From: an uncultured Bacteriovoracaceae bacterium
GTDB lineage: Bacteria; Bdellovibrionota; Bacteriovoracia; Bacteriovoracales; Bacteriovoracaceae
Assembly: GCA_964399165.1 (NCBI GenBank)
Contig: CAYNPO010000014.1
Span: forward strand, 12,147-76,146
Direction of reading: 5' to 3'
Length of the DNA: 64,000 bases
Under the pieces are notes generated by a model. That model made no database searches. It saw only the letters and a list, made by a program, of their open reading frames with translations, and was not told where the DNA came from. A program made the position numbers and the translations under genes. Positions within the stretch are counted from its first letter, which is position 1. The number at the start of each line of letters is the position of its first letter. This document shows positions 1 through 64,000 of this stretch, piece after piece.

Positions 1-828
1 GAAGTCAGCGCGGGTTTCATGGCCTGGAAGCGCGTCCAACCAGGCGCGGGTTTCGTCGGAACGCGGGAAGACGCCCACTGCGGGAGTGGGGTGCAGGCGC
101 TCCACCAACTCCAGCGGATCCAGGGCGCGGTTGGCACGCAAAGTGATGGGCGTACGCAGATGTTCCAACGCCCCGGCTTTGGCCCAAGCGGTATCACCCA
201 AAACCACGTCCCCATGGGGATCCAAGCGCGAGACGATGTCATCCACCACCAAGCGGTGTTCGTGTTGCTCTTTTTCCTCAATGCCGGACTCGCGCTTCTG
301 CGCGGCCCACCGGGTTCCGGCCACTGCCATGGTGTGGAGCACCCGTCCACCAGCGTCCAGGCGGAACAGCCACTCGGGTGAAGCCCCCAGGACGCTTTCC
401 CCCGCCAACTCGGCCCCATAGGCGGCAAGTTCTTTTCCGAGAGCGCGCACCCGCGGGAGGAGTTTCTCCCACTGGGGGCGGGCATTGGGCAGTGGCGCGG
501 ATTGGGCCGCCCAAGGCACCCCTTTTTGGGCCTTCTTTCCCTGGATCAGGCGCTGCAAACCGTCGAAAGCACGGCTGAACTCTTCCCGTGGAGAGGGCAT
601 CCACTGCAAATCACGAGGGGAATCGGGCTTGCGGGACCCGGCCAATCCTTCACGGTCCACCAGTCTGAGGCTCGCCGCGGTAAGAAAGCTTGGACGAACG
701 CCTTCAAGAGGTTTAAAAGGCAGGATGGCGACCCCCCATTCCGCGTCTGGAGAAGCCTCAAACCAAGGCCCTTCACCGCACAGGATGAGATCGGGGGAAA
801 GCTCCAAAAAGAAACGTCCTTCCAGCAT
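1..828 (-). CDS. menF: Isochorismate synthase (MenF/EntC family), N-terminal 276 codons; C-terminus runs off the left edge
   Basis: Not in the ORF track (no stop inside the window). The reverse frame is open from 837 to 1, with ATG at 828. Translation MLEGRFFLELSPD...QHEHRLVVDDIVSRLDP...ALEHLRTPITLRANRALDPLELVERLHPTPAVGVFPR carries the chorismate-utilising LHPTPAVgG signature. Confidence 0.75.
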   Translation of the reverse strand, partial: MLEGRFFLELSPDLILCGEGPWFEASPDAEWGVAILPFKPLEGVRPSFLTAASLRLVDREGLAGSRKPDSPRDLQWMPSPREEFSRAFDGLQRLIQGKKAQKGVPWAAQSAPLPNARPQWEKLLPRVRALGKELAAYGAELAGESVLGASPEWLFRLDAGGRVLHTMAVAGTRWAAQKRESGIEEKEQHEHRLVVDDIVSRLDPHGDVVLGDTAWAKAGALEHLRTPITLRANRALDPLELVERLHPTPAVGVFPRSDETRAWLDALPGHETRADF

Positions 829-836
829 GGGAGGGC

Positions 837-842
837 ACTATA
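837..842 (-). promoter_or_regulatory. -10-like hexamer TATAGT, 8 nt upstream of the menF ATG (possible leaderless start)
   Basis: Reverse strand reads cccTATAGTgccctcccATG with no SD. The whole divergent spacer to aroF is 27 bp. Confidence 0.3.
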
Positions 843-855
843 GGGAGGAGCCTGT

Positions 856-1653
856 ATGAATGTAAAGTTCGCAGGACTCGATATCGGGGGCCGAAATTTC
901 ACCGTCATCGCCGGCCCTTGCGCGGTGGAGACCGAAGACCAGCTCATGCAGGCCGCGAACGCCGTCAAGGCCGCGGGAGCGCACGTCCTGCGCGGGGGGC
1001 TCTTCAAGCTGCGCACCCGCCCCGACGCCTTCCAGGGTCTTGGCCGCGACGGCCTTCCCATCGTCAAGACCGCCAAGCAAAAGACCGGCCTGCCGTTCTT
1101 GACCGAAGTGACGTCCGTGTCCCAGGTGGAGATGCTCGCCGAGAACTGCGACATCATCATGGTCGGAACCCGCAACATGTACAATTACGACTTGCTGAAG
1201 GAACTCGGTCGCGTGAAAGTGCCCGTGGTCCTGAAACGCGGCATGTCCGCCAAGGTAGAAGAGTGGATGCTCGCCGCCGAGTACATCGCCCGCGGCGGCA
1301 ATGACAAAATCATCTTGTGCGAGCGCGGGATCCGCACCTTCGAAACCGCCACTCGCAATACGCTGGATCTCGCCGGCGCCCTCTGGGCCAAGCAACGTTC
1401 CGCCCTGCCCGTGATCGTGGATCCGAGCCACGGCACCGGCATTCCCGCCTTGATCCCCGGCATGGCCGCCGCCGCGCTCGCCGCGGGCCTCGACGGCGTG
1501 ATGATTGAGGTCCACCCCATGCCCAGCGCCGCCCTCTCCGACGGCAGCCAGGCCCTGACCACCGAGCAATTCTCCGACCTCATGGCGAAACTCAAAAAGT
1601 TGGGCGAGGTCTGTAACCGCCCTTTGACGCCGCCCCCGGGGGGCTGGGCGTGA
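856..1653 (+). CDS. aroF: 3-deoxy-7-phosphoheptulonate (DAHP) synthase, class I-beta, no regulatory domain
   Basis: Strong SD GGGAGGAG 5 nt upstream of the ATG. Motifs IAGPCAVE, KLRTRPDAFQGLG, ILCERGIRTFE, IVDPSHGTG and ALSDGSQAL match the DAHPS/KDO8PS TIM-barrel family, DAHPS-type. Confidence 0.85.
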   Translation: MNVKFAGLDIGGRNFTVIAGPCAVETEDQLMQAANAVKAAGAHVLRGGLFKLRTRPDAFQGLGRDGLPIVKTAKQKTGLPFLTEVTSVSQVEMLAENCDIIMVGTRNMYNYDLLKELGRVKVPVVLKRGMSAKVEEWMLAAEYIARGGNDKIILCERGIRTFETATRNTLDLAGALWAKQRSALPVIVDPSHGTGIPALIPGMAAAALAAGLDGVMIEVHPMPSAALSDGSQALTTEQFSDLMAKLKKLGEVCNRPLTPPPGGWA

Positions 1654-2363
1654 GCCACGCCACCGCCAACAAGGCCGAGAAAGTCCAAAGCATCTTCGCC
1701 ACCATCGCCCCCCGCTACGACCTCGCCAACGACGTCATCTCGCTGGGTCGCTCCCACGCCTGGCGCGCCGAGGCCGTGCGCCTCTCCGGCGCCCGCCAAG
1801 GCCACTCCGTCTTAGACGTCGCCACCGGCACCGGCGACCTGGCCATCGCCTTCAAAAAAGTTGTGGGTGCCAACGGCCGCGTGGTCGGCGTGGACTTCTG
1901 CCCCGAGATGTTGGCTCCCGCCCCCGCCAAGGCCCGCTCCCGCGGGCTCGAGATCGAGTTCAAGCAGGGCGACGCCACCGCCCTCGAGTTCATGGACGCC
2001 ATGTTCGACGTGGTCAGCATCGCCTGGGGCTTAAGGAACGTCGCCGACACCGCCAAGGCCGTGCGCGAGATGTCCCGGGTACTCAAGCCCGGCGGCCGCC
2101 TGGTAGTGCTGGAGACCGGCCGCTCCGAGTGGCCAGTGTTCCGCCACGCCGTGGACTTCTACACCGCCAAGGTGATGCCCGTGTTCGGTGGTATCCTCAC
2201 CGGTTCCACCGATTCTTACCGCTACCTGGACGGGTCCTCCCGCGAGTTTCCTTACGGTGATAAGCTTGTTCAATTACTCAAGCGCGAGGGGGGCTTCGCC
2301 TCCGTCACGGCCCATCCGTTGTTCGGAGGCGTTAGCTACGTCTATGAGTGTCGCAAAGCCTGA
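1650..2363 (+). CDS. ubiE: Demethylmenaquinone/ubiquinone methyltransferase UbiE/MenG
   Basis: GTG start overlaps the aroF stop (GTGA). FATIAPRYDLANDVISLGRSHAWR, the SAM motif VLDVATGTGDLA and LKPGGRLVVLE are typical of UbiE. Confidence 0.9.
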   Translation: MSHATANKAEKVQSIFATIAPRYDLANDVISLGRSHAWRAEAVRLSGARQGHSVLDVATGTGDLAIAFKKVVGANGRVVGVDFCPEMLAPAPAKARSRGLEIEFKQGDATALEFMDAMFDVVSIAWGLRNVADTAKAVREMSRVLKPGGRLVVLETGRSEWPVFRHAVDFYTAKVMPVFGGILTGSTDSYRYLDGSSREFPYGDKLVQLLKREGGFASVTAHPLFGGVSYVYECRKA

Positions 2364-2993
2364 TCAAAACTCGTAGCGATACACGGGCTCAATGGGATAG
2401 CTCTTGTCGATGGTCACCAGCTCCTTCAGGAGCCCGGTGGCCATGTCGAAGACCCAACCGTGGAGGTAAAGGTCCTTCCCCTTGGCCCAGGCCCGCTGGA
2501 CGATGGCTGTGTGGGTGAGGTTCTTCGCCTGCTCGATGGTGTTGAGTTCCACCAAACGGTTCGTGCGGGCGTCCTCGCCCTCGATGCGCTGGAGCTCGGA
2601 CCAATTCACGTTGGCGATGTCCTTGATGTTCCGGAGCCACTTGTCGATGGGCCCCAAGGACTGGTGGGTGAGGGAGGCTTTCACGCCGCCGCAGCCGTAG
2701 TGGCCGCAGATGATGATATGTTTCACCCCCAGGTGATCCACGGCGTACTCCACCACGCTCATGAGGCTCAGGTCGGTGTGGATCACCAGGTTGGCGATGT
2801 TGCGCGCGACGAACATCTCGCCCGGGTTGCAGCCAGTGATCTCGTTGGGCGGAACGCGCGAGTCGGAGCAACCGATCCAGAGGAATGTGGGCTGCTGGCC
2901 CTTGGCCATTTCCTTGAAGTAGGTGGGGTTGACCACGGTCTTTTCTTGGACCCAGGCCTTGTTCTCGAGCATCAGGCGGTTGGCGTCTTTCAT
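2364..2993 (-). CDS. can: Beta-class carbonic anhydrase
   Basis: Zinc-ligand motifs CSDSRVPP and ICGHYGCGGV. About 209 aa, typical of Can/CynT-type beta-CA. Confidence 0.9.
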   Translation of the reverse strand: MKDANRLMLENKAWVQEKTVVNPTYFKEMAKGQQPTFLWIGCSDSRVPPNEITGCNPGEMFVARNIANLVIHTDLSLMSVVEYAVDHLGVKHIIICGHYGCGGVKASLTHQSLGPIDKWLRNIKDIANVNWSELQRIEGEDARTNRLVELNTIEQAKNLTHTAIVQRAWAKGKDLYLHGWVFDMATGLLKELVTIDKSYPIEPVYRYEF

Positions 2994-2996
2994 GGC

Positions 2997-4529
2997 TTAC
3001 TCCTTAAACAGCGCGCAGAGCGCGAGGGGGGATTTCTGCAGGCGCACGGTTATGCGGCGCCCGGGGGCGGACTCGAGGAAGTCTTCCACGAGCTCGACGA
3101 TGTCATGGTCAATACTGATGGAGCGGGACCCGTCCAATACCACGCTCGTGCCGTCGGGCAGGTCCCGCAAGATGGCGCGGATGCGCGCTTTTTGAAGGAA
3201 GGAGATGTCCTTGTGGAAGCGCAGGAGCACTTCGCCGTCCTGGCGTATCACCATCAACGCGGCCTTTGCGTTGGCCCGCAGCACGAAGAACAGTCCCACC
3301 ATCAGCCCGATGCCGATGCCGGTGAGAAGGTCCGTGAGGAGGATGGCCACCACGGTCGTGGTGAACGGGACGAACTGGGATCTCCCCCGGCGCCACTCTT
3401 GGACGAAGAGCTTCGGAGAGGCGAGTTTCCAACCTACCAGCAACAGCACCGCCGCCAACGCGGAGAGCGGGATCCGGTTGAGCACGTGGGGGAAGAAGAT
3501 GACGGCCGCCAGAAGCCACACACCGTGCATGAAGGCCGAAGAGCGATGGAGCCCCCCGCCGGCGACGTTGGCGGAAGTGCGCACGATCACCGCTGTCATG
3601 GGCAATCCGCCCAGAAGGCCCGAGATCAAATTCGCGACGCCTTGTCCGCGCAGTTCCTTGTTCTTGCGCGAAAGACGCTTGAGGGGGTCAATTTTGTCGG
3701 CGGCATCCAGTGATAGGAGAGTCTCCAGGGAGGCGACGATTGCGAGAGTGAGGGCGACTTTCCAAACTTTCGGGTTGGCCATCGCCTCCCACTGGGGCGC
3801 AGAGAATCCGGCCAGGAAGCTTCCGATGCCGCCCGCGAAGGGCAGGCGAACTAAGTGGTCGTTGTCGATGCGCAGGGCCTCGGAGCCCGCGAACAACGTC
3901 TCGTTGAGCAACACGCCCACGACCACGGCCACCAGGGCGCTCGGAACCAGGGCCACTTTGGGCAAACGCTTCACTAAGAACTTATCCCAGAAAAGCATGA
4001 GGCCCAGGGCGGTTGTGGAGACCAGGGTCGCGCCCCAGTGCAGCCTCTGCCATCCGTGGAGAAGACCGCTGAGCGTGTTCTCGCCGTCAATGTCGCCGAA
4101 GCTTTCGTCTCCCATGTAGTCGGCATCCCAGCCGACGGCGTGGGGCAACTGTTTCAGGATGAGAATGAGGCCGATGGCGGCGAGCATGCCCTTGATGACG
4201 GCGGTGGGGAAGAAGTTCCCCAACTCACCGGCCTTTAACAGACCGAGCGCCAGCTGCATCACACCGGCCAAGGCCACGGCTGCGGTGAAAGGGGCGAATC
4301 CCCCCAAATCGGCGATGGCCGCGGCGACGATGGTGGTGAGGCCCGCGGCTGGGCCGGAGACAGAAACTTCAGAGCCACCCAGGAGTCCCAAAACGGTCCC
4401 CCCAAGGATGCCGGCGATGATGCCGGAAGAGAGAGGGGCGCCGGAGGCCAAGGCGATGCCCAGGCAGAGGGGGAGCGCGACTAAGAATACGACGACGGAA
4501 GCACGAAAATCGGCGGCGGTGAAACGCAT
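2997..4529 (-). CDS. SulP-family inorganic anion (sulfate/bicarbonate) transporter with C-terminal STAS domain
   Basis: N-terminus FLVALPLCLGIALASGAP. Many hydrophobic segments. STAS-like C-terminus (VIRQDGEVLLRFHKDISFLQKARI...VVLDGS). SD GAGGA upstream. Only 3 nt separate it from the downstream carbonic anhydrase. Confidence 0.9.
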   Translation of the reverse strand: MRFTAADFRASVVVFLVALPLCLGIALASGAPLSSGIIAGILGGTVLGLLGGSEVSVSGPAAGLTTIVAAAIADLGGFAPFTAAVALAGVMQLALGLLKAGELGNFFPTAVIKGMLAAIGLILILKQLPHAVGWDADYMGDESFGDIDGENTLSGLLHGWQRLHWGATLVSTTALGLMLFWDKFLVKRLPKVALVPSALVAVVVGVLLNETLFAGSEALRIDNDHLVRLPFAGGIGSFLAGFSAPQWEAMANPKVWKVALTLAIVASLETLLSLDAADKIDPLKRLSRKNKELRGQGVANLISGLLGGLPMTAVIVRTSANVAGGGLHRSSAFMHGVWLLAAVIFFPHVLNRIPLSALAAVLLLVGWKLASPKLFVQEWRRGRSQFVPFTTTVVAILLTDLLTGIGIGLMVGLFFVLRANAKAALMVIRQDGEVLLRFHKDISFLQKARIRAILRDLPDGTSVVLDGSRSISIDHDIVELVEDFLESAPGRRITVRLQKSPLALCALFKE

Positions 4530-4574
4530 GGGAGATCCTCTAAATCGAGTTCTAAGAATCGGAAGGGGGGCCGT

Positions 4575-4850
4575 TCAGGACCGACTGGGAGGGCGGGGGA
4601 TCGCGCGGGGATGGTATTGGGAGAGCAGGAGACGGGGTGGGAGCCAGCCCAGGCTCGCGAAGCTGTCATTGGCCGGGGCTGTGTGATGTGAGAGAGGAAC
4701 GGCCTTCAGCGTGTGGTCTTCAACGTTCTCGATGTTTTCCACGGGGGCGCTGCTACCTGGGGCCATCGCTCCGGGATTGGGGACGATGGCAGCCAGGGCG
4801 AGAGAAGCTGTGAAAACAACCAGGAGGGAGAGGGCCTTCAAAAGGGACAT
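4575..4850 (-). CDS. Hypothetical small secreted protein (weak call)
   Basis: N-terminal signal-like MSLLKALSLLVVFTASLALAA. No SD. The C-terminal third is Pro/Arg-rich and may be non-coding read-through. Confidence 0.3.
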   Translation of the reverse strand: MSLLKALSLLVVFTASLALAAIVPNPGAMAPGSSAPVENIENVEDHTLKAVPLSHHTAPANDSFASLGWLPPRLLLSQYHPRAIPRPPSRS

Positions 4851-4905
4851 GAAGGGATATTAATCTAAAACGCGATTGAGGGGAACCGGGGAAGTCCGCA
4901 ATTTT

Positions 4906-5859
4906 TCAGGTTTCCGGATTTTTAACCAAACGCAAACCTCGGCGGCGAGGAGTGCTTTGGTCCAGAACTGTCTGGCGGGCCTCCAGGTAGCGCTGCCGCC
5001 ACCGCTGTTCCTCGGGACCATCACCGAGCTTGCGCAGCCATTCCTCGTCGGTTCCCGGGAGGTCGGCGCCATAGCGCTCCATCAGATAGGCGTCCAAGTG
5101 TTCTTGCCATTCCCTCAGGCGCATGTGGAAGGCCGAAGGGTCCACGCGGGTGGGATCGTCGGCCTCCGTGAGCAGCGTGGGATCCAACCAGAGCGGGGCC
5201 AGTCGGCGCGGATGCGCGATGGCGAACCACGCTTCGGCCAATTCGGCCCAGAGGTCCTGTTCAAAACCTCGGGCACGGAACTCGTCGGCCGGCGCGAGGT
5301 AGCGCATGAAGGGCGCGAGCCATGTAAGCTCACGCTCGACGTGTTCGAGGAAGGCTTCGTGGCGGCTGATGCCCATGAGGCGCGCGCCGGTGAGGGGATC
5401 GCGGCGCCAGAGGTCCATCACGATTTCTTTGAGACCCTCGTCCACTAGGCCCGCGCGCAAACACAAAATCACCAGGGCGAGGCGAAACTCGTTTTCCGGG
5501 TGCATGCCTTTGATCCACTTGCGGGCAGTGGGGGCGGCGGCGGCGGGCACAGCGGTTTCCACCAAGCGCAGGATCTTGTGCTGCAAGAACGGGCTGGCGT
5601 CGTCCACCCAGTTGTAAAGTTCCGCGCACAGCCCGAGCGCCTCCGGATGGCCCGCGGCGGTGAGTACCGCCAAGGCATTGCCCATTCGCAGGTCCCAATG
5701 GGCGTCTGGGTCTTCGGTCAAGGACATGCGGTGGTCCAGGAAGCCCATGAGCTCTTCCAGGACGGCGGGTTGTGGGTGGGGCATCCGCATCAGCATGTAG
5801 ACCGGGAGGTCCATGGTGAGTTCAGTGACTTCGGACGCGTTGGCGAAGGTCTCCATCAC
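4906..5859 (-). CDS. Hypothetical protein (helical, acidic; no family recognised)
   Basis: 317-codon ORF with balanced composition. GTG at 5859 is immediately followed by ATG at 5856. TATAAA lies 7 nt upstream of that ATG and there is no SD. Confidence 0.55.
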   Translation of the reverse strand: MMETFANASEVTELTMDLPVYMLMRMPHPQPAVLEELMGFLDHRMSLTEDPDAHWDLRMGNALAVLTAAGHPEALGLCAELYNWVDDASPFLQHKILRLVETAVPAAAAPTARKWIKGMHPENEFRLALVILCLRAGLVDEGLKEIVMDLWRRDPLTGARLMGISRHEAFLEHVERELTWLAPFMRYLAPADEFRARGFEQDLWAELAEAWFAIAHPRRLAPLWLDPTLLTEADDPTRVDPSAFHMRLREWQEHLDAYLMERYGADLPGTDEEWLRKLGDGPEEQRWRQRYLEARQTVLDQSTPRRRGLRLVKNPET

Positions 5860-5863
5860 GCTT

Positions 5864-5869
5864 TTTATA
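5864..5869 (-). promoter_or_regulatory. -10-like hexamer TATAAA, 7 nt upstream of the ATG at 5856
   Basis: Reverse strand reads gcTATAAAaagcgtgATG with no SD. Confidence 0.3.
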
Positions 5870-5941
5870 GCAAGAGCTAAGCCTGACTGCCAAGGGCGGC
5901 AGAAAACAACGCCATGAATAAAATTGAGTTATTCCGATAAC

Positions 5942-7204
5942 TTACAGTCTCTCGTCGGAACATTCCCGGGGGAATAGTCCTTTGACGTCATAGACGACGC
6001 TCTTCCCTTTGCACAAGTCTTTGAGAGGGAGTTCCTTGAACTGATTGTGTCCGACCGCCACGATGACGGCGTCGTAGGTGGGGAGGGCGGCGAGTTTCTC
6101 TCGTCCCACCATGCGCAATCCGTACTCGTGCTCCACCTCGGCGGGATCGGCCCAGGGGTCGTACACGTCCACTTCCATGTTGAACTCGCGCAGCTCGGCG
6201 ATGATGTCCACCACGCGGGAGTTGCGGATGTCCGGGCAGTTCTCCTTGAAGGTCAGGCCCAGCACCATGGCCTTGGCGCCGCGGACCTGGTGGCCCTTGC
6301 GGATCAGGTGCTTCACGGTCTGGCGGGCGATGTGGGCGCCCATGCCGTCGTTGATGCGCCGGCCGGAGAGGATCACCTGCGGGTGGTAGCCCAGCATCTC
6401 GGCCTTGTGGGTGAGGTAGTAGGGGTCCACGCCGATGCAGTGGCCGCCCACCAGCCCCGGGCTGAACTTGAGGAAGTTCCACTTGGTGCCTGCGGCTTCC
6501 AGCACTTCCTTGGTGTCGATTCCCATCTGGTTGAAGATGAGGGAGAGCTCGTTCACGAAGGCGATGTTGATGTCGCGCTGGCTGTTCTCGATGACCTTGG
6601 CGGCCTCGGCCACGCGGATGGAGGAGGCCTTGTGGGTGCCGGCGGTGATGATGGAGGCGTAGAGGGCGTCGACCTTGTCCGCGATGGCGGGCGTGGAGCC
6701 GCTGGTGACTTTCTTGATCTTGGTGACGGTGTGCTCTTTGTCGCCCGGGTTGATGCGCTCGGGGCTGTAGCCGCAGAAGAAGTCCACGTTGTACTTGAGC
6801 CCGGAGCACTTCTCCAACACGGGGACGCAATCCTCTTCGGTGCAACCGGGGTAGACGGTGGATTCGTAGATGACGACGTCGCCCTTTTTGAGCACACCGC
6901 CCACGGTGCGGGAGGCGGCGAGGATCGGCGTGAGGTCGGGGCGTTTGGCGGCGTCGATAGGAGTGGGGACGGTGACGATGAAGACGTTGGCGCGTTTGAG
7001 GTCGGCGGTGTCTGAAGAGAAGAGCATTTTGGTGGCGCGCAGGTCATCGGAGGAAACTTCCAGGGTGTGGTCCTTCCCGGCCTTGAGCTCGGCGATCCGC
7101 TCTGCCTTCACGTCGAAACCGATGACGTCGTGTTTTTTGGCGAATTCGACGGCCAAGGGGAGGCCTACGTAGCCTAGGCCCAGGATGGCGATGGTGTCGG
7201 ACAC
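5942..7204 (-). CDS. UDP-N-acetyl-hexosamine 6-dehydrogenase (nucleotide-sugar dehydrogenase, TviB/WbpO/WbpA/CapL type)
   Basis: The track start at 7285 is an over-extension; GTG at 7204 is preceded by AAGGAG with a 5-nt spacer. Rossmann motif ILGLGYVGLPLAVEFAK and catalytic-Cys motif GGHCIGVDPYYL. Confidence 0.9.
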   Translation of the reverse strand: MSDTIAILGLGYVGLPLAVEFAKKHDVIGFDVKAERIAELKAGKDHTLEVSSDDLRATKMLFSSDTADLKRANVFIVTVPTPIDAAKRPDLTPILAASRTVGGVLKKGDVVIYESTVYPGCTEEDCVPVLEKCSGLKYNVDFFCGYSPERINPGDKEHTVTKIKKVTSGSTPAIADKVDALYASIITAGTHKASSIRVAEAAKVIENSQRDINIAFVNELSLIFNQMGIDTKEVLEAAGTKWNFLKFSPGLVGGHCIGVDPYYLTHKAEMLGYHPQVILSGRRINDGMGAHIARQTVKHLIRKGHQVRGAKAMVLGLTFKENCPDIRNSRVVDIIAELREFNMEVDVYDPWADPAEVEHEYGLRMVGREKLAALPTYDAVIVAVGHNQFKELPLKDLCKGKSVVYDVKGLFPRECSDERL

Positions 7205-7332
7205 GGGAACTCCTTGAGAAGAATCCCAGGATACTATATTCCCTCCCAAGAGTGGTCCAGGTAATGTCGTTGTGCAGTATACCAAGACTCTGTCGTGGCG
7301 CGCTCCTTTCCACTCTGATAATCCTTTAGGTC

Positions 7333-8304
7333 ATGAAAACCGTACTACTCACCGGCGTCGCAGGATTCATCGCGTCCAAGACAGGGGAATTCCTCCTGGA
7401 CCAAGGCGTGGAAGTGATCGGCGTCGACAACTTGAACGACTACTACGATCCCCGTCTGAAAGAGCACCGGCTAGAGGGTCTTACCGGCCGCGACGGTTTC
7501 ACCTTTTACAAAATCGACATCGAGAACAAAGCCGCGCTGGCGGGCCTATTCCGGCGTCACAAGTTCGACGCCGTCTTCAACCTGGCGGCCAGGGCGGGCG
7601 TGCGCGCCTCCATGGAAAATCCCCATGTCTACATGACCACCAATGCCATCGGGACATTGAACCTGATGGACTTGATGGTGGAACACAGAGTGAAGAAACT
7701 CGTGCTGGCATCCACGTCCTCGCTCTATGCCGGCCAGCCCATGCCTTTCCTCGAGACGCTGCCGGTGAACACACCGATCTCTCCCTACGCGGCCTCTAAG
7801 AAAGCCGCCGAGGTCATGGCGTACTCTTACCACTACCTCTATGGGTTGGATGTGTCCGTGGTGCGCTACTTCACAGTGTACGGTCCTGCCGGTCGGCCCG
7901 ACATGAGCATTTACCGCTTCATCCAATGGATCGATGACGGAACTCCCTTGGAACTCTTTGGAGACGGGCAACAAGCTCGCGACTTCACTTTTGTGGACGA
8001 CATCGCCCGTGGAACCATTGCGGCTGGCCGCCAAGTCGGTTACGAGGTGATCAACCTGGGCGGCGGCAACAATCCCGTGAGTCTCCTCACTGTGATCGGC
8101 ATGGCGGAGAAATTTCTGGGCAAGAAGGCCACCTTCGCGCGCAAGGAATTCCACAAGGCGGACATCAAAGAAACCTGGGCGGACATCTCCAAGGCTGGGC
8201 ACCTGCTGGGGTGGAAGCCGGCTGTTCCTCTCGAAGAGGGAATCCGCCAGTGCTGCGAGTGGTACCTCGCTAACAAGCACCGCGGGTTCAAGATTCCCAG
8301 ATGA
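7333..8304 (+). CDS. NAD-dependent nucleotide-sugar (uronate) 4-epimerase, SDR family (TviC/WbpP/Cap1J-like)
   Basis: LLTGVAGFIASK (GxxGxxG), YAASKKAAE (YxxxK) and DYYDPRLKEHRL are typical of UDP-GlcA/GlcNAcA 4-epimerases. Divergent from the dehydrogenase. Confidence 0.85.
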   Translation: MKTVLLTGVAGFIASKTGEFLLDQGVEVIGVDNLNDYYDPRLKEHRLEGLTGRDGFTFYKIDIENKAALAGLFRRHKFDAVFNLAARAGVRASMENPHVYMTTNAIGTLNLMDLMVEHRVKKLVLASTSSLYAGQPMPFLETLPVNTPISPYAASKKAAEVMAYSYHYLYGLDVSVVRYFTVYGPAGRPDMSIYRFIQWIDDGTPLELFGDGQQARDFTFVDDIARGTIAAGRQVGYEVINLGGGNNPVSLLTVIGMAEKFLGKKATFARKEFHKADIKETWADISKAGHLLGWKPAVPLEEGIRQCCEWYLANKHRGFKIPR

Positions 8305-9347
8305 GCGCACGGCGCTCGTGGGCCCTTTTCATCGTCCTACTGATCTCAGCTTCCTCTTGCCGGTTCTCAAACCACATTTCTGATACCACCCCCCGGATGG
8401 AAGCGAGGCTTGCCACATCGCGCCCGTCATTGGAGCCCATTCGCTTTCGGTCAGCATCCGATGCGATCGTGGCGCGGAAACGTCTGTGGGAGGTGGTATT
8501 TGGAAGCAAGCACGCGCCGACACTTGAGATGGCCGAGGTGCCTGCCGACTGTCCCACTTGGGCGCCATCCTGCTCTGCCGCTGTCCGCCTGCATGGGGTG
8601 ATGGACGGTTTTCTTGAGACTAACGTGATTATGTATCGTCCTCAGGTTCAACGTTATCCTACGTTGTCTCTGCTATATCACCATGGCCATGGTGGCGATC
8701 ACAGCGATGGTCGCGCAGTCATTCAAAGTTTTCTCAAGCGGGGGGTGAGGGTTTACGAGTTTCACATGCCCCTGCATGGTGCGAATCCACCGGCTTTCTA
8801 TTCTTCCCCGTCGCTAGGCGCTTTCCGGATCACCAGCCATGATCAGTTAGTGGACTTGGTGCAACCGTCGCAAGGACATCCTTTGCGCTACTTCCTCCTG
8901 CCAGTCGTGGCCCTGGTAGATGTCCTGCAGGCCCAAGGACAGACCGTTGTTATGACAGGAATTAGCGGGGGAGGGTGGACCACAACGTTGGCGGCTGCCC
9001 TACATCCGGGTATTCGCCGCAGCGTCTCCATTGCCGGCTCGATCCCCTTCCCTGGCAGGATGTCCAAGCGCAACTGGGGGGACGCGGAACAGCACGACGG
9101 CAGGATATATAACGTGGTGAACTACCGGGAACTTTACCTGTTGGCGGCTTTGGATGCAGGACGCTTCCACGCGCAGCACTTCAATGAGAAGGATCCTTGC
9201 TGCTTCCGAGGGGAAAAAGACCTGGTCTTTTTCGACGACACTCTCAAGCGACAACGAGCCTTAGGAGCAGGGGTGTTGGCCTTCAGGCAGTTTCCCTTGG
9301 ATCGTCATGGAGCTGATCCCGATACGATCAGGGGTCTGTTGGATTGA
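8301..9347 (+). CDS. Alpha/beta-hydrolase-fold lipoprotein (putative esterase)
   Basis: ATGA overlap with the upstream gene. Signal plus lipobox-like LLISASSC. HHGHGGD oxyanion-type motif and nucleophile elbow GISGGG. Confidence 0.6.
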   Translation: MSARRSWALFIVLLISASSCRFSNHISDTTPRMEARLATSRPSLEPIRFRSASDAIVARKRLWEVVFGSKHAPTLEMAEVPADCPTWAPSCSAAVRLHGVMDGFLETNVIMYRPQVQRYPTLSLLYHHGHGGDHSDGRAVIQSFLKRGVRVYEFHMPLHGANPPAFYSSPSLGAFRITSHDQLVDLVQPSQGHPLRYFLLPVVALVDVLQAQGQTVVMTGISGGGWTTTLAAALHPGIRRSVSIAGSIPFPGRMSKRNWGDAEQHDGRIYNVVNYRELYLLAALDAGRFHAQHFNEKDPCCFRGEKDLVFFDDTLKRQRALGAGVLAFRQFPLDRHGADPDTIRGLLD

Positions 9348-9417
9348 GCGGCGCTGAACAGCCTTTGTAAGCCAAAACTCCTTCGGGACTGGACCTTCAC
9401 TATATCCTAACCATAAA

Positions 9418-9627
9418 ATGACCATTCATCCTCCCTTCGGAGCCTCTATGCATTACGCTGTTCTACTCGCCCTCTGTTGTGTGCCTTCCCCCGCGGAAGC
9501 CTACCTAGACCCAGGTACGGGGAGCTACGTCTTCCAGGTCTTGATAGGTGTGCTCGCTGGCGCAGTCTTTGGGATCAAGAACTACTGGGTGCAGATCAAG
9601 GCTTTCTTCCAGCGCTTTAAGAAATAG
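9418..9627 (+). CDS. Small membrane protein with an AYLDPGTGS motif followed by one TM helix and a basic tail
   Basis: 69 aa. An alternative ATG at 9448 has GGAG 6 nt upstream and would give the signal peptide MHYAVLLALCCVPSPAEA. The stop lies 3 nt before the next gene. Confidence 0.5.
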   Translation: MTIHPPFGASMHYAVLLALCCVPSPAEAYLDPGTGSYVFQVLIGVLAGAVFGIKNYWVQIKAFFQRFKK

Positions 9628-9630
9628 TCC

Positions 9631-10986
9631 ATGCAGCGCGAGCCTGCTTCATTCCGGGATCCCTCCGGGTATGTTTTCCGAGATGGTGGCTTCGTCAAGC
9701 GTTGGGTCGCTCCAGGCTACGTCCCGTCCTACGACCGGCTCATGCAGTCGGGGCTTTACGCCGAACTCACCGCTAAAGGCTGGTTACTGGCCCACGATGA
9801 GGAGCCTTCCACCGGAGCGCACCGGGTGCTGCGACCTCAACAGTTAGGGTTCGTGTCGTATCCCCATGAGTGGTCCTTCAGCATGCTGAAGGATGCCTGC
9901 CTCCTTACCTTGGAAATCCAGAAACTCGCGCTCAAGCATGACATGGTCCTGAAGGACGCTTCCGCCTATAATGTGCAATTCCACCTCGGAAAGCCGGTCT
10001 TCATCGACACACTTTCCTTTGAACCCTACACAGTCGGGTCGCCCTGGGTGGCTTACAAGCAGTTCTGCCAGCACTTCCTTGCGCCGCTGGCCCTCATGGC
10101 TTTCACCGACATCCGCTTGTCGCAGCTCCTGCGAACCCATATCGACGGGATACCACTGGATCTAGCTTCCAAGCTCTTGCCCTGGCGGTCCTGGTTCCGG
10201 CCAGGCTTGCTCATGCACGTGCATCTGCATGCGCGCATGCAAAGTAAATACGCCGGCGCCGGAACGAAACCGGCGGTACCGCGTAAGATGCCGTTGCAAT
10301 CACTCTTGGGCGTGATCGACTCCCTCGAGGGTACGGTCAAGGGCCTGCAAATGCCCGGGCAACGGACCGAATGGGAGGACTACTACAAAAACCACAACTA
10401 TAGTGAGGCGGGATTCAAGGAGAAGGGCGCGCTCGTGCGTTCCTTCGTCACCAGCACGGGCGCGAAGAAAGTCTGGGATTTCGGTGGTAACCGCGGAGAC
10501 TTCTCCCGCATTGCCGGGGAAACGGGTGCGGATGTGGTGTGCTGGGACATCGATCCGAACGCCGTTGAGACCAACTACAGGCGCGTGCGAGGGCTGGGCG
10601 AAACCAACCTCCTCCCGCTGGTACTGGACCTGACCAACCCCTCCTCACCCATGGGGTGGGGGGAGAACGAGCGCCAAGGCTTGTTGGGTCGCAAGGGCCC
10701 GGACGCCTTAATGGCGCTGGCGCTGATCCACCACCTCGTGATCAGCAATAACGTGCCCTTTTCCATGGTGTCCTCCTATTTCCGTGCCTTGGCCCCCTGG
10801 CTCGTTATCGAGTTCGTCCCGAAAGGCGACTCCCAGGTGAACATCCTGCTTGCCACCCGCCAAGACGTGTTTGGGGATTACGACGAAGCTGGCTTCGAGA
10901 AAGGCTTCGCCTCCGATTGGGAAATCGTCGACAAAAAGCCGGTTGCTGGTAGCACGCGTACGCTTTACCTACTCAAGGGTCGCTGA
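9631..10986 (+). CDS. Class I SAM-dependent methyltransferase with a large N-terminal FRDPSG domain (NoeA-like)
   Basis: N-terminus ASFRDPSGYVF. C-terminal SAM motif VWDFGGNRGDFS and LIHHLVISNNVP. 451 aa. Confidence 0.7.
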   Translation: MQREPASFRDPSGYVFRDGGFVKRWVAPGYVPSYDRLMQSGLYAELTAKGWLLAHDEEPSTGAHRVLRPQQLGFVSYPHEWSFSMLKDACLLTLEIQKLALKHDMVLKDASAYNVQFHLGKPVFIDTLSFEPYTVGSPWVAYKQFCQHFLAPLALMAFTDIRLSQLLRTHIDGIPLDLASKLLPWRSWFRPGLLMHVHLHARMQSKYAGAGTKPAVPRKMPLQSLLGVIDSLEGTVKGLQMPGQRTEWEDYYKNHNYSEAGFKEKGALVRSFVTSTGAKKVWDFGGNRGDFSRIAGETGADVVCWDIDPNAVETNYRRVRGLGETNLLPLVLDLTNPSSPMGWGENERQGLLGRKGPDALMALALIHHLVISNNVPFSMVSSYFRALAPWLVIEFVPKGDSQVNILLATRQDVFGDYDEAGFEKGFASDWEIVDKKPVAGSTRTLYLLKGR

Positions 10987-10989
10987 GCC

Positions 10990-12030
10990 GTGCGCCGTTG
11001 GGGATGGGTGGTCATCAGCTGGTGGGGGGGCGCCACCGCCGCTGTCCACGTGGGGAAAGACATTCCGGCGAAGGGCCTGGCCCACAGGATCCACCAGAAC
11101 CAGGTTTACGTCTCGGGCTCGTTGGTCGAGGCCGATTTCAGGGGAGCCACATTGAGGGGAGTGACTTTCGCGCAAGTTAATCTCAAGGGAGCCAACTTCA
11201 CTGGTGCTGTGTTCGAAGGTGTACGTTTTCTCTCCTGCGACCTAGGGGGTGCGAGTTTCCAGCGTGTCCGTGGCGAAGCCGAAATCATCCGGTCCTCCAT
11301 CTCTAAGATTTCCTTCCATGGCGCGGGCATGCGCCGGCTTCTCGTGCGCGATTCCCACGGGGTGGAACCGGATTTCGCCGGGGCGGTTTTGGGATATCTT
11401 CGCTGGGAAGGGGGGAGCACCCTTGCCCCGCTGTTCCAAAGCGCACGCATCGATCGTCTGGAACTCGAGCGCGTCAGCATGAAAGACTCCCAATGGAAGG
11501 GAGTGCAGGTGGGGACGTTGGCCCTGCGCCAAGCGGTTTGCGTGGAAGACCACGGGGGGACGCCCCGGGCCACCCTTTGCAGGGGCTCCCTCGGGCCCCA
11601 GCTCCTCACCGACGTCGTTTTGATGGACTACCCCCGTCTCACCACCGCTTGTCTCAAAACCTATCCGGTGGTGAAGCCGACCTCCCCGATGAACGGCCCC
11701 ACGACTTTGTTCGATGGGCGCGAGGGACCAGGAATATTCCGACCTTGCCTCAAGGAGTACCCGCTCAAACTGGATTTCACCCTCCGCGACTGGCCGAAGG
11801 AACTCCTTCCACGGCTAGATTTGCACGCAGCTCACAATGGGCCACGGGGTGCCGTAACATTGCGGGGCAAGTGGGGGGAAGAGTGGCGCGCGATCACCCC
11901 TCAGTCGGAAAGGGAAAACGCTACGTCATGGGCCTTATCCACCCTTCCGCCGTCGCCGGCTACCCTGAACTTCGCTTTCCCTGATGAAGCCACCGGTATC
12001 ACGGAACTAAAGATCGGAGTACGCCGGTGA
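10990..12030 (+). CDS. Pentapeptide-repeat protein with N-terminal hydrophobic anchor and unknown C-terminal domain
   Basis: GTG start 3 nt after the upstream stop. Repeats ADFRGATLRGVTFAQVNLKGANFTGAVFEGVRFLSCDLGGASFQ. Confidence 0.6.
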   Translation: MRRWGWVVISWWGGATAAVHVGKDIPAKGLAHRIHQNQVYVSGSLVEADFRGATLRGVTFAQVNLKGANFTGAVFEGVRFLSCDLGGASFQRVRGEAEIIRSSISKISFHGAGMRRLLVRDSHGVEPDFAGAVLGYLRWEGGSTLAPLFQSARIDRLELERVSMKDSQWKGVQVGTLALRQAVCVEDHGGTPRATLCRGSLGPQLLTDVVLMDYPRLTTACLKTYPVVKPTSPMNGPTTLFDGREGPGIFRPCLKEYPLKLDFTLRDWPKELLPRLDLHAAHNGPRGAVTLRGKWGEEWRAITPQSERENATSWALSTLPPSPATLNFAFPDEATGITELKIGVRR

Positions 12031-13487
12031 AGGTCGGTTGGCAAGCGAGCGTCGGCGTGTTCTCGCTGGCGGTTTTGGCGCTGGGATACCCTGTGGTGGA
12101 CCTTGTCCGTCAAAACCCCGTCTTGCGCGAGTACTATGGCATGACCGGCACCATGTTCTGGAGCATGGTGGGAATCGTCACGTTGGGTCCTGCGCTCATG
12201 CATTTGGTAGCTTTCCGCGCCGGTTCTGGCACGTGGCGGATATGGACGGTGGTGTGGCTGGAACTCCTTGCGGTGACGCTGCTGCTCCAGGCGACGACCA
12301 CCATGGGGACGCTGGGAAGGGCAGTGGCGGTGGCGGTAAGCGGGTTCTGGGCGTTTTTCTTCGTTCGCGGCGACGGGAAAATGCTAGCAAACCTCCTATG
12401 GACGCTGGCCCTGCTCTCTCCCGTGTTAGCGGGAGATCTTATCTATAAGGCCCATCGCGTCCAGCGCCGGAACACGGTAGACATGCCCGCCCCCGGACGG
12501 CTCGTACCGCGGCAGTCCCCGCCACTGGTGGTGGGTATCATGCTGGATGGGAGCGAATTGACTTCCTCCTTTCTGGATGAAGAAGGCTGGCCCAGGGAAG
12601 AGTTGCTCCCCAACTTGCGACGCATTCTCCGTCAGGACTTCCACTGGTTTCCGCGGTCCGTTTCCGTGTCTCCTGCCACTTACTCGACGCTTCCCTCCTT
12701 TCTGACCGGTGAACCGGTGTATAAAAAGGCCAATCGCCGCGCCAATGCAGGCTGGGACATGTTTTCTCTGGTGGCAAGGGAATGGCCCATTCGTGGTTTC
12801 TTCTATAAGCATTACTACCGGGGATTTTGTCAGACGCACGTAGACTCGTGCGCGCTGACCAAGGAGGCTGAAGAAACCTCACCCTATACCGCTGTGGCGG
12901 CCCTGCTTTGGTCTCGTATCAAGGGGGAGCGGCCGGGGATCGATCCCGCGTTCGTTCCACGCCAGGAGCACTTCTCTTTTGACATTTTCCTCAATTCCGT
13001 TGCTCGCGCCCGACCGGGGGAGTTTCACTACATCCACATTTTCCGCCGCAACTTTCTCCTTTTGAAGGAGTTCGACGAGCAGTTCGCCCGGCTCGAACGG
13101 ACCCTCGAGCGCGCCGGATTGTACGAAGACGCCGTGGTTTTCTTGGTGTCCGACCATGGCCTGGACCATACTTCGCCCACCTTCCCTTACGGACATCAGG
13201 CCGATCCGGGGCCGCGGGTCTACCGCATTCCCTTGGCAGTTAAGCCGCGTGGGCGGGGTAAGGGTGAGGTTTCGACCTTTCCGGCCCAGCAGACTGATTT
13301 GTTCCCCACGATTTTGGGCCTCTACTTCGACCAGGCAAGCGTCCAAAAGCTGGGTGTGGTTGGAGTGGATCTCCTGCGGCTGGAGACCTTCCCCGCAAGA
13401 CGGAAATACCACTTCAATTGCAACGGCAAGGAAGGACGATTAGTGGTTTCAGAGAACCCCGAGGCTTACCGACAATGCCGCCGTTGA
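12027..13487 (+). CDS. Membrane-anchored sulfatase/alkaline-phosphatase-superfamily transferase (phosphoethanolamine/phosphoglycerol-transferase-like)
   Basis: GTGA overlap with the upstream gene. About 4-5 N-terminal TM segments. SPATYSTLPSFLTG (candidate Thr/Ser nucleophile region) and VVFLVSDHGLDH metal-ligand motif. Confidence 0.6.
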   Translation: MKVGWQASVGVFSLAVLALGYPVVDLVRQNPVLREYYGMTGTMFWSMVGIVTLGPALMHLVAFRAGSGTWRIWTVVWLELLAVTLLLQATTTMGTLGRAVAVAVSGFWAFFFVRGDGKMLANLLWTLALLSPVLAGDLIYKAHRVQRRNTVDMPAPGRLVPRQSPPLVVGIMLDGSELTSSFLDEEGWPREELLPNLRRILRQDFHWFPRSVSVSPATYSTLPSFLTGEPVYKKANRRANAGWDMFSLVAREWPIRGFFYKHYYRGFCQTHVDSCALTKEAEETSPYTAVAALLWSRIKGERPGIDPAFVPRQEHFSFDIFLNSVARARPGEFHYIHIFRRNFLLLKEFDEQFARLERTLERAGLYEDAVVFLVSDHGLDHTSPTFPYGHQADPGPRVYRIPLAVKPRGRGKGEVSTFPAQQTDLFPTILGLYFDQASVQKLGVVGVDLLRLETFPARRKYHFNCNGKEGRLVVSENPEAYRQCRR

Positions 13488-13488
13488 T

Positions 13489-14571
13489 TCAGCCAAGCAT
13501 ATCCAGCAATCGCCTTGCAATGGCAGGGGCCGCGGTCATGCCCGGGGATTCGATGCCGCAGGCTTCCGCATAGCCGGGCAGCGGGTTCTCAAGCCAAAAG
13601 TCTGTGTGGAGTTTCCCCTCCACCACGATTTTGCTCCGGATGCCGGCGTAGTCAGGGAAAAGCCGTGCGGGATCCACGCCTTTGAAACAGCGGAGGATCG
13701 ATGACCTCATACCGTCGAGGTCCTGGGGCTCGAGTCGGTAGTCGATGGCATCCACGTCCAACGTGTCCGGGCCAAACTTCACGTCTCCCTGGCAATCGAT
13801 GGTGGAATGGACTCCCAGTCCTTTCAGATCGGGGGGGGGGATTGGGTAATAAAGCGTTTCATGGCCCAGCTTCTGGGAGGTGCGCAGGTAATGGCCCTTC
13901 ACCCAGCGGCTCGCCATGCCCTTGAGACCGAGCTGGGTGCGGAACTCCGGTGCCCATAGGCCGGCAGCATTAACCAGGCGCGGGGCTACGATGCTAGTAT
14001 CAGCGGTGTTCACGTGGAAGACGCCCCCATCCCGCGTCGCCGTTGCGGGTGTGCCGGTGAGTACGATCCCACCAAGCTTTTCGAACTCGTGGCGGAAGAA
14101 CGCCATGGCAGAGGAAACGTCCACGATGCCCGTGCTGGCCACCACCAGCGCGTCGACGGCGTTGACGTGTGCCTGCGCCTTCCCCAGCTCGGCAGACGAG
14201 GCGCGGCGGACCGGAACGCCGTTGGCGCGGGCTTTATTCTGGAGTTCGTCCAGCCGAGGTCGTTCCGTTTCATCATGCGCGAAGACGACCTTGCCACAGA
14301 AGCGATGAGGGAGGGCATGGGCCAGCAGCAAATGGCGCCATTCGTCCAGGCCTTCCATGCACAGCCGGTGTTTCAGGGAACCCGTGGGGTAGTAGAGCCC
14401 CGAATGCAGCACCCCGCTGTTGCGCCCGGTGGAGTGGTCAGCTAAGAAGGGGGCTTGCTCCAGAAGGACGGCTTCCCACGCCCGATGACGGCGTTTGGCT
14501 TCTAGGGCGGTGAGAAGGCCGACGATACCACCGCCGATGATGACGGCGTCCACTTCCACCGGCTGGCCCAT
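13489..14571 (-). CDS. FAD-dependent oxidoreductase (DAO family, L-2-hydroxyglutarate oxidase/GlpD-like)
   Basis: VIIGGGIVGLLTA dinucleotide fold and GRNSGVLHSGLYY motif. Contains the C10 tract (G10 on the plus strand, 13831-13840). Confidence 0.8.
   Translation of the reverse strand: MGQPVEVDAVIIGGGIVGLLTALEAKRRHRAWEAVLLEQAPFLADHSTGRNSGVLHSGLYYPTGSLKHRLCMEGLDEWRHLLLAHALPHRFCGKVVFAHDETERPRLDELQNKARANGVPVRRASSAELGKAQAHVNAVDALVVASTGIVDVSSAMAFFRHEFEKLGGIVLTGTPATATRDGGVFHVNTADTSIVAPRLVNAAGLWAPEFRTQLGLKGMASRWVKGHYLRTSQKLGHETLYYPIPPPDLKGLGVHSTIDCQGDVKFGPDTLDVDAIDYRLEPQDLDGMRSSILRCFKGVDPARLFPDYAGIRSKIVVEGKLHTDFWLENPLPGYAEACGIESPGMTAAPAIARRLLDMLG
13831..13840. repeat. G10/C10 homopolymer inside the FAD-oxidoreductase CDS (encodes Pro-Pro-Pro)
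   Basis: gatc-GGGGGGGGGG-attg read directly. Position cross-checked against the ORF frame (IPPPD). It is the longest homopolymer I found in the window. Confidence 0.9.
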
Positions 14572-14577
14572 AGGTTG

Positions 14578-15291
14578 TTAGTTCCGGCCCACGGTCAGAA
14601 AGTGATCGAGGGTGGACTTGCGCAGGAGGACGTCGGTCCAGCGGTAGATGATACCGTCGGTCCCCGCGAAATTCCGTGAAGAGCCATTGCGGTCGTAGAA
14701 TACTTCCTGTTCCACCACTTGGTAGCAGCCGCTGGCGGCAAAAAGGGAGGCGTGGGACCCGAGCACCTTGAAGTTGTACACGTCCGCGTCTTTCACATGG
14801 TGGTTGCGCACCTTGATCATTTTATCGGGGTAGAAATCGCGAAGGTAGAGATGACCCCCCTCGGCGAGCAAAGCATCCACCGAGGCGACCGAAGCGAAGA
14901 TCGTCTCACGGGCCACCCAACCGAACACGTCTTCGATGACGATCAGGTCGAACTTTCCTGCATGCCCGTCTGCAAGAGGGTTACGTGACATGGTGCCATG
15001 ATGAAAGTGGATCTTGTCCCCCCAACGCGAACGCCCGTAGGCTATAGCCTTGGCTGAAGGTTCGACCCCGTGAGCTTCCTTTCCCTCGCGCTGAAAGTGC
15101 GCAAGCATGTCGCCGAAGTTGCAGCCGTATTCCAGCACGCGCTGGAAGGGGATGTTGGCTTTGGCGAGGAATGCCAGGAGTTCTTTCTTGTTGGCCCTCA
15201 GCTCAGGCAAGTCTTTGCCCTCGAAGTTGCGGGTGAAGAAGTCGTCAGCTTCCTTTCGGAGATAGTAGTCGTCTTGGACGGGGGGGATCAT
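14578..15291 (-). CDS. Class I SAM-dependent methyltransferase (resembles the pseudaminic-acid-biosynthesis-associated methylase family)
   Basis: ATGA overlap with the upstream gene. FFTRNFEG N-terminal motif and SAM motif VLEYGCNFGDML. 237 aa. Confidence 0.65.
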   Translation of the reverse strand: MIPPVQDDYYLRKEADDFFTRNFEGKDLPELRANKKELLAFLAKANIPFQRVLEYGCNFGDMLAHFQREGKEAHGVEPSAKAIAYGRSRWGDKIHFHHGTMSRNPLADGHAGKFDLIVIEDVFGWVARETIFASVASVDALLAEGGHLYLRDFYPDKMIKVRNHHVKDADVYNFKVLGSHASLFAASGCYQVVEQEVFYDRNGSSRNFAGTDGIIYRWTDVLLRKSTLDHFLTVGRN

Positions 15292-16589
15292 AGCATTGCC
15301 TCTTTGGTGTGGGCCAAGGCGCCCAGGATGTTTCCAGGCAGTAGCCGGTTGATGTTTTCGGGGCCAAAAGAAGGGTAGGGTACGCGGACGTTGCTGCCAA
15401 GTCGATCCAGGGAGTCCATGAGACCCCGCTTCACCGTCTCCGCGTCATCACGCATGAGAAAACCGCGGGGGGTTGCGAGGATATGGGCTCGGCGGACGCC
15501 GGCTGGCTCGACGAGCCCCATGGTGGAGAGATCCCTCGCCCAACGCTCACGCCAGTACTGCTCGTCCCTAGGGTACTCACCGGCGGGGAAGTTGAACTCG
15601 AGCTGGAGGGTCGGGGCGTCGTCGCCGGCGAGTTTGCCGGGGAAGCTTACCCGGTTGATCAACAGGTCCTTGGAACCAACCAGAATTTCGTGGATGTCCC
15701 TGGGGACGGGGGCTTCCAAGACATAGTGGCCAAAAACGAAGTCTTGCCCTTGCAGCCGCGGTAGGGGAATACCGAGGTTTTTCATCAATGGCGGGAGAGG
15801 CGCGCACCACAAGTACACGCGCGCGTTCCGCGTGCCGTTGGCCTGCACCGAGCGGAGCTGGCTGCCCTCGAAATTCATGGCGAAGTCGGAAGGGCCTACG
15901 ACGATTTCGACCCCAGCATTGCGAGCGAGCGCCTCCAGTCCCGTCGCCACGGCCCCAAACCCGCCGACACGGGGATAGAGCACCTGCTGGCTCCCTTGGC
16001 GCATGCGAGCATGGTAGGAGGAGGATTCGTCTTGCGCGGAGGCTGTGGACTGGGAACGTGGGAAAAACCAGGGGTAGACGGTGCCCAACAACGCTTTCTC
16101 AGGCACCCCCATTTGATCCCGCAACCATCTTTGTGATGGGTAGGAGTTTAAAACCTCCTCCGCCATGAAGTCGCTGAAAGCGGGCCCGAAGCGCCTCGCC
16201 AGTTCTGCGCGGTCCGGAGGGCCTCCGGCGGAGGCGACATCCTCTCCTACGGTGATCATCTCCCGCAAAGCACCGGGCCAGTCTTCCAAGGGAGCGTTAT
16301 AGGGGATGAGTTCTCCTCTGAGATGGATCCATCGGCACAGGGGTTGCACCTGTGCGTTACCTGCCAGGGCCTTTTCCAGCAGCCGGGTAACGAGCAGAGA
16401 GCGTCCGTAATCCAATGCGTGGTAGCCCTGGTCGAAGAAGTGCCCTTCCAACGGGTGGGATCGATTCCCGCCCCCAAGAGCAGCACCTTGCTCCACCAGC
16501 AGCACTTTCAGGCCCGCTCCTCCCAATGCGGCGGCGGCGGCCAAGCCACCTATCCCGCCGCCCAGGATGATGACGTCGTGGTCCCTCAT
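15288..16589 (-). CDS. FAD/NAD(P)-binding oxidoreductase (amine-oxidase/phytoene-desaturase-like fold)
   Basis: The track start at 16694 is an over-extension; ATG at 16589 forms an ATGA overlap with the upstream stop. DVIILGGGIGGLAAAAAL...LLVEQGAALGG. Confidence 0.75.
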   Translation of the reverse strand: MRDHDVIILGGGIGGLAAAAALGGAGLKVLLVEQGAALGGGNRSHPLEGHFFDQGYHALDYGRSLLVTRLLEKALAGNAQVQPLCRWIHLRGELIPYNAPLEDWPGALREMITVGEDVASAGGPPDRAELARRFGPAFSDFMAEEVLNSYPSQRWLRDQMGVPEKALLGTVYPWFFPRSQSTASAQDESSSYHARMRQGSQQVLYPRVGGFGAVATGLEALARNAGVEIVVGPSDFAMNFEGSQLRSVQANGTRNARVYLWCAPLPPLMKNLGIPLPRLQGQDFVFGHYVLEAPVPRDIHEILVGSKDLLINRVSFPGKLAGDDAPTLQLEFNFPAGEYPRDEQYWRERWARDLSTMGLVEPAGVRRAHILATPRGFLMRDDAETVKRGLMDSLDRLGSNVRVPYPSFGPENINRLLPGNILGALAHTKEAML

Positions 16590-17236
16590 CCTTCGTGCTC
16601 CACGATGCGGGAGTGCCCATAGTCTTTCAGCAGCAGAGTAGTGGCGCAGCGCTCGGCTTCTGGCGGCGTACCGGAGCCTGCGGCGTGGGACCAACTGGCT
16701 TTTTCCAACAGAGAGTAAAAAGGGAAACCCAGGAAGATCTGGGCGTGGTCTTCTTTGTAGGACTTCGCCCCTGGGTGGTGGCGGTAGTTGCGCTCGCGAG
16801 GGTACTTGGCGTCGAAATCCATGATGGCGAGGATGCCCCCGTTTTTAAGCCGGCGATCCGCCTCGCACACCACGCGGGGTAGAAGGGGACGGTCCACCAG
16901 GTAAAGACAGAATCCGAAAAGCACCAAGTCGAATTCATCTGCGACGCCTTCCAGGGCGTCGGCAGTGGCGTGGTGAAACTGGCCTTCGGGTAAAGCCACG
17001 CGCGCCGCTTGCACCGCCTCTGCGGAGGGATCCACCCCAGTCACTCGGCAACCCGTCCATTGGCGGAGCAAGGCGAGGTTATGGCCATCCCCACAACCGA
17101 TCTCCAGCACGGAAGAGGAGGTACCCAAATACTTGCGCAGACATTCAAGTTTTCCTGGGGGGTCATGCCGGGGACCGCGGTTACGGCGAAACCACGCGTC
17201 TCCTTCTCCGGCAAGGAACAACTCTTTCTGTTTCAT
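16586..17236 (-). CDS. Class I SAM-dependent methyltransferase (pseudaminic-acid-associated methylase-like)
   Basis: The track start at 17380 is an over-extension; ATG at 17236 forms an ATGA overlap. GEGDAWFRRN N-terminal motif and SAM motif VLEIGCGDGHNL. Confidence 0.7.
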   Translation of the reverse strand: MKQKELFLAGEGDAWFRRNRGPRHDPPGKLECLRKYLGTSSSVLEIGCGDGHNLALLRQWTGCRVTGVDPSAEAVQAARVALPEGQFHHATADALEGVADEFDLVLFGFCLYLVDRPLLPRVVCEADRRLKNGGILAIMDFDAKYPRERNYRHHPGAKSYKEDHAQIFLGFPFYSLLEKASWSHAAGSGTPPEAERCATTLLLKDYGHSRIVEHEG

Positions 17237-18573
17237 AGGATTTTCCTGAAGACTGGCCGTGCGGGATCTCCGATGAGGAAATTCGCATAGCCTTGTTCCA
17301 AGCCTGCCGCATAGACGGGCAGGCAAGCCTCGAAGGCGGTGAGGAAAAAGGAGGTTTCGTTTTCTCCGTGGGAGAAGCACGGGACGAATACACCTTGGAA
17401 GAGGACGCCCCGTTTGATCATTTCTTGCATGAACAAGGTACGCAGGCCGGCGTCGGCGGCGCCTGTATTGTCTGTGAAGGCGAAGCCAAGCATCCAGGGG
17501 GTATCCGTTACCTTGATGGAAGAAGCCAAACCCGCTTTCGCGAGGGCAGCGCGAACGCCGTCTCTAACCTTCGCCCCGGCGGCGTGGTTGTGCGCGACCA
17601 CATTCTTCTCGCGGAATTCGGCGATGGTGGCGAGGCAGGCAGCCATAGCGTGGGTTTCGCCCCCGTGGGTAGAAGAAATGAGGAAGACTTTTTCCTGCCC
17701 ATGGCGGCGGATGCCACCCAACTCCATTATGTCTTTTTTGCCCGTCAGAGCACAGAACGAAAAGCCGTTGGCGATACCTTTACCCCAGGTAGCCAAGTCC
17801 GGCGCGAGGCGTCCCTTGGCGATGGAACCGGGAAAGGCTGTTTTGAAGCCGGTGATCATCTCGTCCATGATGGAGAGGGCACCGTAGCGGTGGCAGAGGC
17901 TGGTGATCTGGTCGAAGTAGTCAGGGGCGGGGGGATCGAACTGCGCGCGCTCCGGTTCCGAGATCACGCAGGCGATCTTTCCCGGGTGTTCCAGAAATAG
18001 CCTTTCCAGCGCCGCTAGGTCCCCAGAAGGGAAGGTGAAGGCCATTTCTTTCCAAGGGCCTGGCACTCCTCGATCGCAGGCGGTGCTGCCGATGAACCAA
18101 TCATCGTAGGAAAAGAACGGGTGGTCGGAGGGAAAAGCCACATGAGTGCGACCGGTGTGCGCCCGCGCCAGCTTGACTGCGGCGGTGGTAGCGGTGGAAC
18201 CGTTCTTGGCGAACTTGATCATGTCGTGGCCGGGTACCAGCGAGAGAAAACTCTCTGCCATGGTTTTCTCCAGAACCGATGGCCGCTGGAAATTTACCCC
18301 GTTTTCCAACTCGGCCCTCACCGCGTTGAGGACCGGCCGGTAGGCGTGGCCGAGACTCACGGAGGTGAGGCCCATCGAGCAGTCCAGAAACTTGTTGCCA
18401 TCCACGTCCCACAGCCAAGCCCCTTCACCGCGACGGATGGCGGCGGGTGCGAGCCAGGGGAACTGGTCGTCCCCCTTGCTGTAGGTGTGGGCACCACCAG
18501 GAATGAGGTCGTGTACACGCTCGCGGTAGGCGAACGAAGCGGTGAAGTTTTTTTCGCTCAGGAGGTCAGCCAC
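17233..18573 (-). CDS. Class-III PLP aminotransferase, glutamate-1-semialdehyde 2,1-aminomutase-like
   Basis: GTG start with AAGGGAG 5 nt upstream. DLIPGGAHTYSKG, DVDGNKFLD, IMDEMITGF and TWGKGIANG (PLP Lys) motifs. Confidence 0.8.
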   Translation of the reverse strand: MADLLSEKNFTASFAYRERVHDLIPGGAHTYSKGDDQFPWLAPAAIRRGEGAWLWDVDGNKFLDCSMGLTSVSLGHAYRPVLNAVRAELENGVNFQRPSVLEKTMAESFLSLVPGHDMIKFAKNGSTATTAAVKLARAHTGRTHVAFPSDHPFFSYDDWFIGSTACDRGVPGPWKEMAFTFPSGDLAALERLFLEHPGKIACVISEPERAQFDPPAPDYFDQITSLCHRYGALSIMDEMITGFKTAFPGSIAKGRLAPDLATWGKGIANGFSFCALTGKKDIMELGGIRRHGQEKVFLISSTHGGETHAMAACLATIAEFREKNVVAHNHAAGAKVRDGVRAALAKAGLASSIKVTDTPWMLGFAFTDNTGAADAGLRTLFMQEMIKRGVLFQGVFVPCFSHGENETSFFLTAFEACLPVYAAGLEQGYANFLIGDPARPVFRKIL

Positions 18574-19294
18574 GCATGCTCCCTTGGTTGCGCTCGTGGT
18601 GGTGGTTTAAGGCCCGAAGGCTCGCATCCTCCCGCAAGCTGCGGACGTAGTCCTCCCACGGGGCGTCGGGACCGTGCCGCTCCAGGAGTTTTTCCACCAA
18701 CTGGAGGTCTTCCGGCAAGTCGACCGTCATGCGCAGGCCTGAATCGTCCCGGGACTGCGTGACGTTGAGGATCGCGAAACCGTGAGCAGGATCTCGCAGG
18801 AACGGGGTTACGTGCTCGCGCTCGAAGGGGTGCTGGGCTTCCCGCCAGGCTTTCTCGAGGGCCTTGAAGGTGAATACTTCTGTGTCCAGACCGTCCGCGA
18901 ATGTCGGGGGGGCGATGTTGCTGGTGTAGTCTGCGCCCCCGTCAAGGTGGGCCTTCACTACGCGGTCCACCATGGAGCCATCATTCAACGGGCAGTCGGA
19001 AGTCACCCGCACCACGTGATCCACCCCCATGCCTGCCGCCGCCTGGTAAAAGCGATCCAAGACGTCTTGAGTCGATCCCCGGTATCCCAGAAATCCCGCT
19101 TGTCGGGCCTCTTCCGCGATCGCGGCGGCCTCGGGTTCCATTGTGGTGGCCACAAGGAAATGGGTGGGAAGACGGGCGCGCTTCAATCGCCTAAGGTGGA
19201 GGCTTAGCATGGTGCCATCCGCGATTTTCTGCAAAACTTTCCCGGGAAAACGGGAGGAGCCATAGCGGGCCTGGGTGATCAGTAAGATCTTCAC
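18566..19294 (-). CDS. SpsF-type cytidylyltransferase (CTP:sugar acid cytidylyltransferase family)
   Basis: GTGA overlap with the upstream gene. LITQARYGSSRFPGKVL and VRVTSDCPL motifs are typical of SpsF-like CMP-sugar synthetases. Confidence 0.75.
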   Translation of the reverse strand: MKILLITQARYGSSRFPGKVLQKIADGTMLSLHLRRLKRARLPTHFLVATTMEPEAAAIAEEARQAGFLGYRGSTQDVLDRFYQAAAGMGVDHVVRVTSDCPLNDGSMVDRVVKAHLDGGADYTSNIAPPTFADGLDTEVFTFKALEKAWREAQHPFEREHVTPFLRDPAHGFAILNVTQSRDDSGLRMTVDLPEDLQLVEKLLERHGPDAPWEDYVRSLREDASLRALNHHHERNQGSMRG

Positions 19295-20136
19295 GTGTTA
19301 GCCCACTGCCGGGGATCGATCACCCTCGGGTCGGTTTCTGCCAAGGAGGAGAAATCCGCTCGGGCGGCGGTGGCGAAGGCGGCATGCACTTGCTCAAGTT
19401 CACGCGCGGTGGTGGCACCCACCACCGCACAAGTAATGTGGGGATGGTTGGCGACGCAGCCTGCCGCAAGCGCGAGGGGGGAGGTTCCGAGGTCAAGTGC
19501 CCGGCGCTGGAATCGTTCGTGTGCCGCGCTCAGGATGGAGTTAGGTCGGGCGGGAGGGGCCAACAAGAGTCCCTGCAGGAAAATCGAACGTGCGTGGATC
19601 TCCACTCCACCGCGGGCGAGATTCGCCAGCAAACCCCCTTCGTCAAAAGATTGGTTGAGTGCGTTGTAAGGGAGTTGCACCAGGTCTGCTCCCACCTCGT
19701 CCATGATGCGGACGAGTTCGCGTGGTTCGTAGACCGAGACCCCGGTCATTTGCGCCAGGCCTTCGCCTTTGAGTCGGCGGAACATCTCCCGGTAGGCCTC
19801 CGGCTGCGCCAGCACGTCTGACGGGTCGTGCGCTAGAACAGCATGGAAACCCGCCACCCCAAGCGTCTGCGCGTCTGCCCGCATCTCTGCCTCGGCGGTG
19901 GACAGAGTTTTAAACTTGTTGATGAAGCGGAAGGGGCGGGGTGTGGGGAGTGAAGCGCCCAACACGGCCACCGCCTCACCGTAGACGTGGGATGTGTCCA
20001 ACGTGCGGATTCCCAATGTGCGGGCGCGCTCCAGCAGGCCAGCCGCGGCGGGGCCCGTCACCTGGCCTGCAGAATTGGTGATGCCGTAGGGGAGTCCCAG
20101 TTGGACCGTGCCCAGCACCAGCTCCATCAGAGGCAC
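19291..20136 (-). CDS. Aldo/keto reductase
   Basis: LGTVQLGLPYG and LDTSHVYGE motifs. The start is either GTG at 20136 or ATG at 20127 (TGATG junction). Confidence 0.75.
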   Translation of the reverse strand: MPLMELVLGTVQLGLPYGITNSAGQVTGPAAAGLLERARTLGIRTLDTSHVYGEAVAVLGASLPTPRPFRFINKFKTLSTAEAEMRADAQTLGVAGFHAVLAHDPSDVLAQPEAYREMFRRLKGEGLAQMTGVSVYEPRELVRIMDEVGADLVQLPYNALNQSFDEGGLLANLARGGVEIHARSIFLQGLLLAPPARPNSILSAAHERFQRRALDLGTSPLALAAGCVANHPHITCAVVGATTARELEQVHAAFATAARADFSSLAETDPRVIDPRQWANT

Positions 20137-21209
20137 TTCAGGACGGCGGCAACCACCTTGTCTTGGCTGGCTTCGTCCAAGTAGGGGTGCATAGGAAGAC
20201 TGACCACGCGCTCCGCGGCCCGCTCGGCGTGCGGGAAATCTCCCTTCTTGTGCCCCATTCCCCGATAAACCGGCTGGAGGTGCAAGGGCGTGGGGTAATG
20301 GACGGCCGTGGGGATGCCCAGCTCCGTCATGCGCTTGATGAATCCCTCGCGGTCGTCTACCTCGATGGTGTACTGGCCATAGACGTTGGTGTAGCCGGCG
20401 GGCAGGGCCTGGGTGCGCGCTTTCCCCTTGAGAAGTTCCGTGTAGCGTGCGCCGATGCGTGCACGCTTCTCGACTTCCGCGGGGAAGATTTCCATCTTCG
20501 CCAGCAAGATAGCCGCCTGGAGCGTGTCGATGCGGCCATTGATGCCAATACGGGTATGGTGGTAGCGCTTTTCCTGCCCGTGCAGGCGGATCTCACGCAT
20601 CGCCTGCGCCAGAGCGTCGTCATCGGTGAAGGTAGCACCGCCGTCCCCATAACCGCCCAATGGCTTAGATGGGAAGAAGCTGGTGCAGCCGAACTTCGAG
20701 AGCGCGCAGGACTTCTTGCCTTTGTAAGTGGCTCCGAAGCTTTGGGCGGCGTCCTCGATGACGGGAAGCGCCCCGGCAGCGGCATCGAGGGCATCCATGT
20801 CTGGGCATAGTCCATAGAGGCTGACAGGCATGATGGCCTTGGTGCGTGGAGTGATCGCGCCTTGGACCCGGGCGGGATCAATGTTGTAAGTCGTGGGGTC
20901 AATGTCCACGAACACTGGCTTGGCGCCTGCCAACGAAATCATTTCCCCCGTGGCGAAGAAGGTAAATGGCGTGGTGATCACCTCATCGCCTGCGCCGATG
21001 CCCAGGGCCATAAGGGGGAGGAGCAGTGCGTCAGTTCCGCTTGAATTAGCGATGCAATGCTTAGCTCCCACATATTTCGCCAATTTATCCTCGAGCTCTT
21101 TGACTTCAGGCCCCATGATGTACTGGCCGTGCGCCAAAACACGTTGGATCCCCTCGTTGAGAGCGCCCGAGATGAGTTTCTGCTGGGTCTTCAGATCGAT
21201 GAATTCCAT
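20127..21209 (-). CDS. wbpE: DegT/DnrJ/EryC1-family aminotransferase, WbpE/WlbC-like (UDP-2-acetamido-2-deoxy-3-oxo-glucuronate aminotransferase)
   Basis: The likely start is the ATG giving MEFIDLKTQQ (21209); the track start at 21251 is TTG. GPEVKELEDKLAKYVGAKH and FFPSKPLGGYGDGG (PLP Lys). Confidence 0.8.
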   Translation of the reverse strand: MEFIDLKTQQKLISGALNEGIQRVLAHGQYIMGPEVKELEDKLAKYVGAKHCIANSSGTDALLLPLMALGIGAGDEVITTPFTFFATGEMISLAGAKPVFVDIDPTTYNIDPARVQGAITPRTKAIMPVSLYGLCPDMDALDAAAGALPVIEDAAQSFGATYKGKKSCALSKFGCTSFFPSKPLGGYGDGGATFTDDDALAQAMREIRLHGQEKRYHHTRIGINGRIDTLQAAILLAKMEIFPAEVEKRARIGARYTELLKGKARTQALPAGYTNVYGQYTIEVDDREGFIKRMTELGIPTAVHYPTPLHLQPVYRGMGHKKGDFPHAERAAERVVSLPMHPYLDEASQDKVVAAVLKCL

Positions 21210-21271
21210 GGCGTTTTTCCCTCTGGAAAGGCTAGTATCTGACTCTCGCAATCCGTGAAGGGAGTGTCTAG

Positions 21272-22234
21272 ATGAAGAATTTCGCCGTTATCGGGGTGGG
21301 CGGTTATATTGCCCCCCGCCACCTGGAAGCGATCGTAAAAACCGGCAACCGGATCGTGGCCGCACTAGACCCCAACGACTCCGTCGGCATCTTGGACCGC
21401 TTCGCCCCCGACGCCCGCTTTTTCACCAGCCCTGAGGATTTCGAGGCTTACCTCCAAGACATCAAGGGGACCGGGGATGAAGTCCATTTCGTCAGCATCT
21501 GCTCCCCCAATCATCTCCACGCTAGCCACATCAAGATGGCCTTCCGCCACGGCGCCAACGCCATTTGCGAGAAGCCCATCGTACTGACCATCGACGAGAT
21601 CGAGGAACTCAAGGGTCTGGAGAAACAGACTGGGTGCCAGGTCTACACCATTCTCCAGCTGCGCGTTCACGACGCCATCCTGGCACTCAAGAACAAGATC
21701 GCGCGGTCAGGCAAGGCCATCCACGACATCGAGCTGACCTACATCACCTCCCGCGGTGACTGGTACCACCGTTCTTGGAAGGGAGACGACCGCAAGTCCG
21801 GTGGGCTCACCACCAACATTGGGGTGCACTTCTTCGACATGATCACCTGGATCTTCGGACACCCCTCCTCCAGCCGCGTGATGGCCAAGACCCAGACGTG
21901 CGCCGCCGGGGCGCTGGAGCTTGAGCGCGCCAGCGTGAAATGGTTCCTTTCCGTGGACCGTGCGCACTTGCCTCCCCAGGCAGGCTCGAAGACCACCTTC
22001 CGTAGCCTCAAGATCGACGGTGAGGAGTTTGAATTCTCCGAGGGGTTCACCGACCTGCATGTGGTGGTCTACAAGTCCATCCTCGGCGGAATGGGGTACG
22101 GTCTCAACGACGTCTCCCCCGCCATCCGAATCGTGGAAGGTATCCGCCACATGGAGCCAGAGCGCTCCGATGAGGTTTTCTTGCACTCGCTTGCGGGCGG
22201 TTGTCACGAACGCCACGTCACTGCCAGCTGGTGA
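21272..22234 (+). CDS. wbpB: Gfo/Idh/MocA oxidoreductase, WbpB/WlbA-like (UDP-GlcNAcA 3-dehydrogenase)
   Basis: SD GAAGGGAG upstream. [23 protein letters not shown] and YITSRGDWY. Divergent from the wbpE-like gene. Confidence 0.8.
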
Positions 22235-22239
22235 GCGTC

Positions 22240-22809
22240 ATGGCCTACCAAGCGCACCCCACCGCCATCATCGATGAGGGGGCCCAGGTGGGCGACGGGT
22301 GCCGGGTGTGGCATTGGGTCCACATTTCAGCCAAGGCCAAGATCGGCAAGAGCTGCTCCTTCGGACAGAACGTCTTTGTAGGCAACAACGTTACGATTGG
22401 CGACAACTGCAAAATCCAGAACAACGTCTCGATCTACGACAACGTTCACCTCGAGAGCGACGTTTTCTGTGGTCCCAGCATGGTCTTCACAAACGTCTAT
22501 AACCCGCGCTCCCAGTTCACGCGCAAGGACGAGTACCGCGACACACACGTGAAAAAGGGTGCCACCATCGGCGCCAATGCCACCGTCGTGTGCGGCGTGA
22601 CCTTGGGCGAGTATTGCTTCATCGCTGCTGGCGCGGTGGTGAACCGCGACGTTCGGCCCTACGCCCTCATGGGCGGCGTGCCCGCGCGGCAGCTGGGATG
22701 GATGAGCCGCTTCGGTGAACGCATCAAGTTCGGCGCCGACGGTTCCTACACCTGCCCCCACACCGGGGACGTCTATCGTTTGCGGGGCGACCATGTGGAG
22801 CTGGGCTGA
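22240..22809 (+). CDS. wbpD: Hexapeptide-repeat N-acetyltransferase, WbpD/WlbB-like
   Basis: ATG at 22240, 5 nt after the wbpB stop (the track start at 22201 overlaps wbpB). Left-handed beta-helix repeats [35 protein letters not shown]. Confidence 0.8.
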
Positions 22810-24526
22810 GCTGAAGCGGGCACCTAGCCTCGTCCGCGAGGTTCTTACGGTCATGGGTGAGCGTGTTTCGCGGCTGATGGTCTTCTCCGTGGTCCTTGGG
22901 GTGAGCTGGTCCTTCCTTGAGGCTGGATTCGCCATGATCCTCCAGGGTTTTCTTGTGGCCATCGGTTTGGTGCCACGGGAGAACTCCCTTCTCCCGGTTT
23001 GGTACCCTGCCGACTTGCCGTCTTGCCTCGCTTTCCTAGCGGTGGCCGGGTTAGCCAAGGCGCTATTGGTTGTCTTGAAGAGCTACGCCCGCACCGCTGC
23101 CTCAAACATGTTCCTGTACCAGCAGCGCAAGCGCTTTTTCCGGCACGCCATGGCCAATGCTGCGTCGGAATCAACCCAAAAGATCTCCTCGTTCCTCTCT
23201 GACACGGTTTCAAAATCTGGGGGCTTTGCCTCCGCGGCCGTGACAGGCTTGGCGTCAACCGTAACTGCCGTCCTGGTCCTGGTCCTGTGTTTCGGGGTCG
23301 CGCCCCGTCACACTCTGCTTGCTCTCGTCATCTCGGCCGTTGCGCTGATTCCGTTCCAATGGTTGGCGCGAAAGGTTGGGACGCTGGGGCAGGAGGCGAA
23401 GAAGAGCAGCCATCAAGCGTGGCAAGTGATCCTGCAGAGTTTTCGTAACTATTTCTTCTTGCGCCTCACCGGCACCACCACTGGAGCGGTCAAGGAAGTC
23501 GATCGCGAACTTCTCGCCTATTACCGCCTGAACCAATCCTACTCGCTCCTTGCCGCTCTACGGGCAGGTTTGCCGCACGCCCTGGGCGTATTGGTCGTGG
23601 TGGCCGTGAGCATACTGGAGCACGGCTCGCCGGACTTCCGTCCCGCGGTGCTGCTGTCTTTCGTCTATCTCTTCACGCGTTTCGCTGGGCTGCTTTCCGA
23701 AGTCAACGCGAGCTCGGTCAGCATGCGTTTCTTGTGGCCCAACTTCCGGGAGATGCTCGAGCGTTACCGGCACGGCTTTCCGGATGCTGAACCGGCGGAC
23801 ACCGCTTCCGGGGTCGCCAGGTCGGGTGAGACTCAGCTTTCTATCCGCTTGGAAGATGTTTGGTATCGCTACCCCTCCTCAGAGCGTTACGTGCTGGAGG
23901 CGCTGTCTTTGGAGTTCCGCGAAGGCGAGGCACTGATGCTCAAGGGCGAATCGGGGGTGGGCAAAAGCACGCTCGTTGCGATTCTCTTGGGAGTTTTACG
24001 TCCCACCCGTGGCCGCGTGTTGCTGAATGGACGTGAGGTACCGGACATGTTGCCTGAGCTTTCGCGCCTGGTTGGTTATGTCGGGCCAGAGCCCTACATG
24101 GTCACGGGAACCGTTCGCGAGAATCTGATGTACGGGTTGCCGCCGGAAGAAACTTCGTGCCTCACTGACGACGACCTGTACGCAGCCCTCACCACCGCCC
24201 GTGCCGCAGACTTCGTGAACGCTTTCCCCCGCCGCCTGGATGAGCACATGCATGAGCATGTTCAGCTCTCCACCGGCCAGCGCCAGCGCCTTTCGATCGC
24301 TCGCGCTCTGCTGCGCAAGCCGCGCGTGTTGGTGTTGGACGAGGCGACCGCAAATTTGGACCGAGCCACCGAGCTGGCACTGATAAAGGATTTTGAATCT
24401 TTGCTCAAGCAAGGTGTGGGTCTTCTGATCGTCACGCACCGGGATAGCTTCGATGACCTAGCAACGAAGAAAGTGTTAATGGAACGTTCCGTCCTCGTCA
24501 TGGTGGACGAAAAACAAGTGCATTGA
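22793..24526 (+). CDS. Fused TMD-NBD ABC exporter (MsbA/PglK-like; candidate lipid-linked glycan flippase/exporter)
   Basis: Start chosen at the ATG giving [11 protein letters not shown], a 17-nt overlap with wbpD. Six hydrophobic segments, Walker [10 protein letters not shown], signature [16 protein letters not shown], Walker [13 protein letters not shown]. Confidence 0.85.
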
Positions 24527-24536
24527 GGGTTTTCGC

Positions 24537-25547
24537 ATGGAACTGAAAGGCAAACGTTTCTTGGTCATCGGCGGCGCTGGCTTCATCGGTTCCCACGTGG
24601 TGGACCAACTACTTCAGGAGGACGTGAAAGAAGTCGTGATCTACGACAACTTCTTCCGGGGCCGACAGGACAACATCGAGCGCGCCTTGCGTGACCCCCG
24701 CTGTACCCTCTTCCCCCATGGCGGCGACATTCTTTACCCGGACATCTTGGCTAAAGCGATGGAAGGCATAGATGGAGTTTTCCACCTAGCCGCCCTGTGG
24801 ATTCTCCAGTGCCACGAGTATCCTCGCACCGCCTTCGAGGTGAACGTGCAGGGCACCTATAACGTGATCGAGGCTGTGATCAAGACAGGTGTCAAGCGCG
24901 TGGTCTACTCCTCCAGCGCCTCCGTCTACGGCAACGCCCTCGAACTCCCCATGACCGAGGACCACCCCTACAACAACTTCACCTTCTATGGCGCCAGCAA
25001 GATCGCCGGCGAGCACTTCTTCAAATCGCTGGCCGACCGCTATAAGTTCGAGTGGGCGGGCCTGCGCTACATGAACGTCTACGGTCAGCGCCAGGACTAC
25101 ACCGGCGCCTACACCGCGGTCATGCACAAGGTGCTGGACCGGATCGAGGCGGGCCAGCGCCCCCAGGTCTACGGGGACGGCAGCCAGCAGTACGACTTCA
25201 TCTCCGTTGAGGACATCGCCCGTTGTAACATCCTGGCGATGAAGGCCCAGGTTTCCGGAGAATGTTATAACGTGGGACGCGGCATCGGCACCTCCATCAA
25301 GGAGCTCACCGAAGTCCTGCTCAAGATCACCAAATCCAAGCTTGAGATCGAGTACATGCCACAAGGGCTGACCTTCGTCACCAACCGCATTGGCTGCCCC
25401 GAGAAGGCTAAGAAGGATCTGGGCTTCGAGTGGAAGATCGACCTGGACGAGGGCATGCGCCGGCTTGTGGAGTGGCGTGACGCCGACCGAGCGGGCCTGG
25501 AGGCTCGCCGTACCCAGGTGAAAGGGGTGGGCCATGACAACCGTTAA
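24537..25547 (+). CDS. NAD-dependent epimerase/dehydratase (SDR)
   Basis: VIGGAGFIGSHVVDQL, SSSASVYG and YGASKIAGE. Confidence 0.8.
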   Translation: MELKGKRFLVIGGAGFIGSHVVDQLLQEDVKEVVIYDNFFRGRQDNIERALRDPRCTLFPHGGDILYPDILAKAMEGIDGVFHLAALWILQCHEYPRTAFEVNVQGTYNVIEAVIKTGVKRVVYSSSASVYGNALELPMTEDHPYNNFTFYGASKIAGEHFFKSLADRYKFEWAGLRYMNVYGQRQDYTGAYTAVMHKVLDRIEAGQRPQVYGDGSQQYDFISVEDIARCNILAMKAQVSGECYNVGRGIGTSIKELTEVLLKITKSKLEIEYMPQGLTFVTNRIGCPEKAKKDLGFEWKIDLDEGMRRLVEWRDADRAGLEARRTQVKGVGHDNR

Positions 25548-26688
25548 GCGAAACATTCCCATCGCCGTGCCGTGCACGGGCGAGGAGGAGTGGCTCGCCA
25601 CCCGTGACGTCTTCATGAGCGGCTGGCTGACCCAAGGTCCCAAGGTCAAGGAGTTCGAGGAGAAGTTTGCGGCACGCCATGGTGCCAAGCACGCTCTAGC
25701 TACCACCTCGTGCACCACCGCCCTCCACCTAGGGCTCGCCGCCATGGGCGTGGGCCCGGGCGACGAGGTCATCGTGCCCTCATTCACCTGGGTTGCCACT
25801 GCCAACGTGGCACTCTACTGCGGTGCCACTCCGGTGTTTGCCGACGTGGACCCGCTCACAAATAACATCGACCCCCGCGGATTGAAGAAGCTCCGTACCG
25901 CCCGCACCAAAGCCGTGATCCCGGTGCACCTGTTCGGACTATGTGCCGACGTGGATGCGGTCAAGGACGAGCTTCCTGGAGTGAAAGTGCTGGAAGACTG
26001 CGCCTGCGCCGCCGGCGCCACCTACAAAGGTCGCCACGCAGGCACGCTGGGGGAGATGGGGGCGTTCTCGCTCCATCCGCGTAAGTCCGTCACCACCGGT
26101 GAGGGGGGCGTTCTCACGACCAATGATACCGCTTTGTTTGAGCTGGCGGACAGCCTGCGCAACCACGGTGCCTCCATCTCGGAAGAACAGCGCCACAAGG
26201 GCCCGCGTCCGTACCTGCTGCCTGAGTTCAACGTCATGGGCTTCAACTACCGCATGACGGATTTCCAGGGCGCGGTGGGCACCGTGCAGCTCTCCAAACT
26301 GGACCGCTTCATTGACGAGCGCGACCATTGGGCCGCCTACTACCGTCGCGAGCTCGCTTCCATTCCCTGGCTGCGTACGCCGGAAGCCCCCAAGGGCTGG
26401 CGCCACGCCTGGCAGGCTTATGTGACCATGGTGGACCCCGCCAAGGCGCCCATGCCGCGAAACGAGATCATGGAACGACTCCAGGCCAAAGGCATCGCCA
26501 CGCGCCCGGGCACCCACGCCATCCACGCTCTGGGTTTCTACCGTGAGAAGTACGGCCTTAAGACCTCCGACTTTCCCGGCGCCTGGCTGTGCGACCAGCA
26601 GACGCTGGCGATCCCGCTTCATAACAAGATGACCGAGGAGGACTACGCCTGGGTCGTCGCTTCCCTCAAAGAGATTGAAAAGCTATGA
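25534..26688 (+). CDS. DegT/DnrJ/EryC1-family aminotransferase
   Basis: GWLTQGPKVKEFEEKFA, DEVIVPSFTWVATAN and FSLHPRKSVTTGEGG (PLP Lys). 14-nt overlap with the upstream gene. Confidence 0.85.
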   Translation: MTTVKRNIPIAVPCTGEEEWLATRDVFMSGWLTQGPKVKEFEEKFAARHGAKHALATTSCTTALHLGLAAMGVGPGDEVIVPSFTWVATANVALYCGATPVFADVDPLTNNIDPRGLKKLRTARTKAVIPVHLFGLCADVDAVKDELPGVKVLEDCACAAGATYKGRHAGTLGEMGAFSLHPRKSVTTGEGGVLTTNDTALFELADSLRNHGASISEEQRHKGPRPYLLPEFNVMGFNYRMTDFQGAVGTVQLSKLDRFIDERDHWAAYYRRELASIPWLRTPEAPKGWRHAWQAYVTMVDPAKAPMPRNEIMERLQAKGIATRPGTHAIHALGFYREKYGLKTSDFPGAWLCDQQTLAIPLHNKMTEEDYAWVVASLKEIEKL

Positions 26689-27665
26689 AACGCGGTGAAA
26701 TCGCCACGATTCTCACAGGCCACGGATTGATGCAGTTTCGCGATAACCTCTTCGTGGCGCGCCCGCAGATGGGCATGGAACAAGGGCAGACCGCCGACTC
26801 GTTTTCCTTTAAGTGGAAGAATCTCGACGCCGCAAGCGAGGCTTACCGCAAGGCGGACCAGTTTCAACGGGAATGGTTCTTGAAGCTTTACGGGTACAGC
26901 GATGAGGCGGACTTGCGTGCGACGGTCTCGCGGCGCCGGGTGATCCTAGACGCCGGTTGTGGCAAGGGTTACAAGGCGGCGTGGATGGCGGAAATGGCGC
27001 CTGAGGCCCTGGTCCTGGGTGTCGACATTTCGGATTCCGTGCGTGGAGCAGCCGAGCACTACGCCCATTTGCCCAACCTGGCTTTCATCCAAGCTGACCT
27101 CGGAACCATGCCGTTCCTGGCGGACGGGGCCTGCGATTACGTCTATTGCGACCAAGTCATCATGCACACCACCGACCCGGAAGCCACCTTTCGTGAACTC
27201 TGCCGGGTGACCGGTCCGGGGGGTGAGGTTCTCACCTACGTGTACCGCAAGAAAGCTCTGCCGAGGGAGCTCCTCGATGACCATTTCCGGCTGCACACTC
27301 ATGACATTTCACACGACGACATGATGGAATTCTCGCGCCAACTCACGGAGCTGGGGAAGTTGCTGGAGGACAATTTTGGCGATCGACCGCTGGACTTTCC
27401 CGCCATCCCGATGCTGGGGATTGAGGCCGGGAAGATGTCGGTGCAACGCTTCCTCTACTGGAACTTCCTAAAGTGTTTCTGGAACCCAACCCTGGGGCAT
27501 GATGTTTCCACTCTCACGAACTTTGACTGGTATTCCCCGTCTCAAGCCCGGCGTTATACCAAGGAAGAATTTCTGGGATGGATCAGCTCCAACGGATTGG
27601 GGACGGCCCACTTCCACCAAGAGGAAGCCTGCTACAGTGGGCGCTTCCTCAAATCAGGACTCTGA
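26685..27665 (+). CDS. Class I SAM-dependent methyltransferase
   Basis: ATGA overlap with the upstream gene. SAM motif VILDAGCGKGYKA and YVYCDQVIMHT. Confidence 0.75.
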   Translation: MKRGEIATILTGHGLMQFRDNLFVARPQMGMEQGQTADSFSFKWKNLDAASEAYRKADQFQREWFLKLYGYSDEADLRATVSRRRVILDAGCGKGYKAAWMAEMAPEALVLGVDISDSVRGAAEHYAHLPNLAFIQADLGTMPFLADGACDYVYCDQVIMHTTDPEATFRELCRVTGPGGEVLTYVYRKKALPRELLDDHFRLHTHDISHDDMMEFSRQLTELGKLLEDNFGDRPLDFPAIPMLGIEAGKMSVQRFLYWNFLKCFWNPTLGHDVSTLTNFDWYSPSQARRYTKEEFLGWISSNGLGTAHFHQEEACYSGRFLKSGL

Positions 27666-27668
27666 CCA

Positions 27669-29531
27669 ATGTGCGGCATAGCCGGGTTTCTTCACCTCGA
27701 CGGCAAACCCGCCTCTATGACGGTGATAAAGGGTATGACGGACGCTATCCGTCATCGCGGGCCCGATGGAGAGGGTCACCATGTGGATGGGGCTCTCGCC
27801 CTGGGCCACCGTCGGCTGGCCATTCTTGACCTCTCACCCGCCGGGCGTCAGCCCATGGGGCTACAAGAAGGCCGCTACACAATCACCTACAACGGTGAAG
27901 TCTATAACTTTAAAGAACTGCGACACCAATTGGGATTGTTGGGGCATCGCTTCGCGTCCGACACCGACACCGAAGTAGTACTCCACGCCTACCAAGAGTG
28001 GGGCCCCGGGTGCGTGGACCGTTTCAATGGCATGTTCGCCTTTGCGCTATGGGACCGGGTGGACCGCTCCCTTTTCCTGGCGCGCGACAGGTACGGTGTC
28101 AAACCCCTCTACTACGTGTGGGCCGGCGATGCGTTCCTTTTCGCATCTGAGAGTAAAGCCTTCAATGCCTTTCCCGGATTCCGCCCAACATTGGATAAGC
28201 GTGGTCTGCTTGAGTACATGACTTTCCAGAATTTCTTCACCGACCGCACGTTAACTGAAGGCGTGCGTATGTTCCCAGCGGGACACACCGCATTTCTTCG
28301 ACATGGCTGCCGCGAGTTGAGTTGGAACCAGTACTGGGACTTTCACTTTGAGGAACCCACCGGCAAAATCATGACGGAAGGAGAGTATGCCGAGGAGCTG
28401 GACCACCTGATCCAGCAAGCCGTGCGCCGGCAACTGGTCTCCGACGTAGAGATCGGTTCCTATCTGAGCGGGGGTATGGACTCAGGGTCTATCACGGCAC
28501 TGGCCGCAAGGCAGTTGCCCTACATCAAGACTTTCACAGTGGGTTTTGACCTCAGCTCCGCCTCGGGCATGGAACTCGTTTACGACGAGCGCACCAAGGC
28601 TGAGCAGATGTCCTACTTGTTCAAGACCGAGCATTATGAAATGGTGCTTAAGTCCGGGGACATGGAGCGCTGCCTCCCCGCCCTTGCGCACCACCTGGAG
28701 GAGCCAAGGGTCGGTCAAAGCTATCCCAACTTCTATGCCTCAAAGCTCGCAAGCAAGTTCACAAAAGTGGTGCTTTCAGGTTGCGGGGGAGACGAGGTAT
28801 TCGGTGGCTATCCCTGGCGTTACTACCGTTCTATGGGGTCCAAGGATTTTGAATCTTATGTAGATGACTACTATCAGTATTGGCAGCGTTTGATTCCCAA
28901 TCACGTGATTCAGGAAGTCTTTGCACCCATATGGGGGGACGTAAAAGATGTCTGGACCCACGATATTTTCCGGGACGTCTATAAGAACCATGCCAACCGG
29001 CTGGAGCGGCCGGAAGACTACATAAACCACTCCCTATACTTCGAGGCCAAGACTTTCCTCCATGGACTTTTAGTGGTGGAAGACAAGCTTAGCATGGCGC
29101 ACTCGCTCGAGACTCGCGTGCCCTTCCTAGACAATGATCTGGTGGATTTCGGGATGAAGGTTCCGGTGGGAATGAAACTCAACAGCCTTATGGGTTCCGA
29201 GCGGATCAACGAGAATGAGTACGGGAAAATGCGTAAATTTGAGATGCGCACGAATGATGGAAAGCAAATCCTCCGCAAAGTCATGCAGTCCTACATCCCC
29301 CCGGAAGTCACTGGCCGAGAGAAGCAGGGATTCAGCGCCCCTGATGCCAGCTGGTTCAAGGGGGACAGCATATCTTACGTCAGACGGAAGTTGCTGGATG
29401 GAAATGCCTTGGACCATCTATTCGGGCCGAAGATCAAAGACTTGGTTCGCGAGCACGTGGAAGGTAAGATGAACCGCCGACTGCTGGTGTGGTCTTTGTT
29501 AAATTTGGCTGAGATCGTTGAAAATGGGTGA
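27669..29531 (+). CDS. Asparagine synthase-family glutamine amidotransferase (AsnB/WbpS/PseA-like)
   Basis: N-terminal nucleophile MCGIAG. PP-loop YLSGGMDSGS. 620 aa. Confidence 0.9.
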   Translation: MCGIAGFLHLDGKPASMTVIKGMTDAIRHRGPDGEGHHVDGALALGHRRLAILDLSPAGRQPMGLQEGRYTITYNGEVYNFKELRHQLGLLGHRFASDTDTEVVLHAYQEWGPGCVDRFNGMFAFALWDRVDRSLFLARDRYGVKPLYYVWAGDAFLFASESKAFNAFPGFRPTLDKRGLLEYMTFQNFFTDRTLTEGVRMFPAGHTAFLRHGCRELSWNQYWDFHFEEPTGKIMTEGEYAEELDHLIQQAVRRQLVSDVEIGSYLSGGMDSGSITALAARQLPYIKTFTVGFDLSSASGMELVYDERTKAEQMSYLFKTEHYEMVLKSGDMERCLPALAHHLEEPRVGQSYPNFYASKLASKFTKVVLSGCGGDEVFGGYPWRYYRSMGSKDFESYVDDYYQYWQRLIPNHVIQEVFAPIWGDVKDVWTHDIFRDVYKNHANRLERPEDYINHSLYFEAKTFLHGLLVVEDKLSMAHSLETRVPFLDNDLVDFGMKVPVGMKLNSLMGSERINENEYGKMRKFEMRTNDGKQILRKVMQSYIPPEVTGREKQGFSAPDASWFKGDSISYVRRKLLDGNALDHLFGPKIKDLVREHVEGKMNRRLLVWSLLNLAEIVENG

Positions 29532-30558
29532 TCTTACGATCTCCCTGTCGACCGCCTCGGATGCGAGCGACATAGATGCTTATCTTGAATCCCATCCGGC
29601 GGCCCTCTTCAACTACAGCCGTCCTTACCGTGAGCTGGTGGCCAGTTTTCTGCGGACCGACTCCGGGTGTTTAATCGCGCGGGACTTAACTGGGATCCGG
29701 GGAATCTTCCCCTATGCCATAGCCTCCACGCCCCGTGGAAAAGTGGTGAACGCCTTTCCCTATTATGGAAGCCACGGGGCGCCATTGGTTTCTGACCCAA
29801 TGGCGGAGAAGGCCCTTTGGGAGAAATTCGCGGGCCTGGTCCATCACGACGAGCTGGTTAGCCAAGTGGTTATAACCAACCCCTTGGACCGGGATGGTGT
29901 TTTGCCGGCTTCCCTGCAGAGCTTGACCGGCGAACGCGTGGACGACCGCTTGGGACAGTGGACACCACTTGCGGGTTCATCGAGCGAAGATGAACTCATG
30001 TCCCGGTTTCACGTGAAAACCCGTAACGCCGTAAGAAAGGGTCTCAAAGGTGAATTCCGCATTTTCCAAGATCATGCGCGGCTGGATCAGCTTCACGCCA
30101 TCCATGATCAGAACATGCAAGCGATCGGCGGGAAGGCGAAGCCCTGGGAGTTCTTCCGCAAGGTCCCCGAGCACTTTGTCGCCGGTAAAACCTACCAGTT
30201 GTGGGTGGCCGAGAAAGCGGGCGTCACGGCGGCTGCGTGCTTGCTTTTCCGTTTCAAGGATCACCTGGAATACTTTACGCCCGTTGTGAGGGAGGAATTC
30301 CGAGAGGAACAGGCACTTTCGGCTCTGATCTTCCAGGCAATGCTTGTGGGCGTTTCCGATGGGATTCGTCACTGGAACTGGGGCGGAACCTGGCGCAGTC
30401 AGGAAGGAGTCTATCGCTTTAAATCCCGATGGGGGGCGGTGGACCGTCCGTATGGTTACCACATACGGCAAGGGCCTGGGTTGCGGGGATTAGGCTTGGC
30501 AGAGGCCCAGTCAGCCTATCCAGGATTCTACGTAGCACCTTACTCGACATTGAAATGA
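29524..30558 (+). CDS. FemAB-like / GNAT-fold acyl(aminoacyl)transferase
   Basis: ATG at 29524 overlaps the asnB-like stop by 8 nt (the track start is TTG at 29518). HVKTRNAVRKGLKGEF and GVYRFKSRWGA resemble the FemAB/BioF2-like family. Confidence 0.6.
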   Translation: MGDLTISLSTASDASDIDAYLESHPAALFNYSRPYRELVASFLRTDSGCLIARDLTGIRGIFPYAIASTPRGKVVNAFPYYGSHGAPLVSDPMAEKALWEKFAGLVHHDELVSQVVITNPLDRDGVLPASLQSLTGERVDDRLGQWTPLAGSSSEDELMSRFHVKTRNAVRKGLKGEFRIFQDHARLDQLHAIHDQNMQAIGGKAKPWEFFRKVPEHFVAGKTYQLWVAEKAGVTAAACLLFRFKDHLEYFTPVVREEFREEQALSALIFQAMLVGVSDGIRHWNWGGTWRSQEGVYRFKSRWGAVDRPYGYHIRQGPGLRGLGLAEAQSAYPGFYVAPYSTLK

Positions 30559-30576
30559 GTTAAAGAGGAGACTGTC

Positions 30577-31743
30577 ATGGCATTCATGAGTCGTATTTTC
30601 TGCGCGCTAATCCTGCTTGGAGGAAAGGCTTTGGCCTATCCCCAATTCATAGGCTTCAAGCAAGTGACTTGCATGAACTGCCATTACAATCCCATGGGCA
30701 ACGGCCCCTTGACTGATTATGGCCGAGGTTTCGGAGCCAGTGTCATCTCAAGTCGCGCTTTCGTGGGGAAAAAGATTTCGGACGATGACCTCGTTGCCCG
30801 ATCCCATTTTCCGGGCATCAATCCTACCAAGAACAAGTGGCTACGTCCCATGCTCTCCTATCGCGGCTTGGCCCACCGAAGTAACGCGTTTAGCGCCAAG
30901 GGAAACCCTGATCCAAGGAACTCGTGGACGAACATGTTGCAAGAAGCCAATGTCGTCTTGAAGGGGGGAGAGCGCGACGAGTATGTCGCCAGTTTTACCT
31001 ATGGATGGCGTCCTATGGAGGAGCACAGGCCTGACACCAATAACTTAATGGAGACCTACGGATTTACCAGAGAACACTTCATAGGTTGGAAGCCGACAAA
31101 GACCACTGGAATCTATGCTGGGAAACTAGACAAGGTTTTCGGGCTCCGCATCCCTGATCATGTGGCATACTCCAGGATCGTTCCGCGCATTAACGTTTTT
31201 ACTGGCGTCCACGGTGTCATGGCCCACGCAGTGGGAGAGAAGGTGGAAGGGGCTGTGCATGCCTTCGTGGGAGATCTACACCAAGAGAGCGACCTGCGTG
31301 AGAAAGGAGTTTCCGGCATGTTCGAGGCCACCGTGGCTGAGCGTTCCCGCTTGGGCGCGTCCTACATGCAAACAAAGACTGACACCTTGGATAACATCTA
31401 TTTCGCCGTTCATAACCGCACTGGTTTTGGACAAGGGCACAGTGTGATGGCGGAAGTCGGGCATAACGGCCAGAAACACGGGGCCAAGGACAAGCCCCAA
31501 TGGGGACTTGTGCAAGGTCACTTTATGCTGGATCGCGGCTTTTTCGTTATGGGCAACCTGGAATACATGACGGATGGAAAGAAGACGCAAACCGACCAAA
31601 TGCGGTTGGGTCCGGCGGTGCAGTGGTACCCTTGGGTCGGAGTTGAGACGCGCGTTGACCTATGGAACACTCGCTATACGGCTAATTCCATGGGCCGGAA
31701 GGATTTCTGGGATATTCTGGCCCAGGTTCACTTCTGGCTCTAG
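30577..31743 (+). CDS. Predicted outer-membrane beta-barrel protein with N-terminal CxxCH motif
   Basis: SD AGAGGAG upstream. Signal peptide ...GGKALA|YP. CMNCH at 30670-30684. Alternating amphipathic pattern. Aromatic C-terminus VHFWL. Confidence 0.6.
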   Translation: MAFMSRIFCALILLGGKALAYPQFIGFKQVTCMNCHYNPMGNGPLTDYGRGFGASVISSRAFVGKKISDDDLVARSHFPGINPTKNKWLRPMLSYRGLAHRSNAFSAKGNPDPRNSWTNMLQEANVVLKGGERDEYVASFTYGWRPMEEHRPDTNNLMETYGFTREHFIGWKPTKTTGIYAGKLDKVFGLRIPDHVAYSRIVPRINVFTGVHGVMAHAVGEKVEGAVHAFVGDLHQESDLREKGVSGMFEATVAERSRLGASYMQTKTDTLDNIYFAVHNRTGFGQGHSVMAEVGHNGQKHGAKDKPQWGLVQGHFMLDRGFFVMGNLEYMTDGKKTQTDQMRLGPAVQWYPWVGVETRVDLWNTRYTANSMGRKDFWDILAQVHFWL

Positions 31744-31749
31744 TGGCGC

Positions 31750-32220
31750 TCAGTGGAGGGGGAGTTGGGCTTCCACTGACAGCTCATCCTCCACGCCCAC
31801 GCCCAGGTAGCTCACGTCGGTGATGCCGAGGCTCGAGGCGCGTAGTTTGAAATATGCGTGGATCATGTTCCCCTTCTCCTTAAAGGTGAACAACACAGGG
31901 ACTTCCTTTCCCTTAAGGGTTAGTCGAGCTTTGCCTTTGCCATTTTTACCCTCGGCCTCCATCAGCTGGATCGTGGCATCCTTGCCACCCAGGCGCTTGA
32001 GCATGTGCTCGTTACGGAGCTCAATGCCCGTGTCCAATGTCTCCGCTTTGAGACTCACGTTATGGGCGGTGTAGACGCCATCCTGCTTGGTAATATGGCC
32101 CTTCAGGGCTTCCGATTTCGCATCAAAGCTTCCGGTAGGAGAGAGCTCCACATGGACTGTGACGGGGGCGGCAAGGCACAGAAGGGGAAACATTACCAAT
32201 GTCCAGAGGGTCGTTCGCAT
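31750..32220 (-). CDS. YceI-like periplasmic (polyisoprenoid-binding-fold) protein
   Basis: Signal peptide MRTTLWTLVMFPLLCLAAP. LDTGIELRNEHM motif resembles YceI. Confidence 0.55.
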   Translation of the reverse strand: MRTTLWTLVMFPLLCLAAPVTVHVELSPTGSFDAKSEALKGHITKQDGVYTAHNVSLKAETLDTGIELRNEHMLKRLGGKDATIQLMEAEGKNGKGKARLTLKGKEVPVLFTFKEKGNMIHAYFKLRASSLGITDVSYLGVGVEDELSVEAQLPLH

Positions 32221-32228
32221 GAAACTCC

Positions 32229-33227
32229 TCAGAAGTCGGGATGGAACTTATCAATGAAGGCTTCGACTCGGGATTTGCACCGGTCCTTGAGGGAAGTGAA
32301 GATGCGCAAAGGTGACGTCTCACCGTTAGTCAGGTTTTCCGCCTCCACAACTTCGATCGCCCCGTCGCCAGTCAGTATGATGACGTGGCCCCGCTCTAAG
32401 TCGCGCACCACGACCTTCCCCGGAATTCGGCCCACATAGTTGGAGAAGTCGTAGCGGGGCTTGGCCCGCCACAGGCGGATTTTCTCCCCCTTGAAATAAG
32501 TGAATGCGCCGGGGCAGGGACGGGACTGGGCGCGAATGGCGTCAAAAACTTTCTTTGTAGGCAATGACCAGTCGATTTCGCCGTCTGCCTCGCCCCGGTG
32601 GCAGGAGTATGTCGCCAGTGATTCGTCCTGCGGGACGAATTGGAAATCACCGGATAACAAGTGCTCGGCCAAGTCCATGTTGGCCCTGACATGGAGCTTT
32701 TCAACCTCTTGTAGGATCTCACCGATGTGCGCTTCGGGGGCTATGGGAAAACTGTACTCCAGAATTCTGCCGCTTTTGTCGGCGACCAAGGGGCCGGCGT
32801 CCATTTGGGTGGCCAACTGGAACATAGCCATTTTGTACTCAGCTTCGCCGTTCATGACGTACCAGTATAGACCTGCCCATCCTCTGTAAGCGGGTAGGCC
32901 GCTCCCATGCAGGCTGATGAAACCCAGCTTCGCCGCATGCAAGAAGTCGTCCGGGATGTGGCTGCGCCACAGCCCCAGAGTGAGGACAACATCAGGCCGA
33001 TCTCGTTTAATGCGCTGGCAGATTTCGTCGTCGATGGTCTCCGAGACCACATGAGCGAGGCCATGGGTCTGGGCGAGGTCCACGAGTTGCCGACACGCTT
33101 CATGTTCATCGGGGTGCCCCCGCATGAAGACGGCGTAGAGGGGATCCAGCCGGCCTCGGAAGTGGGTCAGATATTCGCGGAGGAGGGGGACTGCTCGCCA
33201 CCCACCGCCAACCAAATAGACTCTCAT
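32229..33227 (-). CDS. Formyltransferase-fold protein (Fmt/ArnA-N-like, with C-terminal domain)
   Basis: ISLHGSGLPAYRG and MDAGPL motifs. The canonical Asn two residues before the His is Ser here. Confidence 0.7.
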   Translation of the reverse strand: MRVYLVGGGWRAVPLLREYLTHFRGRLDPLYAVFMRGHPDEHEACRQLVDLAQTHGLAHVVSETIDDEICQRIKRDRPDVVLTLGLWRSHIPDDFLHAAKLGFISLHGSGLPAYRGWAGLYWYVMNGEAEYKMAMFQLATQMDAGPLVADKSGRILEYSFPIAPEAHIGEILQEVEKLHVRANMDLAEHLLSGDFQFVPQDESLATYSCHRGEADGEIDWSLPTKKVFDAIRAQSRPCPGAFTYFKGEKIRLWRAKPRYDFSNYVGRIPGKVVVRDLERGHVIILTGDGAIEVVEAENLTNGETSPLRIFTSLKDRCKSRVEAFIDKFHPDF

Positions 33228-34294
33228 GGGGCATCCTCGGGGAAGGGCATGCAGTAGGGATGTCGTAGGGCCGCCGCCATCGCCGCCTCAGGTGCTGTGT
33301 TTTCCTTCCGGGAGCGGGCCATGACCTCACCTACTTTCATACCAGCTGTGAGTAAGGTGAAAGTTGGGCTCGCACCTAGCGCGTCGCCACTCCAGGACAT
33401 GTATCCGACGGGAGCGATGCGTTCGGGAAAGAGGCAAAAACCGCTACTCCTAAGGAGGTCGGCGTCAATGTCCCCGCAGATGTGCGCCAATGGGAGGTGG
33501 GGATTGTGGCGACGGAGGAGCGTGAGAGGAATAAAGGCGTCCTCACCCCCAACTAATTGGCGCTTCTCCCGGTGATCAGCCACTAGCAGAACATCGTGCG
33601 ACTCCAGGAGGCTCCCAAGTTCCTCGTCGCGGGTGAAGGGGAGAATCCTGGTGTAGGGGAGTGAGAGCCGTTTGAATACGTCCTCGATGAAATCTCCCAC
33701 GGGACACCCTCCTACCAGCAGCACGCGGGTGTCGAAAATGGCGAAACCCATGTCAAATAGCATTTTGACAGGGATGAGTCCGGCGCACAGGTGCAGCCGG
33801 ATGTCCTTGTGGCCTTCGTGGGTTCCCAGCACCATGACGCCATGTTGGCGGCAGGCATCTAAGTCCAGCTCTGTGGGCCTCCACTCCCAGGTTTCCCACA
33901 TTAGAGGGATGACCGCCTCGGGCCGCAACTTCTGTATGAAGACGCCGTCGAGTGGACGCAGATGGCCTGTGTTCGTGACAATGTCGGCAAGACCAGCATG
34001 TTCGGATTTTTCCCTGCTGTAGACCAAGCGATCGCTGATGCCGAAGCGCTCGGCCATGGCATGCAGGTTCGCGTAAACCTCAGCCTGGGTGCCGTAGCGT
34101 GAGTCCTTGCAGTAGACATACACCCGCTCTGCCCCAGCAAGGGCGGCGATGATCGGACCATAGGCGTAATTACCGGTGGCGGCCTCGGTCAAAATACTGA
34201 GCCCGGTCAGGTCTAGGCCGAAAGCGCGGATCTTTCCCTGAATAAGGGCATCAATCGCCTGAAAGGTGGGCATACGGCTGGGAGATTCCCGCAT
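33224..34294 (-). CDS. Conserved-looking hypothetical protein with two Rossmann-like segments (no family recognised)
   Basis: 356-codon ORF, ATGA-coupled to the downstream formyltransferase-fold gene. LSILTEAATGNYAYGPIIAALAGAERVYVY and TRVLLVGGCPVGDFIED. Confidence 0.55.
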   Translation of the reverse strand: MRESPSRMPTFQAIDALIQGKIRAFGLDLTGLSILTEAATGNYAYGPIIAALAGAERVYVYCKDSRYGTQAEVYANLHAMAERFGISDRLVYSREKSEHAGLADIVTNTGHLRPLDGVFIQKLRPEAVIPLMWETWEWRPTELDLDACRQHGVMVLGTHEGHKDIRLHLCAGLIPVKMLFDMGFAIFDTRVLLVGGCPVGDFIEDVFKRLSLPYTRILPFTRDEELGSLLESHDVLLVADHREKRQLVGGEDAFIPLTLLRRHNPHLPLAHICGDIDADLLRSSGFCLFPERIAPVGYMSWSGDALGASPTFTLLTAGMKVGEVMARSRKENTAPEAAMAAALRHPYCMPFPEDAP

Positions 34295-34376
34295 TTCGCT
34301 AGGGCTGGCAATCTACACTCTCGGAGAGGCGAGCTTGTTGCGCCGCGCTTAGTTCCCAATTTCCCCTGGGGAAGTT

Positions 34377-35450
34377 ATGATGCCGCCTCTGGGATTCTTA
34401 CACGGGAGTAGAGTGAACGCGCCGGTCATTCCCCATTCATGCCCCTGGACCACGCCACAGGACGGTCAAGTCGCCCAAGCGGCGCTAGAGACCGGGATGC
34501 TGGCCCATGGAGTGAGGGTCCGTAGAATTGAGGAGGACCTAGGCGAGCATTTCCCGGACGCGGATGTGGAGCTCGTTTCTTCCGGAAGCGCGGGACTGGT
34601 GCTCGCACTTCGTTGCGTGGGCGTGGTCGCGGGTGATGAAGTTATCGTCCCCACCTACGTGTGCCGAGACGTGGCCCGCGCGGTAGAGTTCTTGGGGGCA
34701 CAGGCGGTGTTTGCCGACGTGGGCTCGGACTGGTGCCTAGATCCAACTGACGTCCGCCAGCGCATAGGTCCTCGCACTCGCGCTATCGTGGCAGTGCACA
34801 CCTTCGGCATCCTGTCGGACGTGGAGAGCTTGAAGGCGAACGGGTTGCCCGTCGTGGAGGACTGCGCCCATGGTTTTGGCCTGGGCCCCCTCCAGCCATA
34901 TGGTAATCGTGGGGACGTGGCCGTGCTGTCCTTCCAATCCACCAAGTTCTTGTCATCGGGCGAGGGTGGGGCGGTCATTGTCCGCTCCCCGCGTGCCCGC
35001 GCGGCGCTACGCGGTTGGCGTGGGAATGACAATCCCTTCCGTTGCTCCGATTGGACTGCGGCACTCCTCGCCACCCAATTGGGCCGCTTCGAAGAAATCC
35101 ATGCTGCGCGCGTACGACTGTCGGAGAAATTCTTCCAGGCCCTCCCCGCAAAGGTAACGGACCCATTACGCCAAACCACTTCCGTTTTCTTTCGCTTCCC
35201 CCTCACCGTTGAGAATATGGACTTTCCGCGCGCGCAAGCGGCAGGTCTCGCTAGGGGGATCGCGGTCCGTAGGGGTGTAGACGATCTCCTTCACCGGGTG
35301 GCAGGGCACGATGATGCGGGCTATCCGGGCGCCTGTCGCGCCTTCGCGAGTACTCTCTCCTTCCCTTTCTACCCGGCCTTGACTGAATCGCAGCTTGCTC
35401 GTGTACTTGAGGCCGCACCAGGCATTCTCCAGGAGGCGGTAGGTGGGTAG
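34377..35450 (+). CDS. DegT/DnrJ/EryC1-family aminotransferase
   Basis: DEVIVPTYVCRDVARAV, VVEDCAHGFG and SFQSTKFLSSGEGG (PLP Lys). The exact start is uncertain (ATG at 34377 or 34380, or GTG at 34413). Confidence 0.75.
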   Translation: MMPPLGFLHGSRVNAPVIPHSCPWTTPQDGQVAQAALETGMLAHGVRVRRIEEDLGEHFPDADVELVSSGSAGLVLALRCVGVVAGDEVIVPTYVCRDVARAVEFLGAQAVFADVGSDWCLDPTDVRQRIGPRTRAIVAVHTFGILSDVESLKANGLPVVEDCAHGFGLGPLQPYGNRGDVAVLSFQSTKFLSSGEGGAVIVRSPRARAALRGWRGNDNPFRCSDWTAALLATQLGRFEEIHAARVRLSEKFFQALPAKVTDPLRQTTSVFFRFPLTVENMDFPRAQAAGLARGIAVRRGVDDLLHRVAGHDDAGYPGACRAFASTLSFPFYPALTESQLARVLEAAPGILQEAVGG

Positions 35451-36840
35451 CCACGTCATCGTAGGCACTGGGATTACCGGTCTCATAGGCGCCCTTCTCC
35501 TGCGTGAGCGGAATCCCCGCGACCGCATTGTCCTGGTGGAACGCGAAAGCCAGGTGGGTGGCTTGCTGAAGAGCTACCGTTACGAAGGCGGTTTGGTCTT
35601 CGACCACGGGATGCATAACTTTAACCAGGTGGGCATTCCCGAATTGGATCAACTGCTATGGGAACTGCTGGAAGACGATTGGCTGGTGCTGGAAGGCCCT
35701 AAGCGCGACTTGGCTGGCCTATACTTCGACGGACGCCTACAGGAGAACAGCATTTACCCCGACATCCGCCACTTTCCAGTGGCTGAGCGCCAACGTGCGG
35801 TGGATGAGCTCATGTCTATCAGGCGGGAAGGGCGTGCCGCCGACTTTGCGAACGTCTATGCTTATGGGACGACCCACCTAGGTCCGACCTTGCGCGAGCG
35901 TGTGGTGCGGCCCTCACTGGAGAAAATCTTCGGTCATCCCATTGAGAAACTGCATTTTACCGCCGCCACCATCGCACCTATGGAACGCGTGGTTGCCTTT
36001 GATTTGCCGGAGATGCATAAACTCCAGCAGGATCCTTCCCTGCGCACATGTTTGGCCTTCACCGAGCAAACGCAATTGCCTTTACAATTCTCTTCCGGCC
36101 GCAAGAGTTATTACCCGAAGAAATTTGGCACCTGGCGGATCCTGGAGGCCATTGAGGCGCGACTCAAAGCCGCTAAAGTGGATATCATGACTGGCCACAC
36201 AGTGGATGGTTTGGAGATGAGGGACGGACGTCTGTCCAGCCTGCGCATCGTCCCCGTGGCGGGTGGTGCACCCGTCTTGGTAGAGGACCCCGGAACCTTC
36301 CTGTGGACCACCGGTTTCCCCCAGCTTTATAAACTGCTTTTTGGGAAATTCCCTGCGGACAAGCCTGACCCCCTGAGGAAGACCGTACTAGCGAATTTAG
36401 TCCTTAGCCGGCCGTTGGCATGCGGGGAACTCCAGTACTTCCATTGTTATGATCCCGCCTTCCGCACGTTCCGCGTGAACAACTACGCCAATTACTGCCC
36501 GGCCGCCAAGAACCCCCTGGGGTACCCGGTCTGCGTCGAGATGATCGTGGACGAGGCGGAACTCACCAGCGTGGACCTGCTCCAAGTGGCGAAGGACGAG
36601 CTGGGCCGCATGTGCGGCACTCCCCCCGGCGATATCGTGTTCGGGAAACTGGAAGTGCTAAGGGAGGCCTTTCCCATGCCGACGCTGAAGAACCTGGGTA
36701 TCATCGGGGGCATGCGCCACGAGATCAAGGCCCTGGGGCTCGCCAACTTGGTGGTGGCCGGCATCCTGTCTGAGGACAACCTGTTCTTCCAACGGCATGT
36801 GCTGCCGGACCTGCACCGTAAACTCACCGAGGCTACATGA
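35443..36840 (+). CDS. FAD/NAD(P)-binding oxidoreductase (amine-oxidase/protoporphyrinogen-oxidase-like fold)
   Basis: GTG start with an 8-nt overlap. VIVGTGITGLIGALLL...IVLVERESQVGG. Confidence 0.75.
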   Translation: MGSHVIVGTGITGLIGALLLRERNPRDRIVLVERESQVGGLLKSYRYEGGLVFDHGMHNFNQVGIPELDQLLWELLEDDWLVLEGPKRDLAGLYFDGRLQENSIYPDIRHFPVAERQRAVDELMSIRREGRAADFANVYAYGTTHLGPTLRERVVRPSLEKIFGHPIEKLHFTAATIAPMERVVAFDLPEMHKLQQDPSLRTCLAFTEQTQLPLQFSSGRKSYYPKKFGTWRILEAIEARLKAAKVDIMTGHTVDGLEMRDGRLSSLRIVPVAGGAPVLVEDPGTFLWTTGFPQLYKLLFGKFPADKPDPLRKTVLANLVLSRPLACGELQYFHCYDPAFRTFRVNNYANYCPAAKNPLGYPVCVEMIVDEAELTSVDLLQVAKDELGRMCGTPPGDIVFGKLEVLREAFPMPTLKNLGIIGGMRHEIKALGLANLVVAGILSEDNLFFQRHVLPDLHRKLTEAT

Positions 36841-37988
36841 ACACCGACTCCACCCTCGATCTTGGCGAGCTCCACTTCTACTGGCGGACCGCCCCCTCGC
36901 CCGCGCCTGAGCCCGGCATTCCAGTAAAGCTACCGCTGACCCTAGGTTTTGATCACGAGCTGGGCCTGTTGAAGCAGCTGGTGCGGCCGGAGACGCTGGA
37001 CGCCCTCAGGAAAGTCTATCAGCTCAGCTACAACATCGGTTACCTGCAGGAAGGGCACGCCCTCGCGGAAGCCTACGGCGCATCTTTCCGACGCTTCCTA
37101 GGGGAACATGCCCCGCTCGAAGGCAAAAAGCGGGTGCTCGAGATCGGCTGTGGGGCCGCTCTGCTGCTCAAGGAATTGAAAGAGTGTGGCCATGAGGTGG
37201 AGGGCGTCGACCCCAGCCCCGTGGCAAAAGAGGCCTGTGCCCGTTACGGCATCAAGTTCACCCCCGGCTTTTATGGGCCGACTCACGGGACTGGCTACGA
37301 TTTCATTTATCACCACAACGTGCTGGAGCACGTGGAGGATCCCCTGGAGTTTCTGCGGTGGAACCACTCCCACCTCGCCGAAGGCGGCCGGGTGGTAGTG
37401 GGGGTGCCCGACTGTACAGAGAGCGTGGCTAAAGGCGACGTTTCCATAGTCTGGCACGAACACATCAGCTACTTCGATGGGGAATCCCTCGGAAACATGT
37501 TGGCCAAGGCGGGCTTTACCGACGTGACGGTGGCGCGCTCCACCTATGGTGGTCTCCTATATGGCACCGGCGTGGTCCGTGCCGGCGCCGCCATCCCCAC
37601 GTTCCGGCGCACCCCGGGGAAATTCAACTCGTTTCGTGAAGGCTTCAATGAGCGCCGCCGTCGGGTGGAGGCCCATGTGCGAGGAGTGCTCAACCAGCCG
37701 GGAGCCACCCTCGGCTTGTATGTGCCCCTGCGCCTCATCGCCTATCTTTCCCTCATGAACTTGGATCGGGCCCAACTTTCACGGCTGCGTTTCTTCGACG
37801 ACGATACTGGCTCCCAAGGCAAGTACTACGACGGCTTCCCAGTGAAGATCGAAGGGCTGGAGGGCCTTAAGTCTGACCCACCCAGCCATGTGCTTATCGG
37901 TTCCGCCAATTTTGGCGCCGTGATCAAAAGCAAAATCCAGGACGCAGTGGGCAGCCGGACTATCGTACACACCCTCTTGGACGTCTGA
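36837..37988 (+). CDS. SAM-dependent methyltransferase with C-terminal sugar C-methyltransferase-like domain (TylC3-type architecture)
   Basis: ATGA overlap with the upstream gene. SAM motif VLEIGCGAALLL, NVLEHVEDP and VWHEHISYF. Confidence 0.65.
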   Translation: MNTDSTLDLGELHFYWRTAPSPAPEPGIPVKLPLTLGFDHELGLLKQLVRPETLDALRKVYQLSYNIGYLQEGHALAEAYGASFRRFLGEHAPLEGKKRVLEIGCGAALLLKELKECGHEVEGVDPSPVAKEACARYGIKFTPGFYGPTHGTGYDFIYHHNVLEHVEDPLEFLRWNHSHLAEGGRVVVGVPDCTESVAKGDVSIVWHEHISYFDGESLGNMLAKAGFTDVTVARSTYGGLLYGTGVVRAGAAIPTFRRTPGKFNSFREGFNERRRRVEAHVRGVLNQPGATLGLYVPLRLIAYLSLMNLDRAQLSRLRFFDDDTGSQGKYYDGFPVKIEGLEGLKSDPPSHVLIGSANFGAVIKSKIQDAVGSRTIVHTLLDV

Positions 37989-37990
37989 AG

Positions 37991-38704
37991 ATGGAACCAC
38001 TGTTCGCTCTGACCTTCGACTTGGACTGGGCCCCCGACGAAGTGGTGGCTTATGCGGTCCAACCGGCTCTGGAGGCGGGGATTCCTGTCACGCTTTTTGC
38101 CACCCACCGCAGTCCCTATGTGCTTTCCTTGCTGGAGGCCCATCCGAATTTGGTGGAAGTTGGGCTCCACCCCAATTACAACCCTTATTTCCTGAACCAG
38201 GGGCAGGCGGATTGGCGGGGGCTCCTGCGTGAGCTGCGGGGCCACTACCCCGGCGCCGTGGGCGTCCGCGCGCACTCCCACGTCGTGAGTTCCCATCTCC
38301 TGGCACACTACCAGGAGGAAGGCTTCAGGTATGAGAGCGGGATCTACGCTGATAACGCTAGTGGGCTCGTACCCTTGCCCTACGACCGGGGCTTCACGCG
38401 CCTTCCACACTTCTTTCAGGACGACGCTCATCTTCTGCGCGATCGTCCTTTCGCGCTTTCCGCCCTCGAACTCGCCTCGCCGGGGCTTAAAATCTTCGAT
38501 TTCCACCCGGTGCACGTTTTCCTCAACACGCAGTCGCTCCAACATTATGAGGAGTCCAAGCGCCACTACCAGGATCCGGCTGGTCTGGCGTCTTGCCGGG
38601 GCCGAGGGCCGGGCGTAGGGGAGCTGTACGGCCACGTGTTGGAATACCTGAAAGCGCGGCCAGGCCGAACCCTCCGCTTAGCGGACGTTGTCCTGGGCGA
38701 TTGA
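37991..38704 (+). CDS. Polysaccharide-deacetylase-like protein (WbmS-type; weak)
   Basis: LTFDLDWAPDE and RAHSH motifs are loosely CE4/NodB-like. 237 aa. Confidence 0.4.
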   Translation: MEPLFALTFDLDWAPDEVVAYAVQPALEAGIPVTLFATHRSPYVLSLLEAHPNLVEVGLHPNYNPYFLNQGQADWRGLLRELRGHYPGAVGVRAHSHVVSSHLLAHYQEEGFRYESGIYADNASGLVPLPYDRGFTRLPHFFQDDAHLLRDRPFALSALELASPGLKIFDFHPVHVFLNTQSLQHYEESKRHYQDPAGLASCRGRGPGVGELYGHVLEYLKARPGRTLRLADVVLGD

Positions 38705-40246
38705 GGCTTCAAGAGGAAAACGCGTTTCATGGGCGCGGACGAGCACGTGCTCACCCGGTTTGTGGGAGAGATTTTCTTCGAATCTCACCACCACCGCTAC
38801 AGGCGCCTGCGGCCTAGGAGTGACCGGCTCGTCGTTAGTCAGGATGTGCTTAGGTACGATTCCGAGGCGCTCATGACGGGCGCGAGCGAAGCTTTGCAGG
38901 GCCATGTGGAACTTCTTAGTTTTGGCGGGATCATGGTAATTGCGGGAATTCTTTTCCAGAAAGGCGAGGGCCTCTTCCCGGGTGCGCAGCCGGTAGGACA
39001 GAAGGGCGTCCTTGCGCTTGCGGTAGATCTTCTTATCCATGACCGGAAAATCCATGATGTAGAAGAATTCCTGGAACACCATGGGCATTTCCAACGGAGT
39101 GAACTCGTCTTTCGGGAGCAGATGCCGCTTGCCCGAGGAGTCTTCCCAGAAAAAAGTAAAGCGCTGGGAAAAGGCATTGTCCCACCACCCCAGTCCCGGA
39201 TAGGGCAAAAGCCACATGAAAACCACCATCAGCGCAGCACATAGCCCCAGGTGGCGGCGTTGGACCTTCGGCGGGGTTTCCACGCCACGTGGGTCGGGAA
39301 ATAACGGGAAGGCGGCCAAGAACGCCAGTTGCACCATCCACTTCCAGAAGAAAATGCCGGAAACGGCAAAAATGCCCGCATGGAGCAGGAGGAGTCCACC
39401 CGCCACCGCCCGTTGCAGCCGCGGTACCACCAGAAGCAGGGCACCCAGCTCGATGAAAAAGGCGATGAACTGCAGGGGCACTTTCATCACATAGGTCGCC
39501 TCATGCAGCGCTTGGAGGGTAGGGAGGGGAACCCAGCTCAGCCAGCCTTTGTAGTGGGTGTGCACCAGGATAGTGGTCACGTCGTTGTTCAGTGCCCAGT
39601 CGAATGGGTGATGCCCCACGAGGATCTTCGCCAGGGCGGGGTTCACGTAGTGAGCCGCCAAAGCGGCGAGGACAGCGATCTTCGTGAAGGTTGGGAAGCG
39701 GGGGATGTCGCGTCCCAGCGCCTTGGCGGCTAGACCCGCCAGGACCAGGGCGTCGAGGAAGAAAATCCCGTGCATGACCAAGCTCTTGTCCACGGAGGAA
39801 TAAGCGGCCAAGGGATGCAGGAACTGTGCATAGGAAGCAAACAAGAGATGGCTGAACAGCAATATGAAAGATGGCCGCCAAGCCGTGAGGAAGAAAGCCG
39901 CCACCAGGCTAACCCGGTCCGCCAGCCGCCACTCGCCCAGGAACCAGTTGAAGTCGTGAAAGGCGTAGTTGTAGGTGAGGATACCGGCGCTGACCATGAA
40001 GAAGATTTTCAACGGGCGATCGGAGATGTCGTCCCACGTCACACGCAGCCGGGGGTGGAGCGCCGCCAAGGTGAGGGCGATGAGCCCCACGGTCCAGGCC
40101 GTGGGGGGCATCTGCCACGGGAAAGACAAGGCGATGGCTTTTTCGGAATTTATGCTTCGGAAGTAAGCGATGCACCGGAAAGAGAAGGTGACGGTCGCGC
40201 AGTAGAGCGCCAGGACCACCGCCTTATAGGCATGGTGTGAAAGCAT
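38678..40246 (-). CDS. Polytopic integral membrane protein with about 170-aa soluble C-terminal domain (function unknown)
   Basis: 522 aa with about 10 hydrophobic segments. Its 3' end overlaps the convergent gene by 27 nt. Confidence 0.6.
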   Translation of the reverse strand: MLSHHAYKAVVLALYCATVTFSFRCIAYFRSINSEKAIALSFPWQMPPTAWTVGLIALTLAALHPRLRVTWDDISDRPLKIFFMVSAGILTYNYAFHDFNWFLGEWRLADRVSLVAAFFLTAWRPSFILLFSHLLFASYAQFLHPLAAYSSVDKSLVMHGIFFLDALVLAGLAAKALGRDIPRFPTFTKIAVLAALAAHYVNPALAKILVGHHPFDWALNNDVTTILVHTHYKGWLSWVPLPTLQALHEATYVMKVPLQFIAFFIELGALLLVVPRLQRAVAGGLLLLHAGIFAVSGIFFWKWMVQLAFLAAFPLFPDPRGVETPPKVQRRHLGLCAALMVVFMWLLPYPGLGWWDNAFSQRFTFFWEDSSGKRHLLPKDEFTPLEMPMVFQEFFYIMDFPVMDKKIYRKRKDALLSYRLRTREEALAFLEKNSRNYHDPAKTKKFHMALQSFARARHERLGIVPKHILTNDEPVTPRPQAPVAVVVRFEENLSHKPGEHVLVRAHETRFPLEASIAQDNVR

Positions 40247-40259
40247 GACCCCATGTTAG

Positions 40260-40265
40260 TATAGC
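40260..40265 (+). promoter_or_regulatory. -10-like hexamer TATAGC, 6 nt upstream of the ATG at 40272
   Basis: gTATAGCcctcctATG with no SD. 25-bp divergent spacer. Confidence 0.3.
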
Positions 40266-40271
40266 CCTCCT

Positions 40272-41771
40272 ATGCTGACCATGGCCGAAATTGCCGTCCT
40301 GGTGGTGGCTTTCTTTGCCACGCGCCTCCCCTTCGTACTCTCGGAGCGCGGCCACAATACTTCCTCCGACCGTCAAGTTTACTTGTGGTACCTGGGTCTC
40401 CTCTCCCGAGGGATGGCGCTGCGGGATCGGCGTTTCGCGAATGGCTTGATCGCCGACCGAGTGCCCATACCCATCATCCCGCACTGGTTGGTGGCGCGGT
40501 TCCCGGCCTCCTGGCACGCTCCTATCATGGTGAGCCTGAACTTGGTTTCAGACGCGGTGTTGCTGGGGCTATTTGGATGGGTCCTGGCTTCTCAGTCCCT
40601 GGTTCCTTTTGATGGCCAGCTGGTTTGGCCCCTGCTCCTTCTCGCCGCCAGTCCCCTGCTCCACCCGCCCGGCGCGCGCTTAAATTCGTTCGGAGGGCGG
40701 GTGTACGCCAACCTGCTTTTCTTCGCGTTTTTCTTGGCGCTTTTCCACACGCCCCATTCCCCCGCCGCGACCGCAGCCGCATTGGGGGCAGCGCTTTTGA
40801 CTTTGAACGCCTCTGTTTTTGGCAGCCAAGCGCTGTTCTTTTTCTCTCTGGCGCTTTCCGTGTGGCGCTTGGATCCCTGGCCCCTGGGGATTTTCTCCGC
40901 GGCGATGGCGGTTACTTGGTTCTCACCCTGGGGGGGAGGGGTACAGTGGCGGGGGCGCTTCGCCCATTACGCATGGTATTTGCGATTCATGACACGGAAA
41001 AGCCGTTTGTCCTGGCGCAGGCATTGGGAACACTTGCGCAGCGGCGACCCACTGAAAGTTATCAGCGGACTGCTCGTATCCAACCCGTGGACCGCGGTCG
41101 CCCTGATGTTCCCCCCGTTGTTCTTACTCTTCTCTTCTCCTGACCCATCCGCGCCCGCAGGCATGATTTATGCTTGGCAGATTGGGCGTGTGGGCCTGGG
41201 ACTTTTGGTTTTCTGCACCTTTTACCCCGGCGCGGTGTGGGGCGAGTCCGAGCGTTACGTGGAAATGACCGTGCCGTTCGTCTTGGCCGGGCTCTTTGCG
41301 CTGCCTGGCTTTATGGATCAAGGGACCATGGTGCTCTTGGCGGTATGGTCCTTCGCCCTCTGCTCCTTCAATTTGCTCGCATACGAGGGCAAAACCGTGG
41401 CGCACGCGGGACGCCATTCACATTATGAGGATTTGCAGGGCATCCGCAGCTTTTTGTCCGCTTCTTCTTACCGCAACATCCTCACCCAACCCTTGAAACT
41501 CGGTTACCTCTTCTCCAACCTCATGCCCGAAAAACATTTCTTCCTCTTCAACTACGACCTAAAAGAGGGCTTCGGATACTACTTCAAGTACATGGAAGGT
41601 GGGATGTACAACCTCAAGGATGACCCCGGCCTGTGGCGGGAGGCGGGCATGGAGGTGCTGGTGGGCAAGCCGGGCGACATCCAGAAACTCCCTCGCATGG
41701 CTGCGTCGTGTCGTAAGGTCTATGCCGACGCCGAGTATGAGGTTTGGGAATTGCCCCAGGAGGCCAGCTGA
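40272..41771 (+). CDS. Polytopic integral membrane protein (GT-C/polymerase-like architecture; function unknown)
   Basis: 499 aa with about 11 hydrophobic segments and a soluble C-terminal ~110 aa. TATAGC lies 6 nt upstream of the ATG and there is no SD. Confidence 0.6.
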   Translation: MLTMAEIAVLVVAFFATRLPFVLSERGHNTSSDRQVYLWYLGLLSRGMALRDRRFANGLIADRVPIPIIPHWLVARFPASWHAPIMVSLNLVSDAVLLGLFGWVLASQSLVPFDGQLVWPLLLLAASPLLHPPGARLNSFGGRVYANLLFFAFFLALFHTPHSPAATAAALGAALLTLNASVFGSQALFFFSLALSVWRLDPWPLGIFSAAMAVTWFSPWGGGVQWRGRFAHYAWYLRFMTRKSRLSWRRHWEHLRSGDPLKVISGLLVSNPWTAVALMFPPLFLLFSSPDPSAPAGMIYAWQIGRVGLGLLVFCTFYPGAVWGESERYVEMTVPFVLAGLFALPGFMDQGTMVLLAVWSFALCSFNLLAYEGKTVAHAGRHSHYEDLQGIRSFLSASSYRNILTQPLKLGYLFSNLMPEKHFFLFNYDLKEGFGYYFKYMEGGMYNLKDDPGLWREAGMEVLVGKPGDIQKLPRMAASCRKVYADAEYEVWELPQEAS

Positions 41772-41846
41772 GGCAGGGCGGTGGAGATATCGCGGTAATT
41801 ATGCGAAAAAGGACGGCAAGCCGGCGATAGGAATAAGGATGTGCAG

Positions 41847-42827
41847 ATGGGTCGTGTTCTCGTGTCAGGGGCGGATGGCTTCATAGGTTCCCACCTCACG
41901 GAGTACCTGGTTTCCCTTGGGTGGGAAGTCCGCGCCATGTGCCTCTACAATTCCTTCAACTCCTGGGGCTGGCTCGACCACAGCCCAGTGAAAAACCAGG
42001 TGGAGGTCATCACTGGGGACGTTCGGGACCCGCGCTTTTGCCGTGAAGCGGTTCGGGGAGTCGACACGGTCATGCACCTGGCGGCCCTGATCGCCATCCC
42101 ATATTCCTACCGCGCGCCAGACAGCTACGTGGACACCAACGTCAAGGGCACGCTGAACCTGGTGTCGGCGGCCATGGATGCGGGCGTGACAAAATTTCTC
42201 CACACCTCCACCAGCGAAGTTTACGGGAGCGCCCTGCAGGTCCCCATCTCCGAAACCCATCCGTTCCAACCGCAATCCCCCTACAGCGCCAGCAAGATCG
42301 CCTCCGATATGATGGCGCTGAGCTTCCACCACGCCTTCCAGTTCCCGGTGACGGTGGTGCGCCCCTTCAACACCTATGGACCGCGCCAGTCCGCACGCGC
42401 GGTGATCCCCACCATCATTTCCCAGCTCGCAGCTGGCAAGCGAGAGATCCGGCTGGGCGACCTACGCCCCACTCGCGACTTCAACTACGTCGAGGACACC
42501 TGCCGCGGCTTCGCTGACATCGCCCGTGCCCAAAACGTGGGGGGGGAAACCTTCAACGTGGGCTCGGGGGGAGAAATTTCCATCGGAGATCTGTTCCACC
42601 GCATTCAAAGCATCATGGGCACCAACGCCGAGTTAGTCCGCGACGAGGAGCGTTTGCGGCCAGAAGCTTCTGAGGTCATGCGCCTGGTGTGTGACCGCTC
42701 ACGTTTACAACGGTTGACCGGCTCCGTTCCCCAGGTCTCCCTGGACGAAGGGCTCAAGCGCACCGTCGCGTGGTTCACTGAGCCCGCTAACCTGCGGCTG
42801 TACAAGACGGACATCTACAATGTTTGA
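41847..42827 (+). CDS. legB: NAD-dependent 4,6-dehydratase LegB (legionaminic acid pathway)
   Basis: ATG at 41847 with AAGGA 7 nt upstream (the track start at 41841 is GTG). VSGADGFIGSHL, CLYNSFNSWGWLD, ALIAIPYSY, STSEVYG, QPQSPYSASKIASD, RPFNTYGPRQSARAVIPTII and the YKTDIYNV end closely recall Campylobacter LegB. Confidence 0.85.
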   Translation: MGRVLVSGADGFIGSHLTEYLVSLGWEVRAMCLYNSFNSWGWLDHSPVKNQVEVITGDVRDPRFCREAVRGVDTVMHLAALIAIPYSYRAPDSYVDTNVKGTLNLVSAAMDAGVTKFLHTSTSEVYGSALQVPISETHPFQPQSPYSASKIASDMMALSFHHAFQFPVTVVRPFNTYGPRQSARAVIPTIISQLAAGKREIRLGDLRPTRDFNYVEDTCRGFADIARAQNVGGETFNVGSGGEISIGDLFHRIQSIMGTNAELVRDEERLRPEASEVMRLVCDRSRLQRLTGSVPQVSLDEGLKRTVAWFTEPANLRLYKTDIYNV

Positions 42828-43962
42828 GGACCTCCTCGGCTTTGTGCGCTCTCTCTACCCTGGAATGCCTGAGGTTCCCCTCCACGCGCCCGTGTTGGGA
42901 GAGGACGAGCGTCGCGGAGTTTTAGAGGCTCTGGATTCCGGCTTCGTGTCCTCAGTGGGACCTCATGTGACGCGTTTTGAGGATGAACTGGCGCGGCTCA
43001 CTGGCGCCACCCGCGCGGTGGCGGTGGTCAATGGGACCGCCGCTCTCCACCTGGGGCTGGTTGTCTTGGGCGTGAAGCCAGGTGAACTCGTCCTTACCCA
43101 GGCACTAACCTTCGTGGCCACCGCCAATGCCATCAGCTACGCCGGGGCGACCCCGGTTTTCCTCGACTCGGACGCGGACAGCTTGGGCCTTTCCCCGCTG
43201 GCCCTTACCCGCTACTTAGAGTCCCATGCAGTGAAACGCGGCGGGGCCGCTTACCAGAAGGACGGTGGGCGGCGTTTCGCGGCATGCGTTCCTATGCACG
43301 TATTCGGTCATCCCGTGCGCATGTCGGAACTCCTGGCTGTATGCCAGGAGTGGGGAATTCCCGTGCTGGAGGATGCCGCCGAGGCCCTGGGGAGCCAGTG
43401 TGACGGGTACAAAGCAGGGGCCATGGCGCCGGTTGGAGCCTTGAGTTTCAATGGGAACAAGATTGTCACCACTGGGGGCGGCGGCGCGCTGCTCTTTCGC
43501 GACGAGGCCCTTGCCGCCCGTGCCAAGCACCTCTCCACTACCGCCAAACGACCGCACCCGTGGGCGTTCCATCACGACGAACTCGGCTACAACTACCGCA
43601 TGCCCAACCTAAACGCGGCTTTGGGGCTCGCCCAGCTTGAGCGACTCCCAGTTTTCCTGGAGGCCAAAAGCCGAATCTCTTCCGCTTACCAAGATTTCTT
43701 GGGGAACCGGGAAGACATACAGTTCGTGGGGGCGCGCCCCGGCACCCAACCCAACTGGTGGCTCAACGCCATGTTGGTGCGCGACCGCGCCACACGTGAT
43801 CGCTGTCTCGAAGAGGGCCAGGCCGCGAGGGTCCAGTTGCGACCCGTCTGGGATTTGATGTGCGATCTCCCAATGTACGCGGCTTGTCCCCGCGACGGCC
43901 TTGTCAACGCACGGGAGCTAGCAGGGCGTTTGGTAAACCTGCCCAGCGGGGTACCCGCATGA
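42820..43962 (+). CDS. legC: LegC-family aminotransferase (DegT family)
   Basis: 8-nt overlap with legB. FVSSVGPHVTRFEDELA, SFNGNKIVTTGGGG (PLP Lys) and AFHHDELGYNYRMPN. Confidence 0.85.
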   Translation: MFEDLLGFVRSLYPGMPEVPLHAPVLGEDERRGVLEALDSGFVSSVGPHVTRFEDELARLTGATRAVAVVNGTAALHLGLVVLGVKPGELVLTQALTFVATANAISYAGATPVFLDSDADSLGLSPLALTRYLESHAVKRGGAAYQKDGGRRFAACVPMHVFGHPVRMSELLAVCQEWGIPVLEDAAEALGSQCDGYKAGAMAPVGALSFNGNKIVTTGGGGALLFRDEALAARAKHLSTTAKRPHPWAFHHDELGYNYRMPNLNAALGLAQLERLPVFLEAKSRISSAYQDFLGNREDIQFVGARPGTQPNWWLNAMLVRDRATRDRCLEEGQAARVQLRPVWDLMCDLPMYAACPRDGLVNARELAGRLVNLPSGVPA

Positions 43963-44843
43963 AGATCGGCTACTTCGCGGACGGCCCGTGGTCCCACTCC
44001 GCCTTAGAGAGAATCCGTCGCCGGGGCGTGGCCCAAGTGGCGTTCATTTGCGTGCGCGCCAACTCCACCGACGAGGTACTGCCACGTTTGGCAGCTGAGA
44101 TGGGGGTGCCATGCTTCAAGCATCCCGACGTGAATAGCCAGGAGTTCCTGGCCACGATTGGCCCCTTCGCCTGTGACATTCACGTGTCCATGTCCTTCGA
44201 TCAAATTTTCCGACGCCCAATGTTGGAGGACGCGCCTGGCGGCGTGATCAACTGCCACGCTGGGAAGTTGCCCTTCTACCGCGGCCGCAACATCCTCAAT
44301 TGGGCCCTGATCAATGGGGAGAAGGAATTCGGCATCACCGTCCACCACGTGGACGCTGGCATCGACACGGGGGATATCATTCTTCAGCGCGTGTACCCCA
44401 TCGCGGAGGACGACACCTACGCCACGCTACTCGAGCGTTCGTTCACCGGCTGCGCCGAGGCGCTGGATGAGGCCCTGGCCTTGTTGGCCAAGGGCGAGGC
44501 TCCCCGGATCCGCCAAAACTCCATCCATCCCGTTGGCTCCTATTGCGGGCGCCGCGGGGAGGGGGACGAAAGGATCGACTGGCGCCAAACCTCCCAGGAC
44601 CTACACAACTTCATCCGCGCCGTTTGCCATCCTGGTCCACGAGCGCGCACCACCTACGAAGGCCTTCCGGTCAGCATCAACCGCGCCCGACTGGTCCCCG
44701 AGGCCCCCAAGTACAAGGGTATCCCTGGCCAGATCATCGGCAAGGTCCCAGACGGCTGGCTGGTCAAGACTGAGGACTCCTTTTTGGAAATCTATGAAGT
44801 GGAAACCGCCGGCAAACTACGCGTGGGCGGGAGGTTTGCATGA
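43959..44843 (+). CDS. Sugar N-formyltransferase-like protein (Fmt family, complete Asn/His/Asp set)
   Basis: ATG at 43959 forms an ATGA overlap with the legC stop (the track start at 43860 is an over-extension). VINCHAGKLPFYRGRN and HHVDAGIDTGDII. Confidence 0.8.
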   Translation: MKIGYFADGPWSHSALERIRRRGVAQVAFICVRANSTDEVLPRLAAEMGVPCFKHPDVNSQEFLATIGPFACDIHVSMSFDQIFRRPMLEDAPGGVINCHAGKLPFYRGRNILNWALINGEKEFGITVHHVDAGIDTGDIILQRVYPIAEDDTYATLLERSFTGCAEALDEALALLAKGEAPRIRQNSIHPVGSYCGRRGEGDERIDWRQTSQDLHNFIRAVCHPGPRARTTYEGLPVSINRARLVPEAPKYKGIPGQIIGKVPDGWLVKTEDSFLEIYEVETAGKLRVGGRFA

Positions 44844-45844
44844 GCCAACGCGTTTTCATCATCGCTGAGGCTGGTGTCAACCACAACGGCGACATGGGAC
44901 TCGCGCGCGAGCTGGTGCATGCTGCAGCCGACTCCGGCGCGGACGCCGTCAAGTTCCAGACTTTCACCGCGGAACGGCTCGCCGCCCGCCATGCCCCCAA
45001 GGCCGCCTACCAGCTGAGCACCACGCAGGCCGGTGAAAGCCAGTACGCCATGCTGAGGAAGCTCGAGCTGCCTTATCCCGCTCACCGGGAGCTCATGGAG
45101 CTGGCGCACTCACGCGGCATTGAGTTCATGTCCACACCCTTCGACGTGAAGGCCGCTAAGTTCTTGGCGGGTTTGGGCGTGAAACGCCTGAAGATCCCTT
45201 CCGGTGAGATCACCAACTTCCCTTACTTGCGTGATGTCGCCCGCTTGGGGCTCCCCACTATTTTCTCCACCGGAATGGCCACACTGGAGGAAATCGGCGA
45301 CTGCCTCGCCGTTTTGAGGCGCTTTGGGCTTCGTCGCGACCAGTTGACCGTACTCCATTGCAACACCGAGTATCCCACCCCACTGGAGGATGTGAACTTG
45401 CGCGCCATGGGCGAGATCCGCGAGCGGTTTGGAGTTGAAGTAGGCTATTCCGATCACACCGCCGGGACCGATGTGGCTTTGGCTGCCGTCGCCCTTGGCG
45501 CTCGTCTTGTCGAAAAGCATTTCACCGTTTCCCGTCGGTTGCCCGGCCCTGACCAGACAGCTTCGTTGGAGCCCCACGAACTGCGCCAAATGGTGGAAGG
45601 CATTCGACGGGTGGAGCTGGCGCTGGGGCTTCCCCTCAAGGGGCCGACCCGCTCGGAATCCAAGAACATCGTGATTGCCCGCAAGAGTTTGGTCGCCTCA
45701 CGCGCCATCCGCAAGGGTGAGGCGTTCACCGAGGAGAACGTGACCGCCAAGCGCCCTGGCGGCGGGATTACACCCATGCGCTGGGAAGAGTATATGGGTC
45801 GGATTGCATCCCGGGACTATCTCCCGGATGAAGCGCTGGATTAA
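44840..45844 (+). CDS. legI: N,N'-diacetyllegionaminate synthase (NeuB family)
   Basis: ATGA overlap with the upstream gene. FIIAEAGVNHNGD, AVKFQTF, GYSDHT and a C-terminal SAF-like domain. Confidence 0.85.
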   Translation: MSQRVFIIAEAGVNHNGDMGLARELVHAAADSGADAVKFQTFTAERLAARHAPKAAYQLSTTQAGESQYAMLRKLELPYPAHRELMELAHSRGIEFMSTPFDVKAAKFLAGLGVKRLKIPSGEITNFPYLRDVARLGLPTIFSTGMATLEEIGDCLAVLRRFGLRRDQLTVLHCNTEYPTPLEDVNLRAMGEIRERFGVEVGYSDHTAGTDVALAAVALGARLVEKHFTVSRRLPGPDQTASLEPHELRQMVEGIRRVELALGLPLKGPTRSESKNIVIARKSLVASRAIRKGEAFTEENVTAKRPGGGITPMRWEEYMGRIASRDYLPDEALD

Positions 45845-45846
45845 CG

Positions 45847-46995
45847 GTGAGCAAGCGCAAGGTCATGGTTCTGACGGGAACGCGGGCCGACTACGGTCTC
45901 CTCCGCCACACCCTGCGCGAAATCCTGCAGCATCCGGCCCTTGAGTTGTGCCTGGTGGTGACCGGCACACATCTCTCCGCCGCTCATGGCGAAACCGAGT
46001 GGGAGATCGCGGCCGATCAGATCCCCATCGCTCACCGCCTGCCGATCTTGGATGGGGAGGGTGATGTGTCGCGCGCCAGCGCCCGCGCTTTGGAAGGTGT
46101 GGCGGAACTCCTACGCGCGGAAAACCCCGATGTGCTGCTGGTACTGGGAGACCGTTACGAAACTTTCGCCGCCGGCGCCGCGGCCACGTTGCTCAACGTG
46201 CCGCTGGCCCACGTGCACGGCGGGGAGCTGACCTTGGGAGCGGTAGACGATGCTCTCCGCCACTCCTTGACCAAGATGGCCTGGTGGCATTTCACCGCCG
46301 CCGAGGAATACCGGCAGCGGGTCATCCGTATGGGGGAGGACCCCCAGCGCGTCTTCAACTTAGGGGCCCCTGCGGTGGACGCTTTGAATGGGACTCCCGT
46401 GCCCAAGGAAGAATTGGAGCGGGCCGTGGGGTTGGAGCTACGCCCCCCCGTGGTGCTGGCTACTTTCCATCCGGAAACGAAATCCCCAGGCCAAGCCGCC
46501 GCCCAAGTGGGAATCCTGTGGCAAGGCCTGGTGGCGGCAGCCCCAGGAACCGTGGTCTTCACCCGCGCCAACGCGGACGCGGAAGGGAACGTGGTCAACT
46601 CCACGTTGGAAAAACTCATTGCGGGTGGGGAAATCCCCCATGCCCGGCTGGTGGATTCCCTGGGCCACCGCAACTACTTCTCCCTTTTGCGCCTGGCTGA
46701 CGTGGGCTTCGGCAACTCCTCCAGCTTGGTCATCGAGGCCCCGATTTTGTGCACTCCCAGCGTGAACGTGGGCCAGCGGCAGGAAGGCCGGGTGCGGGCG
46801 CCTTCCGTGACGGACGTGGGTTTTGACCCCCCCGCCATTCGGGACGCCTTGCGAGCGGCATGGGCCCCGGGCAGACGGGCGCTCCTGTCGGGCATGCCCC
46901 ATCCATTCGGAATCCCGGGTGTCGCCAAGCGCATCGTGGACGTTTTGGCGGGGGCCGAACTGCCTCGGAATTTGATAAAGAGATTTCATGAATAA
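45847..46995 (+). CDS. legG: Hydrolysing nucleotide-sugar 2-epimerase (NeuC/LegG family)
   Basis: GTG start 2 nt after the legI stop. VLTGTRADYG, VLGDRYE and HVHGGE motifs. Confidence 0.85.
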   Translation: MSKRKVMVLTGTRADYGLLRHTLREILQHPALELCLVVTGTHLSAAHGETEWEIAADQIPIAHRLPILDGEGDVSRASARALEGVAELLRAENPDVLLVLGDRYETFAAGAAATLLNVPLAHVHGGELTLGAVDDALRHSLTKMAWWHFTAAEEYRQRVIRMGEDPQRVFNLGAPAVDALNGTPVPKEELERAVGLELRPPVVLATFHPETKSPGQAAAQVGILWQGLVAAAPGTVVFTRANADAEGNVVNSTLEKLIAGGEIPHARLVDSLGHRNYFSLLRLADVGFGNSSSLVIEAPILCTPSVNVGQRQEGRVRAPSVTDVGFDPPAIRDALRAAWAPGRRALLSGMPHPFGIPGVAKRIVDVLAGAELPRNLIKRFHE

Positions 46996-48046
46996 TTGGG
47001 AAAAGCTGATCGTCCAGCCGGGGATGAGCATCTTGCAGGCGATGAAGGCCATCGACCAGGCGGCTACCCGCTTTGTCATCGTTATGGACGATTCGGGCAA
47101 GCTTTTGGGCGTGGTCACCGACGGGGACGTGCGCCGGGGCATCCTCAAGAACATTCCCCTGACCGAGCCGGTGGAGCGGATCATGAACGCCCACCCTTAT
47201 TGCCTTCCCGACGGGGTCTCCCGGGCCGAGGCCAGGCGTCTGTTGGATGAAAAACAGATCACTCACGTGCCAACAGTGGATAGCCGGGGCAAAGTGACGG
47301 GAGTCATTAGTAACGTGGACCGCCCGGAAACCACGGTGTGCCCGTACACCGCGGTGTTGATGGTGGGGGGGCTAGGCACTCGCTTGGGCGAGTTGACCTC
47401 CGAATGCCCCAAACCCATGCTGCCCGTGAGCGGGCGGCCGGTACTTGAAACTATTGTGAGAAATCTGCGCGAGCATGGTTTCCGAGATTTCGTGTTCTGC
47501 GTGAATTACCGCGCGGACGTCATCAAGTCACACTTCGGCGATGGGGAGGCCCTCGGTGTGCGCATTCGCTATGTCCATGAGACCAAACGGATGGGAACCG
47601 CGGGCGCCTTGGGTCTTTTGCCTGAGGATGTACAGGGCCCCCTCTTGGTCATGAACGGTGACATTGTGACCAACGTGAATTTCACGCGCTTGCTGGATTT
47701 CCACCAGGAGCATCGCTCTTGCGCCACCATGGGTGTCCGCAACTATGATTTCCAGGTTCCCTTCGGAGTTATCAAAACCTCTGAGGGACGCATCACCGGA
47801 ATAGAGGAGAAACCTGTCTACAATTTCATGGTGAGCGCGGGGATTTATGTGCTGGAGAAGAAATGGCTCTCCTCCGTGGAGCCGGGGGCTTTCTTTGATA
47901 TGCCCCAACTGTTCGAGAAAATCGGTGAGGGCGGCGGGGCCACCCACGTCTTTCCGATCCATGAGTACTGGCTAGATATTGGCTCGGAAGGGGACCTCAA
48001 GCGCGCCCACGAGGAATTCCCCCAATGGGACAGATGGAAGGAATGA
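46988..48046 (+). CDS. ptmE: CBS-domain sugar-phosphate nucleotidyltransferase (PtmE-like)
   Basis: 8-nt overlap with legG. Two CBS repeats (VIVMDDSGKLLGVVTDGDVRR; HVPTVDSRGKVTGVIS), then VLMVGGLGTRL...KPMLPV. Confidence 0.8.
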   Translation: MNNWEKLIVQPGMSILQAMKAIDQAATRFVIVMDDSGKLLGVVTDGDVRRGILKNIPLTEPVERIMNAHPYCLPDGVSRAEARRLLDEKQITHVPTVDSRGKVTGVISNVDRPETTVCPYTAVLMVGGLGTRLGELTSECPKPMLPVSGRPVLETIVRNLREHGFRDFVFCVNYRADVIKSHFGDGEALGVRIRYVHETKRMGTAGALGLLPEDVQGPLLVMNGDIVTNVNFTRLLDFHQEHRSCATMGVRNYDFQVPFGVIKTSEGRITGIEEKPVYNFMVSAGIYVLEKKWLSSVEPGAFFDMPQLFEKIGEGGGATHVFPIHEYWLDIGSEGDLKRAHEEFPQWDRWKE

Positions 48047-48122
48047 AGAAAACTGACGCCCGTCATGGAGACGCCCGGCGATTGGGATAGATTGGGCGAG
48101 AATCAAAACCTGGGAGCAACAT

Positions 48123-48866
48123 ATGGACAAAAACCAAGTGCAAGAGTTTCAGGAAAAAGGCTACACCAAGGTCGCGGGTTTCTTTACCCCGCAGGAAGTG
48201 GCTGAAATCAACCGCCACGTGCAGGAGTACGTCGACGGACGGGCCCGCGAACTTTCCGGACGCGACATAAACTTCTCCAGTGGCGTTCCCAACTCCATCC
48301 ACAAACTATGGAACCCAGGCGAGAAGAACTTCTTCAACACTTTCGCAGCCTCCGAGAAATTAATGGAGCTGGTCCGCCCTTTCCTGAATGACGACCCAGA
48401 GTTGCGCGCTTCCGAGCTCTTCCTCAAACCCGCTAAGGTGGGTTTGCCCAGCCCCCACCACCAGGACAACTTCTATTGGTGTCTGGATGACGCTAACGGC
48501 TTGACGGTGTGGGTGGCGCTGGTGCCGTGCGGTCCTGAAAACGGCGGCATTTTCTACTACGAAGGCTCGCACAAGATGGGCATCCTCGCGCACAAGGATT
48601 CCTTCGCCCCCGGATCTTCCCAGACAGTTAAAGACCTGGGGGAGATCGGGCATTTGAAGAAAGTGGTGCCCTCCCTGGTACCCGGGGACGTGTTGCTCCA
48701 CCACTCCCTAACGGTTCATGGCAGCGACGCCAACACCAGTGACTTTCCCCGCAAGGGTTGGACCATCCAGTACAAGGCGAAGAGTTCGGTCTACAACAAG
48801 GACATGCTCAACCACTATAACAACCGGTTGGCCGAGCAGGTGAAGGCGCGCGAGGAACGGCGCTAG
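48123..48866 (+). CDS. Phytanoyl-CoA dioxygenase (PhyH)-family Fe(II)/2-oxoglutarate oxygenase
   Basis: SD GGGAG upstream. HHQDNFYW (HxD) and LTVHGSDAN (distal His). Confidence 0.75.
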   Translation: MDKNQVQEFQEKGYTKVAGFFTPQEVAEINRHVQEYVDGRARELSGRDINFSSGVPNSIHKLWNPGEKNFFNTFAASEKLMELVRPFLNDDPELRASELFLKPAKVGLPSPHHQDNFYWCLDDANGLTVWVALVPCGPENGGIFYYEGSHKMGILAHKDSFAPGSSQTVKDLGEIGHLKKVVPSLVPGDVLLHHSLTVHGSDANTSDFPRKGWTIQYKAKSSVYNKDMLNHYNNRLAEQVKAREERR

Positions 48867-49651
48867 GCCCCTTGGGGGCGGCGCGCCCTCACCACGTAGG
48901 ACATGGGGAACGCCTTGTCAGGCTTCTGCAGGTTCTTGGGGTAGCGCCGCTCCAGCTCCATGAGCCGGGGAAATTCTTCTTGGAAGAACCAGCGGGAGCG
49001 CTGCTCGCGCTCTCCTTCGGGAAAATTCTCGAGCGCCATCTGCCATGCGTAGGCAATCACGTCGAACACCCCGCTTCCAAGTTCCGCCCCTTCCCACTGC
49101 AATCCCCGTCGCGTGAGTTCTTCCTGAAATCCGTAGGGGGTGTAGCGTAGGTAGTCGTCGGGTACATGGTGGAGTTCGCGGACCAGGCCTTCGAATACCA
49201 TCAATTCGCCGCCGGGAGCGAGCAGCCTTGCCCATTGGTCGAACATGCCCTTTTGATCGCGGATGTGGTGGACGATGTTGGGCGGGAAAACCAGGTCGAA
49301 AGACGCGTCGGGGAGGAAATCCAGCCGACCAGGGTCGGCGGCATGGTGGGCGCGCATGCGGATGAAGTCGGGGTGGTCCACCACGCTGGACTGGTGTCCG
49401 GTTCGTTGCGCCAAGGAATCGTTCACGCAGTCCACCACCGTGCAGTGGTGGTCCGCGAACAGCGGGCCGTACAGGGAGTGCCCGCCGAAGAAGTAAGCGC
49501 GCTCCAGTACCAGTACGCGTTTGCCGGAAGGGTTGGTGGCCAGCCACCGTTCAAGCGCCTGGAACAGCACGCGGAACTGGGGCCACTTTCCTTCGGTGTG
49601 GTAGACGCTTTTTTTCAGGAAATCCAGGTGGCGTGCCACATCCGCGTTCAT
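48863..49651 (-). CDS. Methyltransferase-like protein (class I fold, degenerate motif I)
   Basis: ATG at 49651 forms an ATGA overlap with the upstream stop. VLVLERAYFFGG and FDLVFPPNIVHHI...LAPGGELMVFE. Confidence 0.5.
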   Translation of the reverse strand: MNADVARHLDFLKKSVYHTEGKWPQFRVLFQALERWLATNPSGKRVLVLERAYFFGGHSLYGPLFADHHCTVVDCVNDSLAQRTGHQSSVVDHPDFIRMRAHHAADPGRLDFLPDASFDLVFPPNIVHHIRDQKGMFDQWARLLAPGGELMVFEGLVRELHHVPDDYLRYTPYGFQEELTRRGLQWEGAELGSGVFDVIAYAWQMALENFPEGEREQRSRWFFQEEFPRLMELERRYPKNLQKPDKAFPMSYVVRARRPQGA

Positions 49652-50355
49652 CGCTTCCCCTCTTGCCACAGCAATTCCGCCAGCCGGAAATCCAGCTGGT
49701 CATCAATGTTCACGCCCCGTTCCGGGGGCATCATATAGGGAACGCAGTCGGCGCCGTAAAACGTGCGGTGGCGCCGGAGGGTTTCCACCGTCGCCACGAA
49801 AACTGCGCCGCTAGTAATGAGCGCCTGGGGCAAGTCCTGGCGGTTGCCTTCGTGCGTGCCAGGTAGCAGCGGTTCCAGCCGCCCGTCCGCGCCCACCTTT
49901 TTCATCTTGTAGGGATTTCTTCCTCCTACGTCGACCATGCTGACTACCGAGCCGTGGGGGCCCAGGAGGCCCAGGCAGGCGTCGATATCGGCCGAAGTGC
50001 GCAAGGGCGAGGTGGGTTGTAGCCAGCAGAGTGCGTGGGGGAGAGGTTCGCTCTGCGCCTCCAACCATCCCAAAAAATGCAGGGCCACTTCCACAGCGGT
50101 GGAGCGGTCGCCGGCTAGGGCGGCGGGACGGACGTAAGGGATGCGGACGCGCGGAAAACGCTCCCGCACGTCTGCGATGAGTTCTTCGTCGTCTGTGTCC
50201 AGGAAAACCGCCCCGAGGCGTGATCCAAGGGCCTGGCGGCAGGCGTGACCTACGAGGGTGTCGTCGCCAAGACGGCGTTTGTTTTTCCCCGGTAGGCCTT
50301 TCGAGCCCTGGCGGGCAGGGATGATCCCATAGATATTGGGCAGTGCTTCAGCCAT
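49648..50355 (-). CDS. Acylneuraminate-type cytidylyltransferase (CMP-nonulosonate synthetase, NeuA/LegF/PseF family)
   Basis: Start chosen at the ATG giving MAEALPNIYGIIPARQGSKGLPGKN (50355). GGAGG upstream. WLQPTSPLR motif. Confidence 0.8.
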   Translation of the reverse strand: MAEALPNIYGIIPARQGSKGLPGKNKRRLGDDTLVGHACRQALGSRLGAVFLDTDDEELIADVRERFPRVRIPYVRPAALAGDRSTAVEVALHFLGWLEAQSEPLPHALCWLQPTSPLRTSADIDACLGLLGPHGSVVSMVDVGGRNPYKMKKVGADGRLEPLLPGTHEGNRQDLPQALITSGAVFVATVETLRRHRTFYGADCVPYMMPPERGVNIDDQLDFRLAELLWQEGKR

Positions 50356-50384
50356 GCTGGGATGCGCCTCCGAAAGCTCAATGC

Positions 50385-50390
50385 TATATT
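50385..50390 (+). promoter_or_regulatory. -10-like hexamer TATATT, 6 nt upstream of the ATG at 50397
   Basis: gcTATATTgcgggcATG with no SD. Confidence 0.3.
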
Positions 50391-50396
50391 GCGGGC

Positions 50397-51254
50397 ATGT
50401 TACTGGGAAGACAATGGCCGACGCTCCTACTCGATGGGACAAAGCGGCTTCCATGGAAGGAGTGGCAGCAGCGCCGTTTCGGGCATCGGTACGGTTTTCT
50501 CTATCTTGTTTGGTCCCGGGTCCATTATGCCATGGCCCGTGCTCTCTATATCCTGGTCCGCCGTCGTTGGCGCAAAGACGGAATGCAAGCCCTGGTGCGG
50601 GAGACTTTTCGCATCACCCGCTGCGATGTAGGGGGTCTGAGAGCCGCCTTCCTACAGGAATGGGGGGAAGCTCGCGGCGAGGGGAGGGGCAAGTTGTCCT
50701 TGGATGCGCTGGCCCGCCTGGCGCCCCAGATCGCCGCGTGCTTGGAACAGGTGGCTCCCGAGATCGAGAAAATCTATGGCACGTTTTTCCGCGTGAACCT
50801 GGTATCCGCCTCACGCACACGTCCCGCCGCCATGGAGCCAGGAAGTTCTTTCGACTTCCACTACGACAACGTTCCTTGGTGCAGCCTCAAGGTGTTCTTC
50901 TACTTGAACGACCAGCAAGCGGACACAGGCGCCTTTAGGGCGCTGGATGCCGACACGACTGCCAGTCTCATCCAGCGTGGGTTCGACAGCTCCTCCGTCG
51001 AGCGGCGGACGCGTTCCCAAGCGCTGGTCACGCCCGACATTCGCTCACGCCTGCGCGTGGCCGAAGGTACCGAAGGAACGGTCTTGATATGGCATAACCG
51101 CTTGGTGCACAAGGCGACCTTGCCGGAACGCGGTCACCGCGATTTGGTGCAGTTGGAAATCATGCCGGCGTTGTGGCCCTCAGACTTCCGCCGCCTGCTA
51201 CGCCGTCCGCGCCAGGAGAACACCACTTGGGAACTTATCGGGCGCGGGCTTTGA
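50397..51254 (+). CDS. Hypothetical protein with cupin/2OG-Fe(II)-oxygenase-like HxD...H signature
   Basis: ATG at 50397, preceded by TATATT with a 6-nt spacer and no SD. FDFHYDN ... IWHNRLVHKA. Confidence 0.45.
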   Translation: MLLGRQWPTLLLDGTKRLPWKEWQQRRFGHRYGFLYLVWSRVHYAMARALYILVRRRWRKDGMQALVRETFRITRCDVGGLRAAFLQEWGEARGEGRGKLSLDALARLAPQIAACLEQVAPEIEKIYGTFFRVNLVSASRTRPAAMEPGSSFDFHYDNVPWCSLKVFFYLNDQQADTGAFRALDADTTASLIQRGFDSSSVERRTRSQALVTPDIRSRLRVAEGTEGTVLIWHNRLVHKATLPERGHRDLVQLEIMPALWPSDFRRLLRRPRQENTTWELIGRGL

Positions 51255-51256
51255 CC

Positions 51257-52792
51257 ATGGGTCCCCGGGTTTTCTACGTGGGCTGCGTGGGGGAGTTTTG
51301 GGCGGATGCCGCAAAATGGCTCGAACAGGAGCGTGGCTGGCAAGCCGTCTTCTGGAGCGGGGTGGGGCGCGGTCACACCGACTCGCGTCTTCCCAACGAG
51401 GACCATGTGCGTCGGCTTTTCCCAGAAGTCATTTTCCACGACGCCCTAGCCATGGAGCACTTGGCGGGATTGGCCCGGCGCTATCCCGATGGGGCGGACC
51501 TGCATGCAGTGGGCAGCGGGCTTTACGAGGCTTTTTTCATGCATGCCCGACAGGAGAGTGCTGGGGACACCCACACCTTGCATGACCGTTGGATGGCCTA
51601 TGTGAACCACTACGCCAAATGGGATGCTTTGGTGGAAGAGCTGCGGCCCGACCTGGTCTTCCATCCCGAGATTCCGCATTTCACTTCCGACTTGGCCCTC
51701 ATGCACGTGGCGCGCCGACGTGGAGTTCGCACGATCTATGGCTACTTCACCAAGTTCCGCAAAGGGCGCGTGTGGACGGCGGACCCCTACCGCAAATCCC
51801 TCTATCCCCGGCGGGTGATGGAGGACGCGCCCCTCGATCCACGGGTGACTGAGTACGTGGGGAAGCTGCGGGCGCGCCAGTACGAGGTTCCACTCGTGGA
51901 GCGCCAGTTCACTACCCGCGCGGCCAATAGCGGAGTGATCAATTGGAGTTACGGCTGCGCCCGCGCCATGTTGGGCCAGTTGCTGAGGGGGAAGGCTTTC
52001 CGCCGCGTGTACGACCACACGCTGGCACGTGACTCACACATTACCCGTGCCGCCCTCCCACCCACCTGGTTGCGCCACCGCTGGAACCTCTACAGGGGGG
52101 GGCTGTTGAACATCGCCAACTACGCCGCTTACCGGAGGCTGGAGGGACGCGCGGATTTCACGCGCCCATACGTGTACTTCGCCCCGAGTTACCAACCTGA
52201 GCGCACCACGTCCCCGGACGCCGGGCTGTACGTGGACACCGGTTACCTTCTGCGGCTGGTGCGTGAATTGGTGCCTAAGGAGTGGGAGATCCTTTACAAG
52301 GAACACCCGCGCAACTTCGATCCGCGCTCACGGGGCTACCTGCTACGGGACCAGCTGTTTTACCGCGAGATATCTTCCATACCGGGAGTCCGCCTTCTCA
52401 GTCTCGACCACGATTCTTTCGAGCTCATAGATCACGCCAAGTTTTGCGTCACGGCCACGGGGTCGGTGGGATTGGAGGCAGCCTTGCGCGGGAAACAGGC
52501 CATCATTTGGGGATCTCCCTGGTATGAGGGGGTGGATGGCGCCTTCAGAGTGGAAACCCGGGCGGAGTTCACCGCCGCTTTGGCCAAGATCACCGCTGGC
52601 TACGCCAATGATCTGGAGTACAACAAACGCTACCTCAACACGTTGTTGCGTTTGGAGGGTGAGTTCCCCCACTTGTTCCGGGAGCGGGAGGTGCGCGAGC
52701 TGAAGCGGCAGGATCCCGCCGCATATGGCGCCCAGGTGGAGGCCATGGGACGCTCGCTGATTGATTTCTTGGCGTCCGAGGATGTCCATTGA
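51257..52792 (+). CDS. Capsule-biosynthesis-type GT-B protein (KpsS/KpsC/LpsZ-like; candidate nonulosonate or Kdo-like transferase)
   Basis: ATG at 51257, 2 nt after the upstream stop. YVYFAPSYQPERTTSPDAG...WEILYKEHPRN...VTATGSVGLEAALRGK pattern. Contains a G8 tract at 52095-52102. Confidence 0.5.
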   Translation: MGPRVFYVGCVGEFWADAAKWLEQERGWQAVFWSGVGRGHTDSRLPNEDHVRRLFPEVIFHDALAMEHLAGLARRYPDGADLHAVGSGLYEAFFMHARQESAGDTHTLHDRWMAYVNHYAKWDALVEELRPDLVFHPEIPHFTSDLALMHVARRRGVRTIYGYFTKFRKGRVWTADPYRKSLYPRRVMEDAPLDPRVTEYVGKLRARQYEVPLVERQFTTRAANSGVINWSYGCARAMLGQLLRGKAFRRVYDHTLARDSHITRAALPPTWLRHRWNLYRGGLLNIANYAAYRRLEGRADFTRPYVYFAPSYQPERTTSPDAGLYVDTGYLLRLVRELVPKEWEILYKEHPRNFDPRSRGYLLRDQLFYREISSIPGVRLLSLDHDSFELIDHAKFCVTATGSVGLEAALRGKQAIIWGSPWYEGVDGAFRVETRAEFTAALAKITAGYANDLEYNKRYLNTLLRLEGEFPHLFREREVRELKRQDPAAYGAQVEAMGRSLIDFLASEDVH

Positions 52793-54159
52793 GCCCTTCT
52801 GCCGACGAACTCGCCCGCTGGATTCGCGAGGGCGAAGCCGATCCCGCCTTGCGCAGGTTGCGCGTGGGGCGGGTGGACGCATGGCCTTTGCTGCGACTGA
52901 GTTGGGCCAGTGCGCTCGGTTTGTTACTGGTGCCCGCGCCACGTTCTGGCGCGGGCACGGCACTTCCTCGCTGGCGCGGGCTCCGTCACCTACCTATGCT
53001 GTGGTGGGAGTTGCTTCGCACACGCGGAGGCGTACTGGCTTTCCACAGTGCCAATAGCCGTTTTCTGGAAAATGCCGGCGAGCTGGTGGCTCCGCACCTC
53101 TTCCCAGTCTTGAAAGAGCTTTCGGCTCGTCATCCGGTGCTGGTGATGGAGTATGGGGCCCAGGGGAAATCCCCGGTGCGTTCTTTTAGCGCCTTCTCCC
53201 ACGGGGAAGCCCTCATCTGGATGGCTTCTTTCTTGGTGCGGCGTTTGCGTCTTTCCCCTCCCGGCCTGGGCGAGCTGCGCGTGGCGCTGGAGCGCATGGG
53301 GGTGCCGGCCCCTCAGGCGAGTCAGGCATTGGAAAATGTGGCTGCCGCTCATGTGCTGGCAGGGTGGTGGGAGCGCCTGCTGCGATTCCATCGCACTGGC
53401 GGTGTGTGGATGCTTTGTTATTACACCCGCCCGGGCATGGCCTTATGCGCGGCCGCTCGCAGCGTGGGCATACCTTGCATCGACGTGCAGCACGGCGCTC
53501 AAAGCAGCCGCCATTACGCTTACTGCGGTTTCGAGGGGCACGCTATCCAGCCTTATAACACCCTTCCCACCGCGTTCTGGACCTGGGGAGCGCGTGAAGC
53601 CGAGTGGCTCAAATCCTGGGTGGGCGAGGGCACATCGGTCCAGGTGGTGGGGTACCCCACGGCGAAACTCCCTTTGGCCCCTGTGCCGGCGGAGCTTCCC
53701 AGGGAGAGATGTGCCCTTTTCACCGTGGATCAGCGCACGGAACCAGCTCAGGTTGACGCCATTCTCGCCGCCAACCCCCGCTGGACGTGGCTTATCCGCC
53801 TGCATCCCTCCATGCGTACTGAAGCCGCCGAATGGCAGCGCCGTCTAGGGCCAGGCGTATGGGTAGAGTGGCCTACGAAAGCGGCCCTTCCCACTGTGCT
53901 TCGGAACGTAGATTGCCATGTGACCCATTACTCGGGGGTGGTGGCTGAAGCGGCGTTGTTGGGTGTGTTCTCGATCATGACCCATCCCCGCTCACTGGAG
54001 TTTTATCCAGAATTAGTGCGGGATGGGTTGGCAATTTTCAATGAAAACCCGCATTTGGATGAGCTGATGGCCCAGCGCAAGGAGGAGTCCCTGCTAGACC
54101 CACCGGACTACCTTGCTTTGTGGGAGCGGACTCGCATGGAGGATGAATTTGGTCTTTGA
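52789..54159 (+). CDS. Second capsule-type GT-B-like protein (weak)
   Basis: IDVQHGAQS ... WLIRLHPSM ... VTHYSGVVAEAALLG. The TTG start overlaps the upstream stop; the true start is uncertain. Confidence 0.4.
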   Translation: MSPSADELARWIREGEADPALRRLRVGRVDAWPLLRLSWASALGLLLVPAPRSGAGTALPRWRGLRHLPMLWWELLRTRGGVLAFHSANSRFLENAGELVAPHLFPVLKELSARHPVLVMEYGAQGKSPVRSFSAFSHGEALIWMASFLVRRLRLSPPGLGELRVALERMGVPAPQASQALENVAAAHVLAGWWERLLRFHRTGGVWMLCYYTRPGMALCAAARSVGIPCIDVQHGAQSSRHYAYCGFEGHAIQPYNTLPTAFWTWGAREAEWLKSWVGEGTSVQVVGYPTAKLPLAPVPAELPRERCALFTVDQRTEPAQVDAILAANPRWTWLIRLHPSMRTEAAEWQRRLGPGVWVEWPTKAALPTVLRNVDCHVTHYSGVVAEAALLGVFSIMTHPRSLEFYPELVRDGLAIFNENPHLDELMAQRKEESLLDPPDYLALWERTRMEDEFGL

Positions 54160-55268
54160 CTCACATGGAAAATTGGCCAAAGATGGCAGCCATGGCCATT
54201 GAGACCTACAGCTCCCGGCAACAGAATTTCTTGTCCGCCAAAATCCAGGGACAGCAAACCGCCCAGACCTTCTCGGCTCGTGCACCTTTCCCCACCAAGG
54301 CATTGGTGGAACTTTCCAATTGGTGCAACCACGCCTGCGTGTTTTGCACCAACCCGCGCATGGTACGGGGTAAGGGGTTCCTGGATATCGGCCTGTACCG
54401 GCGGTTCGTCCAGGATTCGGTTAGCCTGGGATTGAAGGAACTGGGCCTCTACACCACGGGTGAGCCCTTCTTTGTGAAGAACCTGGTAGACTTTGTGAGT
54501 GTCGCCAAGGACGCGGGCGTGGATTATGTTTACATCACCACCAACGGCGCCATGGCCACCATGGACAAGGTGGAGCCCCTGTTGCGCGCGGGCCTGGATA
54601 GTCTCAAGTTTTCCGTCAACGCCGGCACCCGCGAAACGTACCGATTGGTGCATGGAAAGGACGACTTCGACACCGTGGTGGCGAACATCCGTGCCATCGC
54701 CGCCCGCCAACGAGAAGCCTATCCAAGCCTGCGGCTCTCCGCCTCCTGCGTGGTCACCAAATACGTTGAAAACGAGCGTCAGGCTTTGATCGACGCCATC
54801 GGCGATCTGGTGGAGGAGATTGTCTTTGTGGGCGTGGGCGGGCAGGGGGGCCAATCCCTGGACCAACTTGCCCTCCTTGAGTCCACTCTCTCCGACCGTC
54901 CCCCGCGCCTCGGGGAAGCTAAACCTTGCGCCATGCTTTGGAACCGCTTGCACCTCACGAGGGAGGGGTATCTCACCCTATGCTGCATCGATTATGAGAA
55001 CGTGCTCAGCTACGCCGACTTAAGCCAGGTGTCGGTGGCGGAAGCCTGGAACAACCAAGTCATCATGGAGATGCGCCAGCGACAGATTGATCAGAAGCTT
55101 GAAGACACTCTTTGCCACAATTGCTTGTACAACGAGAAAAAGCCGTTCCGCCCCATTAGCCCCATCGGGCGTGAGGAAGGCGTGGGCTACGAATCCGTCC
55201 ACGAGAAAGGCAGTGCTGGGGTTGCCGACCGCATCGCCCAGCTGGAAAAGAACCACGCCCGCTCTTAG
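54156..55268 (+). CDS. Radical SAM enzyme with Cys-rich C-terminal (SPASM/twitch-like) extension
   Basis: CNHACVFC (CxxxCxxC) at 54324-54347. TTGEPF, ITTNG. C-terminal CAMLWN...LTLCCIDYEN...LCHNCLY. The start is TTG at 54156 or ATG at 54165. Confidence 0.85.
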   Translation: MTHMENWPKMAAMAIETYSSRQQNFLSAKIQGQQTAQTFSARAPFPTKALVELSNWCNHACVFCTNPRMVRGKGFLDIGLYRRFVQDSVSLGLKELGLYTTGEPFFVKNLVDFVSVAKDAGVDYVYITTNGAMATMDKVEPLLRAGLDSLKFSVNAGTRETYRLVHGKDDFDTVVANIRAIAARQREAYPSLRLSASCVVTKYVENERQALIDAIGDLVEEIVFVGVGGQGGQSLDQLALLESTLSDRPPRLGEAKPCAMLWNRLHLTREGYLTLCCIDYENVLSYADLSQVSVAEAWNNQVIMEMRQRQIDQKLEDTLCHNCLYNEKKPFRPISPIGREEGVGYESVHEKGSAGVADRIAQLEKNHARS

Positions 55269-56311
55269 CCCGTTCCCGCCAGCCATTCCGCCACTTCCGG
55301 CGCGCGGCTCCCCACTGCAAGGCCGAGGCAAGCCTGGCCATAAGACACACGGCGTGCGCGATCTGCTACCAGGCGGGCGACCGCCTCCCTCATCGCTCCC
55401 GGGGGGAGCGCCTGGACCTCGCCCAAGTACTCCTGGTATCCATGGGTCGCCAGGCTGCGGGAGAGTTCTACTTGGTTCTCTGCCACCGCCACCACCGTGC
55501 CGGACACGCCGAAGTACGCGCGTTCCCAGGTGATGGAACCGCCCGCACCGAGGTACAAATCGGTCTCCGCCAGCAGCCCCGCCACGTCACGGCTTCCCAC
55601 CACCACGTTGAGACCGGCTTCGGTCCCAGCCGCGCGCCATTCTTCCCGCAGGGGGTGCCCACCGCCCACCAACAAAGTGGCTTCCACCCCCGGGACGGGG
55701 CGCTCCCGCCATTCCCTTAGGAACATGCCAGAAGCGCGGTGGGAATCCGTGCCCCCAAAGAAAACTAAAAGGCGGCGCGCGCCCTCCCGTGGGACGGGGG
55801 GCCGGGCGTGGGAGAAAAATGAGGGGTGCAGCAGGGCGAAGGCGGGACCCAGGAAGAGCTTTGTCGCCATGGGGACCCGACCGGCCCAACGGGCGGCATG
55901 GCCCGCGTGGAAATTCTGGTCCAGGAGTGCGTCGCAGTCATGTTCTCGGAAGAGATCGTCCACGACCAGTACCCGATGCCCGGCAGACCTCATCGTCGTC
56001 TCCCAAGTCTTTCCCAGCGCATAATGGTCGAGGATGACCCCGTCGGGACGCTCTTTTACGAGGGTCGCCAAGACATCCGCCGCGTCCTGAGTTTCGGTGA
56101 AGGAAGCGTCATAGCGCGTCACTTTGAACTGTAATTCCTCAATCACGTTGATTATATTGTGGTCCAGTTCCCGGCACGCGAAAGTCGACAGGTGTCCCCG
56201 GTGGCGCAACCATTGGGCGAGGGCGAGGCATCGCATGACGTGTCCAGTCCCAATGACCGACGATGAATCGCAACGGAACAGGAATTTTTTCGGAGCCCCC
56301 ATGTTGGCCAT
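55265..56311 (-). CDS. pseG: UDP-2,4-diacetamido-2,4,6-trideoxy-beta-L-altropyranose hydrolase PseG
   Basis: The track start at 56545 is an over-extension; ATG at 56311 (or 56302). FLFRCDSSSVIGTGHVMRCLALA is the PseG N-terminal signature. Confidence 0.8.
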   Translation of the reverse strand: MANMGAPKKFLFRCDSSSVIGTGHVMRCLALAQWLRHRGHLSTFACRELDHNIINVIEELQFKVTRYDASFTETQDAADVLATLVKERPDGVILDHYALGKTWETTMRSAGHRVLVVDDLFREHDCDALLDQNFHAGHAARWAGRVPMATKLFLGPAFALLHPSFFSHARPPVPREGARRLLVFFGGTDSHRASGMFLREWRERPVPGVEATLLVGGGHPLREEWRAAGTEAGLNVVVGSRDVAGLLAETDLYLGAGGSITWERAYFGVSGTVVAVAENQVELSRSLATHGYQEYLGEVQALPPGAMREAVARLVADRARRVSYGQACLGLAVGSRAPEVAEWLAGTG

Positions 56312-56332
56312 GTTAACCCAGAAGGAACGTCC

Positions 56333-57376
56333 ATGAAACTCGCCGGCAGGGAAATCGGCTCGGGATTCCGTCCGTATTTCATCGCGGAAATGTCGGGCAA
56401 CCACAACCAATCGCTGGAGAAGGCCCTCTCCATCGTGGACGCTGCCGCGGCAGCGGGGGCCGACGCCCTCAAGATCCAGACCTACACCCCAGACACGCTG
56501 ACCATCGACCACCGCGAAGGGGAGTTTTTCATCGCCGACCCGCAAAGCCTATGGAAGGGACAGTCCCTCTACGAGCTTTACCGGACCGCCATGACCCCGT
56601 GGGAGTGGCATGAACCACTCATGCGCCGATGCCATGAAAAGGGACTGACTTTCTTCAGCACCCCCTTCGACGGCACGGCGGTGGATTTCTTGGAGAGGCT
56701 GGGAACCCCCTTCTACAAGATCGCCTCATTCGAGAACAACGACCTGCCACTCATCCGCCGGGTCGCGGCCACCGGCAAACCCGTGATCATCTCCACGGGC
56801 ATGGCCTCCTTACCAGAAATTGCCGAAGCGGTGGAGGCTGCGCGCGGTGCGGGCTGCAAGGACCTGGTGTTGCTCAAGTGCACCAGTGCCTATCCCGCCC
56901 AGGCCAAAGACTCTAATCTGCGCTCCATTCCCCACCTGCGGGAAACCTTCAAGGTGGACGTGGGACTTTCCGACCACACCATGGGCGGCGCCATCCCTGT
57001 CGCTGCGGTGGCCATGGGCGCCTCGGTCGTGGAGAAGCATTTCACCCTCTCACGCGCTGAGGGAGGCGTGGACTCCGCGTTTTCCCTAGAGCCGGCGGAA
57101 TTCGCCGCCATGGTGAGGGACGCCAGCATGGCCTGGGAGGCGTTGGGCAGTGTCCACTACGGCATGACCGACCAGGAGCAGAAATCCCGCGTCTATCGGC
57201 GTTCGCTCTACGTGGTGAAGGACATCGCCGAAGGGGAGCAGCTGACGAGCGAGAACATTCGCATCATCCGGCCCGGGTTCGGGCTCGCCCCCAAATACCT
57301 GGACGTGGTGCTGGGCAAGCGGGCCAGCCGTCCCCTTAAGCGGGGGACCGCCATGGAATGGGGCTGCTTCTTCTAG
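56333..57376 (+). CDS. pseI: Pseudaminic acid synthase PseI (NeuB family)
   Basis: AAGGAA SD upstream. YFIAEMSGNHNQSLEKA, ALKIQTYTPDT, GLSDHT and a SAF-like C-terminus. Confidence 0.85.
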   Translation: MKLAGREIGSGFRPYFIAEMSGNHNQSLEKALSIVDAAAAAGADALKIQTYTPDTLTIDHREGEFFIADPQSLWKGQSLYELYRTAMTPWEWHEPLMRRCHEKGLTFFSTPFDGTAVDFLERLGTPFYKIASFENNDLPLIRRVAATGKPVIISTGMASLPEIAEAVEAARGAGCKDLVLLKCTSAYPAQAKDSNLRSIPHLRETFKVDVGLSDHTMGGAIPVAAVAMGASVVEKHFTLSRAEGGVDSAFSLEPAEFAAMVRDASMAWEALGSVHYGMTDQEQKSRVYRRSLYVVKDIAEGEQLTSENIRIIRPGFGLAPKYLDVVLGKRASRPLKRGTAMEWGCFF

Positions 57377-57459
57377 GATTCACCAGACGCGTGGCGTTGT
57401 CGGAAACGCTGTAGCTTCCATCCATTCTTCTTTATGATGGGCTCCTTCGAGGAACGCTT

Positions 57460-58485
57460 ATGCCGCATCTGCTAAAGGATAAAACCCTGCTCATTACAGG
57501 GGGCACCGGGTCTTTCGGCCGGGCCTTTACTAGTCACTGCCTGGAAAAATTTCCCGGTCTGAAAAAACTCATCGTCTACTCCCGTGACGAACTCAAGCAG
57601 TACGAAATGATGAACGAACCACAGTTCATCCCGTACGCCGAAAAGCTGCGTTTCTTTATCGGCGATGTGCGGGACGCTGAGCGCCTGCGCCGGGCCTGCG
57701 AGGGTGTTGATTACGTGGTCCATGCCGCCGCCATGAAGCAGGTCCCGGTGGCTGAATACAACCCCATGGAGTGCATCCACACCAACATCATGGGAGCGCA
57801 GAATCTTATCAACGCTGCCCTAGACCAATCCGTTAAGAAAGTGGTGGCCCTCTCCACAGACAAAGCCGCCGCGCCGATCAACCTGTATGGCGCCACCAAG
57901 CTGTGCTCGGACAAGCTCTTCATCGCCGCCAACAACATCCGCGGCTTCCGTGACCTCTCTTTCTCCGTAGTCCGATACGGAAACGTCATGGGCTCCCGTG
58001 GGTCAGTCATCCCGTTCTTTCTCAAGAAGCGTGGCGAGGGCGTGGTGCCGGTCACTCATCAGGACATGACCCGTTTTAACATCACTCTCGAGGAAGGCGT
58101 GCAGCTGGTGCTGCGGGCCCTGGGCGAGGCGATTGGCGGGGAGATTTACGTCCCCAAGATCCCTTCCTACCGTATCCTCGACATGGTCAAGGCCCTGGCC
58201 CCGCGAGCCGAAGTGCGCATGGTGGGCATCCGCCCCGGCGAGAAAATCCACGAAGAGATGATCACCGAGAGCGACGCGCTCAACACCCTCGACTGCGGAT
58301 CGCACTACGTGATCCTGCCCGCCAGCCTCCAGCACGCGGAGGAAGAGTTTGTTCGCCACCACCGCGGCCGCAAGGTCCCACAGGGTTTCCGTTACAATTC
58401 CGGCACCAACGAGAGCTGGCTTACCGTGGACCAAATCCGCCAGCTCGTCCGCCAGCATCTGGATCCGGCTTTCGACCCGGGCTGA
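57460..58485 (+). CDS. pseB: UDP-N-acetylglucosamine 4,6-dehydratase (inverting) PseB
   Basis: GAGGAA SD upstream. LITGGTGSFG, VHAAAMKQVPVAEYNPMECIHTNI, YGATKLCSDK and VRYGNVMGSRGSVIP. Confidence 0.9.
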   Translation: MPHLLKDKTLLITGGTGSFGRAFTSHCLEKFPGLKKLIVYSRDELKQYEMMNEPQFIPYAEKLRFFIGDVRDAERLRRACEGVDYVVHAAAMKQVPVAEYNPMECIHTNIMGAQNLINAALDQSVKKVVALSTDKAAAPINLYGATKLCSDKLFIAANNIRGFRDLSFSVVRYGNVMGSRGSVIPFFLKKRGEGVVPVTHQDMTRFNITLEEGVQLVLRALGEAIGGEIYVPKIPSYRILDMVKALAPRAEVRMVGIRPGEKIHEEMITESDALNTLDCGSHYVILPASLQHAEEEFVRHHRGRKVPQGFRYNSGTNESWLTVDQIRQLVRQHLDPAFDPG

Positions 58486-58489
58486 CTGG

Positions 58490-59635
58490 ATGAAACCTCT
58501 GCATTACGGACGTCAGGACATCAACGACGACGACCTCGCCGCCGTGACTGAGGTTTTGAAGGGTGATTTCCTTACCCAAGGTCCGTGGGTTAAACGCTTT
58601 GAGGATGCTTTCGCGGCTTTCGTGAAAGCCCCTTACGCACTAGCGGTGGGCACCGGAACTGCGGCTTTGCAGCTGTCAGTGGCAGCGCTGGGGATCCGCC
58701 CAGGGCAGAAGGTGATTGTGACCCCGCTGACCTTTTGCGCTTCCGCCAACTCTGTTCGCTACGCGGATGGGGAAGTGGTGTTTTGCGACATCGATCCCTC
58801 CACTGGCAACCTGGACCCCCGCGCTGTGGGAGAGCTGTTGTCCCAGGCGCAATCCGGGGAGTACGCCGGTATTATCACGGTGGATTTCGCGGGTATGCCT
58901 TCCGCCTTACCAGAACTCCGCGCCCTGGCGGATGCACACGGGTTATGGCTCTTGGAAGACGCTTGCCACGCGCCTGGAGGCTTCACGGCCGATGGAGAAC
59001 CCTGCGGTTCCGGCAAGTATGCCGATGCCGCCGTGTTCAGCTTTCACCCGGTGAAGCACCTGACCACCGGCGAGGGCGGCATGGTTACCACCGCTCGCCC
59101 TGACATCGCCGAGCGCATCTCCGTGCTACGCACCCACGGCATCGTGCGCGACTCTGCGAAGTTCAAACGTAGACCTGATGGGCCCTGGTACCATGAGATG
59201 CAGGAGCTGGGGTGGAATCACCGCCTTCCCGACACCGCCTGCGCCCTGGGATTGTCTCAGCTCAAGCGGCTCGGGGCCTTTCTGGAGCGCCGACGCTGGA
59301 TCGCCGCCCGCTATGACGAGGCCTTCAGGGACGCTTCCTCGCTGCCATTCACGCCGGGCGCCCACGCCAAGGGCCACGCCCACCACTTGTACGTTGTGCT
59401 CAATGATCGTCGGGACGAGCTGATGGAACACCTGAAGAAAGAGGGTATCCACCCCCAGGTTCACTACATCCCGACCCACCTGATGCCTTACTACCTCGAG
59501 CGCTACGCGGGGGCATACGAAGGGCGCCTACCCCAAGCCGAGGCGTACTACCGGCGCTGCCTCAGCCTTCCCATGTACCCTGCCATGACCGACGCGGATG
59601 TGGACCGCGTGATCAGATCCGTGCGTTCGTTCTGA
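58490..59635 (+). CDS. pseC: UDP-4-amino-4,6-dideoxy-N-acetyl-beta-L-altrosamine transaminase PseC
   Basis: ATG at 58490, 4 nt after the pseB stop (the track start at 58349 is an over-extension). LHYGRQDINDDD, FLTQGPWVKRFE and SFHPVKHLTTGEGG. Confidence 0.9.
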   Translation: MKPLHYGRQDINDDDLAAVTEVLKGDFLTQGPWVKRFEDAFAAFVKAPYALAVGTGTAALQLSVAALGIRPGQKVIVTPLTFCASANSVRYADGEVVFCDIDPSTGNLDPRAVGELLSQAQSGEYAGIITVDFAGMPSALPELRALADAHGLWLLEDACHAPGGFTADGEPCGSGKYADAAVFSFHPVKHLTTGEGGMVTTARPDIAERISVLRTHGIVRDSAKFKRRPDGPWYHEMQELGWNHRLPDTACALGLSQLKRLGAFLERRRWIAARYDEAFRDASSLPFTPGAHAKGHAHHLYVVLNDRRDELMEHLKKEGIHPQVHYIPTHLMPYYLERYAGAYEGRLPQAEAYYRRCLSLPMYPAMTDADVDRVIRSVRSF

Positions 59636-59641
59636 GCGTCT

Positions 59642-60283
59642 TCAGCCTTTGTGGATCTTCAGCACATACTTGCGGCCGTGCAGATGGAAGAATGCTGGGT
59701 ATCGTTCGTTGTCGCACACTCTGAGCAAGTTGAATTGCTCTGCGATAGACTTGTGCGGGTCGAGTTCGCTGTCGGCGGGCCCGCGACGCGGGTAGCGGGA
59801 TTCCGCTCCCTCCTGAGGCTTAGCTAGCGCCGCGGGGTAAGCATCAAAAAAGCTCCCCATCAGCCGGACTGTGGCCGCTGCGATCGCCTCGCGGATCTCC
59901 TCCACCAATTCATGTCCTTCAAATGCTAATTCGTCCCGTAGGTAAACCGGGCCCGAATCGAGACCTTCCGCTGCCTCAAAAAGAGTGAGGGGGATGAGAT
60001 TTTTTCCCTCAAGAATCTGCCATGTGGCGGGGGACATGCCCTTGCCCTGCGGGAGGGCGCTGGCGTGGACTACCAGGTTATGCCGGTGGCGGGCCAGGAA
60101 AGCGGCATCCACCACCCGCTCATAACTCAGGAGCAGGCACACGTCGGCGGCACCGGTTTCGGCGCGGTGGTCGTGCCCCAGGCGAGTAAGGGCGTCGGGA
60201 AAACGGCGCTTGATCTCCTCTTCAAGCGTCGGCACGTATTTGATGAACCAACTTTTCTCGTCGACCAGGATCAAGCATTGCAT
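59642..60283 (-). CDS. Short formyltransferase-fold protein (N-terminal domain only; divergent active site)
   Basis: NLVVHASALPQGKG and GLDSGPV. 213 aa. The Asn of the N-x-H motif is absent. Confidence 0.65.
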   Translation of the reverse strand: MQCLILVDEKSWFIKYVPTLEEEIKRRFPDALTRLGHDHRAETGAADVCLLLSYERVVDAAFLARHRHNLVVHASALPQGKGMSPATWQILEGKNLIPLTLFEAAEGLDSGPVYLRDELAFEGHELVEEIREAIAAATVRLMGSFFDAYPAALAKPQEGAESRYPRRGPADSELDPHKSIAEQFNLLRVCDNERYPAFFHLHGRKYVLKIHKG

Positions 60284-61416
60284 GTCAGAAGCCTATGGTA
60301 GATGTCCCGCAAGACGGGTTCTTGTTTTTCCCATGTGAAGCCAGCCCCCAACTCTCGGGCAGTGGCCTTCCGCGCCTCCAGACCGTGACGCACTTCCCGC
60401 AGCGCCGCCAGCAGCGCTTCGGGGGTTTCGTGCTCGATCACCACGCCTGCTCCCGTGCCTGCCAGTCTCACGCGCAGTTCGTACAGGTCGGTGCTCACCA
60501 CCGGCAATCCCGCCTGGAGGTACTCGAAGAATTTATTAGGCAGGCAAAATAAGTGGTTGCGACAGGAGGTGTCGGTCAGGCAGATGCCCACGTCCGCGGC
60601 GCAGGCGTGGCGGAATACGTCTGATGGAGGGACCGCGGGGTGAGCGTGAAGGTGCGGGTACCGGGCGGCGGCGGCTTCCACCAAAGGCGCAAGGGGGCCG
60701 TAACCCATAACCACAACATGGCCTTCATCCGGGGGAAGGAGTGCGAAAGCCTCGAGGATGAGTTCGATGCCGCGGCCAGCGACCAGTCCCCCTTGGTAAA
60801 GGTATACCGGAACGTGGTCTGGGATGCCGTACATCTGGTGGAAGAGCCGCGAAGGCACCGGAGTTTGTGCCGGCGGGCAGTTGAGCACCAGTTCGGGTTG
60901 TACGCCGTAGAGGTGCCGGTAATTGGCGGCGATGGAGGGACTCACCGTTACGACCGCGTCGGCACAATGGATGAGCAGGCGCTCAAGGACCTTGGTGATG
61001 GTCTTTTTCAGTCCATGCAGGCTTTTAGTTTCCGTCTCGAATTCATGAGCGTCGTACACCACTTTCACACCGCGCGCCGCTTTTGCCAGGAATCCCGCGA
61101 TTAACGGATCAAGATCGTGGCAATGCACGACTCTCGCGCCTTCCCGCTGGATTTCGCGTTGACAGCGCCAGGCCCAGACCAGGATGCCCAAGAAACCGGT
61201 GGCCTTGTTCCGCGCCCATGAGGGCGGGCGTGGCAAGCGGAGCCTTCGGAGTTGGACGCCTTCCCCCAAACACTCCTGCTCCGGCAGCCCGGCACCCGCA
61301 GTGGCCAGGACCAGTTGGGGACTGATGCCGATGGCACTCAAGGTCGCCACTTCCTTCAACACTCGTGAGTCGTTGGTGAATGTGTTGTGGACCACGTGGC
61401 AAACCACAGCACTCAT
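60271..61416 (-). CDS. Glycosyltransferase family 4 (GT-B)
   Basis: ATG at 61416 forms an ATGA overlap (the track start at 61467 is an over-extension). HNTFTNDSRVLKE N-terminus and NKFFEYLQAGLPVVSTD. Confidence 0.8.
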   Translation of the reverse strand: MSAVVCHVVHNTFTNDSRVLKEVATLSAIGISPQLVLATAGAGLPEQECLGEGVQLRRLRLPRPPSWARNKATGFLGILVWAWRCQREIQREGARVVHCHDLDPLIAGFLAKAARGVKVVYDAHEFETETKSLHGLKKTITKVLERLLIHCADAVVTVSPSIAANYRHLYGVQPELVLNCPPAQTPVPSRLFHQMYGIPDHVPVYLYQGGLVAGRGIELILEAFALLPPDEGHVVVMGYGPLAPLVEAAAARYPHLHAHPAVPPSDVFRHACAADVGICLTDTSCRNHLFCLPNKFFEYLQAGLPVVSTDLYELRVRLAGTGAGVVIEHETPEALLAALREVRHGLEARKATARELGAGFTWEKQEPVLRDIYHRLLTCNA

Positions 61417-62516
61417 TGGGATACCTCGCGCAGGAAATCGAATGTCTTGCGGGCGACTCCTTCCCATGACAGGTGGGTGATGGCATGGGCACGTACAGTT
61501 TCCGGGGGAACCGTCCCCGAGAGCGCCTCTCGCACCGTCTTGGCCAAAGCCGAGGGAGCAGAGCTTTCCGCCCGAAAGGCGAAACCGCTGCCTTCTATCT
61601 CAGGGGCTTCCCGCGTGACGTGCACCAGCGGTTTGCCCATGGCCATATAATGCCGAACTTTCAACGAACGGCCTTCAGCCAGGCCCGCTCGGTCAAAAGC
61701 GAGGGGAGCCACGCCAACATCACAGGCCCACACCACTTCACTCACTTCCTCGTGGGAAAGCCAGGGAAGCACGTGCACCCGCGGGCCTTGGACCGCGGCA
61801 GCCGCTTCAGGTGTGTCGGCTCCAATCAACACCAAATCAACGTTTTCGGGGAAGGATGGTAGCGCGGCCAGAAGACGGTCATGGCCGTGCCACGGGCGGG
61901 TAAAACCCGCCATCACTAAAAGTATTCTTTCCATCGGTAGCCGCCATTTCGCGCGTATTTGTGCAACCGAGGAGGAGGGGACGGGGGGAATTTCAATTCC
62001 GTTCCCTGCTACCAGAGTGGGGATGTGGTTACCTCCCCGTGCAGCCGCGTCTCGGGTAATTTCTGGTGTCACAGGGAGGAGGGCGGAGGCGTGGCGGAGG
62101 GAGAAGGTTTCGCATGCGGGGTAGAGCAGGGCTTTGAAGTTCTTCCCCTGGCTTCTCAACTCCGAGGCCCACAGCGTGTTGATCTCGTAGGCGTAGCGCA
62201 GCCCCAGCTTGCGTAAGGGACGGGTGAACAACGGGTAGTCCAAGGGAAAGGGGCGGGTGTAAACCCAATCGGGGCGAGGGGAGTGGCGAAGGTGCTCCAG
62301 CGCCGCCCGGGCAAAACCTGCCACGCGGGACATGGCGCTGCCAGTCAACGGGAAAGCAGTCACGTTCAGCCCCACCGGCGCTCGACCCACGTCTCCCAGG
62401 CACAACAAACGCGCTTCCACTCCATTGGCTGCAGCGTGGCGGCACAACCCCAACACATGCTGGAGCGCTCCCCCCGTGTCGCCGAGATCCAGGGGGACCG
62501 CGTAGGTGATTTTCAT
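61413..62516 (-). CDS. Glycosyltransferase family 4-like (GT-B)
   Basis: Start chosen at the ATG giving MKITYAVPLDLGDTGG (62516); the track start at 62738 crosses the divergent intergenic region. GT-B C-terminal KVRHYMAMGKPLV. Confidence 0.65.
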   Translation of the reverse strand: MKITYAVPLDLGDTGGALQHVLGLCRHAAANGVEARLLCLGDVGRAPVGLNVTAFPLTGSAMSRVAGFARAALEHLRHSPRPDWVYTRPFPLDYPLFTRPLRKLGLRYAYEINTLWASELRSQGKNFKALLYPACETFSLRHASALLPVTPEITRDAAARGGNHIPTLVAGNGIEIPPVPSSSVAQIRAKWRLPMERILLVMAGFTRPWHGHDRLLAALPSFPENVDLVLIGADTPEAAAAVQGPRVHVLPWLSHEEVSEVVWACDVGVAPLAFDRAGLAEGRSLKVRHYMAMGKPLVHVTREAPEIEGSGFAFRAESSAPSALAKTVREALSGTVPPETVRAHAITHLSWEGVARKTFDFLREVSQ

Positions 62517-62522
62517 GGCGCC

Positions 62523-62528
62523 AGGATA
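62523..62528 (-). promoter_or_regulatory. -10-like hexamer TATCCT, 6 nt upstream of the ATG at 62516
   Basis: Reverse strand reads ggTATCCTggcgccATG with no SD. Confidence 0.25.
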
Positions 62529-62586
62529 CCGTCTCGCCTGAGGCTTTAAAAGAGACATTCCCGTTCCTTCTCCGGTGTCTCCTGGG

Positions 62587-62592
62587 TAAGAT
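62587..62592 (+). promoter_or_regulatory. -10-like hexamer TAAGAT, 6 nt upstream of the ATG at 62599
   Basis: ggTAAGATgacccgATG with no SD. Confidence 0.3.
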
Positions 62593-62598
62593 GACCCG

Positions 62599-63594
62599 AT
62601 GCACGCAGCCCCCGTTCCGCCTCCTGTCCTGATGGTCATTCCCGGTCGCGAGGAAGGGAGCGGGTTCATCTTTTCCAAGCGGGAGTTTCGGACGATTTCC
62701 GCCAAGCGTGAAGGATGCCACGTGTACTTTCTCGACACCTCCCTGCGGCCGGGGAATTTGCTGCGGCAGTTTCTGGTTTTGCGCTCCCTAGTCCGCCAGG
62801 TGCGGCCAGCCCTGCTTCACGCCCAGTATGGGTCCATCACTGCTTTCCTCTGCTCGCTGGTCAAGGGCCAGGCCCGCCTTTTGGTAACGTACCGGGGCAG
62901 CGACCTCAATTGGAATCCCGGAGTGAGTTGGCTGCGTAACCTGGGAGCTAAAACACTTTCCTACCTGGCTTTCATGTCCGCCGATCATGCGATTATGGTT
63001 TCGCCCCGTCTAGGTCACCCCTTGTTGCGGGGCCAAGGGAAAACCACCGTGATCCCCACGGGCGTCGACATGAACGTGTTCCGCGAGATGCCGGTGGAGG
63101 ATTGCCGCCGTCGCCTGGGATGGCAGGGGCCCGGTCCTCACCTGCTGCTCAACGTGGGCAAGGACCCGGTGAACAAGCGGCTCGACCTCGCTGAAGCCGC
63201 TCACGCCTTGCTGGTGGCACAGGGTTTGCCCGCAGAGCTCCACGTGATGCGCGGACAAGTGGACCCTGCCGACGTACCGGTTTGGATGAACGCCAGTGAT
63301 GTGGTTCTCATGCTCTCAGACAAGGAGGGCTCGCCCACCGTGGTCCAGGAAGCGCTTGCTTGCGGTGTCCCCGTGGTGTCGGTGGCCGTGGGCGATACGC
63401 CCGAACGTCTTGATGGCGTTGAATCCGCGCGTCTGGTGGAACGCACGCCCGCGGCGGTGGCGCAGGCGGTGAAGGAGTTGGTGGCCGTGCCCAGACAGGT
63501 TTCTCCGAGGGTGCGGGCAGAACTTGGCCTTGAGTCCATCGGGGAGCGTATCCTCGGCTTGTATGACCGCCTCATTCGCGGGGCCGTCGCATGA
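62599..63594 (+). CDS. Glycosyltransferase family 4 (GT-B)
   Basis: EGSPTVVQEALACGVPVVS (EX7E region). TAAGAT lies 6 nt upstream of the ATG and there is no SD. Confidence 0.75.
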   Translation: MHAAPVPPPVLMVIPGREEGSGFIFSKREFRTISAKREGCHVYFLDTSLRPGNLLRQFLVLRSLVRQVRPALLHAQYGSITAFLCSLVKGQARLLVTYRGSDLNWNPGVSWLRNLGAKTLSYLAFMSADHAIMVSPRLGHPLLRGQGKTTVIPTGVDMNVFREMPVEDCRRRLGWQGPGPHLLLNVGKDPVNKRLDLAEAAHALLVAQGLPAELHVMRGQVDPADVPVWMNASDVVLMLSDKEGSPTVVQEALACGVPVVSVAVGDTPERLDGVESARLVERTPAAVAQAVKELVAVPRQVSPRVRAELGLESIGERILGLYDRLIRGAVA

Positions 63595-64000
63595 CGGTGC
63601 TGGTGACCGGGGGGGCGGGTTACATCGGCTCCCATGTCCTGTTGGCCTTGGCGGCCCATGGGGAGAAAGTGGTGGTGCTGGATGACTTGAGCACCGGCAG
63701 ACGGGAAGCTGTCTCCCACGGAGAATTGGTAGTGGGAGACGTGGGAGACCGCGCTCTTTTGGATAAGCTCTTCTCTTCGCATTCCATCGAGTCGGTGATG
63801 CATTTTGCCGGCTCCATCGTCCCGTCCGAATCCTTACGCCGCCCCTTGGATTATTACCAGAACAACACCGCCGCCGCGTTGACCCTCATGAGGGCATGTG
63901 TGGCCCATGGCGTGCGTCGCTTTGTTTTTTCCTCCAGCGCAGCGGTCTACGCCGAGCCTCCCACAGGCGTGTGCGCGGAGGACTCGCCTCTCGCGCCGCC
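63591..64000 (+). CDS. galE: UDP-glucose 4-epimerase GalE, N-terminal part (runs off the right edge)
   Basis: Not in the ORF track (no stop inside the window). ATGA overlap with the upstream stop. MTVLVTGGAGYIGSHVLLAL...VMHFAGSIVPSES...FVFSSSAAVY. Confidence 0.8.
   Translation, partial: MTVLVTGGAGYIGSHVLLALAAHGEKVVVLDDLSTGRREAVSHGELVVGDVGDRALLDKLFSSHSIESVMHFAGSIVPSESLRRPLDYYQNNTAAALTLMRACVAHGVRRFVFSSSAAVYAEPPTGVCAEDSPLAP

Follow-up and report, generated by a model that had tools for sequence, protein, structure and literature searches.

Formylated nonulosonic acids (NulOs) have been described in several systems. PseJ produces Pse5Ac7Fo (PMC11040635), the leg cluster of Kuenenia includes both a deacetylase and a formyltransferase gene, and formylated CMP-NulOs were detected there, and Halorubrum provides a further precedent. 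In legionaminic acid biosynthesis, a PtmE homologue inside the leg cluster is regarded in published work as marking the GDP route (PMC5378307).

Here we analyzed a 64,000-nucleotide stretch (the window) in which genes for three acidic amino-sugar building blocks are found in one region of an uncultured Bacteriovoracia (Bdellovibrionota) bacterium; the products named here are predictions from gene content. We give a probability of about 60% to the overall explanation that this is a surface-glycan region with three acidic amino-sugar donors, predicted N-formyl NulOs and likely several glycans. The first-pass annotation had implied that the locus lacks precedent. However, other environmental contigs also contain its cassettes, and published or metagenomic counterparts exist for the leg cluster with a formyltransferase, for PseJ, for the class-III aminotransferase/cytidylyltransferase/aldo-keto-reductase trio (g16-g18) and for the g47-g49 cassette. 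The region is very large and enzyme-rich, yet conventional in that its parts are of known kinds.

Extent of the region

The gene set was built from the ORF list, and families were called with NCBIfam and Pfam profiles plus precomputed Pfam results for the same genes. Between 5,942 and 64,000, 54 ORFs (g6-g59) are tightly packed, covering 98.7% of the bases with junctions that are mostly overlaps or gaps of less than 25 nt. About 46 of the 54 fall into families concerned with sugar nucleotides, tailoring, transfer or export; eight (g8, g9, g10, g28, g29, g31, g36 and g37) have no demonstrable glycan link. The dense, near-uninterrupted glycan region of about 54 CDS described earlier, with a pentapeptide-repeat gene (g10) and a few hypotheticals as exceptions, was thus recovered with the same start. 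Its proposed size of 58 kb was too small, as an independent assembly with 100% identical DNA adds 19 kb or more and takes the region to window-equivalent 83,456 or beyond. The whole region is at least 77.5 kb long with about 70 genes, and the window holds its left three-quarters. A possible further member at the left end is g5 (4906-5859), which shares the strand of g6 and lies 82 nt downstream of it. No tRNA, Rfam RNA, IS element or long repeat was found in the window.

The longest-ORF list sets several starts too early compared with independent gene calls, in which g14, g15, g19, g21, g22, g40, g45-g48, g50, g51, g54, g56 and g57 are shorter. The assignment to Bacteriovoracia is supported by the DAHP synthase, which shares 88-90% identity with Bacteriovoracia MAGs, and by g1-g4, which are syntenic with one of these.

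Pathways for acidic amino sugars

The first predicted donor is UDP-2,3-diacetamido-2,3-dideoxy-hexuronate, which would be made by g6, g20, g19 and g21 (WbpA/B/E/D):

5942..7285 (-) g6, UDP-GlcNAc 6-dehydrogenase, TviB/WbpA type (NF011729 TviB 574.8 bits, cut-off 592; TIGR03026 nucleotide-sugar dehydrogenase 399.6, cut-off 189.8)
20127..21209 (-) g19, WbpE-type UDP-2-acetamido-2-deoxy-3-oxo-glucuronate aminotransferase (best PDB match WbpE 3nyu, 450.8 bits, full length)
21272..22234 (+) g20, WbpB/WlbA-type UDP-GlcNAcA 3-dehydrogenase (best PDB matches 3o9z, 348 bits, and 3oa2, 313 bits, full length)
22240..22809 (+) g21, WbpD/WlbB-type 3-N-acetyltransferase (best PDB match 3mqg, WlbB, 270.8 bits)

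The profile alignment of g6 begins at residue 31, and its true start probably lies some 90 nt into the ORF. Just past the window edge lies a WbpI-type epimerase (399 bits to the Thermus UDP-GlcNAc3NAcA 2-epimerase), which would convert this donor to its manno form.

The second donor would be CMP-legionaminic acid, formed by the GDP route through g43, g38, g39, g42, g41 and g46. The Leg genes are flanked by the deacetylase-fold protein g35, the methyltransferase g45 and the oxygenase g44:

37991..38704 (+) g35, WbmS-like polysaccharide deacetylase-fold protein (PF22537 151.4 bits)
41847..42827 (+) g38, LegB, NDP-GlcNAc 4,6-dehydratase (TIGR04180 479.9, cut-off 475)
42820..43962 (+) g39, LegC aminotransferase (TIGR04181 486.4, cut-off 420)
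43959..44843 (+) g40, formyltransferase in LegH position (Formyl_trans_N and Formyl_trans_C; best PDB match ArnA formyltransferase domain, 119 bits)
44840..45844 (+) g41, NeuB-type synthase, LegI by context (TIGR03569 471.4, cut-off 399.7)
45847..46995 (+) g42, hydrolysing 2-epimerase NeuC/LegG (TIGR03568 349, cut-off 235.9)
46988..48046 (+) g43, PtmE-like CBS and sugar-1-phosphate nucleotidyltransferase (CBS and NTP_transferase; best NCBIfam Man-1-P guanylyltransferase, 137 bits, cut-off 440)
48123..48866 (+) g44, PhyH-family Fe/2OG dioxygenase (PF05721 106.6 bits)
48863..49651 (-) g45, SAM methyltransferase (Methyltransf_11 31 bits)
49648..50355 (-) g46, CTP_transf_3 CMP-NulO synthetase, LegF by position (PF02348; PseF model 94.3 bits, cut-off 205.7)

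The third donor would be CMP-pseudaminic acid, from g53, g54, g51 and g52, the synthetase being either g17 or g46:

17233..18573 (-) g16, class-III (GSA-aminomutase-like) aminotransferase, NulO-cluster accessory (NF004856 527.2, cut-off 486)
18566..19294 (-) g17, CTP_transf_3 cytidylyltransferase, candidate CMP-Pse synthetase (PF02348)
19291..20127 (-) g18, aldo/keto reductase (PF00248; KidO model 117.9 bits, cut-off 244)
55265..56236 (-) g51, PseG UDP-sugar hydrolase (TIGR03590 230.4, cut-off 153.6)
56333..57376 (+) g52, PseI pseudaminic acid synthase (TIGR03586 494.5, cut-off 340.3)
57460..58485 (+) g53, PseB inverting 4,6-dehydratase (TIGR03589 572.8, cut-off 407.8)
58490..59635 (+) g54, PseC aminotransferase (best TIGR03588 stretch spans the entire model; the total of 741.5, cut-off 423.5, comes from a two-protein concatenate, not g54 alone)
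59642..60283 (-) g55, short formyltransferase-fold protein of 213 aa in PseH place, PseJ-like role (Formyl_trans_N)

In another locus (L087), a g16-like protein is fused to a g17-like cytidylyltransferase, whose half is 45% identical to g17, and the fusion adjoins PseG/PseI-like genes. The g16 neighbourhood is also found in the Legionella Sg6/12 O-antigen clusters.

All three pathways had been named in the first-pass annotation, and the profile and structure matches agreed with it. WbpB, WbpE and WlbB were the best solved-structure matches in the hexuronate pathway, whose g6 is of TviB/WbpA type and whose fifth enzyme, WbpI, lies outside the window; LegB, LegC, NeuB/LegI and NeuC/LegG, accompanied by the PtmE-like g43, and PseB, PseC (by the concatenate total), PseG and PseI scored above NCBIfam equivalog cut-offs. 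The LegF, PseF and PtmE assignments carry scores below such cut-offs.

Formyltransferases in the N-acylation position

Neither LegH nor PseH was found in the region, where g21 is the only acetyltransferase in 77 kb, and formyltransferases lie directly after LegC (g40) and beside PseC (g55). Since both NulO pathways are without an N-acetyltransferase and have a formyltransferase in that position, 7-N-formyl sugars are predicted. The PDB matches of g55 are weak, including PseJ 6ci2 at 28 bits; an Asn..His..Asp catalytic pattern was read from its sequence in HNLVVHASALPQGKG...GLDSG. A member of the g35 family also adjoins a formyltransferase, in locus L088.

Alternatively, g40 and g55 could act on other amino sugars, or a gene for LegH or PseH could lie outside this region of the genome. 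The placement of the two genes suggests instead that they act at the point where the 4-amino hexose is normally N-acetylated in both NulO routes, so that two of the three acidic amino-sugar donors probably carry formyl, not acetyl. With g40 and g55 in this role, the expected 5-acetamido-7-formamido products would be Leg5Ac7Fo and Pse5Ac7Fo, on which the deacetylase-fold protein, methyltransferases and oxygenases encoded nearby may act further.

Glycosyltransferases, export and assembly

The genes for transfer and export, with the adjoining g47 and g59, are:

22853..24526 (+) g22, fused TMD-NBD ABC exporter, MsbA/PglK architecture (ABC_membrane and ABC_tran; below cut-off for CydC/CydD, MsbA and PglK models alike)
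50532..51254 (+) g47, small protein, weakly 2OG-oxygenase-like, conserved g48 partner (2OG-FeII_Oxy_3 E 0.011)
51257..52792 (+) g48, GT-B glycosyltransferase, distant Capsule_synth (KpsC/KpsS) relative (PF05159 25.2, cut-off 20)
52789..54159 (+) g49, second GT-B-like protein with HP motif (invariant R-L-H-P; no Pfam match)
60271..61416 (-) g56, GT4 glycosyltransferase (Glyco_transf_4/Glycos_transf_1)
61413..62558 (-) g57, GT4 glycosyltransferase (same families)
62599..63594 (+) g58, GT4 glycosyltransferase (same families)
63591..64000 (+) g59, GalE UDP-hexose 4-epimerase, truncated at the window edge (complete gene extends to 64,565; full-length in L084, TIGR01179 388.1, cut-off 262.3)

NulOs would be added from CMP donors, for which the HP-motif GT-B proteins g48 and g49 are the best candidates. 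The candidate Pse/Leg transferase (CMP-ulosonate transferase) g48 has a GT-B fold in its AF2 model (pLDDT 85) and invariant QPE and HP motifs; its family profile matches KpsC 8fuw (E 1.4e-8), 10 of its 12 relatives also match PF05159, and a NeuB-family gene is present in 30 of 35 homologue loci. KpsS1, of the same superfamily, is an established Pse transferase (PMC12887879). In L088, a gene 44% identical to g47 is directly upstream of the g48 homologue, and a gene 30% identical to g49 follows PseB/PseC/cytidylyltransferase. The AF2 model of g49 has a pLDDT of only 66 with Foldseek matches to GT-B glycosyltransferases and epimerases; it is a weak candidate NulO transferase.

Beyond the edge are GalE, a C5-epimerase-like protein, WbpI, a 1233-aa multi-GT4 protein, a WecA-family transferase, a methyltransferase, a Wzx-like protein, a GT4, two AsnB-like genes, a Polysacc_synt Wzx, a Wzy_C protein and two more GT4 genes. 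By its predicted functions, the region, at least 77 kb, is of the undecaprenyl-phosphate-linked surface-polysaccharide type. Chain growth would begin on undecaprenyl phosphate with the WecA-family transferase and continue through GT4 enzymes, Wzx-type flippases and/or g22 would transfer the chain across the membrane, and the Wzy_C protein would polymerise or ligate the product. Here the gene content is observed, and the order and product are inferred from it.

The acceptor had been held to be unreadable from the window. The WecA-family transferase, Wzx and Wzy_C past the edge, together with the lack of any Maf or flagellin gene in 77 kb, narrow that question, and a Maf-type flagellin island was rejected on these grounds. 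As no Wzz, Wza/Wzc or clear WaaL was found in the extended region, O-antigen, capsule and protein-glycan are all still candidates. The single glycoconjugate implied earlier is not supported by the extended region, in which a single ABC exporter of MsbA/PglK type occurs beside two Wzx-like flippases. Judged only by the number of exporters (three) and of glycosyltransferase domains (more than ten), the region most likely serves several surface glycans (O-antigen/capsule type) rather than one product.

Other tailoring modules

The remaining genes are:

7333..8304 (+) g7, SDR sugar-nucleotide epimerase/dehydratase (GalE 157 bits, RmlB 151 bits, both below cut-off)
8301..9347 (+) g8, alpha/beta-hydrolase-like protein (Abhydrolase_6 E 2.9e-4, below gathering score; no NCBIfam match)
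9631..10986 (+) g9, weak methyltransferase-like C-terminal half (Methyltransf_12 E 0.0035)
10990..12030 (+) g10, pentapeptide-repeat protein (PF00805 55.8 bits)
12027..13487 (+) g11, membrane protein with sulfatase/phosphotransferase-type domain, possible phospho-substituent transferase (PF00884 38.3 bits; four N-terminal hydrophobic segments)
13489..14571 (-) g12, FAD-dependent oxidoreductase, DAO family (PF01266 224.6 bits; L-2-hydroxyglutarate oxidase model 193 bits, cut-off 299)
14578..15291 (-) g13, SAM methyltransferase (Methyltransf_23/25/11/12)
15288..16589 (-) g14, FAD/NAD(P)-binding oxidoreductase (NAD_binding_8 46.9 bits)
16586..17236 (-) g15, SAM methyltransferase (Methyltransf_23/31/11/12/25; DVU_1556-family model 74.7 bits, cut-off 155)
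24537..25547 (+) g23, SDR sugar-nucleotide epimerase/dehydratase (best PDB matches generic NAD-dependent epimerases, up to 153 bits)
25534..26688 (+) g24, DegT aminotransferase, C4 (ArnB/perosamine synthase) type (ArnB 260 bits, perosamine synthetase 247 bits)
26685..27665 (+) g25, SAM methyltransferase (Methyltransf_23/31/11/12/25)
27669..29531 (+) g26, AsnB-like glutamine amidotransferase, candidate uronamide former (TIGR01536 447.3, cut-off 267; EPS amidotransferase TIGR03108 430, cut-off 817)
29524..30558 (+) g27, FemAB-like aminoacyl transferase (TIGR03019 74.1 bits, cut-off 260)
30577..31743 (+) g28, secreted protein with CxxCH motif (N-terminal hydrophobic segment; no Pfam/NCBIfam match)
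31750..32220 (-) g29, small secreted protein, weakly YceI-like (PF04264 21.8 bits, cut-off 23.7)
32229..33227 (-) g30, formyltransferase, N- and C-terminal domains (NF005414 140.5 bits, ArnA 117 bits, both below cut-off)
33224..34294 (-) g31, protein without family match in Pfam or NCBIfam
34380..35450 (+) g32, divergent DegT aminotransferase (PF01041; best NCBIfam 107 bits, N-terminal half only)
35443..36840 (+) g33, FAD amine-oxidase-like oxidoreductase (NAD_binding_8 47.5 bits, Amino_oxidase 24.9 bits)
36837..37988 (+) g34, SAM methyltransferase with extra C-terminal domain (Methyltransf_23 86 bits)
38678..40246 (-) g36, polytopic membrane protein with soluble C-terminal domain (at least 8 hydrophobic segments; no Pfam match even at E = 1)
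40272..41771 (+) g37, polytopic membrane protein (at least 6 hydrophobic segments; no Pfam match)
54192..55268 (+) g50, radical SAM/SPASM enzyme (PF04055 and PF13186)

The Pfam/NCBIfam searches bore out the earlier enzyme tallies, with weak calls for the methyltransferase g9 and the dioxygenase g47. There are five DegT aminotransferases (g19, g24, g32, g39, g54) and one of class III (g16), five firm methyltransferases (g13, g15, g25, g34, g45) plus g9, three formyltransferase-fold proteins (g30, g40, g55), three FAD/NAD oxidoreductases (g12, g14, g33), one firm dioxygenase-like protein (g44, PhyH) plus g47 (2OG-oxygenase-like), and one each of the radical SAM/SPASM (g50), AsnB-like (g26), FemAB-like (g27) and pentapeptide-repeat (g10) proteins.

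From these enzymes, unusually N-acylated and methylated NulOs had been predicted. The formyltransferases in the LegH/PseH positions and the flanking g35, g45 and g44 favor part of that prediction, but most tailoring enzymes are not assignable to NulOs, and several sit in the separate modules g23-g27 and g30-g35, which look like further amino-sugar or uronamide pathways. Modules g12-g18, g23-g27 and g30-g35 may provide further amino-sugar, uronamide or aminoacyl modifications. For g36 and g37, a Wzy- or GT-C-like role is a guess. The pairing of a radical SAM/SPASM gene with a g49-like gene also occurs in the P0002 locus.

Extent and gene content of the glycan region

The glycan genes that begin with g6 appear to form a composite surface-polysaccharide region, which would supply three acidic amino-sugar donors together with further modified sugars. 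In the analysis, NCBIfam models were run on all ORFs and the remainder was annotated by Pfam. Precomputed Pfam matches on independent gene calls from the same DNA were used as a cross-check, by which a dozen start codons were corrected. All functions were assigned from sequence, and four of the genes discussed here (g6, g17, g43 and g46) scored below curated cut-offs.

The left end of the window holds five ordinary genes encoding DAHP synthase, UbiE/MenG, carbonic anhydrase, a SulP transporter and an orphan. To the right of 5,942, the gene set drawn from the ORF list comprises 54 closely spaced ORFs, which are 98.7% coding and form 14 or more co-directional blocks with frequent changes of strand. 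The GC content of the 64-kb window is about 60%. No tRNA, Rfam RNA or long repeats were found in the 64-kb window, the sole repeats being a conserved motif common to the SDR paralogues, and neither mobile elements nor housekeeping genes were found among its glycan genes.

The enzyme inventory of the first-pass annotation proved accurate. The five DegT and one class-III aminotransferases, three formyltransferase-fold proteins, three FAD/NAD oxidoreductases, one radical SAM/SPASM enzyme, AsnB-like amidotransferase, FemAB-like protein and pentapeptide-repeat protein were all recovered. Five of the six methyltransferases it had counted are firm and one is weak; the two dioxygenase-like proteins resolve into a firm PhyH protein and a weak 2OG-oxygenase-like match. 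No demonstrable glycan link was found by NCBIfam and Pfam for eight ORFs (g8, g9, g10, g28, g29, g31, g36 and g37). For g23 and g24, generic SDR and C4-aminotransferase matches alone were obtained, and a specific assignment was dropped. Promoter and terminator scans over 4.5-24 kb gave counts no higher than those of shuffles and thus no operon evidence.

DNA identical to the window was found in one NCBI contig (93,390 bp) and in two Logan contigs from run SRR15237806. One Logan contig, 100% identical to the window, reaches window-equivalent position 85,323 and is readable to 83,456. The genes beyond 64,000 are, in order:

First, GalE, a C5-epimerase-like protein, a WbpI epimerase and a 1233-aa multi-GT4 protein
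Next, a WecA/MraY-family initiating transferase, a methyltransferase, a weak Wzx-like protein and a GT4
Then, two AsnB-like amidotransferases, a Polysacc_synt flippase and a Wzy_C protein
Last read, a PemK toxin pair, PPK2 and two GT4 genes

Since the genes continue beyond 64,000, the glycan region is at least 77.5 kb long and contains about 70 genes. A PemK-family toxin, its 80-aa partner and the PPK2 polyphosphate kinase lie at about 80.8-82.1 kb (1341-2631 of L086, a stretch of the continuation), between the Wzy_C gene and more GT4 genes, and this point may be a seam between two sub-loci.

It could be argued that the 58-kb locus is a chimeric metagenome contig joining glycan loci of different strains or species, since the run's independent Logan assembly has a break at 29,881-29,905, inside g27 and at a GC dip. 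However, the window matches both Logan contigs at 100% identity, and these share a 25-nt overlap. The g27 ORF is uninterrupted at the junction, little difference in GC3 or codon bias is seen between its two sides, and a pathway is split across it, with WbpA/B/E/D to the left and WbpI to the right. The identity to independent contigs, the ORF continuity and the pathway parts on both sides led us to reject an assembly chimera as very unlikely.

The GC content is 0.54-0.57 across g26-g29 (27,669-32,220), compared with 0.60 for the locus mean and 0.636 for the flank. This dip, together with the assembly break, would be explained by an AsnB/FemAB cassette that varies between strains or was acquired recently, more readily than by a misjoin. 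Within it, g28 (30,577-31,743) encodes a secreted protein of 388 aa that carries a CMNCH motif (CxxCH, haem-c-like) near its N-terminus, has no family match and adjoins a YceI-like lipoprotein gene. Three AsnB-like amidotransferases are encoded in the region, one at 27,669-29,531 and two at equivalent positions 74,564-78,205. Each is nearest to the XrtA/PEP-CTERM exopolysaccharide amidotransferase model, below its cut-off, and one of the genes has a FemAB-like partner, an arrangement also seen in PEP-CTERM EPS loci.

The 2,3-diacetamido-hexuronate pathway

A WbpA/B/D/E-type pathway had been proposed in the first-pass annotation. It was borne out, in that WbpB, WbpE and WlbB were the best solved-structure matches, and the fifth enzyme, WbpI, was found outside the window. 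The genes of the WbpB, WbpE and WbpD types are adjacent to one another (g19-g21, 20-23 kb), and their top PDB matches were all full length: 3o9z (WbpB/WlbA) for g20 with 348 bits, 3mqg (WlbB) for g21 with 271 bits, and 3nyu (WbpE) for g19 with 451 bits. The probable TviB/WbpA-type dehydrogenase g6 fell just short of the TviB equivalog cut-off (574.8 bits; cut-off 592) and exceeded that of the nucleotide-sugar dehydrogenase subfamily model (399.6; cut-off 189.8). The WbpI-type gene, at equivalent 65,670-66,734, gave 399 bits to 8sxv, a Thermus UDP-GlcNAc3NAcA 2-epimerase, and at most 268 bits to UDP-GlcNAc 2-epimerases.

All five enzyme types of the P. aeruginosa O5 wbp and Bordetella wlb loci, which provide UDP-ManNAc3NAcA, are represented here too, the WbpA type probably by g6. 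While the genes form one short operon in P. aeruginosa and Bordetella, they are dispersed here over 60 kb, with g6 near 6 kb, g19-g21 between 20 and 23 kb and WbpI near 66 kb, and stand among nonulosonic acid (NulO) genes and many others. The three AsnB-like amidotransferases and the C5-epimerase-like protein suggest that the uronate may be further edited.

The C5-epimerase-like gene (PF06662, glucuronyl C5-epimerase-like) directly precedes WbpI, the two together occupying window-equivalent 64,562-66,734 (11964-14136 of L084, another stretch of the continuation). That its product converts the manno-uronate to the L-gulo form is speculation.

Legionaminic and pseudaminic acid pathways with formyltransferases

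The two NulO pathways of the first-pass annotation also stood: a pathway to legionaminic acid (Leg), probably of the GDP type, and a pathway to pseudaminic acid (Pse). For Leg, the equivalog models were passed by LegB (g38; TIGR04180, 479.9 against a cut-off of 475), LegC (g39; TIGR04181, 486.4 against 420), LegI (g41; TIGR03569, 471 against 400) and LegG (g42; TIGR03568, 349 against 236). As the last two models do not separate Neu from Leg, LegG and LegI were assigned to Leg because of the LegB/LegC context. The set would be completed by g43 and g46, both below curated cut-offs. The PtmE-like g43 has CBS and NTP_transferase domains, and its best model is a guanylyltransferase (137 bits, below 440); g46 has a CTP_transf_3 domain and scored 94 bits on the PseF model, below 206. 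A PtmE-type gene in a leg cluster is an accepted indicator of the GDP route (PMC5378307).

All four Pse enzymes scored above their cut-offs: PseB (g53, 572.8 against 407.8), PseG (g51, 230.4 against 153.6), PseI (g52, 494.5 against 340.3) and PseC, which gave a full-model match in g54. The region contains two CTP_transf_3 genes, g17 and g46, both below the PseF cut-off, and g17 homologues adjoin PseG/PseI-like genes in the metagenomic contig L087.

Across 5.9-83.4 kb the WbpD-like g21 is the sole acetyltransferase. No NeuD/PglD-type or GNAT acetyltransferase that could act as LegH was found besides it in this interval, and no GNAT N-acetyltransferase that could act as PseH was found in the region. 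A two-domain formyltransferase, g40, directly follows LegC and so occupies the LegH slot, and a 213-aa single-domain formyltransferase, g55, in which the Asn/His/Asp catalytic pattern is kept, lies beside PseC. In the NulO, N7 derives from the 4-amino group that the hexose intermediate carries. From formyltransferases in the places of LegH and PseH, we infer that the products would be Leg5Ac7Fo and Pse5Ac7Fo. Further editing of the NulO is made plausible by the neighbours of the leg operon: g35 encodes a WbmS-like deacetylase-fold protein (151 bits), g45 a methyltransferase and g44 a PhyH oxygenase.

Formylated NulOs have been described elsewhere. In Halorubrum, a formyltransferase gene is present in the leg cluster and N-formyl-Leg occurs on the S-layer glycan (PMC6137143). 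In Ca. Kuenenia stuttgartiensis, the gene order is legB-legF-legC-deacetylase-formyltransferase-neuB-legF-legG, and formylated, de-N-acetylated and O-methylated CMP-NulOs have been detected (bioRxiv 10.64898/2026.04.20.719630). The leg operon of the present region resembles the Kuenenia cluster in having a formyltransferase between legC and neuB, with a deacetylase-fold protein and methyltransferases close by. It differs in that g35 lies 3 kb upstream with two membrane-protein genes between, and in that the region also encodes a second pathway, to Pse, which has a short formyltransferase to itself.

For the Pse branch, Pse5Ac7Fo is known to be supplied by PseJ (PMC11040635). Like PseJ (PDB 6ci2/6ci4), g55 is short and single-domain (213 aa compared with 192-217 aa) and lies in a Pse cluster without PseH. 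However, its similarity to PseJ is marginal (28 bits), and other formyltransferases score equally well or better, so that g55 may at best be a functional analogue of PseJ, not a demonstrated orthologue.

Candidate NulO transferases

The genes g47-g50 had the look of orphans. Among them, g48 (51,257-52,792) matched PF05159, Capsule_synth (KpsC/KpsS), with a score of 25.2 (threshold 20), and the same match was obtained in 10 of 12 relatives. A profile of the g48 family retrieved KpsC at E 1.4e-8 and WbbB weakly, and the AlphaFold model of g48 (pLDDT 85) has a GT-B fold. Within the family, the QPE and His-Pro motifs are invariant; H350 is invariant and K348 and E349 are near-invariant, which we read as KEHP. 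The superfamily includes retaining Kdo transferases as well as KpsS1 (GT118), a proven Pse transferase (PMC12887879).

g48 is like KpsC/KpsS (GT107), WbbB (GT99) and KpsS1, all retaining CMP-ulosonic-acid transferases, in its PF05159 match, GT-B fold, His-Pro motif and the occurrence of its homologues in NulO loci; it differs from them in its length of about 510 aa and in a Capsule_synth match that covers about 90 residues only. The genomic setting of its homologues points the same way: when 35 metagenomic loci of at least 12 kb were inspected, a NeuB-family gene was present within 10 kb in 30 (86%) and a CMP-synthetase gene in 23. On this basis, g48 is predicted to transfer Pse and/or Leg from a CMP donor to a sugar acceptor.

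A word-indexed search had returned 13 matches to g48, as if its family were extremely rare. This view was overturned by the full profile search, which gave 10,399 representatives, with 3,440 50%-identity cluster representatives at E<=1e-30. No characterised member was found in the family (3,440 representatives), whose GT-B proteins are about 500 aa long. It is a good target for the discovery of NulO transferases.

The g49 protein is likewise a candidate Pse/Leg transferase, though less surely than g48. Its RLHP motif is invariant, its model is GT-B-like with low confidence (pLDDT 66), and a g49-like gene (30% identity) follows PseB, PseC and a cytidylyltransferase gene in another contig, L088. 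The word-indexed search with g49 returned three matches. Foldseek searches with the g48 and g49 models gave generic GT-B proteins only, mostly UDP-GlcNAc 2-epimerases with low TM-scores, which speak to the fold and not to the donor. Homology between g48 and g49 is not claimed, as BLASTP found nothing and hhalign gave a weak match (E 0.028, probability 1.7%).

Recurrence of the NulO modules elsewhere

Parts of the window recur in other uncultured bacteria. An 18.8-kb contig carries g47-like and g48-like genes, PseB, PseC, a cytidylyltransferase, a g49-like gene, a radical SAM gene, three GT4s and an epimerase. On L088 there are a formyltransferase, a WbmS-like protein and two NeuB genes, and the identities to the present genes are 44% (g47-like), 37% (g48-like), 74% (PseB), 58% (PseC) and 30% (g49-like). 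In L087, positions 367-2421 encode a 684-aa fusion protein with two parts, a CTP_transf_3 cytidylyltransferase (45% identical to g17) and a class-III aminotransferase (35% identical to g16); its neighbours are PseG/PseI-like genes, a second NeuB gene, a g48-like gene and an ABC exporter. This fusion therefore provides a Rosetta-stone link between g16 and g17, tying together part of the uncharacterised g16-g18 module.

A published parallel to that module is in the O-antigen clusters of Legionella pneumophila serogroups 6/12, which encode PseG, a GSA-aminomutase-like class-III aminotransferase, an acylneuraminate cytidylyltransferase, an aryl-alcohol-dehydrogenase-like reductase, DegT and CapD (PMC3694923) and so contain the same accessory trio as g16-g18. 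However, export in the Legionella clusters is by Wzm/Wzt, and their amidino chemistry is of the HisH/HisF type. At about half the size, they contain neither a second NulO pathway nor Wbp genes.

The flagellin locus of C. jejuni resembles the present region in other respects: it is large, it encodes the Pse pathway together with that for Leg, and further tailoring genes lie between legC and neuB; its PtmE-type nucleotidyltransferase has a putative counterpart in g43. In contrast to C. jejuni, with its ptm and maf genes, the present region has neither Maf nor flagellins, but an undecaprenyl-phosphate initiating transferase, GT4s, Wzx-like and Wzy_C proteins and an ABC exporter. The places of LegH and PseH are taken here by formyltransferases, whereas Campylobacter uses acetamidino chemistry.

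Assembly route and number of glycans

The PF00953 initiating transferase lies outside the window, at equivalent 70,447-71,511, and reached 171 bits with the WecA model, whose cut-off is 326. The Polysacc_synt and Wzy_C proteins are encoded by adjacent genes at 78.2-80.8 kb, where a Wzy_C match does not distinguish Wzy, WaaL and PglL; a second Wzx-like protein gave 47 bits on the WzxE model. With an initiating transferase and Wzx-like and Wzy_C proteins encoded beyond 64,000, the region bears the hallmarks of an undecaprenyl-phosphate system, and glycan assembly would take place on this carrier. No gene in 5.9-83.4 kb gave a family match to Wzz or Wza/Wzc, and no STT3 was seen in the region read, to 83,456.

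The gene content indicates that the region probably feeds more than one glycan, because it contains three exporters of two kinds (the ABC exporter g22 and two Wzx-like proteins), more than 10 GT domains, many strand switches among at least 14 co-directional blocks, non-glycan genes embedded near 81 kb (the toxin-antitoxin pair and PPK2) and uneven GC, down to 0.54-0.57 in g26-g29. The NulO cassette (g47-g49 with Pse genes) also stands alone in other contigs. These features weigh against a single complex glycoconjugate that would contain ManNAc3NAcA-type uronates with Leg and Pse derivatives and receive all of the tailoring. Such a product would fit the continuous packing of the genes without mobile or housekeeping genes in the window, the single initiating transferase in 77 kb, and the placement of WbpA and WbpI 60 kb apart at opposite ends, by which the ends are functionally tied. 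A further point in favor of one product is Tannerella, where protein-linked oligosaccharides of considerable length contain both a NulO and ManNAcA-type sugars; the NulO part there has been described (PMC5420450). On balance we consider a single product doubtful. The more specific proposal of one surface glycan that carries Leg5Ac7Fo, Pse5Ac7Fo (possibly de-acetylated, methylated or hydroxylated) and amidated 2,3-diacetamido-uronic acids, with g48 and g49 as its installers and as the first Leg/Pse transferases of new CAZy families, is improbable as a whole.

The NulO part (about 41.8-63.6 kb) could instead be a flagellin, pilin or general O-glycosylation island of the Campylobacter, Aeromonas or Tannerella kind beside an O-antigen locus. 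Bdellovibrio-like bacteria are flagellated, and the Wzy_C protein, which has a weak TfpM match (22 bits), could be a PglL-type O-oligosaccharyltransferase. Leg and Pse pathways occur together in the C. jejuni flagellin glycosylation locus (PMC13130089, PMC9298399). However, neither Maf (PF01973) nor FlmG-like nor flagellin genes were matched anywhere in 5.9-83.4 kb, the candidate NulO transferases are KpsC/KpsS-like GT-B enzymes, a kind that acts on sugar acceptors, and GT4 genes and the undecaprenyl-phosphate initiating transferase are interleaved with the Pse genes. Protein glycosylation by this part of the region therefore seems quite improbable to us. In particular, a Maf-type flagellin island is unlikely and was rejected as the main explanation, as Maf and flagellin genes were both missing from 5.9-83.4 kb.

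Significance and genomic setting

Very large polysaccharide loci are known already, as are loci with both Pse and Leg, such as the Campylobacter flagellin locus; the rfb loci of Leptospira are about 100 kb. Every module of the present region has a published or metagenomic counterpart, and the locus, taken together, adds one more case to the familiar diversity of polysaccharide clusters and no new principle. What is new is the exact combination, the host lineage, the paired formyl-NulO design and the uncharacterised GT-B candidates. To our knowledge, the surface glycans of predatory Bdellovibrio-like bacteria are almost unstudied, and in a predator, a coat containing two sialic-acid-like sugars as well as di-N-acetylated uronates could serve self/non-self discrimination, phage evasion or prey contact. 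As a parts list, the region offers leg and pse operons with formyltransferases for acetyltransferases, from which formylated CMP-NulOs could be made enzymatically, and two candidate NulO glycosyltransferases. We know of very few NulO glycosyltransferases, namely Maf, KpsS1 and the Tannerella candidates.

The DAHP synthase of the left flank is 88-90% identical to those of three Bacteriovoracia/Bacteriovoracaceae MAGs, the next taxa being at about 57%. The order of g1-g4 is kept in one of those MAG contigs with 62-89% identity, and the genes after SulP differ. No family match was obtained for the orphan g5, and a scan of 185,579 GTDB species genomes gave no relative. These results place the source among the uncultured Bacteriovoracia, and the glycan locus at this position is specific to the lineage or strain. 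The g5 gene (4,906-5,859, 317 aa) follows g6 on its strand after 82 nt. The two may share a transcript, g6 being the first glycan gene, in which case the left boundary of the region would be at about 4.9 kb instead of 5,942.

Follow-up and report, generated by a model that had tools for sequence, protein, structure and literature searches.

A candidate pseudaminic acid activation and tailoring cassette between wbpE and an lhgO-like gene in an uncultured Bacteriovoracaceae bacterium

Do the seven tightly coupled genes that follow a wbpE-like gene in this contig encode one pathway, and what would they make? In the window, that is, the whole stretch of 64,000 nucleotides that was analysed, a chain of eight genes runs on the minus strand from 21209 to 13489, with overlaps of 1–10 nt and one 6-nt gap. 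The initial annotation treated the seven genes after wbpE as a single operon with no assignable product, which might make and methylate an amino-acid-derived N-acyl substituent on a CMP-activated nonulosonate. The reading preferred here, with a probability of about 0.7, is one transcription unit with two modules, wbpE plus the lhgO-like gene and, between them, a six-gene cassette for the activation and tailoring of pseudaminic acid (Pse). In transcription order, the genes are:

20127–21209, minus strand, wbpE-like gene, first gene of the transcription unit
19291–20127 (ATG start) or 19291–20136 (GTG start), minus strand, aldo/keto reductase (AKR), first gene of the cassette
18566–19294, minus strand, SpsF-type cytidylyltransferase
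17233–18573, minus strand, GSAM-like class-III (PLP) aminotransferase, PRK06209 type
16586–17236, minus strand, class-I SAM methyltransferase MT1
15288–16589, minus strand, flavoprotein of a rare family
14578–15291, minus strand, class-I SAM methyltransferase MT2
13489–14571, minus strand, DAO/LhgO-like gene (LhgO/L2HGDH-like FAD oxidoreductase)

All eight open reading frames were found again at these positions, and the overlapping junctions with a single gap before the last gene were confirmed from the sequence: wbpE/AKR shares TGATG (1 nt, or 10 nt with the AKR GTG start), AKR/SpsF shares GTGA, SpsF/aminotransferase overlaps by 8 nt, ATGA occurs at aminotransferase/MT1, MT1/flavoprotein and flavoprotein/MT2, and the 6-nt gap lies between MT2 and the lhgO-like gene. 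Start/stop overlaps this tight are frequent in such operons and are unremarkable alone. Consensus scans for promoters and terminators inside the block gave no signal above chance.

The first gene product matches the Pseudomonas aeruginosa WbpE structures 3nu7/3nyu over its full length (450 bits) as well as PF01041 (386 bits), and on this similarity it is assigned as WbpE, the UDP-2-acetamido-2-deoxy-3-oxo-glucuronate aminotransferase orthologue. Two further genes of this kind are divergent from the operon:

21272–22234, plus strand, wbpB (GFO_IDH_MocA), matching structures 3o9z (350 bits) and 3oa2 (315 bits) over the full length of the protein
22201–22809, plus strand, wbpD-like acetyltransferase with hexapeptide repeats

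The LhgO-like protein matches PF01266 (204 bits), the structures 3dme (164 bits) and 8w75 (L2HGDH, 117 bits), and the LhgO model NF008726 at 197 bits, under its 299-bit cut-off. In three syntenic metagenome contigs (L093, L094 and L095; WbpE 67–81% identical), an lhgO-like gene comes next after wbpE. L093 and L094 share with the window WbpE (79–81%), WbpB (79–81%), WbpD (74–79%), a UDP-sugar dehydrogenase (80%) and an epimerase (76–77%), to which L094 adds a second epimerase (94%), DegT (86%) and AsnB (73%); the lhgO-like homologue (64–65%) lies about 220–325 nt downstream of wbpE, and in L095 wbpE (67%) overlaps it (51%). These nearest relatives (51–65% identity) thus stand immediately after wbpE and opposite wbpB-wbpD, with no cassette gene in between. 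Similarly, in L183 a gene at 37% identity follows wbpB-wbpD-wbpE, while homologues at 50% and 42% identity sit outside sugar loci. Because the relatives follow wbpE without the cassette, and an lhgO-like gene accompanies the AKR, SpsF and aminotransferase trio at 0 of the 80 loci surveyed below, the block is read as two functional units and not as a seven-gene pathway. The lhgO-like gene is assigned, on synteny, to wbpE/wbpB function and is placed outside the cassette and any C5-acyl pathway.

It has been reported that WbpB converts 2-oxoglutarate to D-2-hydroxyglutarate, and that loss of 2-hydroxyglutarate catabolism lowers O-antigen (PMC8651671). The wbpE and lhgO-like genes, the divergent wbpB-wbpD pair and a TviB/WbpA-like dehydrogenase would yield UDP-2,3-diacetamido-2,3-dideoxy-hexuronic acid; the bound NADH of WbpB would be reoxidised with 2-oxoglutarate, and the 2-hydroxyglutarate released would be returned to 2-oxoglutarate by the LhgO-like enzyme. 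The closest known systems for this module are the WbpA-WbpB-WbpE-WbpD (P. aeruginosa) and WlbA-C (Bordetella) pathways; however, the D2HGDH that clears the D-form in P. aeruginosa is unlinked and has a different fold, whereas here the wbpE operon itself carries the gene for an LhgO-like enzyme of the DAO family. Counting against the two-module reading, the WbpB product is D-2-hydroxyglutarate, yet the likeness of this enzyme is to L-2-hydroxyglutarate oxidases.

The profile matches of the whole block agree with the families first assigned, except that MT1, once called a Pse-associated methylase, is a methyltransferase whose likeness to that model is weak (TIGR03587, 28 bits against a 112-bit cut-off). 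The AKR (PF00248, 61 bits) carries the catalytic tetrad D44, Y49, K71 and H100, whose residues are conserved in 90% or more of 70 homologues. The cytidylyltransferase is of the SpsF/COG1861 type (PF02348, 92 bits; structure 6oew 'cytidylyltransferase', 130 bits), with conserved R10, S13, R15, K19 and D100-C-P; the genome has just three CTP_transf_3 genes, this one included, and this type of SpsF is fused to an aminotransferase in Flavobacterium and others. The aminotransferase matches PF00202 (125 bits) and NF004856 (528 bits), and its K265 takes the position of the PLP-binding lysine in an alignment with GSAM. It scores about 186–187 bits on TIGR00713, under the 527-bit cut-off, and a better HemL (472 bits) is encoded on another contig, C11, so that the possibility of its being the organism's only HemL falls; on these scores it is classed as other than the housekeeping tetrapyrrole HemL. 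MT1 (Methyltransf_25/23/11) and MT2 (Methyltransf_23/12/25) are 30% identical to each other. In Pfam, the flavoprotein matches only at its N-terminal dinucleotide-binding motif (NAD_binding_8/Amino_oxidase N-terminus), and the best folds for its AlphaFold2 model (pLDDT 89) are PPOX and eukaryotic UGM (TM 0.64–0.72, 12–18% identity), by which it is predicted to have a PPOX/UDP-galactopyranose-mutase-like fold. The family is rare, with 33 clusters found at E ≤ 1e-30 in a set of 1.84 billion representatives. Five distinct contexts of the flavoprotein homologue were read; in four of them a methyltransferase like MT2 directly follows it, and in the fifth, Afipia, the nearest methyltransferase is about 5 kb away. 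MT2 is 46–50% identical to the methyltransferase in this place in L087, L088, L186 and L194, and its sequence and position mark it as the fixed partner of the flavoprotein.

The neighbourhood survey suggested in the initial annotation was carried out on 80 loci with an aminotransferase homologue in several phyla, and it was found that the trio recurs across phyla. AKR and SpsF each occur at 69/80 loci, PseI at 65/80, PseC at 56/80 and PseB at 52/80, with median identities of 57/61/49% for PseI/PseB/PseC to the Pse proteins of the window; the aminotransferase itself is 59–66% identical in Pse-type clusters of many phyla. MT1 homologues (34–39% identical) adjoin the trio at 9/80 loci, SpsF::aminotransferase fusions are found among the homologous loci, and a flavoprotein-like gene was seen at 0/80. 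The complete set of six cassette genes was found at three sites, of which two are flagellin-type glycosylation islands and one is a metagenome contig: L194 (FliW-CsrA-PseB-PseC-x-PseI-...-FAD-MT-MT-AKR-SpsF-AT), L186 (FliD-PseB-AKR-SpsF::AT-...-NeuB-...-MT-FAD-MT-Maf-FliS) and P0124 (FAD-MT / PseB / DegT-AKR-MT-SpsF::AT), the aminotransferases of L186 and L194 being only 30–34% identical to the one here. The six genes are thus a recurrent cassette that stands beside pseudaminic acid genes elsewhere, and the block is a further copy of a recurrent putative sugar-tailoring module with a rare flavoenzyme/methyltransferase part. What is new here is the placement of the trio between wbpE and the lhgO-like gene and its methyltransferase-flavoprotein-methyltransferase extension. 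The cassette has no compositional anomaly, and the wbpE-lhgO-like spacers of the relatives hold no cassette remnants; its position may reflect an insertion here or a clean loss in the relatives, and the data fit either.

The window has its own set of Pse core genes, some 35 kb away from the cassette (55265–60283), the first four above the curated cut-offs, and a further cytidylyltransferase gene beside legionaminic acid (Leg) genes:

55265–56545, minus strand, pseG (TIGR03590, 232 bits)
56333–57376, plus strand, pseI (TIGR03586, 498 bits)
57460–58485, plus strand, pseB (TIGR03589, 511 bits)
58349–59635, plus strand, pseC (TIGR03588, 440 bits)
59642–60283, minus strand, formyltransferase, beside pseC
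49648–50454, minus strand, NeuA/LegF/PseF-type cytidylyltransferase (PF02348, partial match)

Among these Pse core genes pseF is absent. Because pseG, pseI, pseB and pseC are present without it, the SpsF-type enzyme is probably the CMP-pseudaminate (CMP-nonulosonate) synthetase; on sequence, the only other candidate is the 49648–50454 enzyme, which could serve the Pse pathway. A NeuA/PseF-type cytidylyltransferase is also found at 7/80 trio loci, and therefore the SpsF type may not simply replace PseF. The CMP-nonulosonate link drawn at the outset is upheld both by these genes and by the survey, and 'no assignable product' proves too strong, since a pathway class, the activation and tailoring of pseudaminic acid, can be given, though not the precise product.

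Gene content, junctions, families, synteny and co-occurrence were observed directly, and we infer every catalytic step. Within the 5.5-kb cassette, which would be mobile, the SpsF-type enzyme would CMP-activate the nonulosonate made by PseB, PseC, PseG and PseI. Just before or after activation, the AKR and the omega-transaminase-like PLP enzyme would replace a hydroxyl with an amino group. This exchange, for which C8 is the most plausible site, would pass through a keto intermediate, and MT1, the flavoprotein and MT2 would follow with one or two methylations and one flavin-dependent oxidation or rearrangement. The product is most likely a CMP-activated, further modified pseudaminic acid, probably methylated and, by analogy, extra-aminated. 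AKRs are normally carbonyl reducers, and the trio has no obvious oxidase, which speaks against extra-amination. No published assay of any cassette enzyme was found in the literature.

The primary structure paper on the Flexibacter maritimus O-antigen sugar reportedly describes an 8-amino form. The residue mass of Pse5Ac7Ac is 316 Da; a nominal mass that is odd implies that the number of nitrogens is odd too. A pentadeoxy nonulosonic acid is present in the F. maritimus O-antigen (PMC4052302). In Aeromonas polar-flagellin islands of group I, the same three families have been drawn in the same order, as AKR, 'pseF' and class-III aminotransferase, between pseC and pseG, function not assigned; unlike here, that trio belongs to the pse operon itself, with maf and flagellin genes as its neighbours, and it is without the flavoprotein and has one methyltransferase in some subgroups (PMC7874193). 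In the A. hydrophila AH-1 subgroup, the AKR and the aminotransferase are the only extra genes, and the Pse-like glycan of AH-1 has a mass of 403 Da (PMC4691044). This nominal mass is odd and lies 87 Da above that of Pse5Ac7Ac, so the glycan is not an isomer of it.

This glycan bears on redox or stereochemical editing, in which a CMP-nonulosonate passes through a keto form to its epimer by way of the AKR, or the aminotransferase strips an amino group and leaves a ketone for the AKR to reduce to a hydroxyl, with no extra nitrogen in either case. EpaA of Acinetobacter baumannii prophages, a CTP_transf_3::AKR fusion, converts Pse5Ac7Ac to 8-epi-Pse5Ac7Ac by C8 redox chemistry together with the SDR EpaB (PMC12053666), a Vibrio Pse cluster has the same CTP_transf_3 and Aldo_ket_red families as a fusion (PMC7371886) and here they are adjacent, a likeness of family, and AKRs are reductases as a rule, with the tetrad intact in this one. 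The constant third partner, however, is a PLP aminotransferase with an intact lysine and no SDR, and the AH-1 glycan has an odd mass, so editing is unlikely. Service to the legionaminic acid pathway, or to both nonulosonates, with the 49648–50454 enzyme as PseF, is a little more doubtful. That protein is the best scorer in the window on the PseF model (TIGR03584, 98 bits, under the 206-bit cut-off), B. subtilis spsF is required for legionaminic acid transfer, not synthesis (PMC7439481), and the cassette has the Leg genes nearer to it than those for Pse; but the 49648 gene comes right after the end of the legB-legC-formyltransferase-neuB-neuC-ptmE row (41841–48046), in other loci the trio is accompanied by PseI/PseB/PseC-like proteins, and a Leg-type NeuB is the best match at only 17/80 loci, at 29% identity.

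A single seven-gene pathway is very unlikely; it would build and methylate an N-acyl group derived from glutamate (C5), like that of N-methyl-glutamyl legionaminic acid, with the LhgO-like and HemL-like enzymes working on the C5 skeleton. The seven genes share one direction and are tightly coupled, and two methyltransferases and nonulosonate genes are at hand; yet, besides the lhgO-like gene being missing from the trio loci and tied to wbpE elsewhere, the block has no ATP-grasp or other amino-acyl amide ligase, and the aminotransferase is conserved across phyla in clusters without C5-acid enzymes. Of the original interpretation, the CMP-nonulosonate part is supported, and the C5 argument and the single pathway are not. 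Least probable of all is a role for the cassette in modifying what WbpE makes, or a different UDP-hexuronic acid, for instance by 3-amino N-methylation: wbpE is translationally coupled to the AKR gene, but Wbp genes lack the cassette in the three syntenic relatives, and elsewhere the cassette keeps company with Pse, Maf and flagellar genes (WbpB 3/80, WbpE 2/80).

Compared with the canonical PseB-PseC-PseH-PseG-PseI-PseF pathway of Campylobacter jejuni and Helicobacter pylori, the window shares PseB, PseC, PseG and PseI; the SpsF-type enzyme has no PseF-model match, the GNAT PseH is absent with a formyltransferase beside pseC instead, and the AKR, second aminotransferase, two methyltransferases and flavoprotein have no counterpart there. 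In other genomes the cassette is in the same operon as the Pse core genes, whereas here it lies inside the wbpE operon. The preferred reading, a pseudaminic acid cassette with its own synthetase, is in keeping with SpsF (Bacillus subtilis) and FlmC of Caulobacter crescentus, both non-PseF-type cytidylyltransferases; FlmC, without PseF homology, is the enzyme that completes a Pse pathway of six enzymes reconstructed in E. coli (PMC7591256). Unlike the cassette, the SpsF and FlmC pathways need no AKR or second aminotransferase. For the AKR and aminotransferase of the cassette, the Kdo8N pathway of Shewanella offers an analogy only: KdnB is said to oxidise and KdnA then to transaminate an ulosonic acid, so that an oxidoreductase and an aminotransferase turn a hydroxyl into an amine, reportedly with an iron alcohol dehydrogenase and another aminotransferase class, on the primary alcohol of an 8-carbon sugar.

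On the minus strand from 21209 to 13489 lie eight open reading frames, designated g0 to g7 in the order in which they follow one another, and the family given to each by the initial annotation was matched by both Pfam and NCBIfam:

g0, minus strand, DegT/WbpE-like protein (Pfam/NCBIfam)
g1, minus strand, aldo/keto reductase, AKR (Pfam/NCBIfam)
g2, minus strand, SpsF-type CTP_transf_3 protein (Pfam/NCBIfam)
g3, minus strand, class-III aminotransferase (Pfam/NCBIfam)
g4, minus strand, methyltransferase (Pfam/NCBIfam)
g5, minus strand, flavoprotein (Pfam/NCBIfam)
g6, minus strand, methyltransferase (Pfam/NCBIfam)
g7, 13489-14571, minus strand, DAO/LhgO-like protein (Pfam/NCBIfam)

The junctions from g0 to g7, read in the sequence, are in order TGATG (or a 10-nt overlap with a GTG start), GTGA, 8 nt, ATGA, ATGA, ATGA and a 6-nt gap, so that the overlapping gene chain described initially is present; start and stop coupling of this kind is usual in operons. 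Consensus scans for promoters and terminators inside the block gave none above chance. The reading of g1 to g7 as a single seven-gene pathway did not hold. The block is a wbpE-lhgO pair divided by a cassette (g1 to g6) for the activation and tailoring of pseudaminic acid (Pse), since wbpE and g7 homologues stand in synteny elsewhere without g1 to g6, and LhgO-like genes are found near none of the 80 loci that hold a g3 homologue.

The whole window is a single long surface-glycan island, in which the block has the following surroundings:

Adjoining the block, divergent: wbpB and a wbpD-like acetyltransferase of the hexapeptide type
Beyond wbpB and the wbpD-like gene: ABC exporter, epimerase, DegT, methyltransferase, AsnB-type amidotransferase, FemAB-like protein
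On the other side of the block: TviB/WbpA-like UDP-GlcNAc 6-dehydrogenase (TviB-like, 578 bits against a 592-bit cut-off) and epimerase
A row of legB, legC, formyltransferase, neuB, neuC and ptmE, then 49648-50454 on the opposite strand: NeuA/PseF-type cytidylyltransferase
55265-60283: pseG, pseI, pseB and pseC, all four exceeding curated cut-offs, and a formyltransferase

g0 is similar over its full length to the P. aeruginosa WbpE structure 3nu7 (450 bits), and its divergent neighbour matches WbpB structures (3o9z, 350 bits, full-length; a second match, 315 bits); this full-length similarity, with the linked wbpB, wbpD and UDP-GlcNAc 6-dehydrogenase genes, identifies a WbpE/WbpB pathway. g7 has the DAO fold (PF01266, 204 bits) and lies under the LhgO cut-off (NF008726, 197.1 against 299 bits, with a match spanning residues 8-271 only), while its nearest structure is 3dme, a Bordetella protein of uncharacterised function. 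Its closest homologues, with 51–65% identity, are on the comparison loci L093, L094 and L095. The neighbours on L093 and L094 are the window's own genes at 73–94% identity (WbpE 79–81%, WbpB 79–81%, WbpD 74–79%, dehydrogenase 80%, epimerase 76–77%; on L094 additionally a second epimerase, 94%, DegT, 86%, and AsnB, 73%), and in both the g7 homologue comes directly after wbpE, following a spacer of about 220–325 nt. On the more distant L095, wbpE and the g7 homologue overlap. When metagenomes were scanned with the g7 alignment, the hits were for the most part remote members of the DAO family (27–41% identity) outside sugar loci, and only one locus, L183, was informative, with wbpB-wbpD-wbpE followed by a g7-like gene of 37% identity. 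Two other genes homologous to g7 (50% and 42% identity) also sit outside sugar loci.

No similarity to g1 to g6 was found on L093, L094, L095 or L183, and the spacers between wbpE and lhgO on L093 and L094 contained no remnants of cassette genes. Insertion of the cassette between wbpE and lhgO is a candidate origin, more parsimonious than its independent clean loss in three lineages. A compositional test gave no foreign-origin signal, the GC and GC3 of the cassette being no different from those of its neighbours. The idea that the composite is an assembly chimera was rejected, because the couplings are exact from gene to gene and there is no break in composition. The segment 8301-13487, which separates the epimerase from g7, holds an esterase-like gene, a 451-aa protein of unknown type, a pentapeptide-repeat protein and a sulfatase-family membrane protein; it appears to be another insertion in this syntenic frame, because L093 and L094 carry only an ORF of 105–147 aa at this place.

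It has been reported that the tightly bound NADH of WbpB is reoxidised by 2-oxoglutarate with release of 2-hydroxyglutarate (2-HG), and that blocked 2-HG catabolism in P. aeruginosa leads to less O-antigen (PMC8651671). Because the wbpE-linked homologues and this biochemistry agree, g7 is read as a putative 2-HG recycling enzyme of the Wbp module and not of the g1–g3 trio, although the WbpB product in P. aeruginosa is D-2-HG (PMC8651671), whereas g7 resembles L-2-HG oxidases. With g7 tied to wbpE and absent from the 80 g3-family loci, the earlier suggestion of a glutamyl-acyl pathway was abandoned. Such an assignment of g7 to WbpB/WbpE would support built-in by-product recycling in a classic O-antigen pathway. 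g7 also contains a run of ten G at 13831-13840 (ten C in the coding sense, encoding Pro-Pro-Pro), a candidate slipped-strand switch whose frame is intact here.

Nonulosonic acids coat flagella, capsules and lipopolysaccharides, and influence phage and immune recognition. The AKR, SpsF-type and HemL-like genes, whose neighbourhoods the initial annotation had singled out for a survey, proved to be a recurrent and Pse-linked trio: within 10-kb flanks of the 80 g3-family loci, an AKR is present in 69 and an SpsF-type gene in 69, while 65 have a PseI-type synthase, whose median identity to that of the window is 57%, 56 have PseC and 52 have PseB. The commonest order elsewhere is pseB-pseC-AKR-SpsF-aminotransferase-(GNAT)-pseI, and SpsF::aminotransferase fusions are frequent. 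The trio ranges over Bacteroidota, Bdellovibrionota, Acidobacteriota, Aeromonas and Legionella. The same layout is present, with no function assigned, in Aeromonas group I polar-flagellin islands (PMC7874193) and in Legionella pneumophila serogroups 6 and 12 (PMC3694923), and a Vibrio Pse cluster carries an SpsF::AKR fusion (PMC7371886). The trio has been seen in Pse loci before but is uncharacterised, and no paper with an assay of its AKR or aminotransferase was found in the full-text literature; among additions to the pseudaminic acid pathway that lack an assigned function, it is one of the most widespread.

Of the 80 loci, 9 have a g4 homologue (34–39% identity) next to the trio, and the full set of six families was found at three places, namely the P0124 contig and two loci with the following gene orders:

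L194: FliW-CsrA-PseB-PseC-x-PseI-formyltransferase-...-FAD-MT-MT-AKR-SpsF-AT
L186: FliD-PseB-AKR-SpsF::AT-epimerase-NeuB-...-MT-FAD-MT-Maf-FliS

Because the six families recur together in Pse-type loci, g1 to g6 are a portable unit, found elsewhere inside Pse operons and often in flagellin glycosylation islands, and able to relocate in one piece without the pse core genes; in this window it lies between wbpE and the lhgO-like gene, about 35 kb off the pse core. What sets the window apart is its composite layout, a cassette detached from the pse core, and the methyltransferase–flavoprotein–methyltransferase extension with its rare flavoprotein family. General principles are unchanged by any of the link of g7 to WbpB/WbpE, the mobility of the cassette or the g5–g6 pair.

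g2 is an SpsF/COG1861-type protein (PF02348, 91.6 bits against a gathering score of 22.6), scores 130 bits against structure 6oew, and carries an N-terminal R-x-x-S-x-R-x-x-x-K nucleotide-binding motif whose residues R10, S13, R15 and K19 each reach 90% conservation or more among 70 homologues. g1 belongs to the AKR superfamily (PF00248, 61.3 bits against a gathering score of 24), with its catalytic tetrad D44, Y49, K71 and H100 conserved in 70 homologues. g2 gave no match to the PseF model TIGR03584 (cut-off 205.7 bits), and the protein at 49648-50454 is also under this cut-off, with 97.7 bits. The pse set at 55265-60283 has no pseF, and only three CTP_transf_3 genes are present in the whole genome of 3.2 Mb (37 contigs), namely g2, the leg-adjacent gene and, on another contig, a KdsB-like gene. 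It has been reported that spsF of B. subtilis is required for legionaminic acid transfer but not synthesis (PMC7439481), and that a Pse pathway rebuilt in E. coli was made complete with FlmC of Caulobacter, a cytidylyltransferase not homologous to PseF (PMC7591256). Since the window's Pse pathway is without pseF and SpsF-type genes hold the pseF position elsewhere, and in view of these genetic and reconstitution studies, we infer that g2 is the CMP-nonulosonate synthetase of the window's Pse pathway.

g3 has the class-III fold (PF00202, 125 bits), and its K265, which aligns with the PLP lysine of the glutamate-1-semialdehyde aminomutase (GSAM) structure 6w80 and is invariant in 13 homologues, shows it to be a PLP enzyme, without marking it as a mutase. 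It lies below the HemL equivalog TIGR00713 (186.6 bits against a 527.3 cut-off), and because a gene on another contig of the same genome reaches 472 bits and fits HemL better, g3 is not the organism's only candidate for the tetrapyrrole HemL, the case that would have undone the initial proposal. g3 passes the PRK06209-type 'GSAM' model NF004856 (527.6 against a curated cut-off of 486 bits); this name is an annotation label only, and the members sit in Pse-type clusters. The family is large and unusually conserved (59–66% identity over Bacteroidota, Bdellovibrionota, Acidobacteriota, Ignavibacteria and others). Among 40 related genomes, g3 is found in three, g7 in three, never both, and g5 in none. 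A 45% identical homologue on pNGR234b of Sinorhizobium fredii NGR234 has no Pse cluster around it; in the K-antigen locus of NGR234, RkpN is a PseF-type enzyme (PMC7591256). On a Shinella sumterensis plasmid (CP132317.1, L193, 9983-17469), a 46% identical relative neighbours an SDR, DUF4910, a methyltransferase, a glucose-1-phosphate cytidylyltransferase and a PIG-L deacetylase, and is a different aminotransferase subfamily in a CDP-sugar context.

g5 has few relatives: a word-indexed search gave 66 homologues, all with at most 41% identity, and an exhaustive HMMER search of 1.84 billion representatives gave only 33 clusters at E ≤ 1e-30. Of five contexts read, four have a g6-like methyltransferase (46–50% identity) directly after the flavoprotein, four have PseB adjoining, and four have the trio or its aminotransferase nearby, so this rare flavoprotein–methyltransferase pair is a recurrent cassette extension. 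The Pfam flavin-binding model matches only about the first 60 residues of g5, and its predicted structure (pLDDT 89) places it in the PPOX/UDP-galactopyranose mutase fold class (TM 0.64–0.72, 12–18% identity), without family membership at the sequence level. A loose analogy to the g5–g6 pair is MnmC, in which a flavin domain unmasks an amine and a methyltransferase domain then methylates it. On two metagenome contigs, L087 (at 6721-8685) and P0124, a protein of 654–676 aa stands before the g5-like flavoprotein; it has no Pfam match, is not similar to the Maf of L186, and shows weak similarity (E = 3e-4) to 50856-51212 of the window.

In the proposed chemistry, g2 would activate Pse from the window's pathway with CMP, and the AKR, SpsF-type enzyme and aminotransferase would work one after another on the sugar, either free or CMP-bound, for which the SpsF–aminotransferase and SpsF–AKR fusions argue. 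The closest tested system to the g1 and g3 step is that of Acinetobacter baumannii prophages, in which EpaA (CTP_transf_3::AKR) and the SDR EpaB epimerise C8 of Pse via a keto intermediate (PMC12053666). In the block, unlike in this system, CTP_transf_3 and AKR are separate and adjacent, and an aminotransferase is present instead of an SDR; a search for EpaA relatives among the Acinetobacter phages of a phage collection gave none matching g2. The replacement of an EpaB-type SDR by an omega-transaminase-like enzyme suggests that g1 and g3 may convert the C8 hydroxyl (methyl carbinol) to an amine, after which g4 to g6 would contribute one flavin-dependent step and the transfer of one or two methyl groups. 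In A. hydrophila AH-1, the island extras are an AKR and an aminotransferase only (PMC7874193), and a Pse-like glycan of 403 Da has been reported (PMC4691044); it is 87 Da over Pse5Ac7Ac, and its odd nominal mass implies a third nitrogen. The O-antigen of Flexibacter maritimus contains a pentadeoxy nonulosonic acid (PMC4052302). Both sugars are compatible with C8 amination and are not proof of it. We tentatively give a chance of about one in five that the cassette makes CMP-Pse with a third amino group (most probably on C8) and subsequent methylation, and that g5 performs a new CMP-nonulosonate step. If true, triamino nonulosonic acids would gain their first genes, and the flagellin sugars of the 403-Da type, so far unexplained, a route of synthesis.

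In both nonulosonate sets of the window, formyltransferases (43860-44843 and 59642-60283) occupy the place expected for the N-acetyltransferase (LegH or PseH), which suggests N-formylated legionaminic and pseudaminic acids. Formylated CMP-nonulosonates have been reported in Ca. Kuenenia, near a similar arrangement of deacetylase and formyltransferase genes (SugarBase, 2026 preprint). A second operon at 34377-38704 consists of DegT, an amine-oxidase-fold flavoprotein (35443-36840), a methyltransferase (36837-37988) and a WbmS-like deacetylase, and BLASTP detected no relatedness of its flavoprotein and methyltransferase to g5 and g6. Other candidate tailoring enzymes are a PhyH-type 2-oxoglutarate dioxygenase (48123-48866) that ends the leg row, the methyltransferase that follows it on the opposite strand, and a radical-SAM/SPASM-like protein (54156-55268) adjoining pseG. 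At the pseI start, the longest pseG ORF (55265-56545, TTG start, 426 aa) and the divergent pseI (56333-57376) share about 210 nt, and because the PseG model covers just residues 87-364 of the pseG product, the real pseG start probably lies further in.

Follow-up and report, generated by a model that had tools for sequence, protein, structure and literature searches.

Nonulosonic acids are capping sugars on flagellins, capsules, LPS and S-layer glycans, and their N-acyl groups set charge, antigenicity and recognition by phages or lectins. In the Pse pathway, PseJ gives the formyl group of Pse5Ac7Fo (PMC11040635). In Halorubrum sp. PV6, the formyltransferase HrrPV6_1050 adjoins a NeuD homologue, and this strain makes 5-N-formyl-legionaminic acid (PMC6137143). 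In Ca. Kuenenia stuttgartiensis, formylated CMP-nonulosonates were detected alongside a leg-like cluster that includes a formyltransferase (bioRxiv 10.64898/2026.04.20.719630, a 2026 preprint). Here we analyse a legionaminic acid (Leg) operon from an uncultured Bacteriovoracaceae bacterium, located in a 64,000-nucleotide stretch of DNA that we refer to as the window. A formyltransferase gene lies exactly in the LegH position of this operon, and the cell therefore probably makes an N-formyl form of legionaminic acid.

Operon layout and the formyltransferase gene

The operon opens on the forward strand with legB (41847-42827), the ATG of which is preceded by AAGGA. LegB, an NAD-dependent NDP-GlcNAc 4,6-dehydratase, scored 482.8 bits on TIGR04180 (cut-off 475) and is 55-67% identical to LegB of about 100 related clusters. 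It overlaps by 8 nt the gene for LegC (42820-43962, +), a PLP aminotransferase that forms the 4-amino-4,6-dideoxy-GlcNAc nucleotide (TIGR04181, 489.5 bits; cut-off 420). The next gene (43959-44843, +) overlaps legC by 4 nt (ATGA) and legI by another 4 nt, and encodes P0001, a 294-residue predicted N-formyltransferase of the Fmt/ArnA type (PF00551 and PF02911) in the LegH slot. LegI (44840-45844, +) is a NeuB-family nonulosonate synthase with NeuB and SAF domains (TIGR03569, 475 bits; cut-off 399.65). After a gap of 2 nt comes LegG (45847-46995, +), a NeuC-family hydrolysing 2-epimerase (TIGR03568, 351.9 bits; cut-off 235.9), and an 8-nt overlap leads into a PtmE-like sugar-1-phosphate nucleotidyltransferase with CBS and NTP_transferase domains (46988-48046, +). 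The top NCBIfam match of this last protein was mannose-1-P guanylyltransferase, with a score under that model's cut-off, and its gene is kept beside Leg genes in most related loci; on the basis of this domain content and gene context it is probably a guanylyltransferase.

Downstream lie a PhyH-family Fe(II)/2-oxoglutarate dioxygenase (48123-48866, +; PF05721, 109.7 bits) and, on the reverse strand, a class I SAM methyltransferase with Methyltransf_11/12/25 domains (48863-49651, -), the gene of which overlaps legF by 4 nt. Both are possible tailoring enzymes, a role suggested for the dioxygenase by its position. The convergent legF encodes a LegF-like CMP-nonulosonate synthetase (49648-50355, -; PF02348, CTP_transf_3), which scored 97.7 bits on the PseF model TIGR03584 (cut-off 205.7) and is 28-40% identical to genes at the LegF position of related clusters. 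The architectures of the PtmE-like and LegF-like proteins fit a GDP-type Leg pathway, with scores below equivalog cut-offs. A scan of 41500-50700 for promoters and terminators returned sites no commoner than in shuffled sequence.

P0001 carries the formyltransferase catalytic set in the motifs INCHAG (N98 and H100) and DAGIDTGD (D136), and these three residues were invariant in 37-45 homologues. Its AF2 model has a pLDDT of 94.4, and the best structural matches were the ArnA formyltransferase domain (2bln, TM 0.86) and Fmt, with TM values of 0.86-0.90 over ArnA and Fmt together. P0001 scored under the cut-offs of the fmt, ArnA and PRK06988 models, reaching 127.5 bits on TIGR00460, the methionyl-tRNA formyltransferase model, against a cut-off of 201.5. 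We reject the housekeeping fmt as its identity, since the genuine fmt is found elsewhere (contig C19, C19:58586-59485, 247.9 bits). Orthologues with 45-66% identity lie inside Leg clusters of many phyla. Among the 120 best-scoring homologues listed, nearly all of those with a name were called methionyl-tRNA formyltransferase; the family is routinely mis-named. The first-pass annotation had described a translationally coupled, GDP-type Leg module, in which legG alone follows a gap of 2 nt, and an Fmt-family gene with intact Asn/His and Asp between legC and legI. Our gene calls, the LegB and LegC scores over their equivalog cut-offs, the presence of the PtmE-like protein and the motifs read in the sequence all agree with that description.

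The LegH slot in this genome and in related loci

We searched the whole genome, which is 99.4% complete, for LegH. No member of TIGR03570 (NeuD/PglD/LegH) exceeded the cut-off of 160.8 bits, and an HMM built from LegH slot genes found nothing above 75 bits. Within 41847-50355 we found no hexapeptide or PglD-like gene. The sole LbH protein in the window is WbpD-like (22201-22809); it scored 85 bits on TIGR03570, with the LbH part alone matching, and 64.7 bits on the custom HMM. We reject it as LegH on score, on its missing PglD_N domain and on its membership of a WbpE/WbpB/WbpD trio of its own, although it may be promiscuous. Of ten other genomes with formyltransferase-only clusters, seven likewise lack LegH.

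To place the operon in context, we compared about 100 related loci, anchored on either LegB or the formyltransferase. The LegB-anchored loci are ordered LegB-LegC-[X]-LegI-LegG-PtmE-LegF or LegB-LegC-LegG-LegI-[X]-PtmE-LegF, and slot X in 41 loci holds a protein of roughly 215 residues that scored 217.7 bits on TIGR03570 (cut-off 160.8). In the formyltransferase-anchored loci, an orthologue of P0001 occupies slot X in both orders. The first-pass annotation had placed an Fmt-family gene in the LegH slot, with no LegH-like hexapeptide transferase in the module, and had named a LegH elsewhere in the genome and the WbpD-like enzyme as ways in which the step might otherwise be performed. The shared slot position and the empty module bear out its first two claims, the genome-wide searches for LegH were negative, and the trio disfavours the WbpD-like enzyme.

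A census of full clusters, corrected with six-frame HMM hits, gave about 44 with LegH only, 16 with the formyltransferase only, one with both and two with neither. Fisher's test gave p = 1.5e-7, calculated on the table before six-frame correction and ignoring phylogeny. One locus (L129) has a FemAB-like acyltransferase in the slot. On a LegC tree with 49 LegH tips, 19 formyltransferase tips and two with both, the formyltransferase state needs about 10 changes, of which at least three are forced by well-supported branches. This interchange suggests that the same LegC product is handed to either enzyme. As judged from gene content and order, the replacement of LegH by a formyltransferase is a widespread, conserved cluster variant and not a local oddity.

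The two enzymes also occur together. A bona fide LegH with PglD_N and LbH domains was found beside the formyltransferase in about 8 of ~32 formyltransferase-anchored loci (those named are L012, L014, L015, L018, L021, L024 and L040), and in L030 a single 488-residue ORF joins Formyl_trans_N/C to PglD_N. This fused ORF suggests that LegH and the formyltransferase can cooperate rather than substitute for each other. On the formyltransferase tree, clusters with and without LegH are interleaved among close relatives, so the enzyme is probably the same in both contexts; sub-functionalisation of the two sets found no support, as they form no separate clades. A distant second formyltransferase clade, Fmt', is paired with a PIG-L deacetylase. 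This pair accompanies a P0001-type enzyme without LegH in L011, L031, L038 and L124, and LegH without a P0001-type enzyme in L126. Such a distribution fits a pair that edits N5 and, in the slot, an enzyme that acts at N7.

A proposed route to N-formylated legionaminic acid

We favour, with somewhat better than even confidence, a reading in which the operon and the convergent legF make a CMP-activated Leg with formyl rather than acetyl as the 7-N-acyl group (Leg5Ac7Fo), by N10-formyl-THF-dependent 4-N-formylation of the LegC product. GDP-GlcNAc would be supplied by PtmE and the housekeeping GlmU, dehydrated by LegB and aminated at C4 by LegC. P0001, using Asn98, His100 and Asp136, would then move a formyl group from N10-formyl-tetrahydrofolate to the 4-amino group, the counterpart of the step that LegH takes with acetyl-CoA in canonical clusters. 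LegG would remove GDP and epimerise C2, LegI would condense the sugar with PEP to yield Leg5Ac7Fo, and LegF would provide CMP activation. We infer the donor, the acceptor, the regiochemistry (N7 over N5) and the GDP carrier of this route. Our queries of the searchable literature for Leg5Ac7Fo, Leg5Fo7Ac and 7-formamido returned only noise or Pse work.

Alternatively, P0001 might formylate the free 2-amine of GDP-GlcN made by PtmE, in place of GlmU-type acetylation, which would put the formyl group on N5 and here leave N7 as a free amine (Leg5Fo7N). The clusters that combine LegH with a formyltransferase, one of them as a single fused ORF, point in this direction, as two acyltransferases together imply two different amines. 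So do the Ca. Kuenenia CMP-nonulosonate with one formyl group and one free amine and Halorubrum PV6, which has a formyltransferase beside NeuD and makes 5-N-formyl-Leg (PMC6137143); because the latter has both enzymes, a role at N5 has to be considered. We nevertheless regard formylation at N5 as unlikely here. It leaves unexplained why the enzyme takes the position of LegH in both gene orders and why the two are nearly exclusive in LegB/LegC clusters. It would also give L011, L031, L038 and L124 two N5 routes and no N7 route, and L126 shows the deacetylase-coupled Fmt' working alongside LegH. Among the solved sugar formyltransferases that matched P0001 there is no NDP-GlcN 2-N-formyltransferase; the acceptor is a 4-amine for ArnA and WbkC, which are among the closest of them, and a 3-amine for the others, WlaRD and QdtF included.

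We think it quite improbable that an unrelated N-acetyltransferase, such as the WbpD-like enzyme, the FemAB/GNAT-like protein at 29518-30558 or GlmU, performs the LegH step to give Leg5Ac7Ac while P0001 modifies another sugar of the 58-kb glycan locus, for example a Pse intermediate. The window does contain several other amino-sugar pathways and aminotransferases, we found no PseH in the genome, and the 213-residue Fmt-fold protein adjacent to the Pse genes has Val in place of Asn. Against this, the P0001 gene is translationally coupled to legC and legI, its orthologues lie within Leg clusters in different phyla irrespective of the neighbouring genes, and the trio membership and LegH HMM score of the WbpD-like protein argue against the first candidate. 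Least probable of all is that P0001 formylates any free amine to give Leg5Fo7Fo here, or product mixtures, which would reconcile formyltransferase-only with two-enzyme clusters, but structurally studied sugar N-formyltransferases are regiospecific (established knowledge and PDB titles), and where a cluster seems set up to add two formyl groups, it has a second, distinct formyltransferase and a deacetylase, a pair that a dual-site enzyme would make superfluous.

Extending the 7-N-formyl route beyond this operon, we put at even chances a broader proposal, in which the P0001 clade represents an uncharacterised enzyme family that is spread over many bacterial phyla, usually carries a methionyl-tRNA formyltransferase annotation, and repeatedly displaces LegH to yield Leg5Ac7Fo. 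Its members, a second formyltransferase and a deacetylase would between them provide a combinatorial code of acyl groups at N5/N7 (Ac/Ac, Ac/Fo, Fo/Ac, Fo/Fo and NH2/Fo), and this organism, with neither LegH nor PseH, may bear only N-formylated nonulosonates on its surface. A possible sequence rule for LegB/LegC clusters is that LegH in the slot predicts 7-N-acetyl and a formyltransferase orthologue 7-N-formyl. Such a rule would allow N-acyl variants to be predicted from genomes and would correct the common mis-annotation. P0001 is also a candidate enzyme for the chemoenzymatic synthesis of formylated legionaminic acids.

Comparison with known systems

Formylated nonulosonates have precedents in PseJ, in the Halorubrum cluster and in the Kuenenia preprint, so the value of the present analysis lies in a generalised pattern and a testable enzyme rather than in conceptual surprise. 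PseJ (PDB 6ci2/6ci4) is the direct functional analogue, as it has the formyltransferase fold, is encoded in a nonulosonate cluster and puts an N7 formyl (Pse5Ac7Fo) where PseH would put acetyl. However, it serves the Pse pathway, where the intermediates are UDP-L-altro sugars, and its chains of 192-217 residues lack Formyl_trans_C. The similarity of P0001 to PseJ is weak (E 1e-10, N-domain only) and the two fall in different clades; P0001 is two-domain and encoded in a Leg operon, and we do not class it as a PseJ-type member. The ArnA formyltransferase domain (PDB 2bln, 1z7e) gave both the strongest sequence match (E 1e-33, identity of about 30%) and the top structural match (TM 0.86-0.89). 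It shares the two-subdomain architecture and the Asn/His/Asp set, and it formylates a sugar nucleotide at the 4-amino group. ArnA, however, has UDP-Ara4N as its substrate and is joined to a decarboxylase, whereas P0001 is free-standing in a Leg operon and scored 134 bits on the ArnA model against a cut-off of 777 bits. WbkC, the GDP-perosamine N-formyltransferase of Brucella (PDB 5vyr; E 7e-20, TM about 0.7, identity 26-27%), adds formyl to the 4-amine of a 6-deoxy amino sugar carried on GDP, but has a different C-terminal region and a manno-configured acceptor without the 2-acetamido group.

LegH/PglD/NeuD (TIGR03570) shares with P0001 the slot after LegC and, presumably, the acceptor, but has an unrelated fold (PglD_N plus left-handed beta-helix) and uses acetyl-CoA as donor. 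In Halorubrum, which we liken to this operon by gene context, a NeuD homologue is present and the formyl group is on N5. Ca. Kuenenia differs from this operon in also having a deacetylase and a free amine, and in its anammox relative Ca. Jettenia there is an orthologue of P0001 with 53% identity (L012).

A formyltransferase gene inside the legionaminic acid operon

The source genome (3.2 Mb, 99.4% complete; the window is G000:C14:12147-76146) carries, by gene calling, six closely packed genes on the + strand at window positions 41847-48046. Using curated models, we identified these as legB (41847-42827; TIGR04180, 482.8 bits, cut-off 475), legC (42820-43962; TIGR04181, 489.5 bits, cut-off 420), the gene for the formyltransferase P0001 (43959-44843; PF00551 and PF02911), legI of the NeuB family (44840-45844; TIGR03569, 475 bits, cut-off 399.65), legG of the NeuC family (45847-46995; TIGR03568, 351.9 bits, cut-off 235.9) and a ptmE-like gene with CBS and NTP_transferase domains (46988-48046). 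Adjacent genes overlap by 8, 4, 4 and 8 nt; ATGA forms the legC/fmt junction, and the one gap, of 2 nt, precedes legG. The first-pass annotation had described this gene order, with its coordinates and coupling, and every detail that could be checked against ORF coordinates, junctions and curated models was accurate. Downstream of ptmE lies a PhyH-family dioxygenase gene (48123-48866, +), followed on the - strand by a SAM methyltransferase gene (48863-49651) that is coupled, through a 4-nt overlap, to the CMP-sugar synthetase gene legF (49648-50355). The dioxygenase and methyltransferase, which occupy 48123-49651 between ptmE and legF, may hydroxylate or methylate the nonulosonate; +14 Da has been reported on Kuenenia CMP-NulOs (bioRxiv 10.64898/2026.04.20.719630).

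P0001 scored 127.5 bits against the methionyl-tRNA formyltransferase model, under its cut-off of 201.5, and also fell under the curated cut-offs of ArnA and PRK06988. This score, together with a genuine fmt on another contig (C19:58586-59485, 247.9 bits), rules out P0001 as the housekeeping enzyme. Among PDB sequences it is closest to the ArnA formyltransferase domain (E 1e-33), to Fmt and to the hydrolase domain of FDH; WbkC matched at E 7e-20 and PseJ at only E 1e-10. An AlphaFold2 model built from an alignment of 45 homologues (mean pLDDT 94.4) superposed, over both subdomains, on the ArnA formyltransferase domain 2bln with a TM score of 0.86 and on Fmt with TM scores of 0.87-0.90. Asn98, His100 and Asp136, which we take to be the counterparts of ArnA N102, H104 and D140, were invariant in 37 locus-derived and 45 database homologues. 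P0001 is an ArnA/Fmt-like two-domain enzyme and not a member of the PseJ family.

Occupancy of the LegH slot in related clusters

We compared 39 loci containing relatives of P0001 with 80 loci containing relatives of the window's LegB, the latter picked independently of the formyltransferase. Orthologues of P0001 (45-66% identity) were found in many phyla, including Bacteroidota, Bacillota, Planctomycetota (Ca. Jettenia), Verrucomicrobiota, Cyanobacteriota, Campylobacterota, Myxococcota and Bdellovibrionota, and in proteobacteria of several classes (Vibrio, Colwellia and Psychromonas among them). Among the best 120 database homologues, those with a name were almost all labelled methionyl-tRNA formyltransferase. 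The closest relative, on a Logan SRR13608734 contig (L049, 147-6811; Fmt 66% identical), has a WbpE/WbpB/WbpD-like trio directly upstream of legB-legC-fmt-neuB, then an ABC exporter; it is the same island rearranged, with legG and ptmE not adjacent. A Clostridium locus (L130, identical to L021) encodes an acetolactate-synthase-like thiamine-diphosphate enzyme (5539-7326) beside PglD-like, Fmt, NeuB and NeuC genes, with three radical SAM/SPASM genes downstream, and unannotated ORFs of similar size (~600 aa) adjoin Fmt in L017, L019 and L020.

The LegB-anchored loci follow two canonical orders, LegB-LegC-X-LegI-LegG-PtmE-LegF and LegB-LegC-LegG-LegI-X-PtmE-LegF. In 41 of them X is a ~215-aa protein scoring 217.7 bits on TIGR03570, so that family and position together predict it to be LegH. 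In the Fmt-anchored loci a P0001 orthologue holds this TIGR03570 position in both orders, which bears out the first-pass proposal of a formyltransferase in the LegH slot. A census of full clusters, corrected by six-frame HMM matches, counted ~44 with LegH only, 16 with Fmt only, one with both and two with neither. One of the last two (L129) has a FemAB/Acetyltransf_6-like acyltransferase in the slot after LegC (2939-4012), as is also seen in L099 (9041-10093), suggesting that N7 can bear acyl or aminoacyl groups of a third type. A LegC tree covering 80 clusters comprised 49 with LegH, 19 with Fmt, two with both and ten with none, the last mostly loci truncated by a contig end. On it the Fmt state required about ten changes, at least three of them forced by well-supported branches; LegC enzymes of the same clade therefore precede either acyltransferase. 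The pattern appears to be the one expected of non-orthologous displacement of a single step.

The first-pass annotation had seen no LegH in the module and had raised the possibility of one elsewhere, but whole-genome searches were negative: nothing exceeded the 160.8-bit cut-off of TIGR03570 (NeuD/PglD family), and a LegH HMM built from the 41 slot genes gave a best score of 75 bits, compared with 160-295 bits for true slot genes. A TIGR03570 member was likewise absent genome-wide from seven of ten other genomes with Fmt-only clusters. The sole LbH protein of the window, a WbpD-like protein (22201-22809), was rejected as LegH because its match to the TIGR03570 model is confined to the LbH half and it belongs to its own trio with a WbpE-like aminotransferase and a Gfo-Idh-MocA oxidoreductase. 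Pfam scans of unassigned ORFs surrounding the Leg module turned up no small GNAT.

Other nonulosonate genes and the host lineage

A pseudaminic-acid module occupies 55265-60283, where curated models, all above NCBIfam cut-offs, identified PseG (55265-56545, -), PseI (56333-57376), PseB (57460-58485) and PseC (58349-59635). No PseH was found anywhere in the genome. Convergent to pseC is a gene for a 213-aa Formyl_trans_N-only protein (59642-60283, -) that resembles PDB 1zgh and, weakly, PseJ, and has Val where the catalytic Asn would be expected. Of NulO-type cytidylyltransferases only LegF is present, and hence a separate PseF was not observed. A third formyltransferase-fold paralogue (32229-33227, -), 332 aa long with both N and C domains, has the sequence ISLHGS, in which Ser replaces the catalytic Asn; its gene is coupled to an unassigned 356-aa ORF (33224-34294) and divergent from a DegT aminotransferase gene (34377-35450). 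A 511-aa protein (51257-52792) matches Capsule_synth (KpsS/KpsC-like) weakly, which makes it a candidate CMP-nonulosonate glycosyltransferase; its neighbours are unassigned ORFs and a radical SAM/SPASM enzyme (54156-55268).

A 282-aa RpoB segment from C24:10025-14164 was 81% identical to that of a MAG labelled Halobacteriovorax sp. SP2999 and no more than 68% identical to any other match among those listed, so the organism belongs to a deep-branching, poorly sampled lineage. Its GC content of ~60% is atypical for the Halobacteriovorax label.

Site of formylation and relation to known systems

The best-supported mechanism, which we consider probable, is that P0001 formylates the 4-amine of the LegC product, leading to 5-N-acetyl-7-N-formyl legionaminic acid (Leg5Ac7Fo). 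Formylation could instead fall on N5, for example on GDP-GlcN, which PtmE reportedly makes in C. jejuni (attributed to Schoenhofen et al., 2009). We judge this unlikely, but it stays viable because of several observations. A genuine PglD_N+LbH gene stands beside the formyltransferase gene in ~8 of ~32 Fmt-anchored loci, namely L024, those of Ca. Jettenia (L012) and Campylobacter sp. (L040), and several from Lachnospiraceae/Clostridium; close LegB/LegC orthologues are missing from most of these. One 488-aa ORF of a Selenomonadaceae MAG (L030:3332-4798) joins Formyl_trans_N, Formyl_trans_C and PglD_N and is followed by a second LbH gene; it represents either a natural fusion of Fmt with LegH or a frameshift in the assembly. 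Clusters with and without LegH are interleaved on the Fmt tree, and in Halorubrum sp. PV6 a formyltransferase and a NeuD homologue are co-transcribed and the product is 5-N-formyl-Leg (PMC6137143).

The Halorubrum gene lies after legG, as do the genes of a distant formyltransferase clade, Fmt' (25-29% identity to P0001), a shared position that hints, but only hints, that the Halorubrum enzyme is of the Fmt' type. Within Leg clusters Fmt' is always paired with an adjoining PIG-L/LmbE deacetylase (L011:11037-12583, L031:5379-6934, L038:5382-6937, L124:7888-9425 and L126:13297-14879). The first four of these loci also have a P0001-type enzyme and no LegH; L126, from Halomonas tibetensis, has LegH and no P0001-type enzyme. 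The pair looks like a module for N5 de-acetylation and re-formylation, and the simplest reading would be that it edits the GlcNAc-derived N5 and that N7 is acylated by whichever enzyme fills the slot, LegH or P0001-type. This predicts Leg5Fo7Fo with a P0001-type enzyme and Leg5Fo7Ac with LegH. Two further loci (L027 and L028) have a P0001-type enzyme and the deacetylase, with neither LegH nor Fmt', a gene set that would yield a sugar with one formyl group and one free amine, as reported for Ca. Kuenenia in the SugarBase preprint (bioRxiv 10.64898/2026.04.20.719630).

It is rather less likely again that an unrelated acetyltransferase performs the LegH step and P0001 serves another pathway: nearly all P0001 orthologues are embedded among LegB, LegC, LegG, LegI, PtmE and LegF homologues. 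Formylation at both sites by P0001 seems the least probable of these readings.

Nonulosonate clusters with a formyltransferase have precedents, known or proposed: PseJ and the enzymes of Halorubrum and Kuenenia. The formyl group of Pse5Ac7Fo comes from PseJ (PMC11040635), and we propose that P0001, although from a different family, works alike in supplying a formyl group. What our analysis adds to these systems is the slot rule and the breadth, across phyla, of a mis-annotated family.
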